NCBI GenBank assembly: GCA_964610335.1
Contig: CAZSVP010000002.1
Coordinates: 78,376 to 142,375, forward strand
Length of the DNA: 64,000 nucleotides
Direction: 5' to 3'
DNA from: an uncultured Candidatus Saccharibacteria bacterium
GTDB taxonomy: Bacteria; Patescibacteriota; Saccharimonadia; CAILAD01; BJGX01
Shown here: in pieces, positions 1 to 64,000 of the stretch
How positions within the stretch are numbered: the first letter of the stretch is position 1
How the letters are laid out: every line of letters begins with the position of its first letter
Position numbers and translations under genes: made by a program
The notes under the pieces: generated by a model
Database searches by the model: none
The model's input: only the letters and a program-made list of their open reading frames with translations
Told to the model about the DNA's origin: nothing

Positions 1-144
1 AAAGCCTAGTTTTACTCCACCGCCAGTGCGTGAGTTTTGGCCCTTAGTACCACGACCGGCAGTTTTACCACCACCAGCAGATATACCACGCCCTACTCGC
101 TTCTTGGTAGCTCGCGATTGCTGAGTTAGTTCATGCATCTTCAT
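1..144 (-). CDS. rplO: 50S ribosomal protein L15 (N-terminal part; gene runs off window start)
   Basis: Reverse translation from 144 gives [48 protein letters not shown], a typical L15 N-terminus; its ATG overlaps the rpsE stop (ATGA). Confidence 0.8.
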
Positions 145-629
145 TTGGCAGTCTCCTTGGTAGCTTTTGCTGGCTCATCTGACTGCAAACTTTGCAAAGC
201 GGCAATAGTAGCATAGGCATTGTTGATCTTATTGGAAGAGCCTAGTGATTTGGCTAGAAGATCTTTGATACCTGCAGCTTCTATTACAGCACGTACTGCT
301 CCACCAGCAATCACACCTGTACCTTCACTAGCTGGTTTAAGCATTACCTTGGCACCGCCAAAGCTTACTTGCACATCGTGTGCGATTGTAGTGCCTTTGA
401 GTTGCACAGTAATCATAGACTTTTTGGCGCGAGCTACGGCCTTAACAATTGACCCAGGAGCATCGGTGCCTTTGCCAACACCAACTCCTACGCGCCCTTT
501 ACCATCTCCTACAACAGCTGTTGCGCGAAAACGGAAGCGGCGACCACCAGCTACTACTCGAGCAACTCGGTCTAGAGCGAGGATTTTCTCTTCAAATTCT
601 TTTGGTTCTTGTGATTGTTGGTAATTCAT
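141..629 (-). CDS. rpsE: 30S ribosomal protein S5
   Basis: 162-aa ORF with S5 dsRBD and C-terminal motifs ([13 protein letters not shown]...GVGVGKG); position between L18 and L15. Confidence 0.93.
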
Positions 630-642
630 AACACTTCCTTTA

Positions 643-999
643 CTAAAACTTCAGTCCGGCTTTTCGTGCAGCTTCACCCAAAGCCTTAACTCGGCCATGA
701 TAACGGTGCAGCCCTCGATCAAACACTACTGTCGTGATTTTTTCTTTCGCGGCTTTTTCGGCAATTGTAGTACCTACCCAGGCGGCCTTCTCAGTCAATG
801 TCTTGCCGGCTTTATCACCTGCCTGGCTGCTCGATGACATAGCCAATGTTTTGCCGGCCTGATCATCGATCAGTTGGGCTACTACTGCAGTATGAGAAAT
901 ATATACGTGCAAGCGTGGCCGTTGTGAGGTTCCACTAAGTTTGGCACGGATGCGAGTGCGGATTTGTTGACGTTGATGGTTTTTAACTGCTTGATTCAT
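643..999 (-). CDS. rplR: 50S ribosomal protein L18
   Basis: 118-aa ORF with L18-like sequence; S8-L6-L18-S5 order. Confidence 0.9.
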   Translation of the reverse strand: MNQAVKNHQRQQIRTRIRAKLSGTSQRPRLHVYISHTAVVAQLIDDQAGKTLAMSSSSQAGDKAGKTLTEKAAWVGTTIAEKAAKEKITTVVFDRGLHRYHGRVKALGEAARKAGLKF

Positions 1000-1010
1000 A
1001 GTATTGCTCC

Positions 1011-1556
1011 TTACTCGGCCGCCTTAGCAGCAGTCTTACCGGCCTTACGACGTACGACTTCGTCGATATAGCGTATACCCTTACCCTTATATGGTTCTGG
1101 TTTACGAAACTCACGGATATTGGCTGCGACTTCACCTACCAACTGCTTATCTGCCCCGCTGATAGTAATAATGTTCTGTTCTGCTTTTAGCTCAATTCCT
1201 TCTGGGGGTGTGAAGTTGATGGGGTGAGAGTAGCCGAGGCTGAGCTCCAAATCCTTGCCCTTCAAAGCGACACGATAGCCCACACCTTGGATTTCTAGCT
1301 GTTTGCTAAATCCTTCACTGACACCTTGTACTAGGTTGTACACCAATGTACGCATCAGGCCAAACTGTTGCTGCGCCAAACGAGTTTCAGCTTTTTTGAT
1401 TACTGTCGCTTGGTTGTCGGCAATTTGCAGCTCAAACCCAGGCAACAATCGTTCTGTCAGTTCTCCCTTGGGACCTTTGGCAGTTATTGTAGTTGCCTCT
1501 TGGGTTAACTCAACTTGCGCCGGGATAGTAATTGGTAATTTTCCAATACGACTCAT
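1011..1556 (-). CDS. rplF: 50S ribosomal protein L6
   Basis: 181-aa ORF with two L6 repeats (MSRIGKLPI...); operon order. Confidence 0.92.
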   Translation of the reverse strand: MSRIGKLPITIPAQVELTQEATTITAKGPKGELTERLLPGFELQIADNQATVIKKAETRLAQQQFGLMRTLVYNLVQGVSEGFSKQLEIQGVGYRVALKGKDLELSLGYSHPINFTPPEGIELKAEQNIITISGADKQLVGEVAANIREFRKPEPYKGKGIRYIDEVVRRKAGKTAAKAAE

Positions 1557-1563
1557 AATCTAC

Positions 1564-1959
1564 CTACCAGACCTTACAAATTAATTCACCACCCAAGCGC
1601 TTCTGACGAGCATCACTACCTGTCATAAGACCGGCTGAAGTAGACACTATCACCATACCTCGGCCATTGAGCACTTGAGGAATGTCGCCTACCTTAGCGT
1701 ACATGCGTCGACCTGGTTTACTGACACGCATTAGCTTGGTGATAGCTCGTTTACGATTAGGGCCTTCGAGTTGTAGCAAAAGCTGAGGCACTGGACCATC
1801 GGTTTGTAGCTCGTAGCTATCGATATATCCTTGAGCCTTCAAAATATCAGCAATTGATTGCTTAAGTTTGGACTGCGGTAGCTGAACCGTACTTCGTCGG
1901 CTCATCTGCGCATTTCGAATGCGTGTTAACATGTCTGCAATTGGATCGGTTGTTATCAT
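1564..1959 (-). CDS. rpsH: 30S ribosomal protein S8
   Basis: 131-aa ORF with S8-like N-terminus DPIADMLTRIRNA. Confidence 0.92.
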   Translation of the reverse strand: MITTDPIADMLTRIRNAQMSRRSTVQLPQSKLKQSIADILKAQGYIDSYELQTDGPVPQLLLQLEGPNRKRAITKLMRVSKPGRRMYAKVGDIPQVLNGRGMVIVSTSAGLMTGSDARQKRLGGELICKVW

Positions 1960-1970
1960 AATCTTTTTTC

Positions 1971-2240
1971 CTACCAGCTCGATTTGGTTATTCCAGGGAT
2001 CTTGCCATTACTAGCTTGCTCACGAAAGGTAATGCGGCTCAGGCCAAAACTACGCAGATAACCCTTGGACCGTCCAGTGATAGCACAACGATTGTGCTGA
2101 CGAACTGGGTTGGCATTGCGTGGCAACTGTGCCAAGCCTTCCAGGTCTCCGGCTGCCTTGAGCTCAGCATGCAGCTTGGCATACTTATTCGCTAGCTTCT
2201 GTCGTTTTAGCTCTCGTTGAACTAGTGCTTTTCGTGCCAT
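1971..2240 (-). CDS. rpsN: 30S ribosomal protein S14 (long, non-zinc-ribbon form)
   Basis: 89 aa with S14-like sequence [16 protein letters not shown]...; lies between L5 and S8. Confidence 0.88.
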
Positions 2241-2241
2241 G

Positions 2242-2790
2242 TTAGTTGGCCTCCTTTGCCAATGGTACGCCGAGTCCTAGCAGCAATGCCCGTGCTGCTG
2301 TAACATCGTTCGTACTGGTTACCAATGTTATCTGTAAGCCATGTACATGACCACTATCTTCGTAGCTTATTTCTGGAAATACTGAATGATCAGCTATACC
2401 AATACTATAGTTACCGCTCTTATCAAAGCTTCGGGGGTTAAGACCACGAAAATCTCGCAGACGTGGCAACACCACTGAGTTGAGCTGATCCAAAAACGCA
2501 TACATGCGCTCGCCGCGCAATGTTACCATGACACCAATTGGCATTTTCTCGCGCAACTTGAAAGTAGCAATGCTCTTCTTAGACTGGGTTACTACTGGCT
2601 TCTGGCCAGTTATGTTGGTGATAGTTGCAACTACTGGATCGATGTTCTTGCTATCCATAACTGCTCGCCCCACACCAGCATTTACCACAATCTTTTCAAG
2701 ACGAGGTAGCTGCAAGATATTGGTGACTCCAAGCTCCTTGCTTAAGTCTGGACGAATTGTATCTATATACTTTTGTTGCAAACGATTCAT
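2242..2790 (-). CDS. rplE: 50S ribosomal protein L5
   Basis: 182-aa ORF with L5-like sequence; operon order. Confidence 0.92.
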
Positions 2791-3149
2791 GATTTGGCTT
2801 CCTTAGTTTTCTTGGTCGATTTGGCAGTAGCCTTAGTCTTAGGGTTAGTAAAACTACTTACTCGGAAAATGCGTTCTTTTTTGCCTGAGCTATTGATCTT
2901 GTATCCGACTCGAGCAGGCTTACCAGTCTTAGGGTCAAGTACCATAACCTTACTAGCATCAATTGGTCGGACTTGCTCAATAATGCCGCCCTTAGGGTCA
3001 GCTGCAGATGGTTTGGTGTGGCGCTTAACAATATTTACGCCTTCTACCACAATCTGGTCTTTCTTAGGCAAAACTGCTAGCACAGTGCCTTTGGTTCCCT
3101 TATTGCGGCCAGCTATTACCATCACCTTATCTTCACGTAGGATCTTCAT
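2787..3149 (-). CDS. rplX: 50S ribosomal protein L24
   Basis: 120 aa with KOW motif; 4-nt overlap with rplE. Confidence 0.9.
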   Translation of the reverse strand: MKILREDKVMVIAGRNKGTKGTVLAVLPKKDQIVVEGVNIVKRHTKPSAADPKGGIIEQVRPIDASKVMVLDPKTGKPARVGYKINSSGKKERIFRVSSFTNPKTKATAKSTKKTKEAKS

Positions 3150-3150
3150 C

Positions 3151-3519
3151 TTATAGTACCTCCGGCGCTAGTGACACAATCTTAGAGAATCCACGCTCAC
3201 GCAGTTCACGTGCAATTGGTCCAAATATGCGAGTACCACGTGGTAAATCGGCCTTGTCGACTATAACTGCAGCGTTCTCGTCAAAGCTGATGGCTGAGCC
3301 ATCACCACGTCGGCTAATAGCCACGCTACGCACTATGACTGCTCGCACAACTTCCTTCTTCTTGACAGTACCATTGGGGCTAGCGACTCGTACACTAGCT
3401 GTAATAATGTCACCGACTCGAGCATAGCGACGCTTACTACCACCTAGCACTTTGATGCAAAGCAGCTGTTTGGCGCCGGTGTTATCGGCAACTTTCAGCA
3501 ATGTTTGCGACTGTATCAT
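3151..3519 (-). CDS. rplN: 50S ribosomal protein L14
   Basis: 122 aa beginning [17 protein letters not shown], the canonical L14 start. Confidence 0.94.
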
Positions 3520-3767
3520 TTGACCACCTCATCAGAAGTAATAACTCGGCTAACAGCAAACTTCTTGGTCTTGCTGATAGGGCGAGTTTCGACAATTTCG
3601 ACCTTGTCGCCTGTCTTACAAGCAACTTCACTGCAGTCAGCGGCAAAGCGTTTGGTTACACTATAACGCTTGTTGTAGAGCGGATGTCGTTTGTCACGAG
3701 CCACAGCCACGATTACTGTCTTATCCATTTTGTCGGAAACAACTGTTCCGGTTAGCATACGATTCAT
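3516..3767 (-). CDS. rpsQ: 30S ribosomal protein S17
   Basis: 83 aa with S17-like sequence; overlaps rplN start. Confidence 0.9.
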
Positions 3768-3982
3768 GAGTTTTCTCCTTGTGCTTTTTGTTTCTGCACA
3801 GTCAAAATTCTAGCAATGTCGCGCTTGAGTCCACGAATGGCTCGCACGTTCTTAACCTCTTTGCTGTGCAATTGCACGACACTATCGGCCAATTCAGCTC
3901 GCTTTTCTTCGAGTAGTTTTACCATAGCACTATCAGTCTGGTTACGTAGTTCACTCGCTTTCATGGCTATCTCCTTGGGCAT
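3764..3982 (-). CDS. rpmC: 50S ribosomal protein L29 (true start may be the internal ATG near 3964)
   Basis: 72-aa ORF with an L29-like helical sequence; the ORF overlaps the rplP 3' end. Confidence 0.85.
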
Positions 3983-4385
3983 TCTTGCTTAGAAACTTAG
4001 TTTTAACCGACAACTTGTGGGCGGCCAAACGCATAGCTTCTTTGGCGATATCTTCACTTACTCCATCCATCTCAAATAGGATTGTGCCTGGCTTGACCTT
4101 GGCTGCATAGTGGTCGACAGCACCCTTACCAGATCCCATAGGAACTTCGGCCGGCTTACGTGTTACTGGGGTGTGAGGAAAAATTCGAATCCATATCTTA
4201 CCACCGCGTTGAATATAGCGGGTCATGGCACGGCGAGCAGCCTCGATTTGTCGTGAGCTTATATGGCCAATCTCCATACTCTTAAGACCGTAGCTACCAA
4301 AATCTATATTGACACCATTGGCGGCGATCCCATTGACACGACCTTTGAAGGCCTTACGATATTTGGTTTTACGTGGCATCAACAT
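3951..4385 (-). CDS. rplP: 50S ribosomal protein L16
   Basis: 144 aa beginning [11 protein letters not shown], the L16 hallmark. Confidence 0.93.
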
Positions 4386-4386
4386 A

Positions 4387-5013
4387 TTATTTCTCCGATC
4401 CCTTGTAAATCCACACTTTTACACCAATGATACCGAAGGTGGTTTTGGCCTGGACACTAGCGTAGTCAATGTTGGCCTTGATGGTGTGAAGTGGAATACT
4501 ACCTTGCATGTTGGTCTCACGACGAGCCATTTCAGCGCCATTAAGGCGGCCAGAAACACTTACCTTTGCACCTAGAGCACCTGATTTGATAGCATTTTCA
4601 ACAGCGTTCTTAATAACACGGCGAAATGCCATACGTCGCTCAAGCTGTGAGGCTACATTCTCGGCTACCAGCTGAGCTACTAGCTCTGGCGATCGAACTT
4701 CCTCGATATTGATGGTAACTTTCTGAGCAGTCAGGTGGCCTAGCTTTTGTTTAAGCGCGTCAATACCCGAACCACTGCGACCGATCACAACACCTGGTTT
4801 GGCAGTGTGGATGATTACTACTATCTCACCACGTGGTCGTTCAATCTCAACTCTTGAGATACCACCACGGAAACCAAGCAAGTCAGTAACTGCTTTGCGG
4901 ATCTTAATATCTTCAATCGTGTAGCGCGCAAAATCACGGGGTGCGATCCAGCGAGACTGCCAGTTACGCTGAGTGCTCAAGCGCAAACTAATTGGATTTA
5001 CTTTTTGTCCCAT
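4387..5013 (-). CDS. rpsC: 30S ribosomal protein S3
   Basis: 208 aa with KH domain and S3 C-terminal motifs. Confidence 0.93.
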
Positions 5014-5363
5014 TAGCGTACCCCTTCCTTAGTTTGATCATTTAATACCACTGTCAAATGTGCCATTGGGTGGATTACTTGTGAAGCACGGCCACGAGCA
5101 CGTGGACGGAATCGCTTGTAATGTGTACCTTGGTCAACACGAATCTCATCGATTGTTAGGCTAGCGCGAGTAAGATTGTAGTTGTGCTCGGCACTCGCCA
5201 TGGCAGAGTGGACAGTATCATAAACCATACGCGCACCTTTGTGCGGCATAACTACCAATTCCTCGAGCGCGCGGTTGGCTTGCTTACCACGCACCACATC
5301 GGCTACTAGACGTAGTTTCTGGGCAGAAATTTTGAGCTCTCGGCTCACGGCTTGAACTTTCAT
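5013..5363 (-). CDS. rplV: 50S ribosomal protein L22
   Basis: 116 aa with L22-like sequence; operon order. Confidence 0.9.
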
Positions 5364-5366
5364 GGG

Positions 5367-5648
5367 TTACTCCGATGACTCCGCTTTAGCTAACTTACCA
5401 CCATGGCCACGGAACTTACGAGTTGGAGAAAACTCACCCAACTTGTGACCTACCATATTTTCAGATATAAATACTGGAACATGAACTTTGCCATTGTGTA
5501 CAGCAATAGTACGGCCAACCATTTCAGGGCTAATGGTACTAGCACGTGCCCAGGTCTTGATAATAGTCTTGTCGGTTGGCTGCAAGGCCAAAACCTTCTT
5601 TAGCAACTTGGCATCTACATATGGGCCTTTTCGAGTGGAACGACTCAT
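5367..5648 (-). CDS. rpsS: 30S ribosomal protein S19
   Basis: 93 aa containing [11 protein letters not shown], typical of S19. Confidence 0.93.
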
Positions 5649-6475
5649 CGTTTACCTCGCTTTCTGCCACGCACTATCATGGCATTGCTATATTTACGTC
5701 GGCGGGTCTTGCGGCCTAAGGCTGGTAATCCCCATGGTGTTTTAGGATTCTTCAATCCAATCGAAGTACCACCTTCACCACCGCCATGTGGATGATCCAC
5801 TGGATTCATAGCCTTACCACGAACGGTTGGGCGAATACCCATGCGTCGTTTACGTCCTGCAGATCCGATCTTGATGTTACCATGGTCTGAATTACCAACT
5901 TGACCGATGGTGGCCATACAGTTTTCGTTAACCAAGCGTACTTCAGATGATGGCAACTTGACCTGAACAAACTTACCTTCCTTGGCAACTACCTGAGCAC
6001 GTGCTCCAGCAGTACGAGCCATCTGAGCACCTCGGCCTGGTTGCAACTCAACATTGGATATTACACTACCTGCGGGGATGGCATGTAGTGGCATACGATT
6101 GCCACTTTTTACTTCTACATCACTACCAGATGCGATAGTACGGCCAACTTTCATGCCTTGAGTGGCTATAACATAGCCCTTCTCACCTGTTTCGGATTGC
6201 AACAGAGCAAGGTAGGCACTGCGGTTTGGATCATACTCTATAGCTTTGACTTCGGCTTTCTCAAAGCTACCTAGGCTATCAACCATGCGAATTGCTCGGC
6301 GAGCACCACCGCCACGATGACGAATAGTGATGCGACCCTGATTATTGCGACCAGATTGTTGTTTTTTGGCAACTAACAAACTCTTCTCTGGCTTTTTCTT
6401 TGTAAGCACAGAGAAGTCAGCCATACTCATGTTACGAGCGGCTGCAGTATTTTGCTTAATAAGTCGCACAGCCAT
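5645..6475 (-). CDS. rplB: 50S ribosomal protein L2
   Basis: 276 aa with L2 motifs (RNMSMADF...GGGEG). Confidence 0.94.
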
Positions 6476-6762
6476 TATTTCTGCTCCTCAATAGTAAAGG
6501 CATCGATTTTTTGGCCTTTTTTTAGGGTGACATAAGCTCGTTTTTGGTCTACTCGTTTACCGATACGACCGTTGAACCGCTTAGTTTTGCCGCCCAGATT
6601 GCTAACTCGAACACCGATTGGCTCTACCTTGAACTGAGCCGATATAGCGGCAACGATGGCAGGCTTATTGGCACTGGTTGGCACACCAAACATGTAGGTG
6701 CCAGTTGCTGCCAAGCGCATGCTCTTCTCAGATATAATTGGTTTGACTATTAATGATTGCAT
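6475..6762 (-). CDS. rplW: 50S ribosomal protein L23 (start taken at the internal Met; ORF is open to 6795)
   Basis: L23-like core MQSLIVKPIISEKS...; a start near 6762 avoids a long overlap with rplD. Confidence 0.85.
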   Translation of the reverse strand: MQSLIVKPIISEKSMRLAATGTYMFGVPTSANKPAIVAAISAQFKVEPIGVRVSNLGGKTKRFNGRIGKRVDQKRAYVTLKKGQKIDAFTIEEQK

Positions 6763-6763
6763 T

Positions 6764-7384
6764 TTAGGCTCCCAACCTTTTTGTAAGCAGCTCAACTGCT
6801 GGCTTCTCGATTAGAATCACGTCGGAATTCATAACATCGTAAACATTGAGTTTGGCAGCTGTAACCACCATTACACCACTAAGATTGCGCAAAGCACGTT
6901 GAGTAGGTGCCTTGGTCTCAGCCAACACTACCAATACATTGCCTTCGACACCAATCTTGTTGAGCAGTTCATCGGCTGATTTAGTCTTACCATCAGCAAT
7001 CATGATAGCTTCAACCACTACGACTTGCTCGGCTTGAGTACTTAGTGCACTCTTGAGAGCAGTATGTGCCATTTTGGTTGGCATGTCCTTGCTATAGTTC
7101 TGAGCACCAGTTGGGCCATGTGCTACACCACCGTGTCGCCAGATTGGCACGCGGCTCGAACCAAATCGTGCTCGTCCTGTTCCTTTTTGACGCCATGGTT
7201 TTTTACCACCACCTGATACTTCGGCTCGAGTAAGTACGCTGGCATGGGCTTGGCGTTGGTTGCCTAGATACATAGTATAAGCCTGACCGATCAGATCAGC
7301 GTTGGTGTCTACACCAAATATCTGCTTATCAAGAGTTACCTCAGCAGCCTTAGTGCCAGTCTTAGTGTAAGCTGCTACTTTCAT
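6764..7384 (-). CDS. rplD: 50S ribosomal protein L4
   Basis: 206-aa ORF with L4-like sequence; operon order. Confidence 0.9.
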   Translation of the reverse strand: MKVAAYTKTGTKAAEVTLDKQIFGVDTNADLIGQAYTMYLGNQRQAHASVLTRAEVSGGGKKPWRQKGTGRARFGSSRVPIWRHGGVAHGPTGAQNYSKDMPTKMAHTALKSALSTQAEQVVVVEAIMIADGKTKSADELLNKIGVEGNVLVVLAETKAPTQRALRNLSGVMVVTAAKLNVYDVMNSDVILIEKPAVELLTKRLGA

Positions 7385-8031
7385 GACTGTGCTCCTCGTA
7401 CTAGTACAACAGTGCCCTTGGCACCTGGTACTGAACCTGCGATTGCTAGCAAGTGACTGCCAGCATCTACCTTCAATACTTTTTGATTCTTGATGGTCAC
7501 TTGGGCATTACCCATACGACCGGCCATCTTCTGGCCACGAAATACGTGTTGTGGATAACCAGCACCAATTGATCCTGGAGCGCGATAGTTGTGACTACCA
7601 TGAGTCTTAGGGCCGCGATGGAAGTTATGTCGCTTGATTGTGCCCGCAAAGCCCTTTCCTTTGGAAACCGCAGTAACTTGGACTGCTTCTCCGGTTTCAA
7701 AAAGATCTGCTTGGAGCACATCACCGACTTTGATGGCTGCTTCTTGAGCAACTTCGGCGTCGGCTTGGTCAGCTGATTTGGCCTCCGGCAAACGGATCTC
7801 CGCTAAGTGAGCACTTTTGGCTTTGGCAGCCTTAAGGTGACCTAGAATGCTCTTACCTGGATGTTTGGCTTCGCCAAAGCCGAGTTGAACTGCATTGTAG
7901 CCATCAGTTTCGTCGGTCTTCAGCTGAGTAACCACACATGGGCCAGCTTCGAGTACAGTAACAGCACTGACTTTTCCGTCAGTGTCGATAAGCTGAGTCA
8001 TTCCGATTTTTTTGGCCAACAATGCTTTCAT
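7381..8031 (-). CDS. rplC: 50S ribosomal protein L3
   Basis: 216 aa with L3-like sequence; it is the first gene of the operon here, with no rpsJ upstream. Confidence 0.92.
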   Translation of the reverse strand: MKALLAKKIGMTQLIDTDGKVSAVTVLEAGPCVVTQLKTDETDGYNAVQLGFGEAKHPGKSILGHLKAAKAKSAHLAEIRLPEAKSADQADAEVAQEAAIKVGDVLQADLFETGEAVQVTAVSKGKGFAGTIKRHNFHRGPKTHGSHNYRAPGSIGAGYPQHVFRGQKMAGRMGNAQVTIKNQKVLKVDAGSHLLAIAGSVPGAKGTVVLVRGAQS

Positions 8032-8125
8032 GTATATCCCTATAAAACAATAATCCTGGCAAACCTAGTGCCGGTTTCCGGGTGAGTCGGACCTGGCGGT
8101 TTCCCAGTTGTCTGTATCGCAAACT

Positions 8126-8155
8126 AGTGTATCAGATTACCCGATCTGGTGTCAA
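8126..8155 (-). promoter_or_regulatory. Candidate sigma70 promoter of the rplC operon (TTGACA-18-TACACT) followed by a ~95-nt leader
   Basis: Minus-strand sequence cTTGACAccagatcgggtaatctgaTACACT lies about 95 nt upstream of the rplC ATG. Confidence 0.5.
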
Positions 8156-8166
8156 GTACATTTTTG

Positions 8167-8418
8167 CTAGAAGCTAAGACTTATACCTAAGCCGTACAGT
8201 CCTAGTAAGGCGCCCACTACCAACAAACCAAATTCTACCCTACGATCTATCCTCAACGACTCTACAAAGTGTACAATTACGAAACCGATTATTAGACCAA
8301 TTGGGATGAGCCTATGACCACCTGGAGCCAGCCATACCGAGCCCAATATCAGGTAAAATGCAGACTTCCAAATAAATGCAAAATCAGATTGAGTAAGAAA
8401 GCGTAAGAGTTTCTTCAT
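8167..8418 (-). CDS. Small integral membrane protein (2-3 TM helices), unknown function
   Basis: 83-aa hydrophobic ORF with its own upstream hairpin terminator. Confidence 0.5.
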   Translation of the reverse strand: MKKLLRFLTQSDFAFIWKSAFYLILGSVWLAPGGHRLIPIGLIIGFVIVHFVESLRIDRRVEFGLLVVGALLGLYGLGISLSF

Positions 8419-8444
8419 TGAACTTAGTTTAGCACTACGACTGC

Positions 8445-8480
8445 TAAACCAAAAGGCCAGGTTCGCTAAAGCGATTGCCT
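8445..8480. terminator. Bidirectional-type intrinsic terminator hairpin (AGGCCAGG...CCTGGCCT flanked by A/T runs)
   Basis: 8-bp GC stem with T-run on the plus strand and A-run on the other side; it follows the 8506..8874 gene on the minus strand. Confidence 0.55.
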
Positions 8481-8505
8481 GGCCTTTTTGGAAAAGTAGT
8501 GAATA

Positions 8506-8874
8506 CTACTTCATCAAGTGAATGCCACCGATCAATGGCAATGGTGCCATCTTGTGGTTGGTGACGTTGACAATACCTAGAATTGCCAAGACCAAGAATC
8601 CGATCCAGATAACCCAAGATATCAAGAATAGTGGCCAGAAGATAAAAGCCGCAATCCAGAACACGGCATACACTACTACTTCAGCCACAAACAGGGTAAG
8701 ACCTTGTTTGGCGTGATACTGTGCAAATTCAGAATCTTTGGCTGCTAGCAATGGGATCAAGCACAAGATTCCAAGGTAAGCCAATACCCCCATCAACATA
8801 TCGTTGTCATTACCGCCTTTGTGTGCTGGAGCTGGCGCTGCTGCTGGCTGGTTTTCTTTCTTTGGTTCTTCCAT
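8506..8874 (-). CDS. DUF4870-like small membrane protein (HAKQGL motif family)
   Basis: 122 aa with N-terminal Pro/Ala-rich region, then GVLAYLGILCLIPLLA...QYHAKQGLTLFV and TM helices; promoter TTGCAT-17-TACAAT and RBS AAGGAGA upstream. Confidence 0.6.
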   Translation of the reverse strand: MEEPKKENQPAAAPAPAHKGGNDNDMLMGVLAYLGILCLIPLLAAKDSEFAQYHAKQGLTLFVAEVVVYAVFWIAAFIFWPLFLISWVIWIGFLVLAILGIVNVTNHKMAPLPLIGGIHLMK

Positions 8875-9006
8875 GATTATCTCCTTTTTTTGATAAAGCT
8901 AATGTTGTTTTGCTTGAGATCAATTGTAGTATGGTTTGAGCTGTAATGCAAAACCAGTAAGTATCTTGCCAAAATAATTGCTGAGCCGGTTTCTGCCATA
9001 CACGGA

Positions 9007-9522
9007 CTACTCCGAGTACGGCAGAAACCTGTGCTCGACCGGTTCGCCTTCGCCACCGAACAAGAACTCGCCAACTAGTCTCTCATCGGCCAGAAGGCGC
9101 GGCATCCACAAGCGGTCAAATGGCCACATGTCATCGAGTGGCAGATCATCAATACGAAAGGTCTCGGGCCGCATCTCATCTGTCTCTTGTGGCACACCCG
9201 ACCAATTGTCGCAGAGAATCACTTGAGCTTGTTGATTCCAACCCTCAGTAATCGGGATATCACGAAAGTAGAAGTTGAGATAGGCCACCCGCCGCATGGT
9301 GTTGAGCCGGACCGTGGACTCTTCTTCTGTCTCACGATACGCACACTTCCAAACCGACTCACCTTCTTTCGTCTTGCCGCCAAACCCGTTCCATTTGCCG
9401 ACACCAAAGCCCTGCTTCTTCATACCGAGTACTACCTCGCCGCCGCGTCGCAGCAACACAATCGTTACCACTCGCAATGGGCGTGGAACTGTGGCTTTGA
9501 ACTGCTCAAGATTCATGCTCAC
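9007..9522 (-). CDS. NUDIX hydrolase, MutT/NUDT1 (8-oxo-dGTP pyrophosphatase)-like
   Basis: Nudix box GGKTKEGESVWKCAYRETEEES (Gx5Ex7REuxEExG); MTH1-like GFGVGKWNGFGG. Confidence 0.8.
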   Translation of the reverse strand: MSMNLEQFKATVPRPLRVVTIVLLRRGGEVVLGMKKQGFGVGKWNGFGGKTKEGESVWKCAYRETEEESTVRLNTMRRVAYLNFYFRDIPITEGWNQQAQVILCDNWSGVPQETDEMRPETFRIDDLPLDDMWPFDRLWMPRLLADERLVGEFLFGGEGEPVEHRFLPYSE

Positions 9523-9576
9523 CTCCTTTTAGTCGAGCTAGATTGAATTATGCGCTTCACCCCATACACAATCAAG

Positions 9577-11220
9577 CTATATTTGCACCAATGTCCCTTT
9601 CAGCTTTTCGCGGAAGTAGTTGTCGTGACTGACATAGAGTATTGCACCTTCATAGCCCAGCAGAGCATTTTCGAGTTCTTCAATGCTGGGCAGATCCAGA
9701 TGATTGGTAGGCTCATCGAGTACCAACAGGTTTGGGTTGTTACAAAGCATTTTGATGAGTTGAAAGCGAGCCTTTTGGCCACCACTGAGTTGCTCGAGCT
9801 TGAGCTTCATATCGCGATGTGGCTCAAACAAGTATCCTGAGGCAATTTGAGCAGCTTTTTCAGGGTTCATTTCTATGCCAGCTGCCCGATAGACTTGCTC
9901 GATTGCTGCGACCAAGGTCAACTTCAATAGCTCAGGGCTAATCTCTTGCTCGTAGTAGCCAAGTCGCAGTTTTTGGTCATGCTCGATCTCACCGGCAAAT
10001 ATCTTGGGTTCAAGTGGCTCGCCAGCTACTATACTGAGTAGTGCCTTGATCAAGGTAGATTTACCAGCACCATTGCGACCACGCAGCTCTACCTTGTCTC
10101 CAGTATGTAGCTCAAAACTGACATCGTTAAATAGTGGTTCAACATAGCCAATCGACAGATCACGCACAGTTACAAGCTGCTGGTAACTTTGCTGGTTTTG
10201 ATCAATCCCGACTTGGATATTACGCGCCTTGTACTTCTCATATTGCTCAGTCAGCTTGGGTTGCATTTGCTTGGCCGAATCTTGGTCGATCCAAAATGAT
10301 GGTTTTACTAGATTCTTCTCCAGCTCGGCAATATCACGCTCAAAGCGCCGCACCAGTGGAATAAACGGATTGGGGGTCTTGCTACTACTAGCCTTCTTGC
10401 GATTGGCTTCAGCAAGCTGTTTTTTGAGATTGATCAAGGTTTTGGTCTGTACCTCGTACTGGTTCATACCAGCTACAGTCTGGCTACTGTTTTGGCGTAG
10501 ATAGGCATCGTAGTTGCCATTGAATATGTAGGCTTGGTGATCACGTACTTCGATGATTTGATCGACTACTGCTAGCACATCGCGATCGTGGCTTACCAGT
10601 ACCACTGCGCACTTAGCTGCCCCGAGCCAAGTGATAAACTCTGCCTTGGCCACATAGTCCATATGATTGGTAGGCTCATCGATCAGTGCCAGATCGACAT
10701 GGCTCTCGGCTATTTTGACTAGTTCTACAAACCGTTTTTGGCCACCCGATAGGTTGCTCAGCTGCCCATTGGCCACTTCGGCATTCAGCTGATACTTTTC
10801 GAGTTCTTGGAGTACACTATCCTCAGCTCGGTAGTAGTCGAGCTGACTGAAGCGCTCGATGGCATCGGTGTAGCTATGCAACTGATCTTCGGTTGGATCT
10901 TTCAAGTTCGGATAAGACTCAATCGTATGCTTGAGCTTGGTGTATTCGGGCAATTCATTGAGTACATACTCGAGCACTGTAAGATCAGCCACTTCGGTAT
11001 GTTCCTGGCGAGTCTCACCTATCACCAGCCCCTTCTTGCGATGAATGTCGCCGACGTACTCGGTATCTCGCCCAGATAGCAGGCCCAGCAAGGTGGACTT
11101 ACCCACTCCGTTGCGCCCGATTATTGCCACCTTCTGCTTTTCTTGCAAAGTTAAGCTTAAGTCGCGCAGCAGCAACTTCGAACCCATAGTCTTTTCTTCG
11201 ATTTCAGCTTGTATGATCAT
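9577..11220 (-). CDS. ABC-F family ATPase (EttA/YbiT-like translation factor; two ABC domains, no TM domain)
   Basis: 547 aa with two Walker A motifs (GRNGVGKST, GRNGAGKST) and two signatures (LSGGQKRF, LSGGQKAR) separated by a linker. Confidence 0.85.
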   Translation of the reverse strand: MIIQAEIEEKTMGSKLLLRDLSLTLQEKQKVAIIGRNGVGKSTLLGLLSGRDTEYVGDIHRKKGLVIGETRQEHTEVADLTVLEYVLNELPEYTKLKHTIESYPNLKDPTEDQLHSYTDAIERFSQLDYYRAEDSVLQELEKYQLNAEVANGQLSNLSGGQKRFVELVKIAESHVDLALIDEPTNHMDYVAKAEFITWLGAAKCAVVLVSHDRDVLAVVDQIIEVRDHQAYIFNGNYDAYLRQNSSQTVAGMNQYEVQTKTLINLKKQLAEANRKKASSSKTPNPFIPLVRRFERDIAELEKNLVKPSFWIDQDSAKQMQPKLTEQYEKYKARNIQVGIDQNQQSYQQLVTVRDLSIGYVEPLFNDVSFELHTGDKVELRGRNGAGKSTLIKALLSIVAGEPLEPKIFAGEIEHDQKLRLGYYEQEISPELLKLTLVAAIEQVYRAAGIEMNPEKAAQIASGYLFEPHRDMKLKLEQLSGGQKARFQLIKMLCNNPNLLVLDEPTNHLDLPSIEELENALLGYEGAILYVSHDNYFREKLKGTLVQI

Positions 11221-11237
11221 TTGAGTACTTTTGAATA

Positions 11238-11570
11238 CTAGATAAACCAGGCCACTAGCCCGTGTTGAGCAATCTTATCACGATATCCTGGATAACTGTA
11301 CCATTCCTGTTTGGCTTGTTCGATATTTTCGACTAGTGGCATAACATTATGCAGACCAACCGCTGCTACAAGTTCTTCAATGCTAGGATATATCTCAACC
11401 CGCTTTACCGCCTTGGTAATTGTTTCTTTGCCACAGCGAATTACTAGCTCATCACCTACAGCTACCTTGCGATACTTCGGTGTAGCTGCACGCGACTCGA
11501 CAGTCTTGCGACCATCGACAATGGCATCAAAACTCTTGTCGCCAGCCCGAAATACTAGGTTGCGTTTCAT
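11238..11570 (-). CDS. ASCH (PUA-like) domain protein
   Basis: 110 aa; FDAIVDGRKTVESR is the typical ASCH N-terminal beta-barrel motif. Confidence 0.65.
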   Translation of the reverse strand: MKRNLVFRAGDKSFDAIVDGRKTVESRAATPKYRKVAVGDELVIRCGKETITKAVKRVEIYPSIEELVAAVGLHNVMPLVENIEQAKQEWYSYPGYRDKIAQHGLVAWFI

Positions 11571-11650
11571 AGATTGATTGTAACAAATAAGTTGTTTTTT
11601 TTTGGCAAGTCTGTAATATTAGAAGTAACAATAATTTTTGGAGGATGGTT

Positions 11651-12175
11651 ATGCCCGAACCAAAACCAAGCAATGATCCTATAGAAGATTTTACGCCAGC
11701 AGTTGATGTAACTGAGCTCGAGCCAGCCGAATACAAGATTTACGATTCATCTGATATGGTTGACTATATAGAAAATGGTGGCTCGACTGAGCCAAGTATT
11801 TCCTATGACGCACTTCTGGGCGATTCTGAGCGAGCGGATTCCATGCTAAAAGCTATCCCAAAAGAAGAACGTGGTTCTATTGTAAAGAGTGCCAGACAAG
11901 AGGCGGCCAAAATGTATAAAGAAGGCGATGACGAGCAGACTGAGCTCGACCGCCGAAGCGCAATTGAAGAGAGGGAGGCAAAAGCCCTCTATGACACATT
12001 GTCAACAGATGACAAACTAGTTGCTGTCCAAGATGAGCTAAAAGCCGATCTAAATGAAGCTTTAGTAGCACTTCAAATGAAATACCCTACTCCTGACGAC
12101 ATGCCAGCCGAGCTTAAGGCACGACTAATCAAGTTGCGTGACAAAATAAACAAGAAACCCGAATTAACGCAGTAA
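11651..12175 (+). CDS. Acidic hypothetical protein (start taken at the second ATG, after GGAGG)
   Basis: Roughly 175 aa, rich in Asp/Glu and predicted helical; GGAGG 6 nt upstream of the ATG at 11651; ends at the terminator at 12177. Confidence 0.55.
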   Translation: MPEPKPSNDPIEDFTPAVDVTELEPAEYKIYDSSDMVDYIENGGSTEPSISYDALLGDSERADSMLKAIPKEERGSIVKSARQEAAKMYKEGDDEQTELDRRSAIEEREAKALYDTLSTDDKLVAVQDELKADLNEALVALQMKYPTPDDMPAELKARLIKLRDKINKKPELTQ

Positions 12176-12176
12176 C

Positions 12177-12204
12177 TAAAAAGCCCCGAATTCGGGGCTT
12201 TTTA
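12177..12204. terminator. Bidirectional intrinsic terminator (aaaAGCCCCGaattCGGGGCTtttt)
   Basis: Perfect 7-bp GC stem flanked by an A-run and a T-run; serves the convergent plus gene and rpsJ (minus). Confidence 0.85.
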
Positions 12205-12220
12205 TGAGTGAGAGCTCAAT

Positions 12221-12541
12221 TTACATCTTAATTTCGATGTCCACGCCGGCAGGCAAGCTCAGATTCATAAGGTTGTCGACAGTCTTAGGAGTTGGCTCGG
12301 TGATGTCGATCAAACGCTTATGAGTACGCATCTCGAACTGCTCACGAGCGTCTTTGTAGACATGTGGGCTTGAGAGTACTGTGTACTTCTTCTTATCGGT
12401 AGGCAGTGGCACTGGTCCAGCGACTTGGGCACCGGTGCGAATGGCCGTATCGATAATCTGCTTGGCCGATTGGTCGATAATCTTGTTATCGTAGGCCTTG
12501 AGCTTGATGCGAATGCGTGGTTTGGAAGGTACGTCTGGCAT
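12221..12541 (-). CDS. rpsJ: 30S ribosomal protein S10
   Basis: 106 aa beginning [21 protein letters not shown], the canonical S10 start; sits downstream of tuf rather than upstream of rplC. Confidence 0.93.
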
Positions 12542-12553
12542 TTGATTGATCCG

Positions 12554-13732
12554 TTACTTGATGATCTTACTGACCACACCGGATCCTACAGTCTTACCAC
12601 CTTCGCGGATAGCGAAGCGGAGGCCGTCGTCCATAGCAATTGGGGCAATCAATTTAACCTTAACGCTAATGTTGTCACCAGGCATAACCATCTCAGTACC
12701 TTCTGGAAGTTCAACTTCACCAGTTACGTCGGTAGTACGGAAGTAAAACTGTGGTTTGTAGCCCTTGAAGAAAGGAGTGTGTCGTCCGCCTTCTTCTTTC
12801 TTCAATACATATACTTCACATTCAAATTCGGTGTGAGGGGTAATGCTACCTGGTTTGGCAAGCACTTGACCGCGCTCGATGTCTTCGCGCTCAATACCGC
12901 GCAAGAGAACACCTACGTTGTCACCAGCTTGACCTTGGTCGAGTAGCTTCTTGAACATCTCAACGCCAGTTACAACTGACTTGGTGGTGGCTTTGATACC
13001 AACGATTTCAACTTCTTCGTTGACCTTGATCACACCACGCTCTACACGACCGGTAGCAACTGTACCACGGCCTTTGATAGAGAAGACGTCTTCGATAGGC
13101 ATAAGAAATGGCTTGTCGATATCTCGTACTGGATCTTCGATGTAACTATCCATGGTGTCGAGCAGCTCTTGGATGCTCTTCTCGTACTCGGCATCACCTT
13201 CGAGAGCCTTAAGTGCAGAACCCTTGATGATAGGAGTCTTCTCTCCTGGGTAACCGTATTTGTCGAGCAATTCGCGGATTTCTACTTCTACAAGCTCGGC
13301 TAGTTCTGGGTCAGCCATATCCATCTTGTTCATGTACACGATGATTTGCTTCACACCAACTTGGCTGGCAAGCAAGATGTGCTCGCGAGTTTGAGGCATA
13401 GGACCGTCAGCAGCAGATACTACCAGGATTGCAGCATCCATCTGTGCGGCACCGGTGATCATGTTTTTGACATAGTCAGCATGGCCTGGGCAGTCGACGT
13501 GCGCATAATGACGCTTGTCTGATTCGTACTCAGAGTGAGTAGTAGCAATAGTAATACCACGCTCTTTCTCTTCTGGTGCGTTATCAATATCGGCGTAGCT
13601 TTTGGCCTGAGCCTTACCAGATTTGGCAAGGTAGGTAGTGATGGCCGCAGTCAAAGTAGTCTTACCATGGTCAACGTGACCGATGGTACCAACATTGACA
13701 TGGGTTTTGTCACGATTAAATGTATCTGACAT
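12554..13732 (-). CDS. tuf: Elongation factor Tu
   Basis: 392 aa with [23 protein letters not shown] and NKMD motifs. Confidence 0.97.
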
Positions 13733-13820
13733 GTCTTCTCCTAATTATTATTTCGTATAGTAGTGCTCGTATGTGAAAAACCGGCAATAGCAAAATTGCC
13801 AGTTTCACAAGACGTGACTA

Positions 13821-13849
13821 ATTATAGAGAGTTTCACCTGGTTTGTAAA
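13821..13849 (-). promoter_or_regulatory. tuf promoter (TTTACA-17-TATAAT), followed by a short hairpin in the leader
   Basis: Minus-strand cTTTACAaaccaggtgaaactctcTATAATtag lies about 90 nt upstream of the tuf ATG; GGCAAT..ATTGCC + GGTTTTT hairpin in the leader. Confidence 0.7.
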
Positions 13850-13933
13850 GAGTTTTATCGAGTGATAAGAACACCAGAAATATAATTGCGTGGCGGCAAC
13901 CCCAATCTGCCCGAAAGCGGACTGAGGCTACCG

Positions 13934-14269
13934 TTATTCTCCCTCCTCAAGAGCTTCGTACAGGATCTTGTAGGCTTCTTCTACCACAGTTGGAGGGTTG
14001 CGCCGAATCAGCTTGCGAGCTGTGTGAACACACACTGTCCAGATGATCATGTAGATTGCCAACGATGCACATAGTCCACCGATCATCACGGCCAGGCCAG
14101 GGTCAGCACTTCCCCCAAAGACCATCGTGAGGCCTACGCCTGTGAACATAGCATGCATCCAAAGCGCCTGGAACCACAACGACCGACTAAACGGATTGGC
14201 ATCGAGATAGCCAGCCAACAGTCCTGCTCCATGATGGAGATACCAGAACTCGTCTGGCTTACGCCTCAT
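13934..14269 (-). CDS. Hypothetical membrane protein (elevated GC)
   Basis: 111 aa with 2-3 TM helices; local GC clearly above the genome background; start/stop overlaps the upstream ORF. Confidence 0.55.
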   Translation of the reverse strand: MRRKPDEFWYLHHGAGLLAGYLDANPFSRSLWFQALWMHAMFTGVGLTMVFGGSADPGLAVMIGGLCASLAIYMIIWTVCVHTARKLIRRNPPTVVEEAYKILYEALEEGE

Positions 14270-14589
14270 GGTCGTTCCTTGGAATCGTCGCGAAGGTCGA
14301 GGCTCTGACGCTGCGACAGCCGGACGATGTCCCGACGGCCACCGTAGTAGACCCGAAGCTTGGCGTTGACCAGCTTGATGGGCTCACCCACTACCACAAA
14401 CAGCAAGGGTAAGCCAAAGGCTAGCAACAAGCCGATCGGAATGGAAAGCAAGCTCCATAGCAGGTAGCTCCAGCGCTCGTTGAGAAGTGCCATCAGACAG
14501 CCACCTGTGATCACCACGCTGCACATCAGCATGATCACTATCTCGTAGGTCACACTCAGATTGCGTTGGTAATTGGTATCGTCGTACAA
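14266..14589 (-). CDS. Hypothetical membrane protein (elevated GC)
   Basis: 107 aa with two TM helices and a C-terminal soluble segment; translationally coupled to the next ORF. Confidence 0.55.
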   Translation of the reverse strand: MYDDTNYQRNLSVTYEIVIMLMCSVVITGGCLMALLNERWSYLLWSLLSIPIGLLLAFGLPLLFVVVGEPIKLVNAKLRVYYGGRRDIVRLSQRQSLDLRDDSKERP

Positions 14590-14640
14590 GACAAAGCCTC
14601 CAGGTTGAGAAAGAACAATTGTTGGCGATAATACGCCGTC

Positions 14641-14674
14641 GGGCGGTCTCGGAGCGCGATGTCCGAGACCGCCC
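14641..14674. repeat. Perfect 13-bp inverted repeat hairpin (GGGCGGTCTCGGA-8nt-TCCGAGACCGCCC)
   Basis: Seen in sequence between two high-GC ORFs; no U-run follows. Confidence 0.7.
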
Positions 14675-14698
14675 TAGTTGATAGCGCCTGAGGTGCCA

Positions 14699-14947
14699 CT
14701 AAGCGGATTCGTCAGGTGATTCCGCGCGGCTCAAGCGCTCTTGCACCACTCGCAGGGTTGCCTCGTCGATTGAGTCGGCTGGTCCTGCGGCTGGATGCTT
14801 GGCCACTTCTGCATCAGTCGGCTTACGCCGCTGGCTGAGTGGTGTTACCACGTTTGAGACGTGGTGGGTTTCATCGGCCAGACTCTCGTCTGGCGCTGGC
14901 ACGGTATCGTCATCGCCTGGCATTGCTGCCTCCTGGAATGATGACAA
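14699..14947 (-). CDS. Hypothetical acidic/Pro-rich protein (high GC)
   Basis: 82 aa; GC-rich codons; RBS GGAGG upstream. Confidence 0.45.
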   Translation of the reverse strand: MSSFQEAAMPGDDDTVPAPDESLADETHHVSNVVTPLSQRRKPTDAEVAKHPAAGPADSIDEATLRVVQERLSRAESPDESA

Positions 14948-15128
14948 CCTCCGCCCGTGCGCCCCATCGTATTTTGGATGGAAGCCTCTCCGGCAAGCCG
15001 GCTCGAGGTGCAGATATTGTGCTACTAAAACCTATTAATTGCAAGCATAACTACCACAAATTGTAACAAGCCAAGAAATATAGGATAATAAGCATAAGTA
15101 TATATAACAACTAGCAAAGAAAGTCACG

Positions 15129-15551
15129 ATGGCCAAAAAGAAAACTTCCGTAGCCAGAATCAAAAATCAAACTAAGCAAGAAAATAATTCATACGTCAAT
15201 TGGCTAATAGGTATAGTGATTGTTGTATTGGTTGCAGTTATTGGCATTGTAGTCGTAAACTTCTCCGATGCTGCCAATGCTCCAAACGGACAAGGTACAT
15301 ATCGTATAGAAAGCGCACAAACTTCTCCTGATGGTGCAACTACTAAAATTACATTTTCTATCGACCGTAACTATACGTTGACTAGAGTTGGAAAGTTTCA
15401 GTCTGGAGCTATCAAGTGGAAGCTAAATGGCCAATGTTATACAGTTGCGAGCGCTGCTGGGAGTGACTTTAAATCACTTGGTACAAAGCGAGAAAAATAT
15501 TACGACAATCAGCAGATTGTAGCTACTAGAAAAACCTCCTGTAATCTCTAA
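15129..15551 (+). CDS. Membrane-anchored/secreted hypothetical protein
   Basis: 140 aa with N-terminal basic region plus one TM helix; AT-rich promoter region upstream; terminator follows. Confidence 0.55.
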   Translation: MAKKKTSVARIKNQTKQENNSYVNWLIGIVIVVLVAVIGIVVVNFSDAANAPNGQGTYRIESAQTSPDGATTKITFSIDRNYTLTRVGKFQSGAIKWKLNGQCYTVASAAGSDFKSLGTKREKYYDNQQIVATRKTSCNL

Positions 15552-15582
15552 CAAAGGCTAAGGTTGTTTCAAAATCAACAGT

Positions 15583-15607
15583 AAAGAGCCCCGCTCGGGG
15601 CTCTTTA
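15583..15607. terminator. Bidirectional intrinsic terminator (aaaGAGCCCCGctCGGGGCTCttt)
   Basis: 8-bp GC stem with flanking A-run and T-run; terminates fusA (minus) and the plus ORF. Confidence 0.85.
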
Positions 15608-15635
15608 CTTAGATCTTACATGAAGAATTTGCTAT

Positions 15636-17747
15636 CTAGGATGTACCAGCTTCACGAGCAGCAGTATATTTGCCCTTGAGCTCCTCGGCTACTTGGCCAG
15701 GAACCTCAGCATAGTGGTCAAATTCCATAGCGTAAGCTGCACGACCCTGAGTCATACTGCGCAAGCTAGTAGAGTAGCCAAACATCTCAGCTAGTGGTAC
15801 AAACGCCACTATGTGCTTAGCACCACTACGATCTTCCATGTTCTCAACACGACCACGCTTGGCATTGATATCACCTATCACATCACCCATGAACTCTTCA
15901 GGAGTAGTTACTTCTACTTTCATGGTAGGCTCCATAATAACTGGAGTGGCCTTGCGAACACCCTCTTGGAGCGCCATGCTACCGGCAATCTTAAAGGCAA
16001 CTTCACTAGAGTCCACCTCGTGGTAACTACCATCGTAGAGTTTGCAATGAACATCTACTACTGGATAACCAGCAATTACGCCGTTCTGCATGGCTTCTTT
16101 GACGCCAGCTTCTACAGGATTTATATACTCCTTGGGGATAGCACCACCAACGATAGCGTTTTCAAATTCAAATATCTTGTGTTTGTCGTCTTCTTCAGTT
16201 TTGGCAAGTGGGCTAAGCTCTAGCCAGACATGACCAAATTGACCACGACCACCTGATTGGCGCACAAACTTGCCTTCCACTTGAGCAGTACTCTTAATGG
16301 TTTCACGGAAGGCTACCTGCGGACGACCAACATTGGCCTCGACCTTGAACTCACGCTTCATACGGTCTACCAACACGTCGAGATGCAACTCACCCATACC
16401 CGCAATGATAGTCTGGCCAGACTCTTCGTCAGTAGTTACACGGAAGGTAGGATCTTCTTCGGCCAAGCGAGCTAGTGCCAAACTCATCTTCTCTTGGTCG
16501 GCTTTGGTCTTAGGCTCAACGGCAATACTAATAACTGGCTCAGGAAATTCAATGCTTTCAAGCAACACGTGTTGCTTCTCATCGCACAGAGTGTTACCAG
16601 TCACAGTGTTTTTGAGTCCTACTGCAGCAGCTATTTCACCAGCGTAGACTTCGTTTACCTCTTCGCGATTGTTGGCGTGCATACGTACGATGCGGCCAAT
16701 TCGCTCTTTCTCGCCGGTACTTACATTTACTACATAGCTACCTGATTTGAGCGTGCCCGTATAAACACGGAAAAAGCACAGCTTACCAACAAATGGATCA
16801 GTTGCTATCTTAAACGCCAACCCAGCAAATGGCTCATCATCGCCCACCTTGATTACTTTTTCTTCGCCAGTCTTAGCATCAGTGGCAAGTGGCGGAGCGA
16901 TATCGAGAGGGCTTGGCAAGTAGTCTACTATCAGATCAAGTAGCTTCTCTACCATCACGCCACGACCATCGCCACCGCTTACTATGAAGAAGTCGCCGCG
17001 CAGCACGCTCTTGCGGATTACTTCTTTGATTTCTTCTTTGGTCAATTCGCCGCCGTCGAGGTATTTCTCAAGCAATGTGTCGTCAGATTCTAAAGCAGCT
17101 TCGATCAAATGATTGCGATACTTCTCAGCCTTCTCGCGCATGTCTTCAGGGATCTCGCCTTCAATCAGCTCCTTGTCAGTATAGTCACTATAGGTATAGG
17201 CTTTCATATCCACTAAGTCAATCACGCCATTGATCTCTTGTTCGAAGCCAATTGGCAGATGAATAGGATAAGCATGACGGCTCAAGCGCTCATGAATACT
17301 CTCGAGCGACTTGTAGAAGTCACCACCGGTTTGGTTGATCTTATTAATAAAACAGATGCGGGGCACACCATATTTGTTGGCTTGGCGCCAAACAGTTTCG
17401 GACTGGGGCTCCACACCCATCTTACCGTCAAAGATAACGGCAGCGCCGTCAAGCACACGCAAGCTACGCTCTACTTCGACCGTAAAGTCGATGTGACCAG
17501 GAGTGTCGATGATGTTGATACGATGCTTGTTCCAAAAACAGGTGGTAGCAGCCGAAGTAATAGTGATCCCACGCTCTTGTTCCTGTTCCATCCAGTCCAT
17601 GGTAGCCTCGCCCTGATGAACCTCACCAATCTTGTGCACCTTACCAGTACGGTAAAGGATGCCCTCGGTAACGGTAGTCTTACCGGCATCGATGTGAGCA
17701 ATAGTCCCTATATTACGAGTAACCTCAAGTGAATATTCACGTGCCAT
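15636..17747 (-). CDS. fusA: Elongation factor G
   Basis: 703 aa with [17 protein letters not shown] and EF-G domains IV/V. Confidence 0.97.
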
Positions 17748-17877
17748 AACGTGTTGTAGTATCCTTTCTTAAATTCTAGTGCGTAAAAGTAATGTAAAGA
17801 CGGTCAGCACTAAGCTGACTGTTTGCGGATAATTATAGCTGATTTCTTGATAGGACACAAGCAACAAACATTAATGT

Positions 17878-17907
17878 ATTGACATTTAGAGGCTTTGCTG
17901 GTTAAAT
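17878..17907 (+). promoter_or_regulatory. Candidate promoter (TTGACA-18-TTAAAT) for the plus-strand high-GC cassette, divergent from fusA
   Basis: attGACAtttagaggctttgctggTTAAATatataac lies about 55 nt upstream of the GTG at 17961. Confidence 0.5.
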
Positions 17908-17960
17908 ATATAACTAGCTGTACCAACCATATCCATCCAGCACTCTCAGGGAGGTCCTAA

Positions 17961-18362
17961 GTGAGTGCAAGTCAGCAAGAAAAGATAGAGCAGTACCGTT
18001 TCTGGGGCGAGCGAGTCGCGAGTGGAGACACCGCGTTCGTGATGCCACTGGCCCGTGCCATCAGGTCTGGTGAGATCACCGCACCGAAGGCAGGGACCAC
18101 TCAGAAGCGGATCCGCGAGGTCATGCGCCAGCGCTTTCACGAGGCCCACCAGAGGGCGATCTGGTGCAAGAAGTACGGCGAGCGCATGAACGGCCGCGGC
18201 GTGCTATGCAAGCTCGGCCTGGAGCTGGCGGAGTCGGCCAACTGGGGCAACCTGCTCCACGTGACGCCCACCGACTTCGGAGCCAGCTTCGAAGAGCTAT
18301 ACGAACTCGCCGATCACTTCGGTGTAAGCGACCGCCTGCAGTTCGTCGCCATGGCGAGCTGA
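17961..18362 (+). CDS. Hypothetical protein (about 62% GC; GTG start after GGGAGG)
   Basis: 133 aa; RBS GGGAGG 5 nt upstream; strong GC shift relative to the neighbours. Confidence 0.6.
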   Translation: MSASQQEKIEQYRFWGERVASGDTAFVMPLARAIRSGEITAPKAGTTQKRIREVMRQRFHEAHQRAIWCKKYGERMNGRGVLCKLGLELAESANWGNLLHVTPTDFGASFEELYELADHFGVSDRLQFVAMAS

Positions 18363-18408
18363 TCGCGAGTTCAACATGGGTGCCTCATCGGGGGAAAGGC
18401 ACCACCCG

Positions 18409-18453
18409 TTCGGGGCTCCGGCACTTGGCCGGAGCCCCGGGTGGGTCATTTTT
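18409..18453 (+). terminator. Intrinsic terminator (CGGGGCTCCGGC-loop-GCCGGAGCCCCG followed by a T-run)
   Basis: 12-bp GC stem followed by gtcatttttattt. Confidence 0.8.
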
Positions 18454-18531
18454 ATTTATATTGACTTTATTGACCAAAAGTTGTAGCATAGATTCCCGAT
18501 CGCTACATTCGCCCACCAAGGAGGCATAACT

Positions 18532-18981
18532 ATGCCTAGCGACGCATACCACACGTTGGCACTGAAGTCCGCTACCCTAGCTCACTACCGTGCCGTCCAT
18601 GAAGGAAGTGGTACTCACGAGCAGTACAGACTGGTACTCAAGGCCATCGATGCCGGTGACATCATACCTGTTGAGATCGGCACCAGCTACCGAGAACTCG
18701 GAGCCCATAATCGCCAATGGATTCGTAATCTGTTGGAGGATGCAAGCTTCGACGGTCTCCCGCAGCACATGCCAGGGGATGTGAGGGTCGCTTACAGGCA
18801 GCTGATCAAGCAACTCGAGCTGCTCAATAGCCTGCAGCATCCTCGCCTGCGGCTCACCCTCGGCCAGCTCAAGATCACTCTGCCGCAGCTGCGCCAACTC
18901 GGCGAGCCGCTTGGTCTGAGCCACCTCGTGGACGACGCCGACCTCGCAGTCGGCAGCTGGCACCACAAGAAGTCCGCCTGA
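18532..18981 (+). CDS. Hypothetical protein (high GC)
   Basis: 149 aa; RBS AAGGAGG; promoter-like TTGACT-17-TAGCAT upstream. Confidence 0.6.
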   Translation: MPSDAYHTLALKSATLAHYRAVHEGSGTHEQYRLVLKAIDAGDIIPVEIGTSYRELGAHNRQWIRNLLEDASFDGLPQHMPGDVRVAYRQLIKQLELLNSLQHPRLRLTLGQLKITLPQLRQLGEPLGLSHLVDDADLAVGSWHHKKSA

Positions 18982-19011
18982 TTCACTCGCCCGTCAACCA
19001 GGAGGTTTCTC

Positions 19012-19308
19012 ATGGGCAAACATGTGGTAACCAACAAGGAGATCAAACGGCTGTACCGTCGGCTCGAAGGGCTGCCATTTGTGCACAAGGTGCACACCTG
19101 CGCCCTCCAGCCAGGAGCAGCATCGGGCAAGCCTCGCGTGGAGTACCGCCACGGCAGTGCCGAGCCTGGCTCGCACCGCGTACCGGCAGTCATTAAGGCT
19201 GGAGGCTGTGCCCAACGGGTGTTCATCACCCTACGCGTTGACGAAGGCGAGTCCTTCAGCGACAAGCTCAAGTTGTTGCTCGCCGAGCCCGAGGTGATCG
19301 CCAACTGA
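19012..19308 (+). CDS. Hypothetical protein (high GC)
   Basis: 98 aa; RBS AGGAGG; co-oriented and closely spaced with the previous ORF. Confidence 0.55.
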   Translation: MGKHVVTNKEIKRLYRRLEGLPFVHKVHTCALQPGAASGKPRVEYRHGSAEPGSHRVPAVIKAGGCAQRVFITLRVDEGESFSDKLKLLLAEPEVIAN

Positions 19309-19365
19309 CACCGTCCCCGTCTGAGACCGGATGCAAAACGCTCCTGTTTCGGCCGGGGCGTTTTG

Positions 19366-20034
19366 CTATTTATAGGTTAGTTCTACAAAGAATCGGCTTT
19401 TACTCGGCTTTTGAATTTGTTTGATAAGATCTGCCATACTTTCCATATACGGTGATTTTCCAAAGTCAGTGCCAAATTCACTCCAAAACATCTCACCATA
19501 TGGTGTCTCCTCACGCAGAGTGCCGGTCGGGTTTCGTCCATAAAACAAATGAAAGCATATCTGGCTGACTGGCTCACCACCTTCGTTGATAATAATATAG
19601 CCATCACCGCGATGTGTGAGTTTGCAACTCAAACCAGTCTTTTCCATCAACTCACGTGTAGCAGCCTCGGCAACCGTTTCTCCCAAATGTAGTTTGCCAT
19701 ACGGAAATCCAACTTGGCCAATCAGTGGTTGGTGTTTGCGTCGATACAACAGCCACTGCCCAGCCTTGTTCTGTACTGCCACTAGTGTGACTATCTTCGG
19801 TTGCAACCTAGTTTTCAGTGTGCGCAGGCTTACTTGGTCGACATACAATTTGCCTTGAGTCGTGAGACTATATAGACCATCGGCTCGTTTCTCTACCAAT
19901 CCCTCACGCATCAGTGCTCGCAGGTGATACATGAAGTGATTGCTCTCCAAATGCTTAGGTTTTAGTTGTGAAAATCGTAAGCTATCCGCCGCAATTAGCT
20001 TAGCTAGTATTTCTTTCTGGATAACATGCATCAT
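19366..20034 (-). CDS. Winged-HTH + NUDIX domain protein (reversed-order NrtR-like regulator/hydrolase)
   Basis: 222 aa; N-terminal MarR/ArsR-like wHTH (NHFMYHLRALMREGLVEK); C-terminal Nudix box GKLHLGETVAEAATRELMEKTGL; native low GC. Confidence 0.7.
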   Translation of the reverse strand: MMHVIQKEILAKLIAADSLRFSQLKPKHLESNHFMYHLRALMREGLVEKRADGLYSLTTQGKLYVDQVSLRTLKTRLQPKIVTLVAVQNKAGQWLLYRRKHQPLIGQVGFPYGKLHLGETVAEAATRELMEKTGLSCKLTHRGDGYIIINEGGEPVSQICFHLFYGRNPTGTLREETPYGEMFWSEFGTDFGKSPYMESMADLIKQIQKPSKSRFFVELTYK

Positions 20035-20198
20035 GTAAGTAAGTATTAAGTAAAATGGCAGAAGTTAAAAAGTGCTTACTCGCATTATTTCAGTCAAAAA
20101 ATTTTGAGTCAAGCATAATTACTTCTACATATCTACACTGACTGATTGGTTAGCTCAAAGTACGCTTAGAGTGTTCTTTGACAACTTGGAGGAAACCA

Positions 20199-20900
20199 AT
20201 GAGCAAGCTCACTACTATCGATACCCTACCCATCCCCATGCTTGTTCTCGACAGCGGCCCATGCGCTGGCAAGTCCACCATTCTCTCAGCCATCGAAGAT
20301 CGGTTCGACGAGCAAGTTCTGACAGTGCCTGAAGCTGCAACCCAAGTACTGGCTGAAGAGGTTGTAGCCAAGCCCGATCAGAATCTGCTGGAGTGGTACG
20401 ACCGAATCGACGCTGCCGAGTCCAAGGCTGCAATCTGGCGCGAATATAGACATCACCTGCAAGATGCTGTGCTCAAGCGCATGATCGAGCTCGAAACTGT
20501 TGCTCAGCAACAGGCCTGCGAACAAGGCAGGAAGCTGATCGTCGTGGACCGTGGAGCTGCCGGAGTGAGTCATTTCCACCCTGATGGCAATGCTTGCTGG
20601 TCCAAGCTCACCTGGGCACGAATCCACCATCTGGATGCAGTGTCCGCACTCAGCCGATACCATTCTGTCATCTTGTTGGAATCACTGGCAATACACCATC
20701 CAGAGTTGTACAAAAAGCACTGCGCCAGCAACCCAGTTCGAGGCGAGACTACTCAAGAGGCAGTGGCGCAGCAATGCGGCATTCGTGCTGCCTGGAGCAA
20801 ACACGCACGCTGCGCCCATATCTGCAACTTTGGGCGCAGCATCGATGATGTGACCAGGCTGGTTTACAACCACATCGAACAAACAATTGGCGAACTATGA
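20199..20900 (+). CDS. P-loop NTPase / small kinase-like protein (AAA_28/AAA_33-like), elevated GC
   Basis: Walker A DSGPCAGKST and Walker B-like LIVVDRG; GGAGG precedes the ATG at 20199 (the ORF is open from 20178). Confidence 0.6.
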   Translation: MSKLTTIDTLPIPMLVLDSGPCAGKSTILSAIEDRFDEQVLTVPEAATQVLAEEVVAKPDQNLLEWYDRIDAAESKAAIWREYRHHLQDAVLKRMIELETVAQQQACEQGRKLIVVDRGAAGVSHFHPDGNACWSKLTWARIHHLDAVSALSRYHSVILLESLAIHHPELYKKHCASNPVRGETTQEAVAQQCGIRAAWSKHARCAHICNFGRSIDDVTRLVYNHIEQTIGEL

Positions 20901-21283
20901 GCGGCAATCGCTGCCAAGTACAGGCTGCTGTATGGCGAGCCATGCGACTGGCTGAAGTATCACTCGACACTCCGGGAGCCACCGAAGTAGTTCGAGCTAT
21001 CACTTGGATCATTATGCAGCAAGCCATGATCCTCCAGCGCTTCCCACTTGATCAGAATGATCAGCACACCACGCAAGGATTCTGCCCAGACAATTACTGG
21101 CCACTCAAGTTCGGCAAGTTCTTGCACCGCGCGCAAACAATCGGCCTAGACTATCCCGAAGGTCGCCAAGCCATCGCCGAGCACGCCGCTACAGGAGTTG
21201 GCCTAATGGCATCGGTCTGGCGTTTGCATGGCTCGCCACCTCATATAAACGAGGTAGCTACCATTACAGTCAAACTCGAGTAG
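20897..21283 (+). CDS. Hypothetical protein (high GC), translationally coupled to the P-loop gene
   Basis: 128 aa; ATGA start/stop overlap with the upstream gene. Confidence 0.5.
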   Translation: MSGNRCQVQAAVWRAMRLAEVSLDTPGATEVVRAITWIIMQQAMILQRFPLDQNDQHTTQGFCPDNYWPLKFGKFLHRAQTIGLDYPEGRQAIAEHAATGVGLMASVWRLHGSPPHINEVATITVKLE

Positions 21284-21374
21284 ATCCGACTAGCCTGTCA
21301 AAGTTATGCTTGGTAAAGCATGATTACCCAAGTATAATCACCCCAGATCTTTCCCACTAGCCGAGGAGCAAACA

Positions 21375-22034
21375 ATGCCGACAACCGAAGCCCCAGTAAT
21401 CACCGAGCTTGAAGAAGTTGTGGCTCTCGAAGCTGAGCTACAAGCCATGTGCGCTGAGTACGACAGTCTTGGTGTCGAAATCTCGCGTTTGCAAGCCGTG
21501 CGAAGCGATATCGCTTTTGCAGTCACATTCCACGACAAGTCGCGCGAAGACGGAGAACCCTTGGTCAAGCGCTACAACCGAGTGGTGCGTCAAGCCGCAG
21601 CCGATCTGCTAGCCGAGCGCCAACTGGGGTGGTGCCTGGCAGGTGGACACTTCTGCAATGAGGCTGAGCTGTCATGTGCGAAAGCCATGTTCAGCCGCCG
21701 GAGCTACGACGTGAAGGACGGCTACGAAGACCACCATAAGTCAGTAATTGCCACAGCCTGCGCAGCTCACCCCGCTGGCGGATACCAAAATCCTGACTGG
21801 GGTCACAGCAAGCGGTTGGTAGCACGCAACGTTCACAACGTTGGGTTGGTGAGAAGAGCGATCAGTCGCTATCTGTTTGACTGCGGTTTCGAGAACCGAG
21901 AGCTTCACAGGTTCTTCGCCGAAGCAGGCCTGCCAACAGACATGTACTACCGCGATCGTGATGGCTGGTACTTCCGGCCAATCCCCGGACAAGACGGTCC
22001 GATGTACGGCCGAAAAGTCATCAATCTCGGCTAG
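21375..22034 (+). CDS. Hypothetical Cys/His-rich protein (high GC)
   Basis: 219 aa; promoter TTGGTA-17-TATAAT and RBS GAGGAG upstream. Confidence 0.55.
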   Translation: MPTTEAPVITELEEVVALEAELQAMCAEYDSLGVEISRLQAVRSDIAFAVTFHDKSREDGEPLVKRYNRVVRQAAADLLAERQLGWCLAGGHFCNEAELSCAKAMFSRRSYDVKDGYEDHHKSVIATACAAHPAGGYQNPDWGHSKRLVARNVHNVGLVRRAISRYLFDCGFENRELHRFFAEAGLPTDMYYRDRDGWYFRPIPGQDGPMYGRKVINLG

Positions 22035-22055
22035 CACGAGAACCAAACTTTCAAG

Positions 22056-22089
22056 AGCCCCGACGAGCCCCGATTCGTCGGGGCTCGTC
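22056..22089 (+). repeat. GC-rich hairpin (GACGAGCCCCGA-ttcg-TCGGGGCTCGTC), member of the GAGCCCCG hairpin family
   Basis: Perfect 12-bp stem directly after the 21375..22034 ORF; no U-run. Confidence 0.7.
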
Positions 22090-22142
22090 ATATCTCCATA
22101 TAATGCAAAGAATTATTTCTAGCAGTGAAGTACTAGAAACTC

Positions 22143-22195
22143 AAAAACCCCAGCGCGAGACGTACTAATTGCTACGTTGAGCGTTGGGATTTTTG
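22143..22195. terminator. Bidirectional terminator (aaaaaCCCCAGCGC...GCGTTGGGattttt) closing rpsG and the plus-strand cassette
   Basis: Nested hairpin flanked by an A-run and a T-run, 40 nt downstream of the rpsG stop. Confidence 0.6.
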
Positions 22196-22234
22196 TTGTG
22201 ACGACGTAATTTGCGCTAGAAATGGTTCGAACGA

Positions 22235-22711
22235 CTAGTAGCGAGCGAAGTGAGCAAAAGCCTTATTAGCCTCAGCCATCTGGTGAGCATCTTGCTTCTT
22301 CTTAACAGCATCGCCTTCTTCGTTGAAAGCAGCAATCAGCTCTTTGCTAAATTTAACATCAAATCCAGCACCACTCTTGTTGCGTGCCGAGTCCATAAGC
22401 CACATCAGGGCATAGTGAACCTTGCGGTCGCCTTTGACTTCCATAGGGACTTGGTAGTTGGCACCACCGATACGTCGAGATTTAACCATCACTTGTGGAC
22501 TAACGTTCTTAACTGCAGTTTCGAGGACCTCGAGTGGCTCTTTCTTGGTCTTAGCTGCTGCTTGTTCGAGTGCGCTGTAGACCAGCTTCTCAGCCATTCG
22601 CTTTTTACCACTTACCATGACTTTGTTGATGGTCTTAGTAACCAACACTGAATTGTAAACAATGTCAGGAGTAAGTTCGCGCTTGAGAGATTTAGTAGTT
22701 TTACGAGGCAT
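22235..22711 (-). CDS. rpsG: 30S ribosomal protein S7
   Basis: 158-aa ORF with S7-like sequence. Confidence 0.93.
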   Translation of the reverse strand: MPRKTTKSLKRELTPDIVYNSVLVTKTINKVMVSGKKRMAEKLVYSALEQAAAKTKKEPLEVLETAVKNVSPQVMVKSRRIGGANYQVPMEVKGDRKVHYALMWLMDSARNKSGAGFDVKFSKELIAAFNEEGDAVKKKQDAHQMAEANKAFAHFARY

Positions 22712-22714
22712 GGG

Positions 22715-23137
22715 TTATTCCTTCTTACCACCTTGAGACTTAGTACCATATTTGCTGCGGCCTTGTTTACGACCATCAACTCCAGCCGTATCAAGATTGC
22801 CACGAACTATGTGGTAACGCACACCACCAAGATCCTTAACTCGACCACCACGTACTAGCACCACTGAGTGCTCTTGCAAGTTGTGTCCCTCACCAGGTAT
22901 GTAAGCGGTTACTTCCATACCGTTGGTTAGGCGCACACGAGCCACCTTACGCAAAGCCGAGTTTGGCTTACGAGGAGTTTGTGTATACACCTTCACACAT
23001 ACACCACGTTTAAACGGCGCATTGAGCGGACGAGTCCGCACACTAAGCGCGTTAAACGAGCGCCCGAGGGCTGGAGACTTAGTCTTGGTAGACTTGGTCT
23101 TGCGAGGTTTTCGAATTAATTGATTGATGGTTGGCAT
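22715..23137 (-). CDS. rpsL: 30S ribosomal protein S12
   Basis: 140 aa beginning [10 protein letters not shown] with PNSALRK, canonical S12. Confidence 0.95.
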
Positions 23138-23173
23138 ATCAGCTCACTATTTTATCAGGTTAGGGCCAGATGG

Positions 23174-26100
23174 TCAACTATTCTGCTCGTTACCAATATC
23201 TCGAAAACTAGTACCGACCGGTATGAGCCGTCCGATAATCACGTTTTCTTTGAGGCCTCGCAAGCGATCGGCCTTGCCTCGCAATGCAGCTGCTATCAGC
23301 ACTCGAGTTGTCTCCTGGAAGGATGCAGCACTTAGCCAACTATCTGAACTGGTGGATATCTTGGTAATCGGCATAAGTAGCTGCTCATAAGTAGCTGGCT
23401 TGCCACCTTTCTTGACCGCCTCTTCATTCTCCTCGTGCAGACCAGTCTTACTGACCATATCACCAGATAACAATGTAGTATCCATCGGCTCTTCAATACG
23501 CACGCGGCTGAACATCTGGCGGATAATCACCTCGATGTGCTTAGAACTGATCTCTTGACCTTGGCTAAGATAAATCGCCTGTACTTCATCGATGATATAG
23601 CGTTCTACAGCTTCCTTACCGATAAGCTTGAGCATATCTTGTAGATTCACCGATCCTTCGGTGAGACGATCACCACGGGTTACACTGTCGCCTGTCTTAA
23701 CCTCGACATCAATATACTCACCAATTGTGTACTCACGAACATTGGCTCCTTCATGTACCAAGGTGATTGAGTTTTTGCCAACAGTAACAGTGCCTTTGGC
23801 ACCTGCCTTGGCGGTCTTCTTGCCATCGGCTGAGGTAGCCAGCAGCTCGCCTCTAGTTACACTATCGCCTGATTTCACTTGGGTCTTGAGACCTGCTATA
23901 TCATAGTCAGTAGTTTTTTGGTCTAGTGGTGCGATTGTGATTACTTGCTTATTGTCTTGGCGCTTAACCGTAACAGTGCCATCGATTTCAGCTAACACAG
24001 CTTGGCCTTTTGGCGCACGAGCTTCAAAGATTTCCTCTACTCGAGGCAAACCTTGGGTAATGTCACTACCAATACCAGCTAAATGCTTGGTGTTCATAGT
24101 CAGCTGCGTTCCTGGCTCGCCAATCGATTGAGCAGCGATAATACCTACTGCCTCACCCATGGCGACAGGTTCACCAGTGGCTAGGTCGATACCGTAACAT
24201 TTCTGACATACGCCCCAAACAGATTTACAGTTCAGGATGGATCGAATGCGCACATCAGCAACACCGGACTGATCGATCAGCTTAGCGGCAGCATCGTCTA
24301 TCAAATGCCCATTCTTAACAATCACTTCAGATGTGTTTGGATCAACAATCTTACCTACTGTAGTACGGCCAACAATCCATGGCGCGATGCCTTCTTCACC
24401 AGCAGCTTCAGCTTCGGCACGAGTTACCAAGTAACCTTCTTTGTCACCACAGTCGTTTTCGGTAGTCACAACATCTTGGCTTACATCAACCAAACGACGA
24501 GTCAGATAGCCGGATTCGGCGGTTCGAAGTGCTGTATCGGTCAAACCTTTGCGAGCACCGTGAGTCGAGATAAAGTATTCCAACACTGACAAACCGTCTT
24601 TGTAGTTGGAGCGAACTGGCAGCTCAATAATTCGTCCGGTCGGACTAAGCATGAGCCCAAGCATACCACTCATCTTGTTGACCTGACCCAAGGTGGCACG
24701 AGCGCCACTCTCTAAGTCGTCGCGCAAGCTAGAATTGGACTCAAGCAGGGTTTTTTCTAGTTGAGCCTCTACTTGCTCACCAGTCTTCTTCCAGATTTCA
24801 ATAGTCTTCTGGTACCGTTCTTCATTGGTGATAAGACCTTGTTCATACTGGCTGACATACTCGACAGCCTTGGCCTCAGCTTCATCTATCAACTTACCAC
24901 GAATAGCAGGCACTGTAAGGTCATCCATACCGATTGATACACCAGATAATGTGGAGTAGCGGAATCCAAGATCCTTAATTGCATCAGCAACATCAGCGGT
25001 CACTTCCTTGCCAATCTCGGCGAAGATACGAGCCATAATCTGCTTAAGCTTAGCCTTGGTGAGTGGTTCATTGACAAAATCAATACCTTCTGGCATCTTC
25101 TCGTTGAAAAGCAGCCGGCCGGCAGTTGTCTCGATAATTGTGCCATCAACACGCACCTTAATAGTTGCACGCAAGTCGATCCAGCGCTCCTGATAAGCGT
25201 TGATTGCTTCTTCGGGATGTGCAAACGTCTTACCCTCTCCCAAAGCACCTGGCTTGATAGTTGTTAGGTAGTAACAACCTAGCACGATGTCTTTGTTTGG
25301 CTTAACCAAAGGTGAACCGTCGGCTGGTTTGAGCAAGTTGAGCTTACTAAGCATAATCTCACGAGCTTCGGCCTGAGCAGCATCACTTAGAGGTACATGT
25401 ACGGCCATCTGATCACCGTCAAAGTCAGCGTTGAAAGCCTCACAGACAAGTGGGTGCAGCTGGATAGCCTTACCTTCAATCAAGATTGGCTTAAAGGCTT
25501 GAATACCTAGTCGATGCAAGGTCGGTGCGCGATTTAGCAACACGTGTTTGTTAGCGATCACTTCATCGAGTGTATCCCAAACTTCGGCTCGAGCACGCTC
25601 CACCATACGACTAGCAGACTTCACGTTGTGGGCAAAACCCTTGGAAATCAACTTCCCTATTACAAATGGCTTAAATAGCTCCAAGGCCATCATCTTAGGT
25701 ATACCACATTGGTCAATCTTAAGATGTGGTCCAATCACAATTACCGAACGACCCGAGTAGTCTACGCGCTTACCAAGTAGGTTTTGGCGGAAGCGACCCT
25801 GCTTACCCTTGAGCAAGTCGGTGAGACTCTTTGGTTTCTTGCGACCAGCTGCTGTGGCAGTTCGCTCACGTCGAGCATTGTTGTCGATCAGTGCATCAAC
25901 AGCTTCTTGAAGCATGCGCTTTTCGTTGCGACATATGATTTCTGGCGCATCTAGGTTGAAAAGTTTCTTAAGACGATTGTTTCGGTTGATAACTCGGCGA
26001 TAAAGATCGTTGAGATCTGAGGCTGCAAAGCGGCCACCGTCGAGTTGTACCATTGGTCGTAGATCTGGTGGAATCACCGGCAACTCAGTCACTACCATCC

Positions 26101-27004
26101 ATTCTGGACGAATATTGGCAATTACCATGCCTTCTACTACCTTAAGTCGTTTCAAAGCTTTTTTCTTCTTCTGACCAATGTTACTATCGGCTTCTTCACG
26201 AAGTTGTTTGGCAAGCTTGTTGAGATCTATTTCACTCAAAAGATTCCGCAAAGCTTCGGCACCAATACCAGCAGTAAACACAGTACCAAACTTGATGTTA
26301 AGTTCGCGGTAGCGACCTTCTGGCAAAAGTTGTAGCTTGGCAAGATTGGTTATGTCCGTACGAGCAGTTTGGAAACTAGTTTCTAGCTCAGCAAACTCCT
26401 TGAGAGCGGCTTCATCTAGGCTAGGATCATCAATCTTTTTGACGTTGTACTTAGCCAGTAATTCTTTCTGACGAGTTTTGTAGTCTTCACTAAGTTCTTT
26501 TTGAGCAGCAGCTTTGGCTTTTTCGTCAACCGAAGTTACTACAAAGTTCGCAAAGTAAACGATTCGTTCAAGATCACGAACACCAATATTTAGAAGTAGA
26601 CTAATTGCCGATGGAGTACCACGCAAGAACCACAAGTGAGCCACTGGAACAGCGAGCTGAATGTGACCCATACGCTCGCGGCGCACGATACTGCGTGTCA
26701 CTAACACACCACATTTATCGCAGACAATGCCCTTGTAACGAATACCTTTGTATTTGCCACAGTAACACTGCCAATCTTTGGTAGGCCCAAAGATTTTTTC
26801 ACAGAACAAGCCATCTTTTTCTGGTTTTTGTGTACGGTAGTTAATGGTCTCTGGCTTGGTAATCTCACCATGGCTCCAATCCAAGATCTGTTCAGGAGAT
26901 GCTATAGATGCTCGTACAGCATCAAAGTCAGCAATGGTTTGAGTATGATCGACGGTGTCGTGGTAACTGTTCTTACCCATCGATTCAGTTGGAGAAGAAT
27001 TCAT
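23174..27004 (-). CDS. rpoC: DNA-directed RNA polymerase subunit beta'
   Basis: 1276 aa with NADFDGD catalytic motif and zinc-finger CxxC motifs. Confidence 0.97.
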
Positions 27005-30000
27005 TATTTTGCCTCCTTATCAGTATCTTCAATTGTTTCGGCTAGTGCCTCGAAGTCGTCCACAGTGTTGGCATTGAGATCTACAACCGCTTCACCCTCG
27101 ACTGTGTCGCCCTTGAGCAGCTGTTCGTCAGCCAGCTCGTTGGCCTCTAGCAAGGTTTCGTCTTCAAGCACATCCTCAGCATCTACCGTAATGTGTGCCT
27201 TGGTTCGTTCCAGATCAACTGATAGGCCAAGACTTTGCAGCTCCTTGACCAACACGTTAAACGATTCTGGAATACGTGGCCCCTTAATCTCTTCATTCTT
27301 GATGATCGCTTCATAAGCCTTGGATCGGCCAACAACATCATCGGACTTAATGGTCAAGATTTCTTGTAGTGTATGGCTGGCACCATAAGCTTCGAGAGCC
27401 CACACTTCCATCTCACCAAAGCGCTGACCGCCCATTTGAGCCTTACCGCCAAGTGGCTGCTGGGTAACCATTGCATATGGACCAGTCGAACGAGCATGGA
27501 TCTTGTCATCTACCATGTGATGTAGCTTAAGCATGTACTTATAGCCGATAGTAGTGCGCTCTGAGTACGGTTCGCCAGTGGAGCCAGAGTAGAGCTGAGT
27601 TTTACCATCTTCTGGCAACCCAGCTTTCTTCAGCTCTTCCTTGATTTGATCAATCTTAACACCATTGAATACCGGCGACGCTACTGTGTAGCCAAGTGCC
27701 TGAGCGGCCCAACCAAGGTGAGTTTCGAGTATCTGACCAATATTCATACGAGCTCCTACACCTAGTGGGTTGAGGATGATGTCGACAGGCGTGCCATCTT
27801 CAGTAAATGGCATTTCCTCAATTGGCATAATCTTACTAATTACACCTTTGTTGCCGTGGCGACCTGCCATCTTATCGCCTACCGAAACTTTGCGTAGTTG
27901 AGCAACAGCCACATATATTTGCGAGATCACACCACTAGCAAGTTCGTCGTCGTTTTCACGCGACAAGATCTTAACATCTACAACCTTACCATTGGCACCA
28001 TTGGGCATACGCAAGCTAGTGTCTTTGACATCGCGAGCTTTTTCACCAAATATGGCTCGCAAAAGACGCTCTTCAGAGCTGAGGTCAGTTTCACCCTTTG
28101 GTGTAATTTTACCTACTAAGATATCGCCGGCGCTTACTTCAGCACCAATTCGTACAATACCTTGGTCATCGAGATCCTTGAGTGATTCCTCGGAAACGTT
28201 TGGTATATCGCGAGTCATTACCTCTGGGCCGAGCTTGGTATCACGTACATCGATTTGATGCATGTCAATATGAACTGAGGTATAGCGATCATCTTGAACA
28301 AGTCGCTGCGATAGGATAATCGCATCTTCGTAGTTGAGGCCTTCAAATGGCATAAATGCTACCAACACGTTTTGACCAAGTGCTAGCTCACCACCCTGAG
28401 TGCTCATACCATCAGCAAGCACATCACCTTTTTTGACCTTTTGTCCGCTATATGCCAAGGTTCGCTGATGTATTGCATTGCCCTGGTTGGAACGTACGAA
28501 GCGAATCAAAGAGTAGGTTTTGGTATTCTTAGCATATTTGACTACTATCTCATCAGCAGTTGCCGACTGAACTACTCCGTCACCTTCAGCCAGGATAGTT
28601 TGAGCCGAGTCTGCAGCTACAGTATGTTCTACACCAGTACCTACAATAGGAGCTTGAGGTCGAACTAATGCAACTGCTTGGCGTTGCATGTTGGCACCCA
28701 TCAATGCACGTTTGGCGTCATCATGTTCCAAAAATGGAATCAAAGCAGCCGAGATACCAACTACTTGGCGTGGGCTGACATCCATATATTCCACACTGTT
28801 AACATCCTCTTCGTCAGCTTCACCACCAACGCCTCGCACTGGTACACGGTTGTCGATAAAATAGCCATTTTTATCAGTCGCACTACCGGCCTGAGCTATT
28901 ACAGTTTTCTCTTCATCATGAGCATCAAGATATACTATTTCACCTGTCACACGAGCCTTAAGTGCAACTTCTTCAATTCCGGCTTTTGTAAGTTTGGCGG
29001 CAACAGACTTGTTGATACTGTCACCGAGTTTTACGATTACATTGCCTTGGGAATCTTTATATTGCCGAGCTGAAACTTCGCCAACTGCCTTTTCTGGTGT
29101 AGCCTTGTTGATCACACGATAGTATGGGCTTTCGATGAAACCATATTCATTGACTCTTGCAAAGGTAGAGAGCACTGATACTAAACCAATATTTGGACCC
29201 TCGGGTGTCTCAATCGGACAGATACGGCCATAGTGAGTACGATGTACATCACGTACTTCAAACCCTGCACGTTCACGGTTAAGCCCACCAGGGCCCATTG
29301 CATTAAGCTTACGCTTATGTACAACTTCAGCGAGCGGGTTGACTTGATCCATAAACTGACTGTGTTGATGGCTGGCAAAAAACTCTTTTACACTAGCTAC
29401 AATCGGTCGAACATTAACAAGCTGACCAGGTATCACTGTTTCAATGTCAGCAACACTCATACGGTCCTTGACAATACGCTCCATGCGAAGCAGTCCAACA
29501 CGAAACTTATTCTGAATGTGCTCACCTACCATCTTAAGACGACGATTACCTAGATGATCGACATCTTCGCTCTGGGCATTACTATTACTGAGTCGGATGG
29601 CTTCGGCTACGATTGCTACAAAGTCTTCTTTGAGCAGTGTACGATTATCACGAGTATTCTTAGCATTTAAGCCAAGTCGTTTATTGATCTTATAACGACC
29701 TACTTTACTGAAGTCATAGCGCTTGAAGTCAAAAAACATGCTATCTATAAGGCTCTTAGAGTTCTCTACAGTTGCAAGATCACCCGGTCGGATACGTCGA
29801 TAGACTTCCATCAGTGCTTCGGCCTGTGTCTTCGCCGGATCTTTAGCCAAAGTTTCCTCAATAAACTTCACCTCTCCAGTGTCAACTTCTGCAAACAGTT
29901 TCTTGATTTCTTCGTCACTACCATAACCAAAAGCACGCAAAAGTGTGGTGATTGTAATCTTGCGCTTGCGATCAATCTTAACAGTCATAACGCCATTGAC

Positions 30001-30501
30001 ACCGGTCTCAATCTCCAACCAAGCACCACGGTTTGGAATAATTTTGGCGTTGAAATATCCACTTTCACTGGTTGTGAAGAACACACCTGGGCTACGTACT
30101 AGCTGGCTCACAACCACGCGCTCTACACCGTTGATAACAAAGGTGCCGCGCTCGGTCATGATAGGATAATCTCCCAAGAAGATTTCTTGGGTCTTGACTT
30201 CGCCTGTCTCTTTGATAAGCAGCTCAACTACAACTTTGAGGGATGCTTCATAGCTGAGATTCTTATCTTTTGATTCTTTTTCAGTTAGTTTTGGAGCTTC
30301 GAAATGATAGTCTTTGAAACTTAGTTCGTATTTTTTGCCGGTGAAATCTTCGATTGGAGAGATTTCTTCAAATAGTTCTTTGAGACCGTGTTCGATATAC
30401 CATTGATATGATTCGGCTTGAATCTTAATCAAGTTAGGCATAGCGAGCGTGTCTTTTTGGGCGTTAAGATACACCCTAGCGCGCGCGGGGGCTTTGGCCA
30501 T
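27004..30501 (-). CDS. rpoB: DNA-directed RNA polymerase subunit beta
   Basis: 1165 aa with conserved beta-subunit motifs ([12 protein letters not shown], the rifampicin-binding region). Confidence 0.97.
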
Positions 30502-30637
30502 GTTCGCTTATCTCCTTATGATACTCTATTAAGTTTTATGGTTTGGCATGCCGAGGCGTATCTAAACCGACAAAATACCAGAACACCCATCCCGGGTGAA
30601 TTTCCTGGTAGTTGTTTAAGCTTCCTCTTGACTATAA

Positions 30638-30666
30638 ATATTATCTGGTTTTTTGACAACTGTCAA
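30638..30666 (-). promoter_or_regulatory. Candidate rpoBC promoter (TTGACA-17-TAATAT) with a ~135-nt leader
   Basis: Minus-strand cTTGACAgttgtcaaaaaaccagaTAATATt; RBS AAGGAGA before the rpoB ATG. Confidence 0.55.
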
Positions 30667-30675
30667 GCATTATTG

Positions 30676-48752: not shown

Positions 48753-51223
48753 TAGACCCCTGTAGCTACCTTGAACTCTACCTTGTCTGATTTGGCTGAC
48801 ACCGTTACGATATCACCGGACTTAATGAAGCCTTCGAGCATCTCATGTGCCAACTTGTCTTCGACAAAACTCTGGATGGCTCGACGCATTGGACGAGCAC
48901 CATTCTGGGGATCATAGCCTTCTTTCAAAAGCAGTTTTTTGAGAGTTTCACTAAAACGTAGATTTATCTCTTTGGCTGCCAAACGTCGTGCCAAATCACG
49001 CAACTGAAGATTTACAATGCTACGCAAGTCGTTTTGAGTAAGTGGCTTAAACACTACCACGTGGTCGATACGGTTAAGAAACTCTGGGCGAAACATCTTC
49101 TTAAGCTCATCTTTGAGTTTGCGTTCCATCGTCTTATGTATCTTGTTAAACTTGGATTCTTCGGCTGGTGTGTCGGTGCTAAATCCTATCTGTGCTTCTT
49201 CAAACAATGCTTTGGCGCCAACATTGCTGGTCATAATGATGATAGTATTACGGAAGTCTACCTTGCGACCTTTGGCATCGGTCAGTACACCGTCTTCAAG
49301 AATTTGCAGTAACATATTGAACACATCCGGATGAGCCTTCTCGATTTCGTCAAAAAGTATTAGGCTATATGGCTTACGTCGAACTTTTTCGGTTAGCTGA
49401 CCGCCGTCATCGTACCCAACATAACCTGCGGGTGCGCCAACCAAGCGAGCTACGTTATGTTTCTCCATAAACTCACTCATGTCGACTTTGATCATGGCGT
49501 CTTTGTCGTTGAACAACTCTTCAGCTAGCACACGCGCCAATTCAGTTTTACCAACCCCGGTTGGGCCGAGAAATATAAAAGAACCGATCGGACGAGATTC
49601 GTCAGCAATACCAGTTCTACTGCGCTGGATAGCCTTGGCTACAGCATCAACCGCCTCATCTTGACCAATCACATGTTGTTTGAGGGTCTTGTCGAGATTA
49701 CGCAGTGCTTCAGTCTCGAAATTAACTAGCTTGGTAATTGGTATGCCGGTAGTTAGAGAAATTACAGCTGCTACGTCTTCGGCAGTGACCTTAGGACGTT
49801 TTTCGGTATCATCAGCCTCTTTGTTGATCTTAGTCTCTAGCACACTAGCCTCCGACTTAAGCCGAGCTGCGTATTCGAAGTCTTGATTGTAAACAGCCTC
49901 GTCTATCTGACTCATAAGATCACTAAGCTTGGTCTTGACCTTCTTGCTAGCACGGGTAACACCACTATTCTTAATACGAGTTTGGGCAGCTGCCTCGTCG
50001 ATTAGATCAATTGCCTTGTCAGGCAAGAACCGATCTGCAATATAGCGCTTAGCGAGTTTGGCAGCTTGCTCAATAGCTTCTTCAGTAATTATGACATGGT
50101 GAAAATCTTCGTAGCGCTTATTGAGTCCATTGAGAACTTCAATAGTTTCTTCAACTGTTGCCTCTGGCACAATTACCGGTTGGAATCGACGCTCTAGCGC
50201 GCTATCTTTCTCGATATGTTTGCGATATTCATCGATAGTGGTAGCGCCAATAGTCTGCACTTCACCTCGAGCCAAAGCTGGTTTTAAGATATTGGCAGCA
50301 TCTATAGCACCCTCGGCTGAGCCTGCACCTACCACAGTATGCAGCTCATCTATAAACAATATCACCTCAGGCGTAGCGACAGCTTCGTCAATCACTTTCT
50401 TGAGACGTTCTTCAAATTCACCGCGAAACTTAGTACCGGCAATCAATGTAGCCATATCTAGCATAACAATACGTTTGCCATTAAGCATCTCTGGGACTTG
50501 CTCGTCTACAATACGCTTGGCCAGACCTTCTACGATGGCGGTCTTACCAACCCCTGGCTCGCCGATCAGTACTGGGTTATTCTTGGTGCGGCGATTAAGT
50601 ATAGAGATCATACGTTCTAGTTGAGCCTCCCGGCCAATCATTGGGTCCAACTTGTCATCGCGTGCTTTTTGCGTGAGATCGATACCGAAGTGGTCTAGAC
50701 CTGGGGTTTTGGAGTTAGCTTTTTTATTACCCTGGCCTTGTTGCGACTGCGATAAGTACTGCTGCGACTGTAGATGTTGCTCAATATCAGCTCGAATAGT
50801 ATTGGGGTCGATATCGGCAGTACGCAATAAGCTGTTGGCTCGCGAATTCTTTTGGCTCAGTATGGCGTAAAGTAAATGTTCAGTACCCGCATACGGTTGA
50901 CCAAACTGCTGAGCAACTCGCAGTGCTAGTGCCAAAGTTCGTTTGGCAGCATCACTTAGATCAATAAACTGCGGTGCCATGTTGGGATCAGCAGCAGTCG
51001 ATGACTGCATGTTGCTCAAGTCAATCTTATCTAGACTTACACCAGCATCAGCAAGCAGGCGGGCACCGAGCGAAGTGTTACTCTTGAGAATACCAACTAT
51101 CAGGTGCTCAGTACCAACGTATGAGCTACCAGTACCCAACGCAAACTGTCCAGCATATTCCAAACTCTTCTTGGCATTCTGCGTAAAACGATCAAATTGT
51201 GCGGGAAACTGTTCTTCTTGCAT
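48752..51223 (-). CDS. clpC: ATP-dependent Clp protease ATP-binding subunit ClpC
   Basis: 823 aa with two Clp_N repeats, two AAA modules ([16 protein letters not shown]) and a short middle linker. Confidence 0.92.
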
Positions 51224-51277
51224 GTGTAAGTCCTCTCCTACTTATTGTGCCACAAAAATGGCATTACCACATCCTTG

Positions 51278-52501
51278 TTAAGCTTTGGTTTGATCTTTTT
51301 TGTCGACCTTTTCTGTTGGTTCTTCATCTTCCTTACTGTCAGGTTTAACTTCGGAAGCTGGCTCATCACCAGGTGCGATACTAGCAATCAATGAGTCTTC
51401 CAAATCACCAGTGCGTTTTTTGACAGGTTTGTCGGCACTAGCCTCAGCTGTGGCTTCAACACCAGCCTCATCGGCACCATCAATATCTACATTCCAGCCA
51501 GTTAGCTTAGCCGCCAAACGTACGTTTTGACCAGCTTTACCAATTGCAAGGCTAAGTTGGTCTTCGGGTACCTTCACCAAAGCCTTCTTATCTTCTTCAT
51601 TTAGTTTTACCGACACTACCTTGGTAGGCGATAGTGCAGAAGCAATATATTCGGCTGGATCGTCACTATAGTTGATGATGTCAATCTTCTCTTCACCCAG
51701 CTCGGCCATCACAGCCTGAACACGGCTACCCCTACCGCCCACAAAAGTACCAACAGGATCTACGCCTTCGGCATTACTCTTGACGGCTATCTTTGTGCGA
51801 CCTCCAGCTTCGCGAGCGATTCCTGATATCTCTACTGTACCGGCAGCTATTTCGGGTACTTCCATTTCGAATAGTTTTCTAATCATCTCAGGATGAGTGC
51901 GACTAACTACTATTTGTGGCCCACGCTGTGTCTGCTCTACTCTTACTACGTAAACCTTAATACGTTGGCCAGGGTAGTAGCGCTCGCCATTGATCTGATC
52001 GTTCGGAAAAATTACGCCTGTGGCTTTGCCAAGATCTACATAAACATTGCCATTCTCCATACGCTGAACTGTGGTGTTTACCAGAGTACCTTCTTTGTCT
52101 GTAAACTCAGAAAAGATCACTTCGCGCTCAGCTTCGCGAATGCGTTGTACTATTACTTGCTTGGCAGTTTGTGCTGCTACTCGGCCAAACTCATTTTCAT
52201 GGACCTCAAATTCCACCATATCACCGAGCTTGGCATCGTCTTTGAGTTTCTTGGCTTCATCTAGACTAATCTGAATATCTGGGTGCTCCACTGTCTCAAC
52301 AGCTTCTTTGCTCACAAATATGCGTGATTCGGCTGTGTTTGGATCAAACACCACGCGGACTTCTTGGTCTTTGTCACCAAAGTCTTTTTTGTAGGCGGCA
52401 GCAAGCGCTGCTTCAATCGCTTCTATAACTACTTCTTTACTTAGACCTTTTTCTTCGCAAATCTGATCGATTGCTGATCCAAACTGGTTGTTCTGGTTCA
52501 T
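51278..52501 (-). CDS. nusA: Transcription termination/antitermination factor NusA (acidic C-terminal tail)
   Basis: N-terminal domain, S1 and two KH domains; start taken at MNQNNQ with an upstream AAAGGAAAG. Confidence 0.88.
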   Translation of the reverse strand: MNQNNQFGSAIDQICEEKGLSKEVVIEAIEAALAAAYKKDFGDKDQEVRVVFDPNTAESRIFVSKEAVETVEHPDIQISLDEAKKLKDDAKLGDMVEFEVHENEFGRVAAQTAKQVIVQRIREAEREVIFSEFTDKEGTLVNTTVQRMENGNVYVDLGKATGVIFPNDQINGERYYPGQRIKVYVVRVEQTQRGPQIVVSRTHPEMIRKLFEMEVPEIAAGTVEISGIAREAGGRTKIAVKSNAEGVDPVGTFVGGRGSRVQAVMAELGEEKIDIINYSDDPAEYIASALSPTKVVSVKLNEEDKKALVKVPEDQLSLAIGKAGQNVRLAAKLTGWNVDIDGADEAGVEATAEASADKPVKKRTGDLEDSLIASIAPGDEPASEVKPDSKEDEEPTEKVDKKDQTKA

Positions 52502-52658
52502 GTTTGTTCTTTCCTTTCGATTATTCAATTGTGCTGAAATTGAGAATAAAAAAGTCGGCACACTTTTATGTTAGTAAACCGACTGATATCCTTCCCGTAT
52601 CAGAATAATTCCATTTTAGGCAATTGGCACTCGACTGTCAAGAGTGCTAAATAAGTTT

Positions 52659-53030
52659 TTACGATAATTCTGCAATTACTGCGTTTTCGATGTATTCTAA
52701 TCTGGGATTTGCTAACTCTCCCTCTACTGCAATTACATCGATTCGCTTGCCATAGACATCGTAGCGGGGGTTTTCGCTGAGCCAGAGCTGGGCCGCAAAT
52801 TGCAGCTGTTGGGCTTTGTGGAAGCCAACTGCACTGATCGCTCCGCCATGTGAGCTACTGTGACGATACTTCACCTCCACAAATACCAGCTCGGATCGAT
52901 TGTGCGCAATAATATCAATTTCGCAAAAGCGATTCCGAAAATTTCGTTTGATAATTTTATAACTATGAGCCTTAAGATATTCACAGGCTAGCTCTTCAGC
53001 TCGCTGACCATCTAATATGTGTTGTGCCAT
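52659..53030 (-). CDS. yraN: YraN/UPF0102 family endonuclease
   Basis: 123 aa with YraN-like core (GEQRAEELACEYL...EIDIIA...VFVEVKYR). Confidence 0.8.
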   Translation of the reverse strand: MAQHILDGQRAEELACEYLKAHSYKIIKRNFRNRFCEIDIIAHNRSELVFVEVKYRHSSSHGGAISAVGFHKAQQLQFAAQLWLSENPRYDVYGKRIDVIAVEGELANPRLEYIENAVIAELS

Positions 53031-53086
53031 TGCTCAATTGTAAAACAGCCTCTAGTATCAGCGCGAGCATAAGTCTAAACGCAGCA

Positions 53087-53116
53087 GCCCCCGATTCACA
53101 ATGTGGAATCGGGGGC
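53087..53116 (-). terminator. Hairpin terminator (GCCCCCGATTC-loop-GAATCGGGGGC) after a high-GC ORF
   Basis: 11-bp stem lying 20 nt downstream of the stop at 53139 (minus strand). Confidence 0.6.
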
Positions 53117-53138
53117 GTAGCCGCAGGACAGCAGGTGA

Positions 53139-53666
53139 TCAACCGACGTGGACAGTCTGGCCGACGATGGGCTTCTCTGGTGGCTGGGCCATGTCGGCGC
53201 GCAGCGAGTTGCGGATGCTTGTGACCTTGGCATCGTCAGGTTGGTCGCCCTTGCCCAGTTGTCGATCGCGAGCATCGCGCTCGCGCGTGTTGGCGGCCCA
53301 CTCGGCCTCGGACTTGAAGCCATCGAGATAAAGCAGCCATCGCTTCCAGACCTCGTAGGCACGCTTGACGCGATCGATGTCTGCTGGACGAGCGATGATG
53401 AGCTTGAAGCTGATCGTATGTTCCTTGGTATCGACAGTGATTGCCTCGTCGCCGATGGCTCGCAGCATGGCCTTGAGCACCTTACGGAACTCCGGCCTGA
53501 TGTAGTAGCACATCCCCAGGTCGTCGAGCATGCCACGGTCCACTTCGAACTGGTACCCGTGCTGACCGATCTCGCCGTACATGACGTCGTGGTAGCCCAG
53601 AGAATCGTCCTCATGCCAGACGGCTCTGAACAGCGTGTCGGTTGTGTATTCGTATTTCTTGGACAT
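53139..53666 (-). CDS. Hypothetical protein (about 60% GC)
   Basis: 175 aa; RBS GGGAGG; upstream promoter TTGTAA-17-TATACT. Confidence 0.6.
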   Translation of the reverse strand: MSKKYEYTTDTLFRAVWHEDDSLGYHDVMYGEIGQHGYQFEVDRGMLDDLGMCYYIRPEFRKVLKAMLRAIGDEAITVDTKEHTISFKLIIARPADIDRVKRAYEVWKRWLLYLDGFKSEAEWAANTRERDARDRQLGKGDQPDDAKVTSIRNSLRADMAQPPEKPIVGQTVHVG

Positions 53667-53737
53667 GGTTGCCTCCCTGCGGCAAGATCAAATGCAAGAG
53701 ACCATCTCCAACATTCGGCGGTAGTATACAATAAAAG

Positions 53738-54349
53738 CTAAGTATTTACAATATTTTTGCAGAAGCTCTGGCGGTGCAGATCGGTGAGACCATGTTCGGC
53801 AATGGCATTACGATGAGATTTGGTAGCGTAGCCTACATTGGTATCCCAACAGTACTCGGGATATCGTTTGCAAAACTCATACATGTAGTTGTCACGAGCG
53901 ACTTTGGCGATGATACTAGCCGCCGCCACACAAGCCACTTTCTGATCAGCCTTCACAAGTGTCTCAGCAATTTCAAAATCAGCCAAATAGTTATAGTTGC
54001 CATCGATTATGATTGAGCTAACATCAGCGTCGAGCTCTTCGAGCGCGCGCTCGTAAGCAAGCGTTACCGCCCAAGTCATGCCCATCTCGTCTATCTCAGT
54101 ATTACTCACCCAGCCTATCCCACAGCCAACTGCCTTAGCTCGAATTTTGGGTGCCAACAATTCGCGAGCTTCCCGATTGAGCATCTTGGAATCATGCAGA
54201 CGAAGCCGGCAGTTCTTGGGTAATACTACAGCCGCAGCCACTAGCGGTCCGGCCAAACAACCACGACCAACTTCGTCGATGCCACATATCAAAACTTTGC
54301 CATCACGGCGCAATTTGTTCTCCATAGTATAACTCGCACTCACCCTCAT
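53738..54349 (-). CDS. rnhB: Ribonuclease HII
   Basis: Motifs GIDEVGRG and DSK; the start may be the internal Met (MENKL). Confidence 0.9.
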   Translation of the reverse strand: MRVSASYTMENKLRRDGKVLICGIDEVGRGCLAGPLVAAAVVLPKNCRLRLHDSKMLNREARELLAPKIRAKAVGCGIGWVSNTEIDEMGMTWAVTLAYERALEELDADVSSIIIDGNYNYLADFEIAETLVKADQKVACVAAASIIAKVARDNYMYEFCKRYPEYCWDTNVGYATKSHRNAIAEHGLTDLHRQSFCKNIVNT

Positions 54350-54390
54350 ACAACTTAGTATTAATTAAAACGTAATAAGTGGCAAGTACT

Positions 54391-54510
54391 AAAACAAAAG
54401 TAGCCTTGTAAGATACAAGGCGTGATTGAGGATCGGAGTAAGGCGTAGATTACTACGTTGAACGAGAACCGGAGATCACAACGCAGTAGTTTGCAGGCTA
54501 CTTTTGTTTT
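54391..54510 (-). terminator. Large structured rplS 3' element: 15-bp inverted repeat (AAAACAAAAGTAGCC / GGCTACTTTTGTTTT) enclosing nested hairpins
   Basis: The 5' arm overlaps the rplS stop/last codons; the 3' arm ends in a U-run on the minus strand; inner hairpins CTTGTAagaTACAAG and a GATTACTACGT motif. Confidence 0.55.
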
Positions 54511-55169
54511 TTTGCGGCTTTGTCGAGACCTTCTTGCACTTCGTCAGCAGGCGCCTGAGCCTCGTCGTCTTCTAACGCTTGTTTTTCTTCTTTGGGAGCA
54601 CTGGCAGGCACATCGTCTTGAGATGCCGAAGCATCTTCCTTGGCAGCAGCTTTGTCTTCCTTCTTCACTTCAGTATCAATCTCTTCGGTATCAGCTTGGT
54701 TGAGCGCGTCGTCTTTAGCAGCCTTGTCGGATTCTTTCGCTTCGGCTTCAACAATCTTAGCTTGTTCTTCGGCTGCAATATCTTGTGCTGTTCGGCCATC
54801 GGCTTGGTTGGCAGCGGTCTTGTCAAAATCAGCCTCTGCCATACGGGCAGATTTACCTTGGCGGGCACGCATGTAGGTTAAGAAAGCACGACGTACCTTG
54901 CTGCGCTTCATTACTTCGATCTTTTCGACATTGGGGCTATGTACAAACCAACTCTTTTCTACGCCTACTCCACTAGTAATCTTACGTACAGTTATATAAG
55001 CGGCCAGGCTATTGACCTTGCGATAACGAATCACCAAACCTTCAAATACCTGGATACGGCTCTTGTTACCTTCACGGATTTTTTGGTGCACACGTACAGT
55101 ATCACCAACTCGCACATCAGCGATTTTGGCCTTCTTCATCGAGTTTTCGAGCACATCGATCTTGTTCAT
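54498..55169 (-). CDS. rplS: 50S ribosomal protein L19 with a ~105-aa acidic/Lys-rich C-terminal extension
   Basis: N-terminal 115 aa match L19 (VRVGDTVRVH...); low-complexity E/K/A/D tail after RARQGKSARM. Confidence 0.9.
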   Translation of the reverse strand: MNKIDVLENSMKKAKIADVRVGDTVRVHQKIREGNKSRIQVFEGLVIRYRKVNSLAAYITVRKITSGVGVEKSWFVHSPNVEKIEVMKRSKVRRAFLTYMRARQGKSARMAEADFDKTAANQADGRTAQDIAAEEQAKIVEAEAKESDKAAKDDALNQADTEEIDTEVKKEDKAAAKEDASASQDDVPASAPKEEKQALEDDEAQAPADEVQEGLDKAAKKQK

Positions 55170-55240
55170 AATCGCTCCATTGTAACAGATGTGGCGCTTC
55201 AGGTCAAGACCACAAATAAGCTACTACTAACCTGATATAC

Positions 55241-55269
55241 TTGACAAATATGCATTTTATTGGTATAAT
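55241..55269 (+). promoter_or_regulatory. Consensus promoter TTGACA-17-TGgTATAAT for a high-GC membrane ORF
   Basis: Counted directly: -35 at 55241-55246, -10 at 55264-55269. Confidence 0.7.
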
Positions 55270-55326
55270 GTGTTACGTCCAGATCGGTTTATCTGGAGAA
55301 ATTCGGACCTCAACAGAAGGAATGAC

Positions 55327-55639
55327 CATGTTCGATAGCATTCCACAGTATTTCCGGTACGCACTCGGTGCTGCCGGAATCATCACTGCACTCTTCCTAC
55401 TCGGATGGGTGCTTTCTGCGGCTGCGAACCACCACTGGCATGCAGTCGTCCACTCAGACCAACGCACCGCACGCCGACTTCTGGTGGCCAAATGGGTACT
55501 AGTCCCATGCTACTTCGGTGGCGTGATGGTGGCCATCGGTCTTGTGCCGTCGGCCGCACCATTGATCATGGCGGTCGCGCTGGTGATCGGGTTGACCTGG
55601 GTGATCGTGACGATTCGAATCGAGAATCGACTCGCATAA
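55327..55639 (+). CDS. Hypothetical membrane protein (about 57% GC, 3 TM helices)
   Basis: Start at MTMFDS after AGAAGGAA; the ORF is open from 55241, but that overlaps the promoter. Confidence 0.55.
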
Positions 55640-55662
55640 CCATTCCAATCGTGAGGTTTAAA

Positions 55663-55702
55663 CCCTCCGGGAACACCATCCCCGGAGGGTGTTCTTGTTT
55701 TT
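55663..55702 (+). terminator. Intrinsic terminator (CCCTCCGGG-loop-CCCGGAGGG followed by tgttcttgttttt)
   Basis: 9-bp GC stem plus T-run; overlaps the dnaE stop, so it may serve the convergent genes. Confidence 0.75.
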
Positions 55703-58700
55703 ATACAAATTTAGTAGCCGGCTGACGTTGCAACTTGTAGTTGTCCTTACCAACTAGATCGGCCAAAGTTTGCTGTAGCTCTTGAGTCAGTTCTACACCA
55801 CTCGGCAGCTTCATAGCCTGCCCAGAGCTAGTAAAGAACAACACTACAGGAGTACTGCCCTTGGCACCATCAAGAACGTTCTTGACCTTCATGAGTTGCT
55901 CAGCATCTGTACTATTGGCTAGTCTTAGAAATACAGCAGAGACTGCATGGTCGGAAGGTACTGGAGTATCTGGATTACTTTCAGGCTTTTCTTTTGGTGG
56001 TGGTGAGTGTTTAGCTACGTCAAAGTCGATTTTCTTTACAGCATCTGCCATGATCTTAAGCTCATCAGTAGCATTACCCTCGCGATCTCGAGCATTGATC
56101 TTGCCCTTGATTTCCAAAACAGCATCTTCGACTACCAAGTCTCCGTATTTCTCAAAAGTACGCGGAAACACAATAAGCTCAATCTCACCATCAAGTGTTT
56201 CTAATTGCACAAAAGCCATAGGGTCACCATTCTTGGTATGGATCTTGCGCATGCCGATCACTATCCCACCCACTGTGACAGCCTTATTGTCATCATTGCG
56301 ACCATATTTCTTAATAGTCTCGGTTTTACCAAGTAAGTAATTACGGAAGTCGTCGAGCGGATGTTTGCTTATGTATAACCCCAGCAGTTCCTTCTCCCAC
56401 AACAGCTTTGTACGAGAGTCGCTAACTTCGCTAGGTGGATCGAGTTGCAAAGGCGGAATCTCTGCCTCCATACCCATCGATCCAAAGATATCAATTTGCC
56501 CAGACAGGGCGCTCTTTTGTGCTCGGCCGGCATAGATAGTAATGCGATCCATATTTGCCAGCAACATATCGCGCTCACCAAAGCCATCAAAGGCGCCGCA
56601 CTTAAACAGTGATTCCATAACTTTCTTATTTATCACCGTCGCATCGACACGTCGACAGAAGTCTTCAATTGACTTAAATGCGCCACCATCATCACGGGCC
56701 TCCAGAATTTTCTCAACTGGCCCCATGCCCACATTCTTTATAGCACCAAGCCCAAATCTGATCTTGTTGCTTTTGGGGACTACTGCAAACTCAGCAAAGC
56801 TTTCGTTGATGTCTGGTGGTAATACTTCCAAATCCATCTTCTTGCACTCAGCTACCTCTATAGCAATTCTATCTAAGTTCTCATGGTCGGAAGTGAGCAA
56901 AGCAGCCATAAAAGCTGCCGGATAGTGCGCCTTGAGCCAGGCCGTCTGTACAGCAATCAAGGCATAGCAAGCAGCATGGCTTTTGTTGAAACTATAGGCC
57001 GCAAAGTCCTCGAGGCTCTTCCATAGATCTTCTATGAAATTCTTATCTACTTGGCTAGTCTTAATACCGCCTTCTATAAACTCTTTCTTCATCTTGGCCA
57101 ATACTTCAGGTATCTTCTTACCAATACCCTTACGCAACGTATCGGCTTGGCCACCTGTAAATCCACAGAGATCCTTGGCAATTTGCATTACTTGCTCCTG
57201 GTATACTATTACACCATAAGTGTTTTGCAATGCATCTTGCATCTTGGGGTGCCCATACTGGACAAGTTCGGGGTTGTGCTTGCGATTGATAAAATCGTCG
57301 ATCCACTGCATTGGACCTGGTCTATAAAGCGCACCCATAGCTATGATGTCGTCAAATCGATCAGGCTTGAGCTCGCGCAGATAGCGTTTCATGCCAGCCG
57401 ACTCGAACTGAAATACTCCAGTAGTATCACCACGCGCAAACAGCTCATAGGTAGCTGCGTCATCGATAGGAATTTGAGTAGGGTCTATCTCTTCACCATA
57501 TACCTTGCGCACAATGCGTAATGCATTTTTGATAATAGTAAGGTTGCTCAAGCCCAAGAAATCAAATTTGAGCAGCCCTAGATCTTCAACAGTAGTCCCA
57601 ATAAATTGAGTAGACACACCGCCCTTGGAAGCTCTGGTAAGAGGCAAGAACTTCACCAAACTATCGGGTGCAATTACCACTCCTGCGGCATGCGTGCCTG
57701 CATTGCGAATTGTGCCTTCAAGTTGCATAGCCACATCTATGATTTGCTTGGCTTGCGGGTTGCGCTGGTACTCAGCTTGTAACTCAGGGTCATCCACTAT
57801 GAGCTTGGCGAGTTGAATATGCCGACCTTGCACGGGGGCAGGGATCTTTTTGGCTATGGCATCAACCTCGCCATAGGGTATGCCAAGTACGCGCCCGGTG
57901 TCACGCACTGCATTGCGTGCTGCCATAATGCCAAATGTTATAATCTGAGCTACTTGTTCGTGACCATACTTTTCAGTAGCGTAGGCAATTACTTCTTCTC
58001 GACGATCGTCGGCGTAGTCCATATCGATATCCGGCATGCTTATACGATCCGGGTTGAGAAACCGTTCAAATAGTAGATCATACTTCAGTGGGTCGAGCTC
58101 AGTGATGCCAGTAGCATAAGAGATGATGCTGCCAGCAGCACTACCGCGGCCTGGGCCACAAATAATACCTTGATTCTTAGACCAATTGATAAGATCCGCT
58201 ACAATCAGCATATAGCCTTCGTAGCCCATATCACCTATTACACGCAGCTCAAACTCAATCCTGTCTAACACCTCCGGACTTAGCTTTGGTTTTACTTTGG
58301 CTTCAGTTAAATCACTAACCTCCTGTTTACTAAAGCCACCGTAGCGATAGCCCGCACCTTCGAATACCAATTTGCGTAAATAGCTTTTTTCGGTCTCGCC
58401 CTTTGGTACTTCAAAGCGAGGAATTAGAATCTTGCCCAGCTCAATCTCAAGCTGACACATACTGGCAATCCTTACTGTGTTGGATATAGCTTCGGGATGG
58501 TCAGGAAATTTCTCCAACATTGCAGCACCACTATTGACCGACAAGTCCATCTCCAACTTCATGCGATTGGGCTGTTCGACAGTTGAACCCGTTTGGACAC
58601 AAAGCAAGATATCGTGGGCGTAGTGATGATCACTGTCAGTGTAGTGTGCATCACCGGTTACTACCAACGGTATGCCAGTTACCTTAGATATTTTTTGGAC

Positions 58701-59333
58701 ACCCTCATTGACCTTGCGCTGAAACTCTTGTTCAATATGCGGTTGCATCTCCAAGTAGTAGTGGTCTTTACCAAAAATATTCTGATACCACTTAGCCGTC
58801 TCAAGTGCACGCTCAAACTCATCGTTGAGTATGTATGTCCCTACCTCACCCCCAGCACAACCCGACAGCACTACTAACCCTTCACGGTATTTTTCTAGAA
58901 GCTCATGATCTACCCGAGGCTTGTAGTAAAAACCTTCGAGATTTGCGATAGTACTAAGTCTCATAAGGTTTTGATAGCCTAGCTGATTTTGTGCTAGCAA
59001 CGTCAAATGATATGGATTGCGGTCTTCGGCGCTACTCTTGTCAGTATGTTTTCGTGGCGCCACATAGGTCTCGAGTCCTATGATCGGCTTGATACCCCGC
59101 TCGACGCAGGCTTTATAAAATTCAATAGCACCACTTAGGCTTCCATGATCAGTTATGGCTACGGCAGTTTGACCCAACAACTCAACCTTACTGACTAGCT
59201 GGGGTACTTTTTGTAATCCATCGAGTAAACTGTAGTGAGTATGATTATGGAGATGCACAAAGTCTACAAAGCCTTTTGCCTTGCGGGCTTTCTCAATTAC
59301 TTCATTCTTTTCTACCTCACTCACGTCAGCCAT
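55701..59333 (-). CDS. dnaE: DNA polymerase III alpha subunit
   Basis: 1210 aa with PHP domain HLHNHTHYSLLDG, Pol III alpha core and C-terminal OB fold. Confidence 0.95.
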   Translation of the reverse strand: MADVSEVEKNEVIEKARKAKGFVDFVHLHNHTHYSLLDGLQKVPQLVSKVELLGQTAVAITDHGSLSGAIEFYKACVERGIKPIIGLETYVAPRKHTDKSSAEDRNPYHLTLLAQNQLGYQNLMRLSTIANLEGFYYKPRVDHELLEKYREGLVVLSGCAGGEVGTYILNDEFERALETAKWYQNIFGKDHYYLEMQPHIEQEFQRKVNEGVQKISKVTGIPLVVTGDAHYTDSDHHYAHDILLCVQTGSTVEQPNRMKLEMDLSVNSGAAMLEKFPDHPEAISNTVRIASMCQLEIELGKILIPRFEVPKGETEKSYLRKLVFEGAGYRYGGFSKQEVSDLTEAKVKPKLSPEVLDRIEFELRVIGDMGYEGYMLIVADLINWSKNQGIICGPGRGSAAGSIISYATGITELDPLKYDLLFERFLNPDRISMPDIDMDYADDRREEVIAYATEKYGHEQVAQIITFGIMAARNAVRDTGRVLGIPYGEVDAIAKKIPAPVQGRHIQLAKLIVDDPELQAEYQRNPQAKQIIDVAMQLEGTIRNAGTHAAGVVIAPDSLVKFLPLTRASKGGVSTQFIGTTVEDLGLLKFDFLGLSNLTIIKNALRIVRKVYGEEIDPTQIPIDDAATYELFARGDTTGVFQFESAGMKRYLRELKPDRFDDIIAMGALYRPGPMQWIDDFINRKHNPELVQYGHPKMQDALQNTYGVIVYQEQVMQIAKDLCGFTGGQADTLRKGIGKKIPEVLAKMKKEFIEGGIKTSQVDKNFIEDLWKSLEDFAAYSFNKSHAACYALIAVQTAWLKAHYPAAFMAALLTSDHENLDRIAIEVAECKKMDLEVLPPDINESFAEFAVVPKSNKIRFGLGAIKNVGMGPVEKILEARDDGGAFKSIEDFCRRVDATVINKKVMESLFKCGAFDGFGERDMLLANMDRITIYAGRAQKSALSGQIDIFGSMGMEAEIPPLQLDPPSEVSDSRTKLLWEKELLGLYISKHPLDDFRNYLLGKTETIKKYGRNDDNKAVTVGGIVIGMRKIHTKNGDPMAFVQLETLDGEIELIVFPRTFEKYGDLVVEDAVLEIKGKINARDREGNATDELKIMADAVKKIDFDVAKHSPPPKEKPESNPDTPVPSDHAVSAVFLRLANSTDAEQLMKVKNVLDGAKGSTPVVLFFTSSGQAMKLPSGVELTQELQQTLADLVGKDNYKLQRQPATKFV

Positions 59334-59370
59334 ATACCCATTGTACTAGAACCATCCACACTAATTAAGC

Positions 59371-59399
59371 TTGAATATGTTGTAATTATGATCTATAAT
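59371..59399 (+). promoter_or_regulatory. Consensus promoter TTGAAT-17-TATAAT for a high-GC ORF
   Basis: -35 at 59371-59376, -10 at 59394-59399. Confidence 0.7.
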
Positions 59400-59444
59400 A
59401 CCGCTCACCGTTGGTAGACCACCAGGATCACTAAGGAGGTGACT

Positions 59445-59807
59445 ATGTCTACCGAGTTGACAATCCAGCTGGTGAAGCGGCTGTTCGAAGCATTCTTGGG
59501 TGGCCAAGGTCGTCTCCGTGTGGAGAACGTGCCAGGTCACTACACCCGAGTGATGGTTCGAGTCGAAGGTGAGGACCTGGAAGTGCACATCGCGCTCTCC
59601 GATACCATGCCTCGGGTGCTGCGAGTGATCTACTGCCCGCAGCATCCAGGCAATTCCGCCGTCATGTTCACCACCGAGGCCGATGCCAAGTACCAGGTAC
59701 GGATGCTTGGCATCAACGACGAAACGCCCGGACACATCATCAAGAAGAGGGTTCACGAACACTTCTTGACTGTGACTGAGCGCCAGTCGCACTCGCTGGC
59801 CAGCTGA
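59445..59807 (+). CDS. Hypothetical protein (about 60% GC)
   Basis: About 120 aa; RBS AAGGAGG 6 nt before the ATG at 59445. Confidence 0.6.
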   Translation: MSTELTIQLVKRLFEAFLGGQGRLRVENVPGHYTRVMVRVEGEDLEVHIALSDTMPRVLRVIYCPQHPGNSAVMFTTEADAKYQVRMLGINDETPGHIIKKRVHEHFLTVTERQSHSLAS

Positions 59808-59822
59808 ACAAGGAGGGTGATT

Positions 59823-59848
59823 CCGTCCCGGTCGAAAGACTGGGACGG
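59823..59848 (+). terminator. Hairpin (CCGTCCC-12nt loop-GGGACGG) after the high-GC ORF
   Basis: Seen 15 nt after the stop; no strong U-run. Confidence 0.45.
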
Positions 59849-59920
59849 AGCCCGCCCAGAGAGCTTTTACTCAAAAAGAATTCTGGACTGGCTCCGAACT
59901 ACAAATGCTGAAACAATATT

Positions 59921-60388
59921 CTACTTTTTGGCAGTTGGCTTTTTTGTGGCAGCTTTCTTGGTAGGCTTTGGTTTTGCTTTAGTTTCAACTTTGCGTACTT
60001 GCTTACGATATTCTTTTTGACCTTCGTTGATCACCTTTTTGGTAGAATCAGATAGCTGTGCGGCTAGCTCGCGAGCGTGATGTACCAGTACCTTCAGCTC
60101 ATCGTTGGCTACTTTGCTAGCTTTGCCTGTACTTTTACTTAACTGTTCGCGATGAAGATTCAGTGCTGCCAAAGCCTTTTCTGACTTTTCTATAAGTTCT
60201 TTTGATTCTTTATTGCCCGACTTTTTGGCTTTCTTGATCTGCTCGGAAAGGTCCTTGTGCACGTCTTCGCACTTATCCCTAATATCTTCACGAAGTTCAC
60301 TACCTTTCTTGGGCGCGAATAGTAAAGCTGAAACTCCAGCCACTACTCCACCAATAATTACGCCCTTGAAAAAACCTCGCTTGGACAT
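59921..60388 (-). CDS. YtxH-like (GFFKG motif) membrane-anchored coiled-coil protein
   Basis: N-terminal MSKRGFFKGVIIGGVVAGVSALLFAPKKG, then a K/E-rich helical region. Confidence 0.7.
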   Translation of the reverse strand: MSKRGFFKGVIIGGVVAGVSALLFAPKKGSELREDIRDKCEDVHKDLSEQIKKAKKSGNKESKELIEKSEKALAALNLHREQLSKSTGKASKVANDELKVLVHHARELAAQLSDSTKKVINEGQKEYRKQVRKVETKAKPKPTKKAATKKPTAKK

Positions 60389-60663
60389 TATTCATTATCC
60401 TTTCTGCGATTACGAGCTGATTTACGTGCCCGACCAAAGTATTTCTCTACCATCATGGCTATGATACCTGGATTGACCACCGTACGACGTACTTCATCTA
60501 CCAAGTCCACGGCGTTGTCGGCACCTTCTTGAACCTTTTCGGCAGCAATTTTTACTTGCTTGGTGGTTTTAATTAGTAAGACTAAAAAGATTACGGTATA
60601 AACAATTAATATTACTAGTGCCACCGACACTACACACAATAGGGCAATTTCTAATCCAGTCAT
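60388..60663 (-). CDS. DUF948-like small membrane protein
   Basis: 91 aa with an N-terminal TM helix and a helical domain; typically found next to ytxH. Confidence 0.6.
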   Translation of the reverse strand: MTGLEIALLCVVSVALVILIVYTVIFLVLLIKTTKQVKIAAEKVQEGADNAVDLVDEVRRTVVNPGIIAMMVEKYFGRARKSARNRRKDNE

Positions 60664-61289
60664 TTGTTACTCACTTTCTGTTTAATAGTTTGAGCTGACT
60701 GCTTGGCTTTTTTCATTATACCAGAGCTGTGCGGCATTTTGCTGTGAACATGACGACTTAGCACTGTCCATTCATTCTTCTCAACCAGAGAGTTTGGGAT
60801 AATGTGGATCTGACCATCGTCGTCTTCGATTCTAACTTTCTTAATATCTAGTTCACGTATTACGCCCTCAGTCTTGCGATCACCAGCAACAACCTTGTAA
60901 CCAACCTTGAAGTCTTTGTCATTGGCAAGTTGCAGTCCAGCCACCAAGTCAGCTACCAAACCAGACAGCCCAGAACTAAAGCCGATAGCAAGCACGGCAA
61001 CCGAGCCGGTTAGTGCCAATGCCACACTACTAAGACCAATAATTTGCAAGAACGCTATTGCTAGAAAAGTCCAGGCCACCAATCGTATGATGGTTTGCAT
61101 AATTTCCTGCAAGCCTATAGGCCAATGGGTAAGCCGCAACATCGGCTTTGACAATCGATTGATTAACTTAACTATAATTATCCCAATCAGAAGGAACAAC
61201 AAAGCACGCGGAATGTTTGGCACTATATTGTTAAAACTAACTGATATGTTCTGAACACCTTTTGTAAGATCAATCCCAAGTGTCTGCAT
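60660..61289 (-). CDS. Small mechanosensitive (MscS-like) channel family protein
   Basis: 209 aa with TM helices and an MscS-like beta domain (VAGDRKTEGVIRELDIKKVRIEDDDGQIHIIPNS). Confidence 0.6.
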   Translation of the reverse strand: MQTLGIDLTKGVQNISVSFNNIVPNIPRALLFLLIGIIIVKLINRLSKPMLRLTHWPIGLQEIMQTIIRLVAWTFLAIAFLQIIGLSSVALALTGSVAVLAIGFSSGLSGLVADLVAGLQLANDKDFKVGYKVVAGDRKTEGVIRELDIKKVRIEDDDGQIHIIPNSLVEKNEWTVLSRHVHSKMPHSSGIMKKAKQSAQTIKQKVSNK

Positions 61290-61292
61290 TTG

Positions 61293-62738
61293 TTACTCCT
61301 CCTCTTCTTGTAATATTGTAGCTAAAAGTGCCTGTGCTTTACTAGGGTTGGCCTGTCCACGACTTGCTTTCATAACCTGCCCCATCAAGAACCCCACCGC
61401 TTGTGGCTTGCCGGCTGCAAAGTCGGCCTTGGCTTGGGGGTTGGCAACCACCACTTCGCGAATAATCTTCTCAATCTCACTATCGTCAGATACTTGAGCC
61501 AGCCCTTTTTGGTCAACTAAACCTTGAGGCGTCCCGCCCAGCACAACTTCTGAAAATATGTCTTTGGCGATGGCGTTGCTAATAGTGCCAGCATCTATTA
61601 GCTTAACTAATTCTGCTAAGTTACTACCAGTGAGTTTGGATTGTTCAATACTGTGTTCTGTTAGCCATGCTTGATAATCTCCTACCAGCCAATTCACCAA
61701 TTTCTTATTGAGCTTGGGGTTATTCAACTTATCACGAGCCGACTGGAATATCTCCATGGTCTGGACTTGCCCAATCAACACATCTTGTTCATCAACATTT
61801 AAACCTAGCTCTATCAATTCTCGACGCACTTCTATAGGCAACACAGTTATTTCACTTTTGGCTGCTTCTATCATAGATTTGGTTACCACAACTGGTGGTA
61901 TGTCGGGCTCTGGGAAATAACGATAGTCATGAGCCTCTTCTTTACCACGCTGGCTGACCGTAACGCCTTTGGCATCATTGTAGCCGCGAGTTTCCTGTAC
62001 TATCTCTTCCCCTTTTTCGAGCAGTTCTATTTGCCGATCGATCTCGTATGCCAGTGCTTTCTCAGCATGACGAAACGAATTGAGATTCTTGAGCTCTGTG
62101 CGGGTACCAAGCTTTTTGGGGTCGGTAGATACCGACACATTGAGGTCAAACTTGAAGTTACCATGTTGCAAGTCACCACGTGTCACTCCAAGGCTGGTGG
62201 CAACGTTGTATATTTCTTGCAAATACCGTTTGGCCTCTAGTGGTGTGTGCATATCAGGCTCTGACACTATTTCCAGAAGTGGCGTGCCAGCGCGATTAAG
62301 ATCTACCAAACTGTGCTTCTTGCCAGCTGGGTGAATCGACTTGCCGGCATCTTCCTCAAGATGAGCGCGATTCACTCGAATCTTGCGAAACTCACCATCA
62401 ATCAATACTTCGACCGAGCCATTGGTAACTATTGGCAAATCCATTTGTGTAATCTGGTAGCCCTTGGGAGAGTCTGGGTAAAAGTAGTTTTTGCGATCAA
62501 ATTTACTAACTTCGTTGACAGTTGCATTGAGCCCAAGGCCAAGCTTGATAGCCAACTCTACTGCGCGACGGTTTGGCACTGGCAAGGCGCCAGGCAGTGC
62601 CAGACAGACCGGACAAACATTGGTATTGGGTTTGGCTCCACGATCATCGGATGCACATGAGCAAAACATCTTAGTGGCCGTAGCCAGCTGAGTATGAATT
62701 TCTATGCCAATTGTGGGGGTGTATTTAGATTGACTCAT
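61293..62738 (-). CDS. gatB: Asp/Glu-tRNA(Asn/Gln) amidotransferase subunit B
   Basis: 481 aa beginning MSQSKYTPTIGIEIHTQL..., a typical GatB start. Confidence 0.93.
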   Translation of the reverse strand: MSQSKYTPTIGIEIHTQLATATKMFCSCASDDRGAKPNTNVCPVCLALPGALPVPNRRAVELAIKLGLGLNATVNEVSKFDRKNYFYPDSPKGYQITQMDLPIVTNGSVEVLIDGEFRKIRVNRAHLEEDAGKSIHPAGKKHSLVDLNRAGTPLLEIVSEPDMHTPLEAKRYLQEIYNVATSLGVTRGDLQHGNFKFDLNVSVSTDPKKLGTRTELKNLNSFRHAEKALAYEIDRQIELLEKGEEIVQETRGYNDAKGVTVSQRGKEEAHDYRYFPEPDIPPVVVTKSMIEAAKSEITVLPIEVRRELIELGLNVDEQDVLIGQVQTMEIFQSARDKLNNPKLNKKLVNWLVGDYQAWLTEHSIEQSKLTGSNLAELVKLIDAGTISNAIAKDIFSEVVLGGTPQGLVDQKGLAQVSDDSEIEKIIREVVVANPQAKADFAAGKPQAVGFLMGQVMKASRGQANPSKAQALLATILQEEEE

Positions 62739-62877
62739 AGTAATTTACCCTTACTAGACAAACTTAAGATTGCAATGGATGAGATGGATGCAAGGCTTGA
62801 TCGAGTACTGCAACGAGTCGTAGTGATTACTACGTCGAGTGAAGCACGGAGATTATAACGTAGTAGCCGCTCGTCCA

Positions 62878-63336
62878 TTACAATCTCACTCCTAGATCTG
62901 TGATAGCTTGTTGGTAAGTCAACAAAGCATTGTGTACCTGCTGTGGTACCAAATCGTGTTCTACCTCATGCGCTAGCTGATTGCGAAGTTTGTGAGCAGC
63001 CCATACGGCATTGAGATTACTTAGATTCTGACCACCATTCTTAAGCCGATCACCCATGTTTTCGCCAGACACACCGCGAGCTTTCATAACATAATCAAGC
63101 AGTTTATCAGCTTCCATCAAAGCATTTTTGAGCCCACTGGGGCCAGCTTGTTTCATAGCCATTATGTCATTCCATTTACTAACTACAAGAGCCGTATCGA
63201 GTGTAGGCTTGGCAGCTGCTTCAGGCTGCGGCTTGGCACTAGCATGACGAGGACGCATATGGCGCGGCTGAGTGCGCAGAAGTATATAAACAAGGGCAGA
63301 TAGTACTACAATTGCTGCAATTACAGAAAGGTTCAT
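62878..63336 (-). CDS. Hypothetical membrane-anchored protein located between gatA and gatB
   Basis: 152 aa with an N-terminal TM helix; ATGA overlap with the gatA stop. Confidence 0.5.
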   Translation of the reverse strand: MNLSVIAAIVVLSALVYILLRTQPRHMRPRHASAKPQPEAAAKPTLDTALVVSKWNDIMAMKQAGPSGLKNALMEADKLLDYVMKARGVSGENMGDRLKNGGQNLSNLNAVWAAHKLRNQLAHEVEHDLVPQQVHNALLTYQQAITDLGVRL

Positions 63337-64000
63337 AGACTTGGCCTCCTAGTATGCCAATCGGTAGCGGCTTGAAACTCTGTAGCTATCTGCAGTATCA
63401 AGCCGTCATTGTTTTGAGCTGCTACAATCTGCAGGCCAAGCGGCAGGCCTGTATCGACATCGAGACTGGCAGGGATGCTCACCGCAGGCACGCCTGCTAA
63501 GTTTGCCGAAACTGTTAGAACATCGGTTTTGTACATTTCCAGTGGATCATTCTTGGCGCCTTGCTTAAAGGCAGGAGCTACAGTAGTAGGCATAATCACA
63601 ACATCACAGTCTTTAAATATCTCAGCATAGCTGTTTCGTATAATTGTACGCACTTGCATAGCACGATTGTAGTAAGCATCGTAATAACCTGCCGACAAGG
63701 CATAAGTACCAATCAAATTACGCCTTTTTACCTCGGGACCAAAGTATTCACCACGTGACTTAGCATAGCGATCTAGTAAGTCTTGCACGCCCTCAGCAAC
63801 CGAACCGTAGCGCAAACTATCATAACGCTCTAGATTTGAGCTTATCTCTGATGGTACTAGGATATAGTAGGCAGCCAATGCTTGCTCGCCATCGGGCAAG
63901 TCAATTTCGACAAAGTCATACATACTTAACTGGTTCTTTGCCTCTACGATGGTCGGGTGATCGATGTACTCTTTAGCCACACCAATTTTCAGTTTCTTTT
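63333..64000 (-). CDS. gatA: Glutamyl-tRNA(Gln) amidotransferase subunit A (C-terminal part; gene continues beyond the window)
   Basis: C-terminal amidase-signature region of GatA; the ORF is open at the window edge. Confidence 0.85.
   Translation of the reverse strand, partial: KKLKIGVAKEYIDHPTIVEAKNQLSMYDFVEIDLPDGEQALAAYYILVPSEISSNLERYDSLRYGSVAEGVQDLLDRYAKSRGEYFGPEVKRRNLIGTYALSAGYYDAYYNRAMQVRTIIRNSYAEIFKDCDVVIMPTTVAPAFKQGAKNDPLEMYKTDVLTVSANLAGVPAVSIPASLDVDTGLPLGLQIVAAQNNDGLILQIATEFQAATDWHTRRPSL

Follow-up and report, generated by a model that had tools for sequence, protein, structure and literature searches.

Phage morons (Juhala; Hendrix), reviewed by Cumby, Davidson and Maxwell in 2012 (PMC3594210), are transcribed independently, each with a promoter and a terminator of its own, and have a GC content unlike that of their neighbours; they appear as additional DNA separating two genes that stand side by side in relatives, and they often encode small proteins of accessory or unassigned function. 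The strain-variable islets and ORFans of competent bacteria, which depend on flank recombination, occupy fixed slots between core genes, where whole genes are replaced through breakpoints that fall in the conserved flanks; they are incongruent with the phylogeny of those flanks and have no mobility genes dedicated to them. Integron gene cassettes consist of a single small ORF followed by an imperfect palindrome, include many ORFans and act as a reservoir of adaptive genes. Each of these systems has its likeness in the eight GC-rich islands described here, which lie in a window of 64,000 nucleotides, the whole stretch of DNA analysed. The closest analogue is the phage moron, but placed in a chromosome: the islands belong to a CPR genome, are flanked by core genes (tuf, fusA, rpsG, dnaE, rnhB, radA), have neither phage context nor phage homology, and at several of their slots strains differ by divergent alleles, not simply by presence or absence. 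Unlike integron cassettes, they lack an attC core, an intI/attI/Pc platform and a tandem array, and each unit has its own promoter. ORFans are said to be usually AT-rich relative to their own genome, as Daubin and Ochman reportedly found in 2004, whereas the islands are 8-15 points richer in GC than the genome, have a common oligonucleotide signature and include one family that retains its GC-richness across several genomes. We consider it fairly probable (about 0.6) that the islands are autonomous accessory transcription units, which constitute a flexible, fast-evolving compartment and belong to a GC-rich pool circulating in low-GC bacteria.

The original prediction had claimed a GC discontinuity at no fewer than eight loci. 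When 200-bp windows of at least 54% GC were merged, the eight that it listed were all found again against a window mean of 47.4% (Table 1), and their 15 ORFs have 53-63% GC compared with 47% in 57 other genes. Both further compositional measures deviate as well. GC3 of the island ORFs was 0.57-0.80 with a mean of 0.666, while that of 57 other ORFs was 0.433 +/- 0.058 (Mann-Whitney p = 4e-9). After normalisation for composition, the tetranucleotide signature of the islands showed a correlation of r = 0.69 with that of the remaining window, compared with 0.90 +/- 0.02 for size-matched native samples. Between one half of the island set and the other, r was 0.83 (native halves, 0.72 +/- 0.055), and thus the islands are closer to each other in this signature than to the genome. 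A NUDIX gene at 9007-9522, missing from the earlier list, is a ninth moderately GC-rich gene (54%).

Table 1. GC segments, transcription units and ORFs of the eight islands (window coordinates; promoters and terminators are predicted).
Feature	Coordinates	Strand	Content
Island 1 GC segment	13976-15050		55.9% GC
Island 1	13894-14947	-	between tuf and fusA; 55.9% GC
i1c	14699-14923	-	74 aa; own hairpin 14641-14674
i1b	14266-14589	-	107 aa, small membrane protein; overlaps i1a
i1a	13934-14269	-	111 aa, small membrane protein; hairpin 13894-13933
Island 2 GC segment	17901-19400		58.7% GC
Island 2a	17879-18446	+	promoter TTGACA-17-TTAAAT 17879-17907; SD GGGAGG; i2a; terminator
i2a	17961-18362	+	133 aa, GTG start, hypervariable
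i2a terminator	18404-18446	+	19-bp stem, T-run
Island 2b	18461-19360	+	promoter TTGACT-17-TAGCAT 18461-18489; i2b, i2c; hairpin 19312-19360
i2b	18532-18981	+	149 aa, hypervariable, three alleles
i2c	19012-19308	+	98 aa, invariant
Island 3 GC segment	20201-22100		55.0% GC
Island 3a	20199-21283	+	i3a and i3b, translationally coupled by ATGA overlap
i3a	20199-20900	+	233 aa, predicted AAA_28 P-loop ATPase
i3b	20897-21283	+	128 aa
Island 3b	21310-22096	+	promoter TTGGTA-17-TATAAT 21310-21338; SD GAGGAG; i3c; hairpin 22062-22089
i3c	21375-22034	+	219 aa
Island 4 GC segment	33601-35225		53.6% GC, tRNA genes make up part
Island 4	34449-35185	-	between tRNA-Leu (35283-35369) and three-tRNA block (33975-34349)
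i4b	34712-35185	-	157 aa, hypervariable
i4a	34449-34712	-	87 aa
Island 5 GC segment	46026-46800		57.8% GC
Island 5	46011-46714	+	promoter TTGACT-17-TATAAT 46011-46039; SD AAGGGAG; i5; hairpin 46670-46714
i5	46089-46664	+	191 aa; Pro right after initiator Met
Island 6 GC segment	53001-53725		57.2% GC
Island 6	53085-53753	-	669-bp insertion; hairpin 53087-53116; SD GGGAGG; promoter TTGTAA-17-TATACT 53723-53751
i6	53139-53666	-	175 aa, singleton ORFan
Island 7 GC segment	55276-55700		55.5% GC
Island 7	55181-55713	+	presence/absence polymorphism; diverged rplS promoter region 55181-55236, then promoter TTGACA-17-TATAAT 55241-55269
i7	55328-55639	+	103 aa, about 3 TM helices; terminator 55662-55690 and T-run
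Island 8 GC segment	59401-59900		57.0% GC
Island 8	59371-59856	+	promoter TTGAAT-17-TATAAT 59371-59399; SD AAGGAGG; i8; hairpin 59815-59856
i8	59445-59807	+	120 aa

Promoters and terminators were predicted from the sequence, and promoters were scored as matches out of 12. Of the 10 transcription units, 8 have a sigma-70-like promoter that scores 9/12 or more; for units i1 and i3a no candidate is convincing, the best reaching 8/12. The promoters that the original prediction had named upstream of i5, i7 and i8 were confirmed (11/12, 12/12 and 10/12), as was that of i6, which lies on the minus strand, while that of i3c was correct in sequence and misplaced by 3 nt. Promoter-like sites are not in excess in the window (18, compared with 14.7 +/- 3.9 in shuffles). 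Since tuf, nusA, rplS and rpoB carry the same kind, the island promoters are native in type, and what sets them apart is their position, 36-58 nt upstream of an island ORF. Strong GGAGG-like SD sequences and 3' GC hairpins (-23 to -35 kcal/mol) were present in nearly every unit, as had been claimed, with i4 as the unit that has no clear GC hairpin. The claimed orientation against neighbours was seen for five of the eight units, which are on the plus strand beside minus-strand genes.

The island ORFs are real genes. In strain comparisons, 14 of the 15 showed coding-type substitution, with dN/dS of 0-0.49 in the proposed frames and a dominance of third-position changes, and the junctions of islands 1-5, 7 and 8 recur in many assemblies of independent origin (Logan, JGI, ENA). 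The junctions of i6 were taken from the source assembly, and its protein is also recorded on a second (Logan) contig. For the ORFs of island 1 (GC3 0.57-0.72), dN/dS was 0.12-0.49, again with third-position changes dominant; it was 0.35-0.41 for i2b, 0.04-0.18 for island 3a, 0.06-0.20 for i3c, 0.28 for i7 and 0.10-0.15 for i8, and i2c had dN = 0 with 8-11 synonymous changes. The coding status of i4a is less secure because its strain differences comprise 6 non-synonymous and 0 synonymous changes. An antisense ORF at 18577-18966 was rejected as a gene (dN/dS about 1-1.9). At the level of sequence, the claim that the proteins belong to no recognisable family held for 13 of the 15 with Pfam and for all 15 with PHROGs, PADLOC and NCBIfam, none of which gave a match; it failed for i3a and for i5, which has a tautomerase fold. 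The i3a protein is a predicted AAA_28 NTPase or kinase, based on its match to the Pfam model (E = 1.7e-11, 45 bits, cut-off 27). For i3c, neither a family nor a PDB match was found, and i1a, i1b and i7 are small membrane proteins.

When related strains were compared, the eight loci proved to be the variable part of the genome, which strains gain, lose or swap. They would fall into three classes, namely recent insertions (i6, i7), slots with very divergent alleles (i5, i2a, i2b, i4b) and a remainder that would be fixed in the species and absent from more distant relatives. Conservation in relatives, which would have spoken against the original prediction, applies at species level to some of the loci, as islands 1, 2, 3, 4 and 8 occur in every strain sampled, including all strains seen for islands 1 and 3a, eight further strains for island 4, where the ORFs have 54-56% GC, and every contig retrieved via i8 itself (three further distinct lineages). 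The island 8 unit is 98% identical between strains and its flanks 93-95%. Islands 1-3 interrupt the rpoC-S12-S7-fusA-tuf-S10 cluster. Among the matches listed, this cluster is contiguous in the more distant relatives L004, L007 and L011, and therefore islands 1-3 are additions. In the divergent slots, i5, i2a, i2b and i4b are 50-72% identical between strains while the proteins flanking them are 95-100% identical. Strains with about 99.9% identity in fusA have 64% amino acid identity in i2a, and this variability is limited to 17990-18400, the promoter and terminator being 92-98% conserved. The i2b protein shows 72% identity, and for i4b nucleotides 178-474 alone align (78% nucleotide identity, dN/dS 0.15-0.17). 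For i2c, the index of the searched collection lists the exact protein in 103 blocks.

Presence/absence polymorphism, which the original prediction had proposed to check for, was evident for i6 and i7. Island 6 is missing from six strains (L002, L094-L098) and from the sister species L110 with identical breakpoints (53084/53754). It lies within the last codons of rnhB, where the C-terminus changes from ...KNFV-stop to ...KNIVNT-stop, and the insertion includes the promoter and the hairpin. At its ends, neither TSD nor TIR was seen. Island 7 alters the C-terminus of dnaE from ...PATT-stop to ...PATKFV-stop. It is carried by L096 and L100, and it is missing in L094, L095, L097, L098 and L099, which have an unrelated 41-bp spacer there, so that 3 of the 5 distinct lineages compared (5 of 7 contigs) lack it; it is missing in L110 as well. 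Its presence is incongruent with the flank tree: L096 has it, L097 lacks it, and the two share 98.5% identity. In the two documented cases, the neighbouring gene meets the junction 2-3 codons ahead of its stop codon.

Based on its fold and N-terminal Pro, i5 is a Pro-1 tautomerase-superfamily protein, and the members of that superfamily (4-OT, cis-CaaD, MSAD, CHMI, MIF/D-DT) are a comparison for this protein alone. It differs from them in having no match to the Pfam tautomerase and MIF models at E <= 0.1, in its own conserved motifs (GPLTPGSIE and DPxFDGDMS), in a helical extension at the C-terminus (about 60 aa), which the i5 described here has and which is a feature of some alleles, and in a family that was found only in low-GC, CPR-like contigs. 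Alleles about 50% identical occur inside 100% identical flanks, and conversely two backgrounds with flanks 2-8% apart share a 100% identical allele A, the exchanged segment being exactly the promoter and ORF. The whole cassette is thus the unit that is inserted, as for i6, or exchanged between otherwise identical backgrounds, as for i5. All 14 clusters of the i5 family and 6 metagenome loci have contexts of 42-52% GC, while the genes themselves have 56-64% GC and GC3 of 0.63-0.94. A syntenic homologue in the sister species is 54% identical, with flanking proteins at 62-93% (6 of 7 at 74-93%). In four other genomic contexts, the relatives show an AT-rich upstream region, a -10 TATAAT and a GC hairpin.

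In the mechanism we propose, each unit would carry one to three small ORFs behind a native-type sigma-70 promoter and a strong SD, with an intrinsic-terminator hairpin after them, and would sit where core genes of a Saccharibacteria-like (CPR) chromosome leave a gap. Cassettes may first be inserted by illegitimate recombination at the 3' end of an adjacent gene; they would then spread, and alleles would be replaced, when the conserved flanks undergo homologous recombination following natural transformation. Such recombination is plausible because Saccharibacteria are naturally competent and integrate a promoter-ORF cassette between genes by means of flanking homology of about 1 kb (PMC10633639). 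The source would be a gene pool circulating within low-GC bacteria and itself GC-rich, with no recent import from a high-GC host, as suggested by i5, i6 and the shared oligonucleotide signature.

It seems unlikely that the islands are recent independent transfers from a high-GC organism, possibly an actinobacterial host, that gained a local promoter and SD later. The large GC and GC3 excess, the deviant signature and the insertions i6 and i7 agree with such transfers, as does the life of cultivated Saccharibacteria on Actinobacteria, their growth hosts (PMC10633639). Polarised substitutions in the islands (S>W 41, W>S 20; 61 changes) run as amelioration predicts, and housekeeping genes show the same direction. 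Large protein collections were searched with i5 and i6 of the 15 proteins, and the outcome for a donor is that of these two: i6 has no homologue in 5.8e9 proteins (word-filtered) or 1.84e9 representatives (full phmmer), and traceable i5 relatives were confined to low-GC contigs with a GC island in each, including the syntenic site. The 15 proteins had no match in 50,697 phage records (tblastn) or 72,556 plasmid records. High-GC Actinobacteria commonly use G-ending fourfold codons, whereas in the islands GCG (0.13), ACG (0.12) and CCG (0.23) are unlike that pattern, CCA is still the top Pro codon, and the codon shift is mainly from NNT to NNC. The AT-rich native-type promoter within the i6 insert argues against domestication by promoter capture and means that the unit arrived already equipped. 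Of the suggested repeated acquisition of foreign genes, what stands is real genes of foreign-looking composition with at least two true insertions (i6, i7); the high-GC host as donor is not supported.

Distinctly unlikely, in our view, is that the islands are native long-resident genes whose GC3 was raised in place by gBGC at recombination hot spots or by synonymous-site selection, which would make composition uninformative on foreign origin. The islands are demonstrably recombination hot spots, GC3 is high in all i5 relatives despite 45-55% protein identity and differing host GC, and synonymous divergence of i8, i2c and i1c is below that of their flanks. NNC codons are favoured in tuf too, but G-ending Lys, Glu and Gln codons are raised in the islands and not in tuf. 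Islands and housekeeping genes have equal per-site W>S and S>W rates (equilibrium GC implied by these, 0.40 and 0.38), the tetranucleotide signature deviates even after normalisation, i6 and i7 are insertions rather than residents, and the GC3 shift of 0.23 far exceeds the gBGC effects known from bacteria. We regard it as very improbable that the islands are prophage remnants, or morons brought by phages of these bacteria and left between core genes. Their layout fits the moron definition (PMC3594210) and their ORFs are short, fast-evolving ORFans, but the PHROGs and phage-record searches were negative, no i5 relatives were found in IMG/VR contigs or among BFVD folds, no phage structural or integrase genes were seen in the ORFs scanned, and inserts of 0.5-1.9 kb have core genes directly on either side. 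Site-specific mobile elements such as integron-like cassettes or miniature transposons, a family of which had been proposed given compact ORF-hairpin units at many intergenic sites and which whole-cassette indels would fit, are largely refuted and extremely improbable, as the units have no terminal repeats, TIR, target-site duplications or attC-like sites in common, and are dispersed rather than arrayed, with a promoter on each, and as Pfam gave no recombinase, integrase or transposase for the 37 ORFs scanned.

Returning to a GC-rich pool within low-GC bacteria, i5 relatives keep a GC3 of 0.63-0.94 at only 45-55% identity, which is hard to square with simple foreign origin and amelioration; this would call either for an unsampled reservoir rich in GC or for synonymous sites that are subject to selection or biased gene conversion. 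For the bacterium itself, the hypervariability may mean that these genes are under pressure to diversify, for example from interaction with a host or with phages.

The eight GC-rich islands of the window differ from the rest of it in composition. At a resolution of 200 bp, segments with at least 54% GC recovered 8/8 of the loci named in the original prediction, as stretches of 53.6-58.7% GC over 0.4-1.9 kb against a window mean of 47.4%, and the GC discontinuity is therefore real. The GC3 of the 15 island ORFs, taken in the predicted frames, was 0.57-0.80 (mean 0.666), as against 0.433 ± 0.058 for 57 other ORFs (Mann-Whitney p = 4e-9). The deviation goes beyond base composition alone. When the tetranucleotide signatures were normalised for base composition before correlation, the island set and the remainder of the window had a correlation of r = 0.69, compared with 0.90 ± 0.02 for size-matched native samples, and the two halves of the island set correlated with each other at r = 0.83, compared with 0.72 ± 0.055 for native samples of the same size. 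Island codon usage is shifted chiefly from NNT to NNC, along with AAG and GAG, and G-ending fourfold codons are modest (GCG 0.13, ACG 0.12), which differs from the actinobacterial pattern. Translational selection as the sole cause of this bias was rejected, since tuf has the NNC preference without the preference for G-ending codons. We further polarised substitutions on the lineages of the window and of strain contig L088, with the strain contigs L084 and L085 as outgroups. The S>W and W>S changes numbered 41 and 20 in the islands and 64 and 43 in core genes, and the rates per site were equal in the two sets. A special GC-raising process is not visible in the islands today, and the small counts (41/20) leave equilibrium undecided.

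To compare strains, we retrieved approximately 40 contigs of the same species by exact-sequence look-up in Logan, JGI and ENA assemblies, which were 92-100% identical to the window. Islands 1, 2, 3, 4 and 8 had identical placement in every strain sampled, so that chimeric joins are excluded for these islands by many independent assemblies. The substitutions between strains fell mostly at third codon positions in the proposed frames, and the dN/dS of the island ORFs ranged from 0 to 0.49. i2c had dN = 0 with 8-11 synonymous changes, and the ratios were 0.04-0.10 for i3b, 0.10-0.15 for i8, 0.28 for i7, and 0.27-0.41 for i2a and i2b. The sole doubtful coding case is i4a, with six non-synonymous and no synonymous differences. 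A long ORF antisense to i2b had a dN/dS of approximately 1-1.9, that is, neutral evolution, and no Pfam families were detected in alternative-frame or antisense ORFs inside the islands. As stop codons are scarce in GC-rich DNA, such ORFs arise as by-products.

Among the encoded proteins, i3a is an AAA_28 P-loop ATPase (Pfam PF13521, 45 bits against a cut-off of 27, E = 1.7e-11) with the Walker A motif GPCAGKST in its translation, and it is translationally coupled to i3b. The translations of i1a, i1b and i7 show small proteins, each with two or three hydrophobic helices. PHROGs, PADLOC and NCBIfam gave no significant match for any island protein, the sole entry being one weak PADLOC match of i5 (E = 0.004). 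Sequence searches of the PDB with i3c, i8, i2c, i3a and an i5 profile returned nothing meaningful, and an all-against-all BLASTP found no paralogy among the islands (best E = 0.3). A single-sequence AF2 prediction of i6 had a pLDDT of 37.6, too low to be informative.

The window contains a ribosomal protein cluster along with tuf, fusA, rpoBC, dnaE and other core genes of this kind, and the best EF-G matches among those listed, with 65-72% identity, come from 'Candidatus Saccharibacteria', from MAGs of Patescibacteria and from one unclassified MAG; therefore, the DNA is that of a Saccharibacteria-like CPR bacterium. In the best relatives among the matches listed (e.g. contigs L004 and L007), rpoC-S12-S7-fusA-tuf-S10 is contiguous. 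In the window, S7 and fusA are 4.5 kb apart, with island 3, a NUDIX gene and island 2 in between, and fusA and tuf are 1.9 kb apart, with island 1 and a low-GC ORF in between. Contigs L005, L008 and L010 of other Saccharibacteria have insertions at the S7/fusA/tuf/S10 junctions that are not GC-rich; as such, the slots may be general, and their GC-rich filling is not. The S10 gene lies approximately 4.2 kb from rplC in the window, and the genes that fill this gap (see the table) show that the S10-spc cluster is broken as well as the str cluster. Four tRNA genes are located on the minus strand elsewhere in the window, of which one received no anticodon assignment from ARAGORN and another was found by Rfam and missed by ARAGORN. 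Since a GTG-start ORF overlaps the latter, the true start of trigger factor is further downstream, and this protein is called as 423-472 aa in other strains.

Positions of the features in the window, or in a comparison contig where one is named
Feature	Position	Strand	Remark
rplC	7381-8031		
rplC-S10 gap	8031-12554		
83-aa ORF			in rplC-S10 gap
DUF4870/MamF-like membrane protein	8506-8874		in rplC-S10 gap
NUDIX gene	9007-9522		in rplC-S10 gap; 54% GC, GC3 0.62
ABC-F-type double ABC ATPase	9577-11220		in rplC-S10 gap
ASCH-like gene	11238-11570		in rplC-S10 gap
Strain-variable slot	11645-12175	+	in rplC-S10 gap; 176-aa ORF in the window
Same slot in L084	L084, 3467-3646		59-aa ORF
Same slot in L085	L085, 3354-3662		102-aa TM2-domain protein, also in L086
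S10 gene	12221-12541		
i1c	14699-14923		dS 0.02-0.03
Strain-variable AT-rich ORF	15129-15551	+	140 aa, 38.8% GC, N-terminal hydrophobic helix
i2c	19012-19308		dS 0.12-0.17
Promoter TTGGTA-17-TATAAT	21310-21338		
GTG-start ORF (trigger factor)	32614-34107		overlaps next entry
tRNA found by Rfam	33975-34048	-	
tRNA without assigned anticodon	34204-34273	-	
Four tRNA genes, overall	33975-34349 and 35283-35369	-	
i5 exchanged segment	~45990-46650		promoter and ORF
Promoter TTGACT-17-TATAAT	46011		
Region after i5	46728-48752		L110, 8493-9002
i6 segment	53085-53753		669 bp
Promoter TTGTAA-17-TATACT	53723-53751	-	
Unalignable 121-bp stretch	54371-54491		
42-nt repeat, first copy	54448-54489		downstream of rplS, upstream of rnhB
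42-nt repeat, second copy	62825-62866		upstream of gatB
i7 segment	55181-55713		
Promoter TTGACA-17-TATAAT	55241		12/12
i8 region	59360-59900		98% identical between strains
Promoter TTGAAT-17-TATAAT	59371		
Two-gene block, beyond window end	L097/L099, 16226-17886		downstream of gatCAB region

The islands are the variable compartment of the genome. In terms of presence and absence, i6 and i7 alone are patchy, their sites being empty in other strains as well as in the sister species (contig L110), and i1-i4 and i8 occur in all strains sampled. Six other strains, representing five distinct sequences, do not have the i6 segment, which consists of a terminator hairpin, the ORF, an SD and an AT-rich promoter. 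The breakpoints are 53084|53754 in each of these strains, and the segment is also absent from the sister species. It sits in the last codons of rnhB, where the C-terminus ...KNFV* becomes ...KNIVNT*, and the former rnhB end GTTTAG is still recognisable on the far side of the insert. The i6 protein had no homologue besides itself among 5.8 billion clustered proteins or, in a full phmmer search, among 1.84 billion representatives. In place of the i7 segment, which adjoins the last codons of dnaE (...PATT* becoming ...PATKFV*), five contigs of three distinct lineages have an unrelated 41-bp spacer; i7 is also absent from the sister species and is present in the strain contigs L096 and L100. i7 is an old polymorphism reshuffled by recombination: its presence is incongruent with the flank phylogeny, because L096 has it and L097 is without it though the two are 98.5% identical, and the cassettes of the window and L096 are 93.8% identical, a divergence equal to that of their flanks. 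The alleles of i5 are 191 aa or 134 aa long and only about 50% identical, in strains whose neighbouring 318-aa protein is 100% identical. Strain contigs L105 and L106 have flanks of 100% identity, which falls to 50-70% exactly over the promoter and ORF of i5, and the window and L105 share a 100% identical i5 allele in flanks that differ by 2-8%. Considering the swap within identical flanks and the identical allele within differing flanks, the cassette is the unit of exchange.

Variation between alleles extends to i2a and i2b, with protein identities of 64% and 72% between strains and three alleles of i2b, and to i4b, with 78% DNA identity over the alignable part and an unalignable first 177 nt. 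Their neighbours i2c and i4a are invariant, core proteins are 95-100% identical, and the variability of i2a is restricted to the ORF, with a conserved promoter and terminator on either side. Invariant partners next to hypervariable genes (i2b/i2c and i4b/i4a), together with allele turnover, suggest a diversifying pressure, e.g. host recognition, immunity or counter-defence. AT-rich genes fill variable slots too, as a 38.8%-GC ORF is present in the window, L087 and L088 and absent from L084, L085, L086 and L089. The slot between the ASCH-like gene and S10 contains different genes among strains.

Three island genes, i8, i2c and i1c, are more conserved between strains than the housekeeping flanks, synonymous sites included. 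The flanks of the i8 region are 93-95% identical, and dS is 0.07-0.11 in i8 compared with 0.27-0.30 in dnaE; the low divergence could reflect either a gene-specific sweep in recent times or constraint at synonymous sites. Beyond the window end, a two-gene block that differs between L097/L099 and L094-L096 and L098, with either a 215-aa ORF and a 2-Hacid_dh dehydrogenase or a 212-237-aa ORF and an Ldh_2-family dehydrogenase, is another replacement-type polymorphism in the species. A 42-nt intergenic sequence occurs twice in the window at 76% identity, forms a stem (CTACTGCGTTG...CAACGTAGTA) and has no Rfam match. The stretch around its first copy could not be aligned to the spacer of approximately 45 bp in L094, L096 and L098.

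The expression signals described in the original prediction were located in the sequence. GGAGG-type SDs and 3' GC hairpins (-23 to -35 kcal/mol) were found for nearly every unit, and all quoted promoters are present, with TTGGTA-17-TATAAT displaced by 3 nt from the position first reported. Predicted promoters scoring 9-12/12 are located 36-62 nt 5' of eight of the ten transcription units, and the i1c/i1b-i1a and i3a-i3b units have only candidates of 7-8/12, none convincing. Since promoter-like sites of at least 10/12 are not in excess in the window (18 against 14.7 ± 3.9 in shuffles) and native genes such as tuf, nusA, rplS, rpoB and the S12 operon have the same promoter type, the island signals are ordinary for this genome. 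The notable point is that each island has its own set of signals, apart from a convincing promoter for the i1 and i3a-i3b units.

Both documented insertions, i6 and i7, lie 2-3 codons before the stop of the neighbouring gene without duplication, which would fit a founding insertion by illegitimate recombination. The later allele swaps would occur by homologous recombination, in keeping with breakpoints in conserved flanks. Saccharibacteria are naturally competent, and a promoter-ORF cassette integrates intergenically via approximately 1 kb of flanking homology (PMC10633639); this transformation experiment is a laboratory analogue of the strain pattern.

The islands are most fittingly classed as accessory islets of the chromosome that resemble morons and are exchanged through homologous flanks. 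A phage moron is defined by its own promoter and terminator, deviant GC, and a position as additional DNA between genes that relatives have side by side (PMC3594210). [quoted passage not shown] Unlike morons, the islands are flanked by core cellular genes and have no match in PHROGs, phage records or viral contigs; they fail the defining context of a moron because there is no phage.

A high-GC host as the donor of these genes, as originally proposed, would agree with the compositional deviation of all islands and the patchiness of i6 and i7. However, the closest homologues of i5 and i6, the two proteins tested in this way, were not in high-GC taxa: i6 is without relatives, and all i5 relatives with DNA obtained are in 42-52% GC contigs, so that such a donor is not supported. 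The i5 family comprises 14 protein clusters, from 100% down to 42% identity, and a metagenome scan recovered six loci, one of them on a contig already known from a look-up. Wherever DNA was obtained, the gene forms a GC island (56-64% GC, GC3 of 0.63-0.94) that has a GC hairpin and whose promoter region is AT-rich. In the sister species, i5 is at the same site after radA and 54% identical, with flanking proteins at 62-93% (six of seven at 74-93%). Two genes found after i5 in the window, one for a 318-aa alpha/beta-hydrolase-like protein and one for a flavodoxin-like FMN reductase, are absent from the sister species, which keeps there only a homologue of the 172-aa ORF (62% identity). No match was found by tblastn of all 15 proteins against phage and plasmid collections, the i5 family is absent from IMG/VR contigs, and a BFVD fold search gave nothing. 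ORFans typically show an AT excess; unlike these, the islands have a GC excess that persists across a gene family. We concluded that these genes belong to a pool that lives inside these low-GC bacteria and has long been GC-rich. The persistence of its GC-richness might be due to a reservoir not yet sampled, to selection acting on synonymous sites, or to biased gene conversion at hot spots of recombination.

The i5 protein has the beta-alpha-beta fold of the tautomerase superfamily, and 13 of the 14 family sequences have Pro at position 2 (Pro-1 after Met removal), with a putative catalytic role. It has no Pfam or NCBIfam match, the family profile has no PDB sequence match, and its membership of the superfamily rests on the fold and Pro-1.

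A family of mobile units was likewise not supported, as there are no repeats common to the island ends within the window, no target-site duplication or terminal inverted repeat at 53085/53753 (i6) or 55181/55713 (i7), and a Pfam scan of 37 ORFs found no domain of a recombinase, transposase or integrase. Unlike integron cassettes, the islands have no attC-like conserved core, their hairpins differ in sequence and their ends share no repeat family, and unlike an integron array, the units are dispersed over 46 kb, have their own promoter, and show no integrase domain in the ORFs scanned. The same i6 and i7 ends and the missing transposase domain in the scanned ORFs led us to reject IS elements, transposons and MITEs, and targets of diversity-generating retroelements were rejected because the window has no repeat copies of the variable regions and the variation spans whole ORFs including indels. 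Taken all together, the acquisitions in the original prediction are real and the cassette is the unit of change, whereas its high-GC donor and its mobile-element family were not supported.

We give a chance of roughly one in five to a joint reading of these results, in which these bacteria would keep a dedicated, recombinase-free 'plug-in' cassette system. A lineage-internal pool of self-expressing, GC-rich, fast-diversifying small genes would occupy fixed slots and swap by natural transformation, and the high GC3, instead of being left over from import, would be under active maintenance, for instance if the products or transcripts act on a high-GC host, inside it or against it, or if GC-rich mRNAs outlast a host-free stage. 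The singleton i6 would then be one sample from an effector or immunity repertoire that is very large and almost entirely unsampled.

Our literature search found no prior description of GC-rich cassettes in Saccharibacteria. The episymbiotic members of this group have tiny genomes, and the genes that set their host range, immunity and strain individuality are, to our knowledge, largely unknown. In the window, strain variation is concentrated in compact self-expressed cassettes that are recognisable by composition alone, some of them wedged inside the normally inviolate rpsL-rpsG-fusA-tuf cluster. i5 adds a new, highly divergent branch to the tautomerase superfamily, and this one gene family, at 10-20 GC points above every genome it inhabits, is an evolutionary puzzle whose persistent GC calls into question the common practice of using GC deviation to date recent horizontal transfer. 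From the cassettes comes a short list of candidate interaction genes that can be tested, and the group is now genetically tractable by natural transformation.

Follow-up and report, generated by a model that had tools for sequence, protein, structure and literature searches.

A probable layered accessory island between rpsG and fusA in Saccharibacteria, centred on a probably self-regulating wHTH-Nudix protein

In an uncultured Candidatus Saccharibacteria bacterium, the str genes rpsG and fusA are separated by 4487 bp (positions 17748-22234 of the window, the whole 64,000-nucleotide stretch of DNA analysed) that hold seven genes, i1-i7. The interval is probably a layered accessory island, long resident at this site in a large Saccharibacteria clade and centred on a conserved, probably self-regulating wHTH-Nudix regulator encoded by i4. 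The oldest layer would be a three-gene module in which i4 always shares the orientation of rpsG and fusA, i5 diverges from i4, and i6 follows i5. Later layers would have been added at the margins: i1-i2-i3 would have arisen in the window's genus, i7 would be limited to the species, and j4, which lies in a further interruption at fusA-tuf, to some strains. As a consequence of the island, expression of the str genes is predicted to be in separate units: rpsL-rpsG would stop at a bidirectional terminator, fusA would be served by a promoter, a leader hairpin and a terminator of its own, and tuf-rpsJ by its own promoter.

The minus-strand order is rpoB-rpoC-rpsL (22715-23137)-rpsG (22235-22711), the gap, fusA (15636-17747), a second interval (13733-15635), tuf (12554-13732) and rpsJ (12221-12541), the last two forming a tuf-rpsJ unit at 12221-13732; an additional break in S10, 4.2 kb between rpsJ and rplC, also lies within the window. 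Assignments were made from open reading frames, together with PF00164 (on an identical gene) for rpsL, encoding ribosomal protein S12, PF00177 for rpsG, encoding ribosomal protein S7 and final in the rpsL-rpsG unit, and domains for fusA, which encodes EF-G and is predicted to be monocistronic. Identical copies of the RpsG protein occur in 63 collection blocks, and FusA is 72% identical to its top GTDB match.

All seven gap ORFs show coding-type evolution under purifying selection (dN/dS 0.00-0.41). Alternative or antisense ORFs in the gap, e.g., 18164-18529, give values of about 0.8-2.3, the lone exception being a 170-aa minus-strand ORF (18792-19304) antisense to i3 and to the end of i2, with dN/dS of 0.10-0.40. 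Gene callers returned exactly seven genes in each of the nine independent assemblies in which the gap is covered from end to end; the initial annotation of this DNA had counted eight. Its picture of high-GC cassettes on both sides of a native-GC wHTH-Nudix gene is borne out, with GC of 0.59-0.63 for i1-i3, 0.54-0.57 for i5-i7 and 0.44 for i4, in a window of 0.473.

The i4 gene (19366-20034, minus strand; dN/dS 0.03-0.08) encodes an N-terminal winged helix followed by a C-terminal MutT/MTH1-like Nudix domain, an architecture already proposed from the sequence and consistent with a Pfam match to PF00293 (5.7e-10) and weak wHTH matches. In the AF2 model (pLDDT 90), the Nudix domain is MTH1/MutT-like and the N-terminal domain has the α-α-α-β-β-α topology of a winged helix, with pLDDT above 90. 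The Nudix box, GX5EX7REUXEK, is nearly complete, and REUXEK is invariant across 20 family members; an invariant Lys replaces the last catalytic, metal-binding Glu, and the domain would act as a nucleotide-binding effector domain. Taken together, i4 is most likely a ligand-sensing transcription factor, with DNA binding and effector predicted from these features.

Divergent from i4, i5 (20199-20900, plus strand; dN/dS 0.14-0.19) encodes an AAA_28 P-loop protein resembling nucleoside/nucleotide kinases. It likely starts at ATG 20199, behind GGAGGA, in an ORF that opens at TTG 20178. The match to PF13521 is at 1.7e-11 (45 bits versus a cut-off of 27), the Walker A (GPCAGKS) and DRG motifs are present, and the AF2 model (pLDDT 82) has an NMP-kinase fold, although that structural match is a generic one (TM about 0.5). 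Homologs of i5 range from 91% down to 48% identity, every one of them at this locus. The i6 gene (20897-21283, plus strand; dN/dS 0.04-0.10) encodes a conserved 128-aa protein with no family or PDB match, and its orthologs at the same locus in L091, L094, L097, L109, L111 and L117 are 54-87% identical.

Motif and promoter scans of the divergent i4/i5 control region (20035-20198) identified a candidate operator, TTGAGTCAA (20104-20112), the only exact copy of the palindrome TTGA(G/C)TCAA in the 64-kb window; a copy with one mismatch lies at 20089-20097, and a promoter-like site for i4, TTGACT-17-AATAAT, at 20112-20084 on the minus strand. The exact palindrome is found just 5' of the wHTH-Nudix gene in 73 of 80 orthologous loci, in most of them 19-55 nt from the start codon, and also at orthologs outside the str context. 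Its density 5' of orthologs is 5.2 per kb versus 0.027 per kb elsewhere (about 190-fold), the background being about 630 kb of flanking DNA in which many other promoters lie. Across genes for proteins that share only 38-73% identity, all nine bases remain a perfect palindrome, and additional GTCAA half-sites lie beside it with a spacing close to the helical repeat. The palindrome starts with TTGA, often at the -35 position, such that its conservation could partly reflect promoter function. This candidate autoregulatory operator of i4 is a new result. The i4 winged helix would bind the palindrome and the flanking half-sites overlapping its own -35, and binding at that position would thereby lead to i4 autoregulation; the divergent i5-i6(-i7) operon would probably be under i4 control as well.

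It is possible, if rather unlikely, that i4 is instead a plain housekeeping Nudix hydrolase whose N-terminus is extended by helices, and that TTGAsTCAA is a strong -35/UP-like promoter feature. The nearly complete Nudix box is what such an enzyme would carry, the top structural matches of i4 are the enzymes MTH1 and MutT, and the initial TTGA and its distance from the start codon would suit a promoter element. Perfect nine-base symmetry among such diverged proteins, the extra half-sites, and the near absence of the motif from promoter-rich flanking sequence argue against this reading, as do the confidently modelled winged-helix topology and the invariant Lys in place of a metal-binding Glu.

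Promoters and terminators here are predictions from consensus or structure. An A-run, GC hairpin and T-run at 22143-22195 form an intrinsic terminator that folds stably on both strands, at -26.7 kcal/mol (z -3.1) in the rpsG direction and at -28.6 kcal/mol (z -4.8) in the opposite one, and is predicted to end both rpsG and the convergent i5-i7 transcription. Equivalent elements with a different stem sequence lie 3' of rpsG in L091, L094, L097, L099 and L100. An intrinsic terminator also follows fusA (15580-15609, minus strand; -28.9 kcal/mol, z -6.2), and the tuf promoter-like site, TTTACA-17-TATAAT (13821-13849, minus strand), matches consensus at 11 of 12 positions. These three elements agree with those in the initial annotation, which had placed the one after fusA at 15583-15607. 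Its claim that fusA has its own promoter found no support in a simple promoter scan; comparison with relatives did bring out a predicted promoter, TTGTGT-17-TATAAT (17832-17860, minus strand), with a weak -35 element (3/6 matches). At each of the 11 loci compared, L097 included, the pattern TTGnnn-17-TAtAaT lies 94-113 nt 5' of the fusA ATG. The fusA 5' leader also carries a short hairpin (GTCAGC-TTAGT-GCTGAC, 17803-17819, minus strand), followed by a T-rich tract, and a strict scan found terminator-like leader hairpins in 9 of 14 related loci.

The physical split of the str operon is thus seen directly, and its division into rpsL-rpsG, fusA and tuf-rpsJ units, as first suggested, is well supported computationally by all of the sequence signals, because both the rpsG terminator and the fusA promoter are found again in distant relatives, where their sequences differ; the transcript boundaries themselves are predicted. 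The island might alternatively belong to an extended str operon of fewer than three units, through rpsG transcripts that read on into fusA or through fusA transcription that starts at the i4 promoter. The co-orientation of i4 with rpsG and fusA at every locus would accommodate this, as would L097, where i4 lies about 130 bp 5' of fusA, and L118, where the intervening genes (an 88-aa ORF, a Nudix gene and an ABC-F gene) are all co-directional. It is nonetheless improbable, since six plus-strand genes of the window (i5-i7 and i1-i3) are convergent or divergent to the str direction, read-through would yield antisense RNA over 3.5 kb, and in all clade members examined a bidirectional terminator lies 3' of rpsG and a promoter-like element 5' of fusA, even in L097.

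The separate layers of the island differ in how widely they are shared. Between rpsG and fusA, and co-oriented with both, i4 is found in at least 13 further Saccharibacteria loci, with RpoC identity down to 53% and rpsG-fusA gaps of 2.0-11.6 kb; its identity follows that of RpsG (Spearman rho 0.88). L091 and L094 (RpoC about 90%) carry i1-i6, and L097 (RpoC 74%) has i4, i5 and i6 and lacks i1-i3 and i7. The divergent neighbour of the i4 homolog is an AAA_28 gene in L097, L099, L109, L115, L117, L172 and L176 and guanylate-kinase-like in L101 and L113, although this neighbour is a P-loop protein at only around one locus in three. In L001-L007, the deepest Saccharibacteria sampled, i4 is absent from the rpsG-fusA site. 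By these comparisons the i4/i5/i6 core appears to be ancient and vertically inherited at this site, and the margins alone appear recent, at the level of genus (i1-i3), species (i7) and strain (j4).

On the fusA side lie three high-GC plus-strand genes. The 133-aa orphan i1 (17961-18362; GC3 0.80, dN/dS 0.24-0.29) is indel-rich and fast-evolving, with only 66-67% identity to conspecific strains yet 77% to L091; a strong intrinsic terminator follows it (18404-18446, plus strand; 19-bp stem and T-run, with 18363-18460 folding at -52.6 kcal/mol). The 149-aa orphan i2 (18532-18981; dN/dS 0.32-0.41), also fast-evolving and with no relative in IMG/VR, is a distant paralog of i1 (hhalign E 1.9e-4, 111 columns). 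The 98-aa i3 (19012-19308) is a species-invariant near-orphan (dN = 0, dS 0.09-0.17), with relatives in 3 clusters among 1.84e9 representatives; it is 74% identical in L091/L094 and missing in L097 and beyond. GC3 of i1-i3 is 0.70-0.80 in the window genome and 0.68-0.87 in L091/L094, and such lasting high values are not accounted for by a history of single acquisition followed by amelioration. Between the convergent i3 and i4, a hairpin at 19309-19365 is terminator-like on the plus strand (-27.5 kcal/mol, z -4.0).

On the rpsG side, i7 (21375-22034, plus strand; dN/dS 0.06-0.25) encodes a species-restricted 219-aa orphan with relatives in only 2 clusters among 5.8e9 proteins, no match in Pfam, PHROG, PADLOC or NCBIfam, and no IMG/VR relative; L091/L094 have other ORFs in its place. 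A strong GC hairpin lacking a T-run lies just 3' of it (22062-22091, plus strand; -32.5 kcal/mol, z -6.1 for 22035-22130) and is kept in strains and L094. The fusA-tuf interruption (13934-15551, both strands) holds mostly small membrane-like orphans: j1 (13934-14269), j2 (14266-14589) and j3 (14699-14947) on the minus strand, 38-49% identical to their L091/L094 counterparts, and the low-GC, strain-specific j4 (15129-15551, plus strand), absent in L081-L083. Strain indels comprise j4, i1 length variants and a 43-bp indel in the L081 i4 leader.

The first interpretation had been one recent horizontal event, in which an insert of about 4.5 kb made of two foreign high-GC cassettes broke an intact str operon; for the block as a whole this is largely refuted and now very unlikely. 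The GC/GC3 of i1-i3 and the GC of i5-i7 do exceed the genome value of 0.47, i1-i3 and i7 are almost without homologs anywhere, and L001, the closest GTDB relative, has a gap of only 56 bp. However, relatives with RpoC identities of 53-74% have i4, i5 and i6 at this same position, i4 divergence follows that of RpsG, i1-i3 are common to a second species group (L091/L094), and the layers differ in phylogenetic depth. Recent block import of i5-i7 likewise fails, since i5 and i6 belong to the ancient core. No integrase, transposase, tRNA, or flanking or att-like repeat was found at the locus, nor any mobile-element, phage or defence signature in the gap genes (Pfam, PHROG, PADLOC, NCBIfam and IMG/VR searches). 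The junction is variable, and the proposed insertion hotspot holds for its margins.

That foreign high-GC pieces were mis-joined into a Saccharibacteria contig, as abrupt GC shifts at 17.9, 19.3, 20.2 and 22.1 kb might suggest, has a negligible chance of being correct and is ruled out by ten independent assemblies from different samples (in Logan and JGI, with contigs of up to 300 kb) that share the rpsG-side junction, nine of which cover the gap completely and carry the seven genes seen here, and by related species with the same gene order (L091, L094, L097). One independent assembly matches at 100% identity over a 9.5-kb stretch; the remaining ones match at 92-96%, and throughout the junction genes their substitutions are of the coding type.

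Like genomic islands and integration hotspots, the layered island has variable content between fixed core genes, atypical-GC orphan margins and strain indels; it differs in lacking an integrase, transposase, tRNA or att repeat, and its centre is a conserved, vertically inherited module. Nudix-related transcriptional regulators are known in NrtR and AraR (Rodionov et al. 2008, PMC2330246; Chang et al. 2015, PMC4666351). In common with these, i4 has a Nudix-fold effector domain fused to a winged-helix DNA-binding domain (predicted in i4), a perturbed Nudix signature, a conserved DNA motif from comparative genomics 5' of its own or neighbouring genes, and the frequent mis-annotation "ADP-ribose pyrophosphatase/MutT". 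Unlike them, i4 has the reverse domain order, with the wHTH N-terminal; its Nudix domain is nearest to MutT/MTH1 (1e-9 to 1e-5), not to ADPR pyrophosphatases, and AraR is matched only at 1e-3, in the Nudix part alone. The i4 wHTH has ArsR/MarR-type likeness and no match to the NrtR C-terminal domain family, its motif is TTGAsTCAA, its neighbours are P-loop kinase-like rather than NAD or arabinose genes, and its lineage is Patescibacteria. In passing the AAA_28 gathering score, and in its Walker A, DRG and NMP-kinase-like fold, i5 resembles the ribosylnicotinamide kinase domain of NadR and NMP/deoxynucleoside kinases; it has no attached NMN adenylyltransferase or HTH domain, no NCBIfam equivalog, and weak PDB profile matches (deoxyguanosine kinase, 7e-3).

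Relative to the ribosomal gene cluster described in 2019 (PMC6735719), the rpoB-rpoC-rpsL-rpsG-fusA-tuf-rpsJ-rplC-rplD order and strand are fully kept, and multigene insertions part the cluster as in some proteobacterial lineages. The breaks here fall inside str (rpsG|fusA, fusA|tuf) and S10 (rpsJ|rplC), not between operons, and each fragment has its own predicted promoter and terminator. Fragmentation of str, described at the outset as uncommon, is so in bacteria at large, where the rpsG-fusA gap is at least 500 bp in 5 of 77 sampled loci, but not in Patescibacteria, which supply four of those five and where fusA-tuf gaps of 0.6-4.6 kb are frequent. The rpsG|fusA break of the window appears to be ancient and clade-wide, and spans 4487 bp versus a median of 58 bp among the 77 genomes.

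The str operon is a textbook case of conserved gene order, and in the window rpsL (22715-23137), rpsG (22235-22711), fusA (15636-17747) and tuf (12554-13732) retain the canonical order on a shared minus strand. They are preceded by rpoB (27004-30501) and rpoC (23174-27004) and followed by rpsJ (12221-12541), all likewise on the minus strand; each was assigned as an ORF, with domains established on identical genes in other assemblies. The short spacers of a contiguous operon are missing: 4487 bp (17748-22234) separate rpsG from fusA and 1903 bp separate fusA from tuf, against medians elsewhere of 58 bp (77 genomes) and 147 bp (68 genomes). These statistics derive from 80 EF-G-anchored loci, among which the rpsG-fusA distance could be measured in 77 and the fusA-tuf distance in 68. 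The best EF-G match in GTDB is 72% identical and the next are 65-68%, mostly from metagenome-assembled genomes (MAGs) of Saccharibacteria or other Patescibacteria, which marks the organism as a bacterium of Saccharibacteria type. In the closest GTDB genome the genes are contiguous, lying 56 and 211 bp apart.

The initial annotation regarded such fragmentation as uncommon. By simple count it is, as an rpsG-fusA gap of at least 500 bp occurs at only 5 of the 77 loci, but four of those five are Patescibacteria, and str-cluster splits are ordinary within that group. Gaps of at least 500 bp between fusA and tuf occur at 9 of 68 loci, every one a CPR-type MAG, and contain, for example, pilin-like proteins, HtpX and membrane proteins. 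The window has a third break in the ribosomal supercluster, at 8032-12220, where 4.2 kb between rpsJ and rplC (7381-8031) hold a DUF4870 protein (8506-8874), a second, stand-alone Nudix gene (9007-9522), an ABC-F ATPase (9577-11220) and an orphan on the plus strand (11645-12175). Because wide gaps recur in Patescibacteria and rpsJ is also parted from rplC, fragmentation of the supercluster is a trait of the lineage rather than a peculiarity of this locus. No paper on str-operon interruption in Saccharibacteria or CPR bacteria was found in literature searches.

An assembly chimera is excluded. The exact RpsG sequence was found in 63 blocks of a public assembly collection, and ten independent contigs were taken (Logan runs and one JGI metagenome, up to 300 kb). 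The rpsG-side junction is present in all ten, and the whole gap with the same genes in nine, the tenth (L090) stopping within i6; one contig is 100% identical to the window and the remainder are 92-96% identical. Seven genes, numbered here from the fusA side, occupy the gap, and dN/dS values computed against these conspecific strain contigs place all seven under purifying selection: i1 (17961-18362, plus strand, 133 aa; 0.24-0.29), i2 (18532-18981, plus, 149 aa; 0.32-0.41), i3 (19012-19308, plus, 98 aa; 0.00), i4 (19366-20034, minus, 222 aa; 0.03-0.08), i5 (20178/20199-20900, plus, 240/233 aa; 0.14-0.19), i6 (20897-21283, plus, 128 aa; 0.04-0.10) and i7 (21375-22034, plus, 219 aa; 0.06-0.25). 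Agreement among independent contigs, together with the coding evolution of these ORFs, is what disposes of the chimera and fixes the number of genes at seven, as in all nine gap-spanning assemblies, in place of the eight counted at first. Alternative and antisense ORFs, such as 18164-18529, mostly have dN/dS of about 0.8-2.3 with in-frame stops in some strains, and were rejected as an eighth gene on those grounds. The antisense ORF 18792-19304 (minus strand), opposite i3 and the end of i2, was rejected despite a dN/dS of 0.10-0.40, having in-frame stops in two strains and being called in none of the assemblies.

Origin from a mobile element, prophage or defence system was rejected: among the island proteins only i4 and i5 match known families (NUDIX and AAA_28, respectively) in Pfam, NCBIfam, PHROGs and PADLOC, these scans revealed no integrase, recombinase or transposase, no tRNA was found near the island, searches for flanking direct, inverted or att-like repeats gave nothing above chance level, and IMG/VR held no relatives of i2 or i7. 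The composition is as initially described, with GC of 0.59-0.63 in i1-i3 and 0.54-0.57 in i5-i7 on either side of i4 at 0.44 (window, 0.473); the operon is indeed split, and variable genes do accumulate at the junction. What comparison with relatives discloses, however, is not a single, recent insertion but an island built in layers, for the most part ancient and shared across the clade, whose anchor is a conserved regulator-like gene, i4, which encodes a winged-helix (wHTH)-Nudix protein.

Homologs of i5 grade from 91% identity down to 70%, plus one at 48%, and all those whose position was located occupy the same rpsG-fusA junction. The sister species group (L091 and L094; RpoC ~90%) carries i1-i6, with other ORFs in place of i7. 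In a more distant relative, L097 (NCBI GCA_013816445.1; RpoC 74%, GC 0.41), the order is fusA, i4, divergent i5, two small ORFs, i6, a 188-aa ORF and rpsG, without i1-i3. The i4 family comprises at least 195 clusters, with a mean column identity of 61% in a 20-sequence sample, and a metagenome scan with its alignment yielded 80 loci. The wHTH-Nudix gene is found directly downstream of rpsG and co-oriented with it in L097, L099, L100, L104, L109, L111, L115, L117, L118, L120, L125, L127 and L130, and fusA comes after it wherever the contig is long enough; among these loci RpoC is as little as 53% identical to that of the window, and 2.0-11.6 kb separate rpsG from fusA. The ABC-F ATPase of the rpsJ-rplC gap is orthologous (49%) to one that in L118 comes straight after the wHTH-Nudix gene in the rpsG-fusA gap, and similar genes of ~550 aa stand at that place in L115 and L130. 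Identity of i4 tracks that of RpsG (Spearman rho 0.88, 14 loci). Orthologs at greater distance, most of them no more than 56% identical, are sited elsewhere in the genome. The shared junction in distant relatives and the parallel divergence of i4 and RpsG argue that the centre of the island is old and vertically inherited.

Around this core of i4, i5 and i6, which is fixed across the clade, the other genes vary by level: i1-i3 at that of the genus, i7 at that of the species (2 clusters in 5.8e9 proteins), and j4, an ORF in the fusA-tuf gap, at that of the strain. The j4 region (15052-15645; gene 15129-15551, plus strand; GC 0.39) encodes 140 aa with a predicted N-terminal transmembrane segment; it is absent from strains L081-L083, in which nothing aligns to it, and the indel adjoins the fusA terminator on its downstream side. 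Recent import followed by amelioration fails to explain i1-i3, for their high third-position GC (GC3; 0.70-0.80 in the window) persists in the sister species: GC3 is 0.68-0.87 there too, while host genes have 0.43-0.55 (regions compared: window 18000-19300, L091 7792-9156, L094 6882-8343). The bias thus predates the species split, and the case is a caution that blocks of atypical GC are not readable as recent insertions unless comparative data are at hand.

Distant paralogy links i1 and i2 (hhalign E 1.9e-4), both of them helical, rich in indels and evolving fast. The window i1 is 77% identical to that of the sister species L091 and only 66-67% identical to those of conspecific strains with identical RpoC, so that its allele is discordant with the species tree (dN ~0.2 and many indels among the window, L081, L082, L089 and L091), which suggests allele exchange or recombination, long-lived polymorphism or diversifying selection. 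The i3 protein is invariant within the species (dN = 0), and it is nearly unique, with 3 clusters among 1.84e9 proteins in an exhaustive search of representatives. Profile searches of PDB and Pfam gave no credible matches for i6, i1/i2 or i3.

The division of the operon is also legible in its predicted transcription signals. About 40 nt past the rpsG stop, the stretch CAAAAATCCCAACGC...GCGCTGGGGTTTTTG, at 22143-22195, presents an A-run, a GC-rich hairpin and a T-run (U-run in the transcript), an arrangement that makes it terminator-like on both strands, as the initial annotation had proposed. The other signals it named were also recovered: a clean predicted intrinsic terminator after fusA (15609-15580), a predicted tuf promoter, TTTACA-17-TATAAT (13849-13821), and a promoter for fusA itself. 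The last of these, a predicted TTGTGT-17-TATAAT at 17860-17832, was not flagged by a generic promoter scan and was revealed by comparing intergenic regions of the strains, L091/L094 and the distant L097, L099 and L100. In every relative compared, TTGnnn-17-TAtAaT lies 94-113 nt upstream of fusA, and an A-run/hairpin/T-run directly follows rpsG with unrelated stem sequences; functionally equivalent elements of differing sequence were found after rpsG in six lineages. That function is retained while the sequence turns over is, on the computational side, the strongest support available for rpsL-rpsG and fusA being separate units. Transcription of the whole as a single unit from the rpsL promoter is the opposite of what terminators after rpsG and fusA and promoters before fusA and tuf predict; rpsLG, fusA and tuf-rpsJ are very probably expressed as separate units. 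A further predicted terminator, with a 19-bp stem, follows i1 (18404-18446).

At the extreme 5' end of the fusA leader (17803-17819, minus strand), 8-15 nt past the -10 box of the predicted promoter, there is a short GC hairpin with a T-run after it. By a strict scan it is present at 9 of 14 clade loci (L091, L094, L097, L099, L100, L104, L109, L115 and L130), with weaker versions in the window, L081, L111 and L118, and it has no Rfam entry. The element could be an attenuator on EF-G synthesis or a stabilizer of the 5' end of the mRNA; this conserved, terminator-like hairpin could constitute a second, independent control point for EF-G. At gathering thresholds Rfam matched no RNA element in this region; its matches in the window were all tRNAs at other positions. 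In the tRNA cluster at 33975-34349 (minus strand), ARAGORN reads 34275-34349 as "tRNA-Asp (anticodon atc)", whose anticodon loop (AAATCGA) has no U33, leaves 34204-34273 untyped, and misses a fourth tRNA (33975-34048) that Rfam matches.

The i4-i5 intergenic regions of distant relatives have in common the palindrome TTGA(G/C)TCAA. At 73 of the 80 loci the 200 bp preceding the wHTH-Nudix gene contain an exact copy, in most cases 19-55 nt from the start codon, and the density of 5.2 per kb in these upstream regions, compared to 0.027 per kb in ~630 kb of flanking sequence, is an enrichment of ~190-fold; exact copies elsewhere are rare, and most of them fall inside genes. In the sequence logo the palindrome is flanked by two half-sites, tCTAGTCaA upstream and TTgac downstream, spaced at roughly helical intervals. 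The candidate operator upstream of i4, TTGAGTCAA, is the sole exact copy in the 64-kb window (20104-20112); it overlaps the predicted i4 promoter at its -35, and there is a copy with one mismatch at 20089-20097. Regulation of fusA by i4 was rejected, there being no exact copy upstream of fusA. In strain L081 the i4 leader is 43 bp shorter (L081 12509-12631, window 20035-20198), the deletion falling between the predicted -10 box and the i4 start codon with both operator copies retained. The wHTH-Nudix protein and TTGAsTCAA form a predicted regulator-operator pair, for which no published description was found, and which would open a way into the study of gene regulation and nucleotide salvage in bacteria that are largely uncultured.

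The i4 protein joins a wHTH (residues ~4-66), with weak ArsR/MarR-like matches, to a Nudix domain (~80-190; NUDIX match 5.7e-10). Its AF2 model (pLDDT 90) predicts an N-terminal α-α-α-β-β-α winged helix followed by a Nudix fold, which Foldseek aligns to MTH1 with a TMt of 0.72-0.76 (E 1e-9); MTH1 and MutT are the best neighbors of the Nudix domain by both structure and profile, and PDB scores for other Nudix proteins were 8e-5 (NadM-Nudix), 1e-3 (AraR) and 3e-3 to 1e-2 (ADPRases). The Nudix box GX5EX7REUXEEXGU is not intact: it reads G113-x5-E119-x7-R127-E128-L-x-E131-K132-x-G-L, and K132, which replaces the last Glu, is invariant in 20 of 20 family members. In canonical Nudix enzymes it is the last metal-binding Glu that occupies this position.

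The divergent i5 encodes a P-loop protein of AAA_28 type (PF13521; 1.7e-11, 45 bits against a gathering cut-off of 27) with the Walker A motif GPCAGKS. Its model has a generic NMP-kinase fold, with Foldseek matches to adenylate, UMP/CMP and thymidylate kinases; it has no NCBIfam equivalog, and its PDB profile matches are weak. A P-loop kinase-like divergent neighbor accompanies the wHTH-Nudix gene at about a third of loci; AAA_28-type neighbors occur within the str context as well as beyond it, and L101 and L113 have a guanylate-kinase-like one. Outside the str context, divergent pairs of this kind were seen at L101 (7328-8663), L113, L126/L128 and L172/L176; there the partners are guanylate-kinase-like, AAA_28 proteins of 385-440 aa, and others, and the TTGAsTCAA site is kept. 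The persistence of both pairing and site argues for a portable regulatory module. The AAA_28 match and the weak NadM-Nudix matches led to consideration of a NAD-salvage system, in which i4 and i5 would correspond to NrtR and a NadR-type kinase; it was rejected on the domain order of i4, the MutT/MTH1 and generic NMP-kinase neighbors, and the lack of an equivalog.

The proposal favored here is that i4 may act as an autoregulated, nucleotide-sensing repressor, controlling what would be a salvage-type kinase operon. The MutT/MTH1-like domain, with its invariant Glu-to-Lys change, would be the sensor, and the regulator would have become fixed within the str operon of a large Saccharibacteria clade alongside the P-loop kinase of salvage type, joined in certain lineages by an ABC-F translation factor. 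These organisms lack de novo nucleotide synthesis. If the proposal is true, nucleotide-pool status could be coupled to the expression of genes adjoining the translation GTPases. The joint reading, of a transcription factor class of Patescibacteria not described before, its placement in the str operon, coupling to nucleotide pools and a control point in the fusA leader, is a tentative one that as a whole may well not hold. It is important to emphasize that an entire Saccharibacteria clade has long lived with its str operon divided into separately signalled units, and that the frequency of such splits in Patescibacteria bears on the need to hard-wire translation-gene stoichiometry in slow-growing episymbionts of reduced genome.

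Literature searches found no paper describing a Nudix regulator with an N-terminal wHTH. Regulators of the NrtR/AraR group are characterized by a Nudix domain homologous to ADP-ribose pyrophosphatases and by release from DNA upon binding an effector, ADP-ribose or arabinose. NrtR and AraR, Nudix-related regulators, have an N-terminal Nudix domain and a characteristic C-terminal wHTH domain (PMC2330246); the order in i4 is reversed, and no Pfam match to the NrtR-type C-terminal domain occurs in it. The i4 protein is proposed to work like NrtR or AraR (PMC2330246, PMC4666351), and like them it has a conserved motif, here a putative operator, upstream of its own gene. Given the reversed domain order and the differences in Nudix and wHTH subtypes and in motif, i4 falls outside the NrtR/AraR family, and the NrtR/NadR system of NAD salvage serves for i4 and i5 as an analogy only.

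Follow-up and report, generated by a model that had tools for sequence, protein, structure and literature searches.

Hendrix and colleagues are said to have described phage morons, which are autonomous promoter-gene-terminator units found in lambdoid prophages. In polymorphic toxin systems, poly-immunity arrays are made up of small cytoplasmic proteins encoded by tandem paralogs, which are highly diverse in their alleles and exchange sequence by recombination. In Patescibacteria up to 13% of the genome length has been attributed to transfer, mostly among Patescibacteria, and the genomic islands of these bacteria carry acquired genes, many of which are hypothetical (PMC12455944).

The locus considered here is a three-gene cassette in the window, the whole 64,000-nucleotide stretch of Saccharibacteria DNA that was analysed. 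The cassette splits rpsG from fusA in the str operon (rpsL-rpsG-fusA-tuf), with fusA, rpsG, rpsL, rpoC, tuf and rpsJ among the wider neighbours. It resembles the morons in that every unit carries a sigma-70-like promoter and an intrinsic terminator of its own (both predicted here), in a composition unlike that of the flanks (GC 0.60 against 0.47; GC3 0.70-0.80 against 0.42-0.48) and in a position that separates two genes lying next to each other in relatives, a site at which such units come and go. Unlike the morons, it is placed in a bacterial ribosomal-protein/elongation-factor operon and not in a prophage, there are no phage genes nearby, and its units, rather than being sporadic, are fixed in both of two species-level clades. 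With the Patescibacteria islands (PMC12455944) the cassette shares the presence of acquired genes in a small-genome bacterium. It differs from them in measuring 1.4 kb (4.5 kb with its neighbours), in lying inside the str operon, in a GC3 excess of about 0.3 and in having no nameable donor lineage. What is described here is thus far a well-characterised accessory islet and does not amount to a system of a new kind.

We consider it probable that the cassette represents horizontally acquired, moron-like accessory units in the str operon, which code for putative protein-binding proteins. Two self-contained accessory transcription units would be lodged in the operon, their genes having been acquired horizontally, perhaps on more than one occasion, from a GC-rich gene pool that has not been sampled. 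They would behave like phage morons, as autonomous promoter-gene-terminator modules of deviant composition set between conserved genes. If this is true, the conserved rpsL-rpsG-fusA-tuf operon of a reduced genome has been colonised by autonomous foreign genes, which have then become fixed and keep recombining. The features of the cassette are as follows.

17879-17907, + strand: promoter of gene 1 (TTGACA, 17-nt spacer, TTAAAT)
17949-17954, + strand: Shine-Dalgarno sequence of gene 1 (GGGAGG), 6 nt upstream of the GTG at 17961
17961-18362, + strand: gene 1, 133 aa, GTG start, GC 0.627, GC3 0.80; a paralog of gene 2
18379-18456, + strand: 3' structure of gene 1, with a 7-bp hairpin (18379-18403), a GC-rich terminator hairpin with a 19-bp stem (18404-18446) and a U run
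18461-18489, + strand: promoter of the gene 2-gene 3 unit (TTGACT, 17-nt spacer, TAGCAT), from the promoter scan
18518-18524, + strand: Shine-Dalgarno sequence of gene 2 (AAGGAGG), 7 nt upstream of the ATG at 18532
18532-18981, + strand: gene 2, 149 aa, ATG start, GC 0.593, GC3 0.70; all-alpha predicted fold
19000-19005, + strand: Shine-Dalgarno sequence of gene 3 (AGGAGG), 6 nt upstream of the ATG at 19012
19012-19308, + strand: gene 3, 98 aa, ATG start, GC 0.613, GC3 0.74, pI 9.7; a small basic alpha/beta protein (predicted)
19312-19372, both strands: terminator-like hairpin region where gene 3 and the NUDIX gene converge

Predicted unit 1 consists of promoter, gene 1 and terminator, and predicted unit 2 of promoter, gene 2, gene 3 and terminator. 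Genes 2 and 3 are separated by 30 nt, and the stop codon of gene 2 is followed at a distance of 18 nt by the Shine-Dalgarno sequence of gene 3. Three ORFs of 133, 149 and 98 aa, the first with a GTG start, had been proposed in the original prediction and were located on the + strand. They had also been described as opposite in strand to all of their neighbours. This is the case for fusA and the NUDIX gene but not for the three genes next in line (20178-22034), which are also on the + strand and are GC-enriched too (54-57%).

The TTGACA-17-TTAAAT arrangement of the first promoter is its sole match in the window, where 0.06 would be expected by chance, and the hexamers are unchanged in eight alleles of the two clades while the spacer differs. 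The hexamers are those named in the original prediction; the spacer is one nucleotide shorter than the 18 nt given there. A second promoter-like element before gene 2 had been anticipated correctly. It is kept in nine sequences of the two clades with a varying spacer, and its -10 hexamer is TAGAAT in clade B. Adjoining the -10 hexamer on the 3' side is a box, CGATCGCT, which is invariant in all alleles. The consensus promoter scan taken alone is not significant, with eight sites compared with 4.5 +/- 2.2 in shuffles. The ribosome-binding sites foreseen as GGGAGG and AAGGAGG are present 6-7 nt before the starts, with AGGAGG serving gene 3; that of gene 1 is conserved, and clade B has ATG at the same start codon.

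A hairpin terminator does follow gene 1, as had been supposed, although in place of the single 12-bp stem there are two hairpins and the stem of the second is 19 bp. The loop of the first, AUCGGGGGAA, is conserved. The combined structure folds at -52.6 kcal/mol (z = -4.7), the site is also called by the terminator scan, and its stems are retained across alleles with both sides changing. The region after gene 3 folds at -27.5 kcal/mol on the + strand (z = -3.2) and -23.2 kcal/mol on the - strand (z = -2.7), and the terminator scan lists a site at 19342-19358. Both clades conserve the promoters, the ribosome-binding sites and the terminators of the two predicted units. An Rfam scan of the window returned four tRNAs only and no other RNA element.

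The three ORFs are genuine protein-coding genes under purifying selection. No stop codon interrupts the three + frames in any allele, and the mean pairwise difference per site at codon positions 1, 2 and 3 is 0.19, 0.15 and 0.36. Gene 1 has a dN/dS of 0.24-0.29, gene 2 one of 0.26-0.44 and gene 3 one of 0.0-0.21, compared with 0.00-0.02 in fusA. In sliding windows the ratio falls to 0.04-0.10 over gene 2 codons 101-125 and to 0.01-0.04 over gene 1 codons 81-100. Antisense coding, or spurious ORFs, was considered and rejected: the antisense ORFs are broken in other alleles, the + frames are intact and third positions vary most. Some gene callers chose antisense ORFs at the cassette.

The comparison covered about 45 metagenome contigs, which form two species-level clades, A and B. 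The gene order fusA, gene 1, gene 2, gene 3, NUDIX, AAA_28 and then rpsG is found in all but one of them (L014), and genes 2 and 3 are side by side in every contig. The cassette is restricted to one small lineage and always occupies the same site. Such conservation across two species-level clades indicates that it is not a recent strain-specific gain. Homologs conserved across the lineage in housekeeping roles had been named beforehand as evidence that would weigh against acquisition; the cassette is conserved in both clades and is not known to have a housekeeping role.

Within this fixed arrangement the alleles have evidently been swapped by recombination, both between strains and between clades A and B. 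Between L012 and L019 dS is 0.05 for fusA and 0.03 for gene 1 but 0.78 for gene 2, 2.07 for gene 3 and 1.5 for AAA_28. Gene 1 of the window shares 76% identity with clade B but 65-67% with L011, a strain of clade A, and the inter-clade dS of this gene is 0.66 compared with 1.8 for fusA. The allele trees disagree with the core tree, indicating recombinational exchange, and dS forms a mosaic along the island. A hypermutation or diversity-generating mechanism, suggested by one pair in which the fusA protein is 100% identical and gene 1 is 65% identical, was ruled out: fusA dS in that pair is 0.39, and the divergence runs the full length of the genes and is concentrated at third positions.

Additional units built in this way have also come and gone at the cassette site. 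L044 carries an extra FHA-domain gene (GC3 0.78) between genes 1 and 2, with its own predicted promoter and terminator, and in L034 the gene 1 slot holds a family member of 27-31% identity. Another unit of this build is present in the window at 46011-46720. In L014 genes 2 and 3 are 99.6% identical to those of a clade B strain, and at the terminator hairpin they adjoin DNA of 64-70% GC encoding an 873-aa orphan protein. Integron-type cassettes were discounted; the units have their own promoters, and a repeat search found no shared recombination-site repeats.

Scans of Pfam, PHROG, NCBIfam and PADLOC assigned no family to the three proteins, which bears out the earlier remark that they have no recognisable motifs. 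Searched member by member, 11 gene 2 and 10 gene 1 sequences gave no Pfam match even at E = 5, and PADLOC-DB offered nothing for genes 2 and 3 and a chance-level ZorG match for gene 1 (E = 0.035). Word-seeded searches of 5.8 billion clusters returned same-locus relatives only; the gene 2 homologs fall in 10 clusters of 60-99% identity, all of the same lineage. Outside the lineage, HMMER profiles run against 1.84 billion representative proteins matched just two repeat proteins, a tandem-repeat protein and a NACHT-TPR protein, neither of which is informative about relatives. There was no match to the gene 2 and gene 3 profiles in a PDB sequence search, no outside relative in GTDB species genomes (gene 2 profile) or JGI contigs (gene 3 profile), and no relative in IMG/VR and plasmids (all three genes) or in phage records (genes 2 and 3). 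The window contains no paralogs of the cassette genes elsewhere. An actinobacterial or host source, suggested in the original prediction, is unsupported since no homolog was found outside the lineage in any library searched, and all relatives are at the same locus.

Genes 1 and 2 are evidently tandem paralogs. The copy in the gene 1 slot of L034 matches gene 2 with 29% identity over 125 aa (E = 4e-7), and the two families align in hhalign with E = 7e-5. The AlphaFold2 model of gene 2 (pLDDT 85) has seven helices. The N-terminal two thirds of the protein are variable and residues 94-134, towards the C-terminus, are strongly conserved. A fold search with gene 2 returned generic helical repeats only. 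Residues 24-89 can be aligned with two TPR units of the NACHT-TPR protein (32% identity), a weak match (HMMER E = 6e-5 summed over six repeats; hhalign probability 22%). Gene 2 is predicted to be all-alpha and may, in the manner of TPR/Sel1-like proteins, form a stack of hairpins. It differs from them in having about two repeat units followed by a unique conserved C-terminal tail and in matching no Pfam TPR or Sel1 model; these models find no gene 1 or gene 2 sequence even at E = 5. The AlphaFold2 model of gene 3 has a pLDDT of 87, and Cys30, Cys66 and the motifs PGAASGKPR and IKAGGCAQ are invariant.

From these models we draw a tentative and, on balance, doubtful picture of function, in which genes 1 and 2 would be TPR-like binders of partner proteins, gene 3 would be independent of them and the setting would be one of host or phage rather than housekeeping. 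The products of genes 1 and 2 would be small helical-repeat proteins that bind a protein partner through the variable N-terminal two thirds, the conserved helix-turn-helix-like C-terminal tail serving a common function. Gene 3 would encode a small basic protein that acts independently and is not an allele-matched partner of gene 2, and the cassette would probably take part in an interaction with host or phage. The work adds two protein families with no relatives outside the lineage and with confident predicted folds, which are candidate lineage-specific interaction factors. To our knowledge, such factors are essentially unknown in this uncultivated group.

A related proposal, which we judge unlikely, is that genes 2 and 3 constitute a toxin-antitoxin or toxin-immunity pair, with gene 1 as an additional immunity or antitoxin paralog of the sort that makes up poly-immunity arrays and with the diversity maintained by frequency-dependent selection. 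Helical-repeat proteins are common immunity folds, and the cassette proteins are predicted to be cytoplasmic. Genes 2 and 3 are small, adjacent and predicted to be co-transcribed between one promoter and one terminator, and the alleles, which are highly diverse, are common to both clades. Tandem paralogs, allelic diversity and recombinational exchange are shared with the poly-immunity arrays. In contrast to the arrays, the cassette is without a toxin gene, an immunity-family match or detected positive selection, and gene 3 does not co-vary with gene 2. In L012 and L021 gene 2 is 97% identical and gene 3 just 64% identical, in L019 and L021 gene 3 is 100% identical and gene 2 is 77% identical, and within clade A the respective values are 97-100% for gene 3 and 65-89% for gene 2. 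This independent shuffling of the alleles argues against a cognate toxin-immunity pair. No gene with a toxin domain is nearby, genes 2 and 3 contain no recognisable toxin, antitoxin or immunity domain, and the scans matched none of the toxin, antitoxin, immunity or defence families already described. In sliding windows dN/dS nowhere exceeds 1 in the three genes and peaks at 0.74, so that an arms-race role gains no support.

Returning to horizontally acquired accessory units, the composition of the cassette bears on their origin. A GC content of about 60-62% had been predicted; the observed values are 0.593-0.627 per gene and 0.599 over 17961-19308, compared with 0.474 for the whole window. The comparison of GC3 with core genes that had been recommended places the cassette clearly above fusA, rpsG, rpsL and rpoC, with 0.70-0.87 in all alleles, and the GC could not be described as unremarkable. 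Among synonymous singletons in the clade A cassette, 30 changes run GC-to-AT and nine AT-to-GC (p = 0.001). The counts are 107 and 47 for all high-GC genes of this clade and 236 and 254 for the core, a difference in direction between high-GC and core genes with Fisher p = 3e-6. For the high-GC genes these counts point to an equilibrium GC3 of about 0.5 (0.51 for the cassette; range 0.46-0.51, the same as the core) compared with 0.77 now. Clade B, represented by four sequences only, has no such excess (22 compared with 18). In composition the cassette departs strongly from the genome, toward which it appears to be decaying at present. Foreign origin is supported because recent synonymous changes run from GC to AT toward the genome composition. 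Of the earlier proposal of horizontal, host-derived acquisition, the horizontal component is supported by this relaxing foreign composition and the discordance with the core tree; the host-derived component is not, no donor having been found in the libraries searched.

The same data bear on a further improbable explanation, namely that the genes are native and lineage-specific, in which case GC-biased gene conversion at a recombination hot spot, or else sequence-level selection, would preserve their high GC. The single fixed site in two clades, an inter-allele dS at or above the species divergence with GC3 still 0.70-0.87, a fusA-to-rpsG interval that is visibly recombinogenic as a whole and the missing donor would all fit. 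Nevertheless, the high-GC genes of clade A are biased from GC to AT with a core-like equilibrium, the NUDIX gene, although in the middle of this recombining interval, has an ordinary GC3 of just 0.43, and equally high-GC units exist at unrelated sites.

Some observations are awkward for simple versions of transfer. Very large libraries yielded no donor or outside homolog, which sits uneasily with recent or repeated import. All alleles have high GC3 despite inter-allele dS of 0.5-2, which is not what passive decay after one old transfer would lead to. Should GC be favoured, part of the GC-to-AT singleton excess could be polymorphism that is lost later. High GC3 despite deep dS, with no donor in the libraries searched, presents a puzzle concerning gene flow into CPR-type bacteria.

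A broader form of the transfer explanation, to which we attach a low probability, takes the GC-rich units as repeated imports from an unsampled GC-rich partner or element, of which L014 would offer the first glimpse. The units involved would be the cassette, the FHA unit of L044, the unit at 46011-46720 and the genes at 13934-14947 and 20178-22034, and the variable TPR-like proteins would be tools of symbiont-host or symbiont-element interaction.

It is highly improbable that the cassette encodes small DNA-binding regulators from a mobile element, with the helix-turn-helix-like tails at the C-terminus of both paralogs, genes 1 and 2, binding DNA such as the invariant box beside the -10 hexamer: the most constrained segments of both proteins are indeed C-terminal and fit, by eye, the pattern hxxLxxLxxxxG[VL]S, but a helix-turn-helix family match is absent even at E = 5 and the second helix of the gene 2 model has only five residues (131-135).

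Of the genes around the cassette, o128, o219 and the AAA_28 gene, like the cassette genes themselves, have no match in PHROG. Among the neighbours scanned, PHROG matches are confined to the NUDIX gene, which matches generic Nudix-hydrolase/regulator families and, weakly, a portal-protein family (E = 0.055). This gene also has a 46% match to a Kazan-group genome.

The window is a segment of bacterial chromosome in which minus-strand translation and transcription genes predominate, in the order rpoB, rpoC, rpsL, rpsG, then fusA, then tuf, rpsJ and the S10/spc ribosomal genes. In most bacteria rpsG and fusA are adjacent in the str operon. Here they are separated by about 4.5 kb containing seven genes, three of which are the plus-strand ORFs of the cassette. 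The features of the region are:

12554-13732, minus strand, tuf
15129-15551, plus strand, low-GC gene (GC 0.39, GC3 0.31) for 140 residues with an N-terminal membrane anchor
15636-17747, minus strand, fusA
17860-17832, minus strand, TTGTGT-17-TATAAT
17879-17907, plus strand, gene 1 promoter TTGACA-17-TTAAAT, the sole match in the window
17961-18362, plus strand, gene 1
18461-18489, plus strand, promoter TTGACT-17-TAGCAT of the gene 2-gene 3 unit, from a promoter scan
18532-18981, plus strand, gene 2
19012-19308, plus strand, gene 3
19366-20034, minus strand, winged-helix-NUDIX gene (best NCBIfam matches NadM-Nudix and ADP-ribose-type hydrolases)
20178-22034, plus strand, trio of an AAA_28 gene (NadR-kinase-like, ribosylnicotinamide kinase) and two orphans
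22235-22711, minus strand, rpsG
22715-23137, minus strand, rpsL

GC content is 0.60 over 17961-19308 against 0.474 for the whole window, and GC3 is 0.80, 0.70 and 0.74 in genes 1, 2 and 3, compared with 0.42-0.48 in fusA, rpsG, rpsL and rpoC. Pfam, PHROG, NCBIfam and PADLOC hold no family for the three proteins. The original prediction, which described GC-rich orphans with promoters, ribosome-binding sites and hairpins of their own, was right apart from details, and its interpretation is supported in part, the genes being foreign-looking orphans.

As high-GC DNA does, the cassette also carries long antisense ORFs; one of 129 residues is sometimes called instead of gene 2 by automatic callers, and greedy ORF picking gave one of 170. 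We compared 10-11 alleles. No allele has a stop codon in any plus frame, several alleles break the antisense frames, and antisense coding was rejected on these grounds. Mean pairwise differences per site at codon positions 1, 2 and 3 are 0.19-0.20, 0.15 and 0.36-0.37 in genes 1 and 2, and 0.11, 0.10 and 0.32 in gene 3. In pairwise comparisons gene 1 has a dN/dS of 0.24-0.29, gene 2 of 0.26-0.44 and gene 3 of 0.0-0.21; the corresponding values are 0.00-0.02 in fusA and 0.02-0.18 in the NUDIX gene. The three are functional genes, and purifying selection on them is relaxed. In one metagenome contig (L031) gene 1 runs on past its stop and into the terminator sequence, through a frameshift or an assembly error.

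Each gene has a Shine-Dalgarno sequence 6-7 nt ahead of its start codon: GGGAGG for gene 1, AAGGAGG for gene 2 and AGGAGG for gene 3. The promoter scan by itself was not above chance (8 sites versus 4.5 +/- 2.2 in shuffles). The hexamers of both promoters are unchanging across alleles of the two species-level clades that bear the cassette, A (the window type) and B, while spacers and flanks differ. Two hairpins and a U run follow gene 1 (-52.6 kcal/mol, z = -4.7), and another hairpin separates gene 3 from the convergent NUDIX gene. In the first hairpin after gene 1 (18379-18403) the loop sequence AUCGGGGGAA hardly varies across the two clades. The stem changes in a compensatory way (U-A in the window, C-G in the clade A contig L011). 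The hairpin has no Rfam match and may not be a terminator component only. On the other strand, the -10 element of the promoter-like sequence at 17860-17832 is unchanging in both clades, and fusA seems to have gained its own promoter and leader after separation from rpsG. A hairpin in that leader (17803-17822, GTCAGC/GCTGAC) is kept in clade B by two-sided changes (CCAGC/GCTGG).

All relatives of the cassette genes were found in metagenome assemblies from a single lineage, and they form ten clusters for gene 2, five for gene 1 and three for gene 3. The fusA protein of clade A is 99-100% identical to that of the window and that of clade B 95% (dS about 1.8). The order fusA, gene 1, gene 2, gene 3, NUDIX, AAA_28, rpsG holds in all but one of about 45 contigs, the exception being the 6-kb contig L014. 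The site is the same in both clades, and the cassette is therefore fixed in a small lineage rather than a strain-specific gain. The gene 2 profile matched nothing in the GTDB species genomes, and a full HMMER search with it of 1.84 billion representatives returned only its own family, a NACHT-TPR protein and a tandem-repeat protein that carries no information. Since no search found a donor, the actinobacterial host source first proposed is without support. The persistence of high GC3 without a detectable donor is, like the location inside rpsG-fusA, of real but moderate interest.

A rival explanation holds that the genes are native and that their GC-richness, which extends to all alleles of all cassette genes (GC3 0.68-0.87, including the 27%-identical gene 1 of contig L034), is kept by biased gene conversion. 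We polarised synonymous singletons in clade A, counting as derived a minority state present in a single one of the seven sequences. The three cassette genes have 30 GC to AT against 9 AT to GC changes (p = 0.001 versus equal counts), and pooling every GC-rich gene in the region gives 107 against 47 (p = 1.5e-6). These counts take in polymorphisms that might yet be lost through selection or biased conversion. Core genes are balanced (236 against 254, p = 0.44; Fisher test of GC-rich versus core genes, p = 3e-6). The equilibrium GC3 implied by per-site rates is 0.46-0.51 for the GC-rich genes and 0.47 for the core genes; the former are therefore under the ordinary substitution process of the genome, out of equilibrium. 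Such a pattern marks acquired DNA that has not finished ameliorating. The four clade B sequences show no GC to AT excess (22 versus 18).

Genes 1 and 2 are tandem paralogs. In L034 the gene 1 slot holds a divergent copy with 27-31% identity to other gene 1 alleles and 29% identity to window gene 2 over 125 residues (E = 4e-7), and an alignment of the two family profiles spans 121 columns (E = 7e-5). The confident gene 2 model (pLDDT 85, pTM 0.78) is all-alpha, with seven helices. The TPR units of the NACHT-TPR protein align to residues 24-89 with 32% identity; because this profile match is weak (hhalign probability 22%), 'TPR-like' is a weakly supported structural description of gene 2 and not a family assignment. 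Codons 11-90 of gene 2 are variable (dN/dS 0.3-0.47) and codons 101-125 tightly constrained (0.04-0.10), with the sequence LQHPRLRLTLGQLKITLPQLRxLGEPLGLS. In gene 1, codons 51-85 are relaxed (about 0.7) and codons 81-100 nearly frozen (0.01-0.04). No codon window of either gene exceeds a dN/dS of 1. Gene 3 encodes a basic alpha/beta protein of 98 residues (pI 9.7; model pLDDT 87) with invariant Cys30 and Cys66 and motifs PGAASGKPR and IKAGGCAQ; a structure search gave no specific match. The favoured reading of function, at low confidence, is that genes 1 and 2 encode small helical-repeat proteins whose variable N-terminal two thirds would contact a protein partner; the conserved C-terminal tail would serve a shared role, and gene 3 would be an independent small basic protein. 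A rival reading makes the cassette proteins small DNA-binding regulators. Any specific role is unsupported.

Synonymous divergence is a mosaic along the rpsG-fusA interval. Between the clade B contigs L012 and L019, dS is 0.05 in fusA, 0.03 in gene 1, 0.78 in gene 2, 2.07 in gene 3 and 1.5 in AAA_28; between L019 and L021, also of clade B, it is 0.02 in fusA, 0.64 in gene 2, 0.03 in gene 3, 0.62 in NUDIX and 1.0 in AAA_28. For window gene 1 the closer clade is B (76% identity, dS 0.66); clade A strains are further away, L011 for example at 65% (dS 1.09). The reverse holds for fusA (dS 1.8 to clade B versus 0.39 to L011). Gene 3 is near-identical within clade A (dS 0.07-0.3, lower than fusA), which suggests that a single allele spread recently. 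Alleles of genes 2 and 3 assort independently: L012 and L021 share gene 2 (97% identity; gene 3, 64%), and L019 and L021 share gene 3 (100%; gene 2, 77%). A conflict pair of genes 2 and 3, either cognate toxin-immunity or toxin-antitoxin, is hard to reconcile with this assortment.

The best-supported account of the units is structural and evolutionary. On this account they are accessory units with autonomous transcription and a foreign composition. They have become fixed in one lineage's str operon, their composition is still drifting toward that of the host, and strains exchange them by recombination. Phage morons are the nearest analogue in build; morons are defined by phage context, which is absent here, and we therefore do not file the cassette among them. 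Acquired orphan islets have been described as common in Patescibacteria (PMC12455944), and the cassette is a further case.

Further units are also gained at the site. Contig L044 (431-934) carries an extra GC-rich FHA-domain gene between genes 1 and 2 (167 residues, GC3 0.78), complete with a promoter and a terminator of its own, and L032 and L034 have 70-110 nt insertions in the same spacer with extra promoter-like remnants inside. Elsewhere in the window, surrounded by unrelated core genes on the minus strand, is another unit built in this way:

46011-46720, plus strand, whole unit, including a ribosome-binding site
46011-46039, promoter TTGACT-17-TATAAT
46089-46664, plus strand, 191-residue orphan ORF (GC 0.61, GC3 0.77), without Pfam match or similarity to the cassette
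about 46668-46715, GC-rich hairpin

Contig L014 (JGI 3300045378 Ga0490020_005631, 1-6002; 64% GC) matches a clade B contig at 99.6% identity over a stretch that runs from the right arm of the hairpin terminating gene 1 across gene 2 and reaches into gene 3. Upstream of the hairpin are unrelated 64-70% GC genes, one of them an 873-residue orphan with GC3 0.89; none of these genes has a relative in any library searched. The junction, observed once only, may have arisen as a chimera during assembly, the GC hairpin there being palindromic, or may be a first view of a GC-rich pool or real second genomic context.

The NUDIX gene is divergent from the AAA_28 trio, and the region (19366-22034) looks like a module for NAD/ADP-ribose salvage or regulation. 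NUDIX has native GC (0.44; its plus-strand neighbours 0.54-0.57), and its best match in the GTDB species genomes is from a Kazan-group (CPR) genome (46% identity), by which the lineage would probably belong to the Patescibacteria. Recombination is heavy in the plus-strand neighbours, with dS reaching 1.5 between near-identical strains.

In this lineage, insertions occur generally at the junctions of the ribosomal super-operon. The gene at 15129-15551 occurs only in window-type strains (L001, L002 and L004), is missing from L011, L027, L032 and clade B, and is a strain-specific insertion with a compositional bias opposite to that of the cassette. The str operon is interrupted a second time at the fusA-tuf junction, by three small GC-enriched minus-strand genes (13934-14947; 111, 107 and 82 residues; GC 0.53-0.60), two of which look like membrane proteins; inter-clade identity is only 38-48%, versus 95% for fusA. 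The rplC-rpsJ interval (8031-12221) likewise holds inserted non-ribosomal genes, encoding a 547-residue ABC-ATPase, a 110-residue ASCH-like protein, a 171-residue NUDIX protein (GC 0.54) and a small membrane protein, and this set varies between clades (L011 versus L012 and L019).

Follow-up and report, generated by a model that had tools for sequence, protein, structure and literature searches.

The P-loop gene and the small gene orf128 which overlaps it belong to the right-hand side of a divergon (two genes transcribed away from each other) in a Saccharibacteria (TM7) genome, and they most likely handle nucleosides or nucleotides. Our best explanation, to which we assign a probability of about one half, is that the two genes form a pair for the salvage or processing of nucleosides or nucleotides under the control of the Nudix protein, perhaps in connection with NAD or ADP-ribose, and that this pair has lost its CYTH partner and has changed in its substrate-side residues. 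The divergon lies in a GC-rich, lineage-specific island of about 4.5 kb, which interrupts the rpsL-rpsG / fusA-tuf operon. By the window we mean the whole stretch of DNA that was analysed, 64 kb in length; the features discussed are collected in Table 1. A nucleotide-related role was among the suggestions of an earlier, sequence-only reading of this DNA, and it is now the best-supported one. The same reading described the P-loop gene, orf128 and orf219 as a three-gene cassette, and in this respect it has to be corrected. The conserved unit consists of a winged-helix (wHTH)-Nudix gene, omitted from the cassette, and, divergent from it, an AAA_28 gene (with or without CYTH) and an orf128-like gene, with orf219 outside the unit.

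Table 1. Features in and around the island (positions in the window)
Feature	Position	Strand	Remarks
GAGCCCCG terminator-type hairpins	15580-15609, 18404-18446, 22055-22089		three copies
orf133, orf149, orf98	17961..19308	+	left half of the island; GC 59-63%, GC3 70-80%
wHTH-Nudix gene	19366..20034	-	222 aa; divergent from the P-loop gene; putative ligand-sensing regulator
Promoter-like TTGACT-17-AATAAT	20112-20084	-	Nudix gene side
TTGA(G/C)TCAA, 9-bp palindrome	20089..20158	.	candidate operator in the divergent promoter region; copies at 20089-20097 (1 mismatch), 20104-20112 (exact) and 20150-20158 (2 mismatches)
GTTCTTTGACAAC element	20173-20185 (feature 20173..20192)	+	immediately 5' of the GGAGG (20188-20192) of the P-loop gene
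P-loop gene	20199..20900	+	233 aa; divergent stand-alone member of the AAA_28 kinase-fold family; ATG at 20199
orf128	20897..21283	+	128 aa; ATGA overlap with the P-loop gene at 20897-20900; core residues 33-117
Promoter-like TTGGTA-17-TATAAT	21310..21338	+	5' of orf219; 10/12 consensus
orf219	21375..22034	+	219 aa; lineage-restricted orphan
12-bp perfect GC-rich hairpin GACGAGCCCCGA/TCGGGGCTCGTC	22062..22089	+	3' of orf219; without U-tract
Bidirectional terminator-like hairpin	22145..22198	.	between orf219 and rpsG, about 60 nt past the preceding hairpin

The three reading frames of the proposed cassette exist as described, all on the plus strand, except that the P-loop protein has 233 and not 234 residues, the 234th codon being the stop. 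Its gene carries a GGAGG ribosome-binding site, and the starts of the homologues coincide with its ATG. The ATGA stop/start overlap is present too, and the proposed translational coupling of the P-loop gene to its small partner, which is conserved, stands. In comparison with the relatives, substitutions in all three genes pile up at third codon positions, and dN/dS is 0.14 for the P-loop gene, 0.04-0.07 for orf128 and 0.22, from few substitutions, for orf219. We thus conclude that purifying selection (dN/dS 0.04-0.22) acts on all three and that they are genuine coding genes. In every relative with a spanning contig, the identical locus contains homologues of the P-loop gene, orf128 and the Nudix gene. 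The elevated GC content noticed earlier is real (54.6, 54.5 and 56.7% for the P-loop gene, orf128 and orf219 vs 47.4% for the window), and the wHTH-Nudix gene is host-like with 44%. The genes orf133, orf149 and orf98 are found in L001-L008 and missing from L009, with dN/dS of 0.1-0.37, and a Pfam search gave no family for any of them. The persistent GC excess of the island genes is left unaccounted for by the salvage reading.

The third gene of the proposed cassette, orf219, is an orphan confined to this lineage, acquired recently and probably transcribed from a promoter of its own. Among 5.8 billion proteins there were no more than two homologues, which belong to the closest relatives, and no match was obtained in Pfam, NCBIfam, PADLOC or PHROGs, nor by tblastn against 50,697 phage records. 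Sister lineages have unrelated genes at this position, namely a 172-aa gene together with a 238-aa minus-strand gene in L005-L008, and a 188-aa minus-strand gene in L009. Homology between orf219 and the 172-aa gene of L005 was considered and rejected, the BLASTP E-value of 0.064 being noise. The description of orf219 as Cys/His-rich was overstated, as its contents of Cys (2.7%) and His (3.7%) are below those of the P-loop protein itself. The TTGGTA-17-TATAAT site ascribed to it is present; since the region has 7 promoter-like sites vs 4.0 +/- 2.2 expected, it is to be read as a mere consensus match. There is no strong hairpin between orf128 and orf219 (z = -1.1), so that transcriptional read-through would be possible.

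The 12-bp hairpin reported 3' of orf219 was likewise recovered (-27.3 kcal/mol, z = -6.2), and in L005 similar CCCCGACGAGCC...GTCGGGGCTCGTC hairpins stand 3' of orf128 and of orf172. Between orf219 and rpsG, a hairpin can form on either strand (z = -4.5 and -5.7), its stem followed in each case by a U-run, and it is a predicted, terminator-like element for the rpsL-rpsG transcript and the plus-strand transcripts alike. The GAGCCCCG octamer is enriched (7 vs 0.9 expected). Its hairpin as a repeat, a mobile element or an attC-like cassette boundary was rejected, as the octamer does no more than form three ordinary terminator-type hairpins.

The anchor of the preferred explanation is the conserved winged-helix-Nudix protein, whose Nudix domain is nearest to ADP-ribose pyrophosphatases. 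Residues 82-174 match Pfam NUDIX with E = 5.7e-10, weak winged-helix matches are found at the N-terminus, and the best relatives in both PDB and NCBIfam are the Nudix (ADPR pyrophosphatase) domains of NadM-Nudix proteins (2qjo, E = 2.7e-5). The Nudix box reads GKLHLGETVAEAATRELMEKTG, with the final catalytic E replaced by K; as the box is nearly intact, the regulator may still act as a hydrolase. In L009, L018, L022, L094 and L095 the gene is conserved and divergent from AAA_28 or orf128-like genes, and in Saccharibacteria the P-loop gene without exception has it as its divergent neighbour. It holds the divergent spot beside rpsG in L018 and L022, where the AAA_28 protein is only about 30% identical, and also in L094 and L095, from which AAA_28 is missing and the orf128-like gene is kept.

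[quoted passage not shown] The window regulator resembles it in that a Nudix domain of the ADPR-pyrophosphatase type is paired with a winged helix, in its divergent orientation from the presumed target and in the palindromes of the intergenic region, and genuine NrtR genes adjoin AAA_28-CYTH genes in other phyla. It differs in the reversed domain order (wHTH N-terminal, Nudix C-terminal) and has no NrtR_WHD match in Pfam, while the NrtR model NF050029 gives only E = 0.11. By this analogy we infer that the wHTH-Nudix protein is a metabolite-sensing repressor. Such a repressor would bind the TTGA(G/C)TCAA palindromes, and the P-loop gene and orf128 are presumed to be under its control. When the intergenic regions of the window, L001, L005, L009, L018, L094 and L095 are aligned, the palindromes prove to be conserved, and the exact copy is the sole instance of TTGA(G/C)TCAA in 64 kb. 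This copy overlaps the -35 box of the Nudix gene. Since the palindromes coincide with -35-like hexamers, their conservation could mean promoter rather than operator function. The GTTCTTTGACAAC element next to the ribosome-binding site is conserved in the window, L001, L005 and L095 and degenerate in L009, L018 and L022.

The P-loop protein was earlier called small-kinase-like, and this is borne out by Pfam. Its residues 20-209 align with model positions 7-156 of 164 of AAA_28 (PF13521) at E = 1.5e-11 and 45.2 bits, above the gathering cut-off of 27. The Walker A motif D-S-G-P-C-A-G-K-S-T, with its Lys and Ser, and the Walker B-like LIVVDRG (hhhhD-R-G) are present as read before, and the small-kinase layout extends over about 200 aa. 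Judged by its sequence, it is a small-kinase-like, divergent stand-alone member of AAA_28. The nine close homologues (70-91% identity) are all at the same locus, and 478 distant relatives were found in GTDB genomes. NCBIfam gave no family at E <= 1, the NadR model TIGR01526 and other curated kinases included, sequence and profile searches of PDB found no relative, and the relatives themselves obtain P-loop-level matches only from NCBIfam. The earlier reading would have been refuted, by its own account, by clear homology of the P-loop protein to a housekeeping kinase and of its partners to metabolic enzymes. Only half of this is found, namely a widespread, salvage-associated kinase-fold family with no match to a curated housekeeping kinase model, and orf128 and orf219 match no known metabolic enzyme.

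AAA_28 is the family that includes the ribosylnicotinamide kinase domain of NadR. The P-loop protein differs from NadR in lacking the TIGR01526 match and the NMN adenylyltransferase domain, and in having the first Walker A glycine changed to serine. nadR is associated with NrtR (PMC2330246), and the P-loop gene is likewise associated with a Nudix-type regulator. Among 67 distant AAA_28 relatives, 49 have a C-terminal extension, which is a CYTH domain in 47 and a 2-thiouracil-desulfurase domain in two. The CYTH assignment of the 47 follows from a family profile that matches the structures 2fbl/3typ at E ~ 3e-23; taken singly, 26 of 52 sequences match Pfam CYTH. NrtR, Nudix and nucleoside-salvage genes are recurrent neighbours of the family. 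Canonical NrtR (NUDIX + NrtR_WHD) is encoded directly upstream of the AAA_28 gene in only 6 of the 67 loci, and the neighbourhoods are mostly heterogeneous, with 119 families in 149 neighbouring genes, both of which tell against the salvage reading; NUDIX is the commonest of these families, and His_Phos_1, NrtR_WHD, PNP, Pribosyltran and TK also occur. With these AAA_28-CYTH proteins (GGPCAGK[ST]) the P-loop protein shares the motifs PE.AT, DRG, R.E and W..H at 24-34% identity. An analogous architecture, a uridine-kinase-like domain joined to a triphosphate tunnel, is known from plant TTM1/TTM2 (PMC9582702); the kinase domain of the plant proteins comes from another family (UCK), which makes the resemblance convergent. 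In the literature we found nothing that treats CYTH together with AAA_28, nor CYTH together with NrtR.

A separate CYTH gene adjoins the AAA_28 gene in L009, L017 and L021, and in L009, the nearest outgroup, kinase, CYTH and orf128-like genes form one overlapping operon. The window lineage differs by the absence of CYTH. A profile built from 50 relatives, which recovers CYTH in L009, L015, L017 and L021, finds none among the window ORFs, whether at this locus or in the rest of the 64 kb; a move of CYTH to another place within the window was thus rejected. The protein itself has also diverged. T18, G19, D122 and Y126, invariant or nearly so among the 67 distant relatives, are lost, as are H159, D192 and K218, which are highly conserved (>=85%) in the family, and there is an insertion of about 30 residues relative to the family. 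At the first Walker A glycine the clade has Ser (G19S, SGPCAGKS) and 67 of the 67 distant relatives have Gly; the L009 orthologue still has D122, A125 and Y126.

From these changes, and from the tight translational coupling to orf128, one may argue that the P-loop protein is an NTP-binding regulator or scaffold, either a pseudo-enzyme or a plain NTPase, in complex with orf128; indeed, in the window sub-lineage it may have ceased being a kinase. However, K25, S26, E45, E99, D117, R118, R181, E183, W199 and H202 are retained and are invariant within the clade, those from E45 to H202 being conserved in >=80% of the 67 relatives, dN/dS of the gene points to ongoing constraint, and loss of substrate-side residues is equally consistent with a change of substrate. 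On balance we regard the scaffold explanation as rather improbable. In the salvage or processing reading, the window sub-lineage has lost its CYTH gene by deletion and several family-invariant residues away from the ATP site have been altered, so that the substrate or the mode of action has probably shifted.

The second gene of the pair encodes an all-alpha domain of about 85 aa without a Pfam model. An exhaustive HMMER search brought up 90 relatives at E <= 1e-3, of which 23 reach E <= 1e-10. The orf128 protein matches the ~85-aa core that defines the family and conserves W37, R78, G89-R90-Q91, G112 and P115; its subfamily has exchanged the conserved E, D, K and E of the broader family for Q, N, E and A. 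No member matches a Pfam family covering the domain, and in 14 of the 88 other members a DUF4406 or Nuc_deoxyrib_tr domain precedes it at the N-terminus. An AF2 model made with 6 close sequences reached a pLDDT of 58.6 and was not used; with wider relatives added, the model (pLDDT 95, pTM 0.84) has five long helices and a short C-terminal helix. Foldseek with this model returned no PDB or BFVD match with E < 1, and sequence and profile searches of PDB were empty. The best structural resemblance, a weak one with TMq 0.42-0.52 and all Foldseek E-values >1, is to phage all-alpha nucleotide accessory proteins. orf128 is similar to such proteins (MazG-like, "nucleotide modification associated") in being helical and of some 110-130 aa, and in having relatives in phage nucleotide-metabolism clusters and relatives fused to N-deoxyribosyltransferase-like domains; on one phage-like contig a relative adjoins DNMK, dCMP deaminase and DUF4406. 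It differs from MazG in lacking typical acidic metal-binding motifs, and Pfam MazG, PRA-PH and Nmad are matched by 0 of 89 orf128-like members. To our knowledge, neither the AAA_28-CYTH nor the orf128-like family has a member with known biochemical function.

Some surroundings of orf128-like genes bear on a further explanation, namely a conflict module (anti-phage, anti-host or phage-derived) which depletes or modifies a nucleotide pool and is housed in a variable island where foreign genes accumulate. On phage contigs, orf128-like genes have Acb5, HTH_17 and DNA methyltransferases as neighbours, and a scan of viral contigs with a 9-sequence alignment found them in IMG/VR contigs as well. A DUF4406-(orf128-like)x2 protein has an AAA_15/21 ATPase, a HIT protein and a PD-(D/E)xK nuclease as neighbours; the DUF4406-fused relative P0025 has no tblastn match in 50,697 phage records. 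Since some relatives are placed beside anti-defence genes in phage regions or in a defence-island-like region, a conflict role fits them too. It is also consistent with an island that in all relatives is richer in GC than the host and varies in gene content by lineage, with the reverse transcriptase that adjoins the Nudix gene of L094, and with the fast evolution of the P-loop protein (47% identity to L009 vs 63% for the Nudix protein and 79% for rpsG). However, searches of all island proteins with PADLOC-DB v2 (E <= 1), NCBIfam and PHROGs gave zero matches for the P-loop protein, orf128 and orf219. The locus of the P-loop/Nudix pair is fixed beside rpsG and vertically inherited over deep Saccharibacteria splits, AAA_28-CYTH genes are single-copy and in ordinary metabolic surroundings, and nuclease, TIR, Sir2 and other effector domains are absent from the island of the window. 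orf128 is as constrained as a housekeeping gene, unlike arms-race genes. We therefore consider a conflict module unlikely, and the phage-defence suggestion of the sequence-only reading does not hold up against these searches.

Its toxin-antitoxin suggestion, taken here as a kinase toxin with a small antitoxin in the manner of zeta/epsilon, fares worse. The architecture, a P-loop gene overlapping a small ORF, is its sole support, against which stands the lack of any toxin-antitoxin match in Pfam, NCBIfam and PADLOC. Moreover, the small gene is downstream and more conserved than the supposed toxin, most of the relatives of the P-loop protein are fused into single enzymes, the orf128-like gene persists without the P-loop gene in L094 and L095, and the locus is chromosomal, syntenic and vertical. 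It is very improbable that the pair works in this way.

Under the Nudix-regulated salvage or processing reading, the kinase-fold P-loop protein would phosphorylate its substrate with ATP, and orf128 would bind or process the nucleotide product. More tentatively, and possible rather than probable, the divergon of wHTH-Nudix, AAA_28 (with or without CYTH) and orf128-like genes may be a new metabolite-responsive pathway of Saccharibacteria, with the orf128-like domain as a new enzyme or nucleotide-binding fold. Salvage of a host-derived ribosylated pyridine or of an ADP-ribose-derived compound would be a possible example, and the orf128-like fold, without a solved relative, would be one common to phage nucleotide-metabolism clusters. 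The analysis removes a false lead, as by any model applied there is no defence or toxin-antitoxin cassette, and it joins three uncharacterised pieces, the AAA_28-CYTH proteins, a Nudix regulator of reversed architecture and a new all-alpha domain, in one testable hypothesis. Saccharibacteria live as epibionts on other bacteria and rely on these hosts for most nucleotides and cofactors, which they cannot make themselves. A conserved, regulated salvage module near translation genes is thus a candidate for their acquisition.

We compared the three plus-strand open reading frames described from the sequence alone, whose ORF coordinates (see the table) confirm their placement, with their relatives. 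The P-loop gene, orf128 and orf219 are real genes: their substitutions fall mostly at third codon positions, and dN/dS was 0.14, 0.04-0.07 and 0.22, respectively. The ATG of the P-loop gene is preceded by GGAGG at proper spacing. Its product has the Walker A motif DSGPCAGKST and the LIVVDRG motif attributed to it, although its length is 233 and not 234 aa, and the ATGA stop/start overlap with orf128 is present. The high GC content of all three genes was likewise borne out (54.6, 54.5 and 56.7%; whole window 47.4%). The promoter proposed for orf219 is present, but as a consensus match only, in a region with a modest excess of such sites, while the 12-bp hairpin past this gene exists but lacks a U-tract. 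The description of orf219 as Cys/His-rich proved inaccurate, since the enrichment is mild and below that of the P-loop protein.

Coordinates of the features discussed in the text
Feature	Position	Strand	Remark
Stand-alone Nudix hydrolase gene	9007-9522		171 aa
fusA	15636-17747	-
Region of the split rpsL-rpsG-fusA-tuf operon	15636-23137
orf133, orf149, orf98	17961-19308	+	GC 59-63%, GC3 70-80%
wHTH-Nudix gene	19366-20034	-	putative regulator
Exact TTGA(G/C)TCAA	20104-20112
GTTCTTTGACAAC element	20173-20185
P-loop gene	20199-20900	+	ORF call; start as in all homologues
orf128	20897-21283	+	ORF call
Promoter-like TTGGTA-17-TATAAT	21310-21338	+	10/12 consensus score
orf219	21375-22034	+	ORF call
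12-bp GACGAGCCCCGA/TCGGGGCTCGTC hairpin	22062-22089
Bidirectional terminator-like hairpin	22145-22198		60 nt beyond the GACGAGCCCCGA/TCGGGGCTCGTC hairpin
rpsG	22235-22711	-
tRNA calls	33975-34349 and 35283-35369
GC-rich islets	13900-15000, 17900-19400, 34400-35200, 46100-46700, 53100-53700, 55300-55700, 59400-59800		54-63% vs 47%

These genes are part of a 4.5-kb island between fusA and rpsG, which interrupts the normally contiguous ribosomal operon with genes mostly on the opposite strand. Since the bidirectional terminator-like hairpin stands directly after rpsG, transcription of fusA must start from a promoter of its own in this lineage. Seven genes make up the island: orf133, orf149, orf98, the wHTH-Nudix gene (GC 44%, host-like), the P-loop gene, orf128 and orf219. 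The first three are each preceded by a strong RBS, and a GC-rich hairpin comes after orf133 and after orf98. These three genes (dN/dS 0.1-0.37) occur in the window clade and L005-L008, are absent from the nearest outgroup locus, L009, and gave no family assignment, the similarity between orf133 and orf149 being marginal (E = 0.04). The seven-gene island lies at the identical place in all close relatives with a spanning contig (loci L001-L008 and L100), thus it was inherited and is not a recent insertion. The organism belongs to the Saccharibacteria (TM7): an orf128 homologue, protein P0018, carries the NCBI name Candidatus Saccharibacteria, and the closest genome in GTDB is a MAG of this group.

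The three genes had been read as one cassette, and this did not hold. At the position of orf219 we found an unrelated 172-aa gene and a 238-aa minus-strand gene in L005-L008, whose P-loop protein is 76% identical, and a 188-aa minus-strand gene in L009 (47% identical); among 5.8 billion proteins orf219 has two homologues, both from the closest relatives. The cassette is a composite, and its persistent part is the divergent wHTH-Nudix and AAA_28 pair adjoining rpsG. This pair also stands beside rpsG in L009, L018 and L022, where the Nudix protein matches that of the window at E = 1e-86 to 2e-70, against only ~30% identity for the AAA_28 protein. In L009 the operon order is AAA_28, CYTH, orf132, and all three genes overlap; in the window lineage the CYTH gene is gone, none being found within the 64 kb, and orf128 is coupled straight to the P-loop gene. 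The orf128-like gene occurs in the window clade, L009, L094 and L095, the latter two keeping the Nudix gene next to no recognisable AAA_28. That the two coupled genes form a toxin-antitoxin pair, one of the types suggested earlier, is extremely improbable. Other contents vary as well. In L018 (6606-7411), from another Saccharibacteria genome, two different genes come after AAA_28, one of 87 aa that matches PRA-PH (MazG-like) weakly and one whose 181-aa product is similar to the core of class-II aminoacyl-tRNA synthetases; this locus lacks orf128. In L094 (3846-5274, GCA_038230095.1), from a related genome, the conserved Nudix gene has as direct neighbours within the same fusA-rpsG island an RVT_1 reverse transcriptase of 322 aa with a FADD motif and an ORF of 163 aa, alongside Cys-rich, very GC-rich orphan ORFs.

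The P-loop protein scores above the Pfam AAA_28 threshold, in line with the small-kinase likeness first noticed, but it matched no NCBIfam model, nor any in PADLOC (the defence-system check) or PHROGs, and no solved structure by sequence; it does not fit the curated model for NadR-type kinases. A search of 185,579 species genomes gave 478 AAA_28 relatives, the best 80 of which form a 'GGPCAGK[ST]' subfamily from CPR bacteria, Planctomycetota, Bdellovibrionota, Firmicutes and Bacteroidota. This family is recurrently associated with CYTH, Nudix/NrtR and nucleoside-salvage genes. A C-terminal extension of ~165 aa is found in 49 of the 67 relatives with a clean gene call, and it is CYTH in 47 and a 2-thiouracil-desulfurase domain in two; in three stand-alone forms, L009 included, CYTH is encoded by a gene of its own directly downstream. 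Individually, 26 of these 52 sequences (extensions plus separate proteins) match Pfam CYTH, and their profile matches NeuTTM-type 2fbl/3typ (E ~ 3e-23). The PF04463 desulfurase replaces CYTH in L053 and L055 (AAA_28 genes at ~5977-7011); this fusion is another link of the family to nucleobase salvage. In six loci (L025, L030, L031, L033, L052 and L062, from Bacilli, Bacillales and Muribaculaceae MAGs) the AAA_28-CYTH fusion gene is closely preceded, on the same strand, by a gene with NUDIX and NrtR_WHD domains (bona fide NrtR), often with a histidine phosphatase or thymidine-kinase-family gene in between. The 149 immediate neighbours belong most often to NUDIX (7), followed by His_Phos_1 and NrtR_WHD (4 each), and PNP, phosphoribosyltransferase and TK also occur; no defence-type family ranks in the top 25 of the 119 neighbour families. 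Our literature search found no paper linking CYTH with AAA_28 or with NrtR.

The window clade differs from this subfamily in lacking its characteristic CYTH partner. It retains the ATP-site residues and most family-wide positions (K25, S26, E45, E99, D117, R118, R181, E183, W199, H202), carries a ~30-residue insertion, and differs from the family at T18, G19 (the first Walker A glycine), D122, A125, Y126, H159, D192 and K218. D122 is 100% conserved in the rest of the family, and D122, A125 and Y126 are still found in L009. These replacements together with the CYTH loss point to a changed substrate or mode of action. A pseudo-kinase or NTP-binding regulator acting with orf128 would be one such change, but with the ATP site retained we consider it quite unlikely.

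In the putative regulator (222 aa) a winged-helix region at the N-terminus precedes a C-terminal Nudix domain, which is nearest to the ADP-ribose-pyrophosphatase domains of NadM-Nudix enzymes and has a nearly intact Nudix box (RELMEK vs REUxEE). Its arrangement with the divergent gene parallels NrtR divergons (PMC2330246); however, the likeness is presumably one of function, as a reversed domain order and the lack of NrtR_WHD place the protein outside the NrtR family. The AT-rich 164-bp intergenic region holds two to three copies of a TTGA(G/C)TCAA palindrome, kept in lineages with differing downstream genes; the exact copy is the sole one in the window, and another with one mismatch lies 15 bp upstream of it. 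As the palindrome overlaps the Nudix promoter -35, autoregulation and simple promoter conservation are both possible. The GTTCTTTGACAAC element directly upstream of the P-loop gene RBS, kept in several lineages, includes a perfect TTGACA, too near the start codon for this gene's -35. Elsewhere, the stand-alone Nudix gene (Pfam NUDIX E = 2e-12) adjoins an ABC-F gene and is kept in L001 and L005.

For orf128, a word-indexed search gave six close homologues and an exhaustive HMMER search 90 relatives at E <= 1e-3 (23 at E <= 1e-10), sharing an ~85-aa core, W..ER.YQ..KF...DD.HT..G....WW..Q...Y.HRA..LGL..P.GRQALAK..AT..G.LES..R..G.LP.PG..SG. No Pfam family covers this domain in 89 members, and it has neither a solved structure nor a name in the sources checked; the domain is undescribed. 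AlphaFold predicts five helices (pLDDT 95, pTM 0.84) from the family alignment, against pLDDT 58.6 with the six close sequences. Foldseek against PDB and BFVD returned nothing significant; the best viral resemblances, to phage proteins of the 'nucleotide modification associated' and NTP-pyrophosphohydrolase kinds, are weak (TMq 0.42-0.52) and suggestive only. The Saccharibacteria subfamily has an extra N-terminal helix and replaces the family-conserved E, D, K and E by Q, N, E and A. The orf128-like domain is associated with N-glycosidase-like domains and phage nucleotide-metabolism genes: in 14 of 88 other members a DUF4406 or nucleoside 2-deoxyribosyltransferase domain lies at the N-terminus, in some cases ahead of two copies of the orf128-like domain, and a phage-like contig has the order orf128-like, dNMP kinase (DNMK), dCMP deaminase, DUF4406. 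IMG/VR has the gene on two GC-rich contigs. A nucleotide-manipulating module that serves in conflict or derives from phage could be read from these neighbours and from a DUF4406-orf128-like fusion in a defence-island-like region; we regard it as unlikely, given also the AAA_28 neighbourhoods. On phage-like contigs L101-L103 (~7001-8270) a 103-aa orf128-like gene lies between lysis genes (Amidase_2) and an HTH_17/Acb5/DNA-methyltransferase block, Acb5 being anti-CBASS-type.

In every relative the GC content of the plus-strand genes of the island is 7-15 points above that of the host, and the excess persists though flanking genes are synonymously saturated. Orf128-like relatives outside Saccharibacteria, phage contigs included, are high-GC, which is consistent with acquisition from Actinobacteria, the known hosts of Saccharibacteria, or from their phages. 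Such an origin leaves the persistence of the high GC over this divergence unaccounted for. The GC-rich islets of the window contain small ORFs without significant Pfam match and keep their composition across relatives despite saturated synonymous divergence; the one separating tuf from fusA, with three small ORFs on the minus strand, is shared with L001-L006. In the tRNA regions Rfam calls four genes and ARAGORN three, the latter missing 33975-34048 and labelling 34275-34349 'tRNA-Asp (atc)' and 34204-34273 'tRNA-???'.

We favour Nudix-repressed salvage, at a probability of about 0.5. The wHTH-Nudix protein would sense a metabolite and repress the divergent operon, with the P-loop protein as a kinase of a nucleoside-like substrate and orf128 as a binder or processor of the nucleotide product, in a salvage-type pathway possibly linked to NAD or ADP-ribose. 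The locus is classed as a Nudix-regulated nucleotide-salvage divergon with an undescribed domain, and the canonical NrtR genes next to its relatives suggest that NrtR regulons include the AAA_28-CYTH family, itself uncharacterised.
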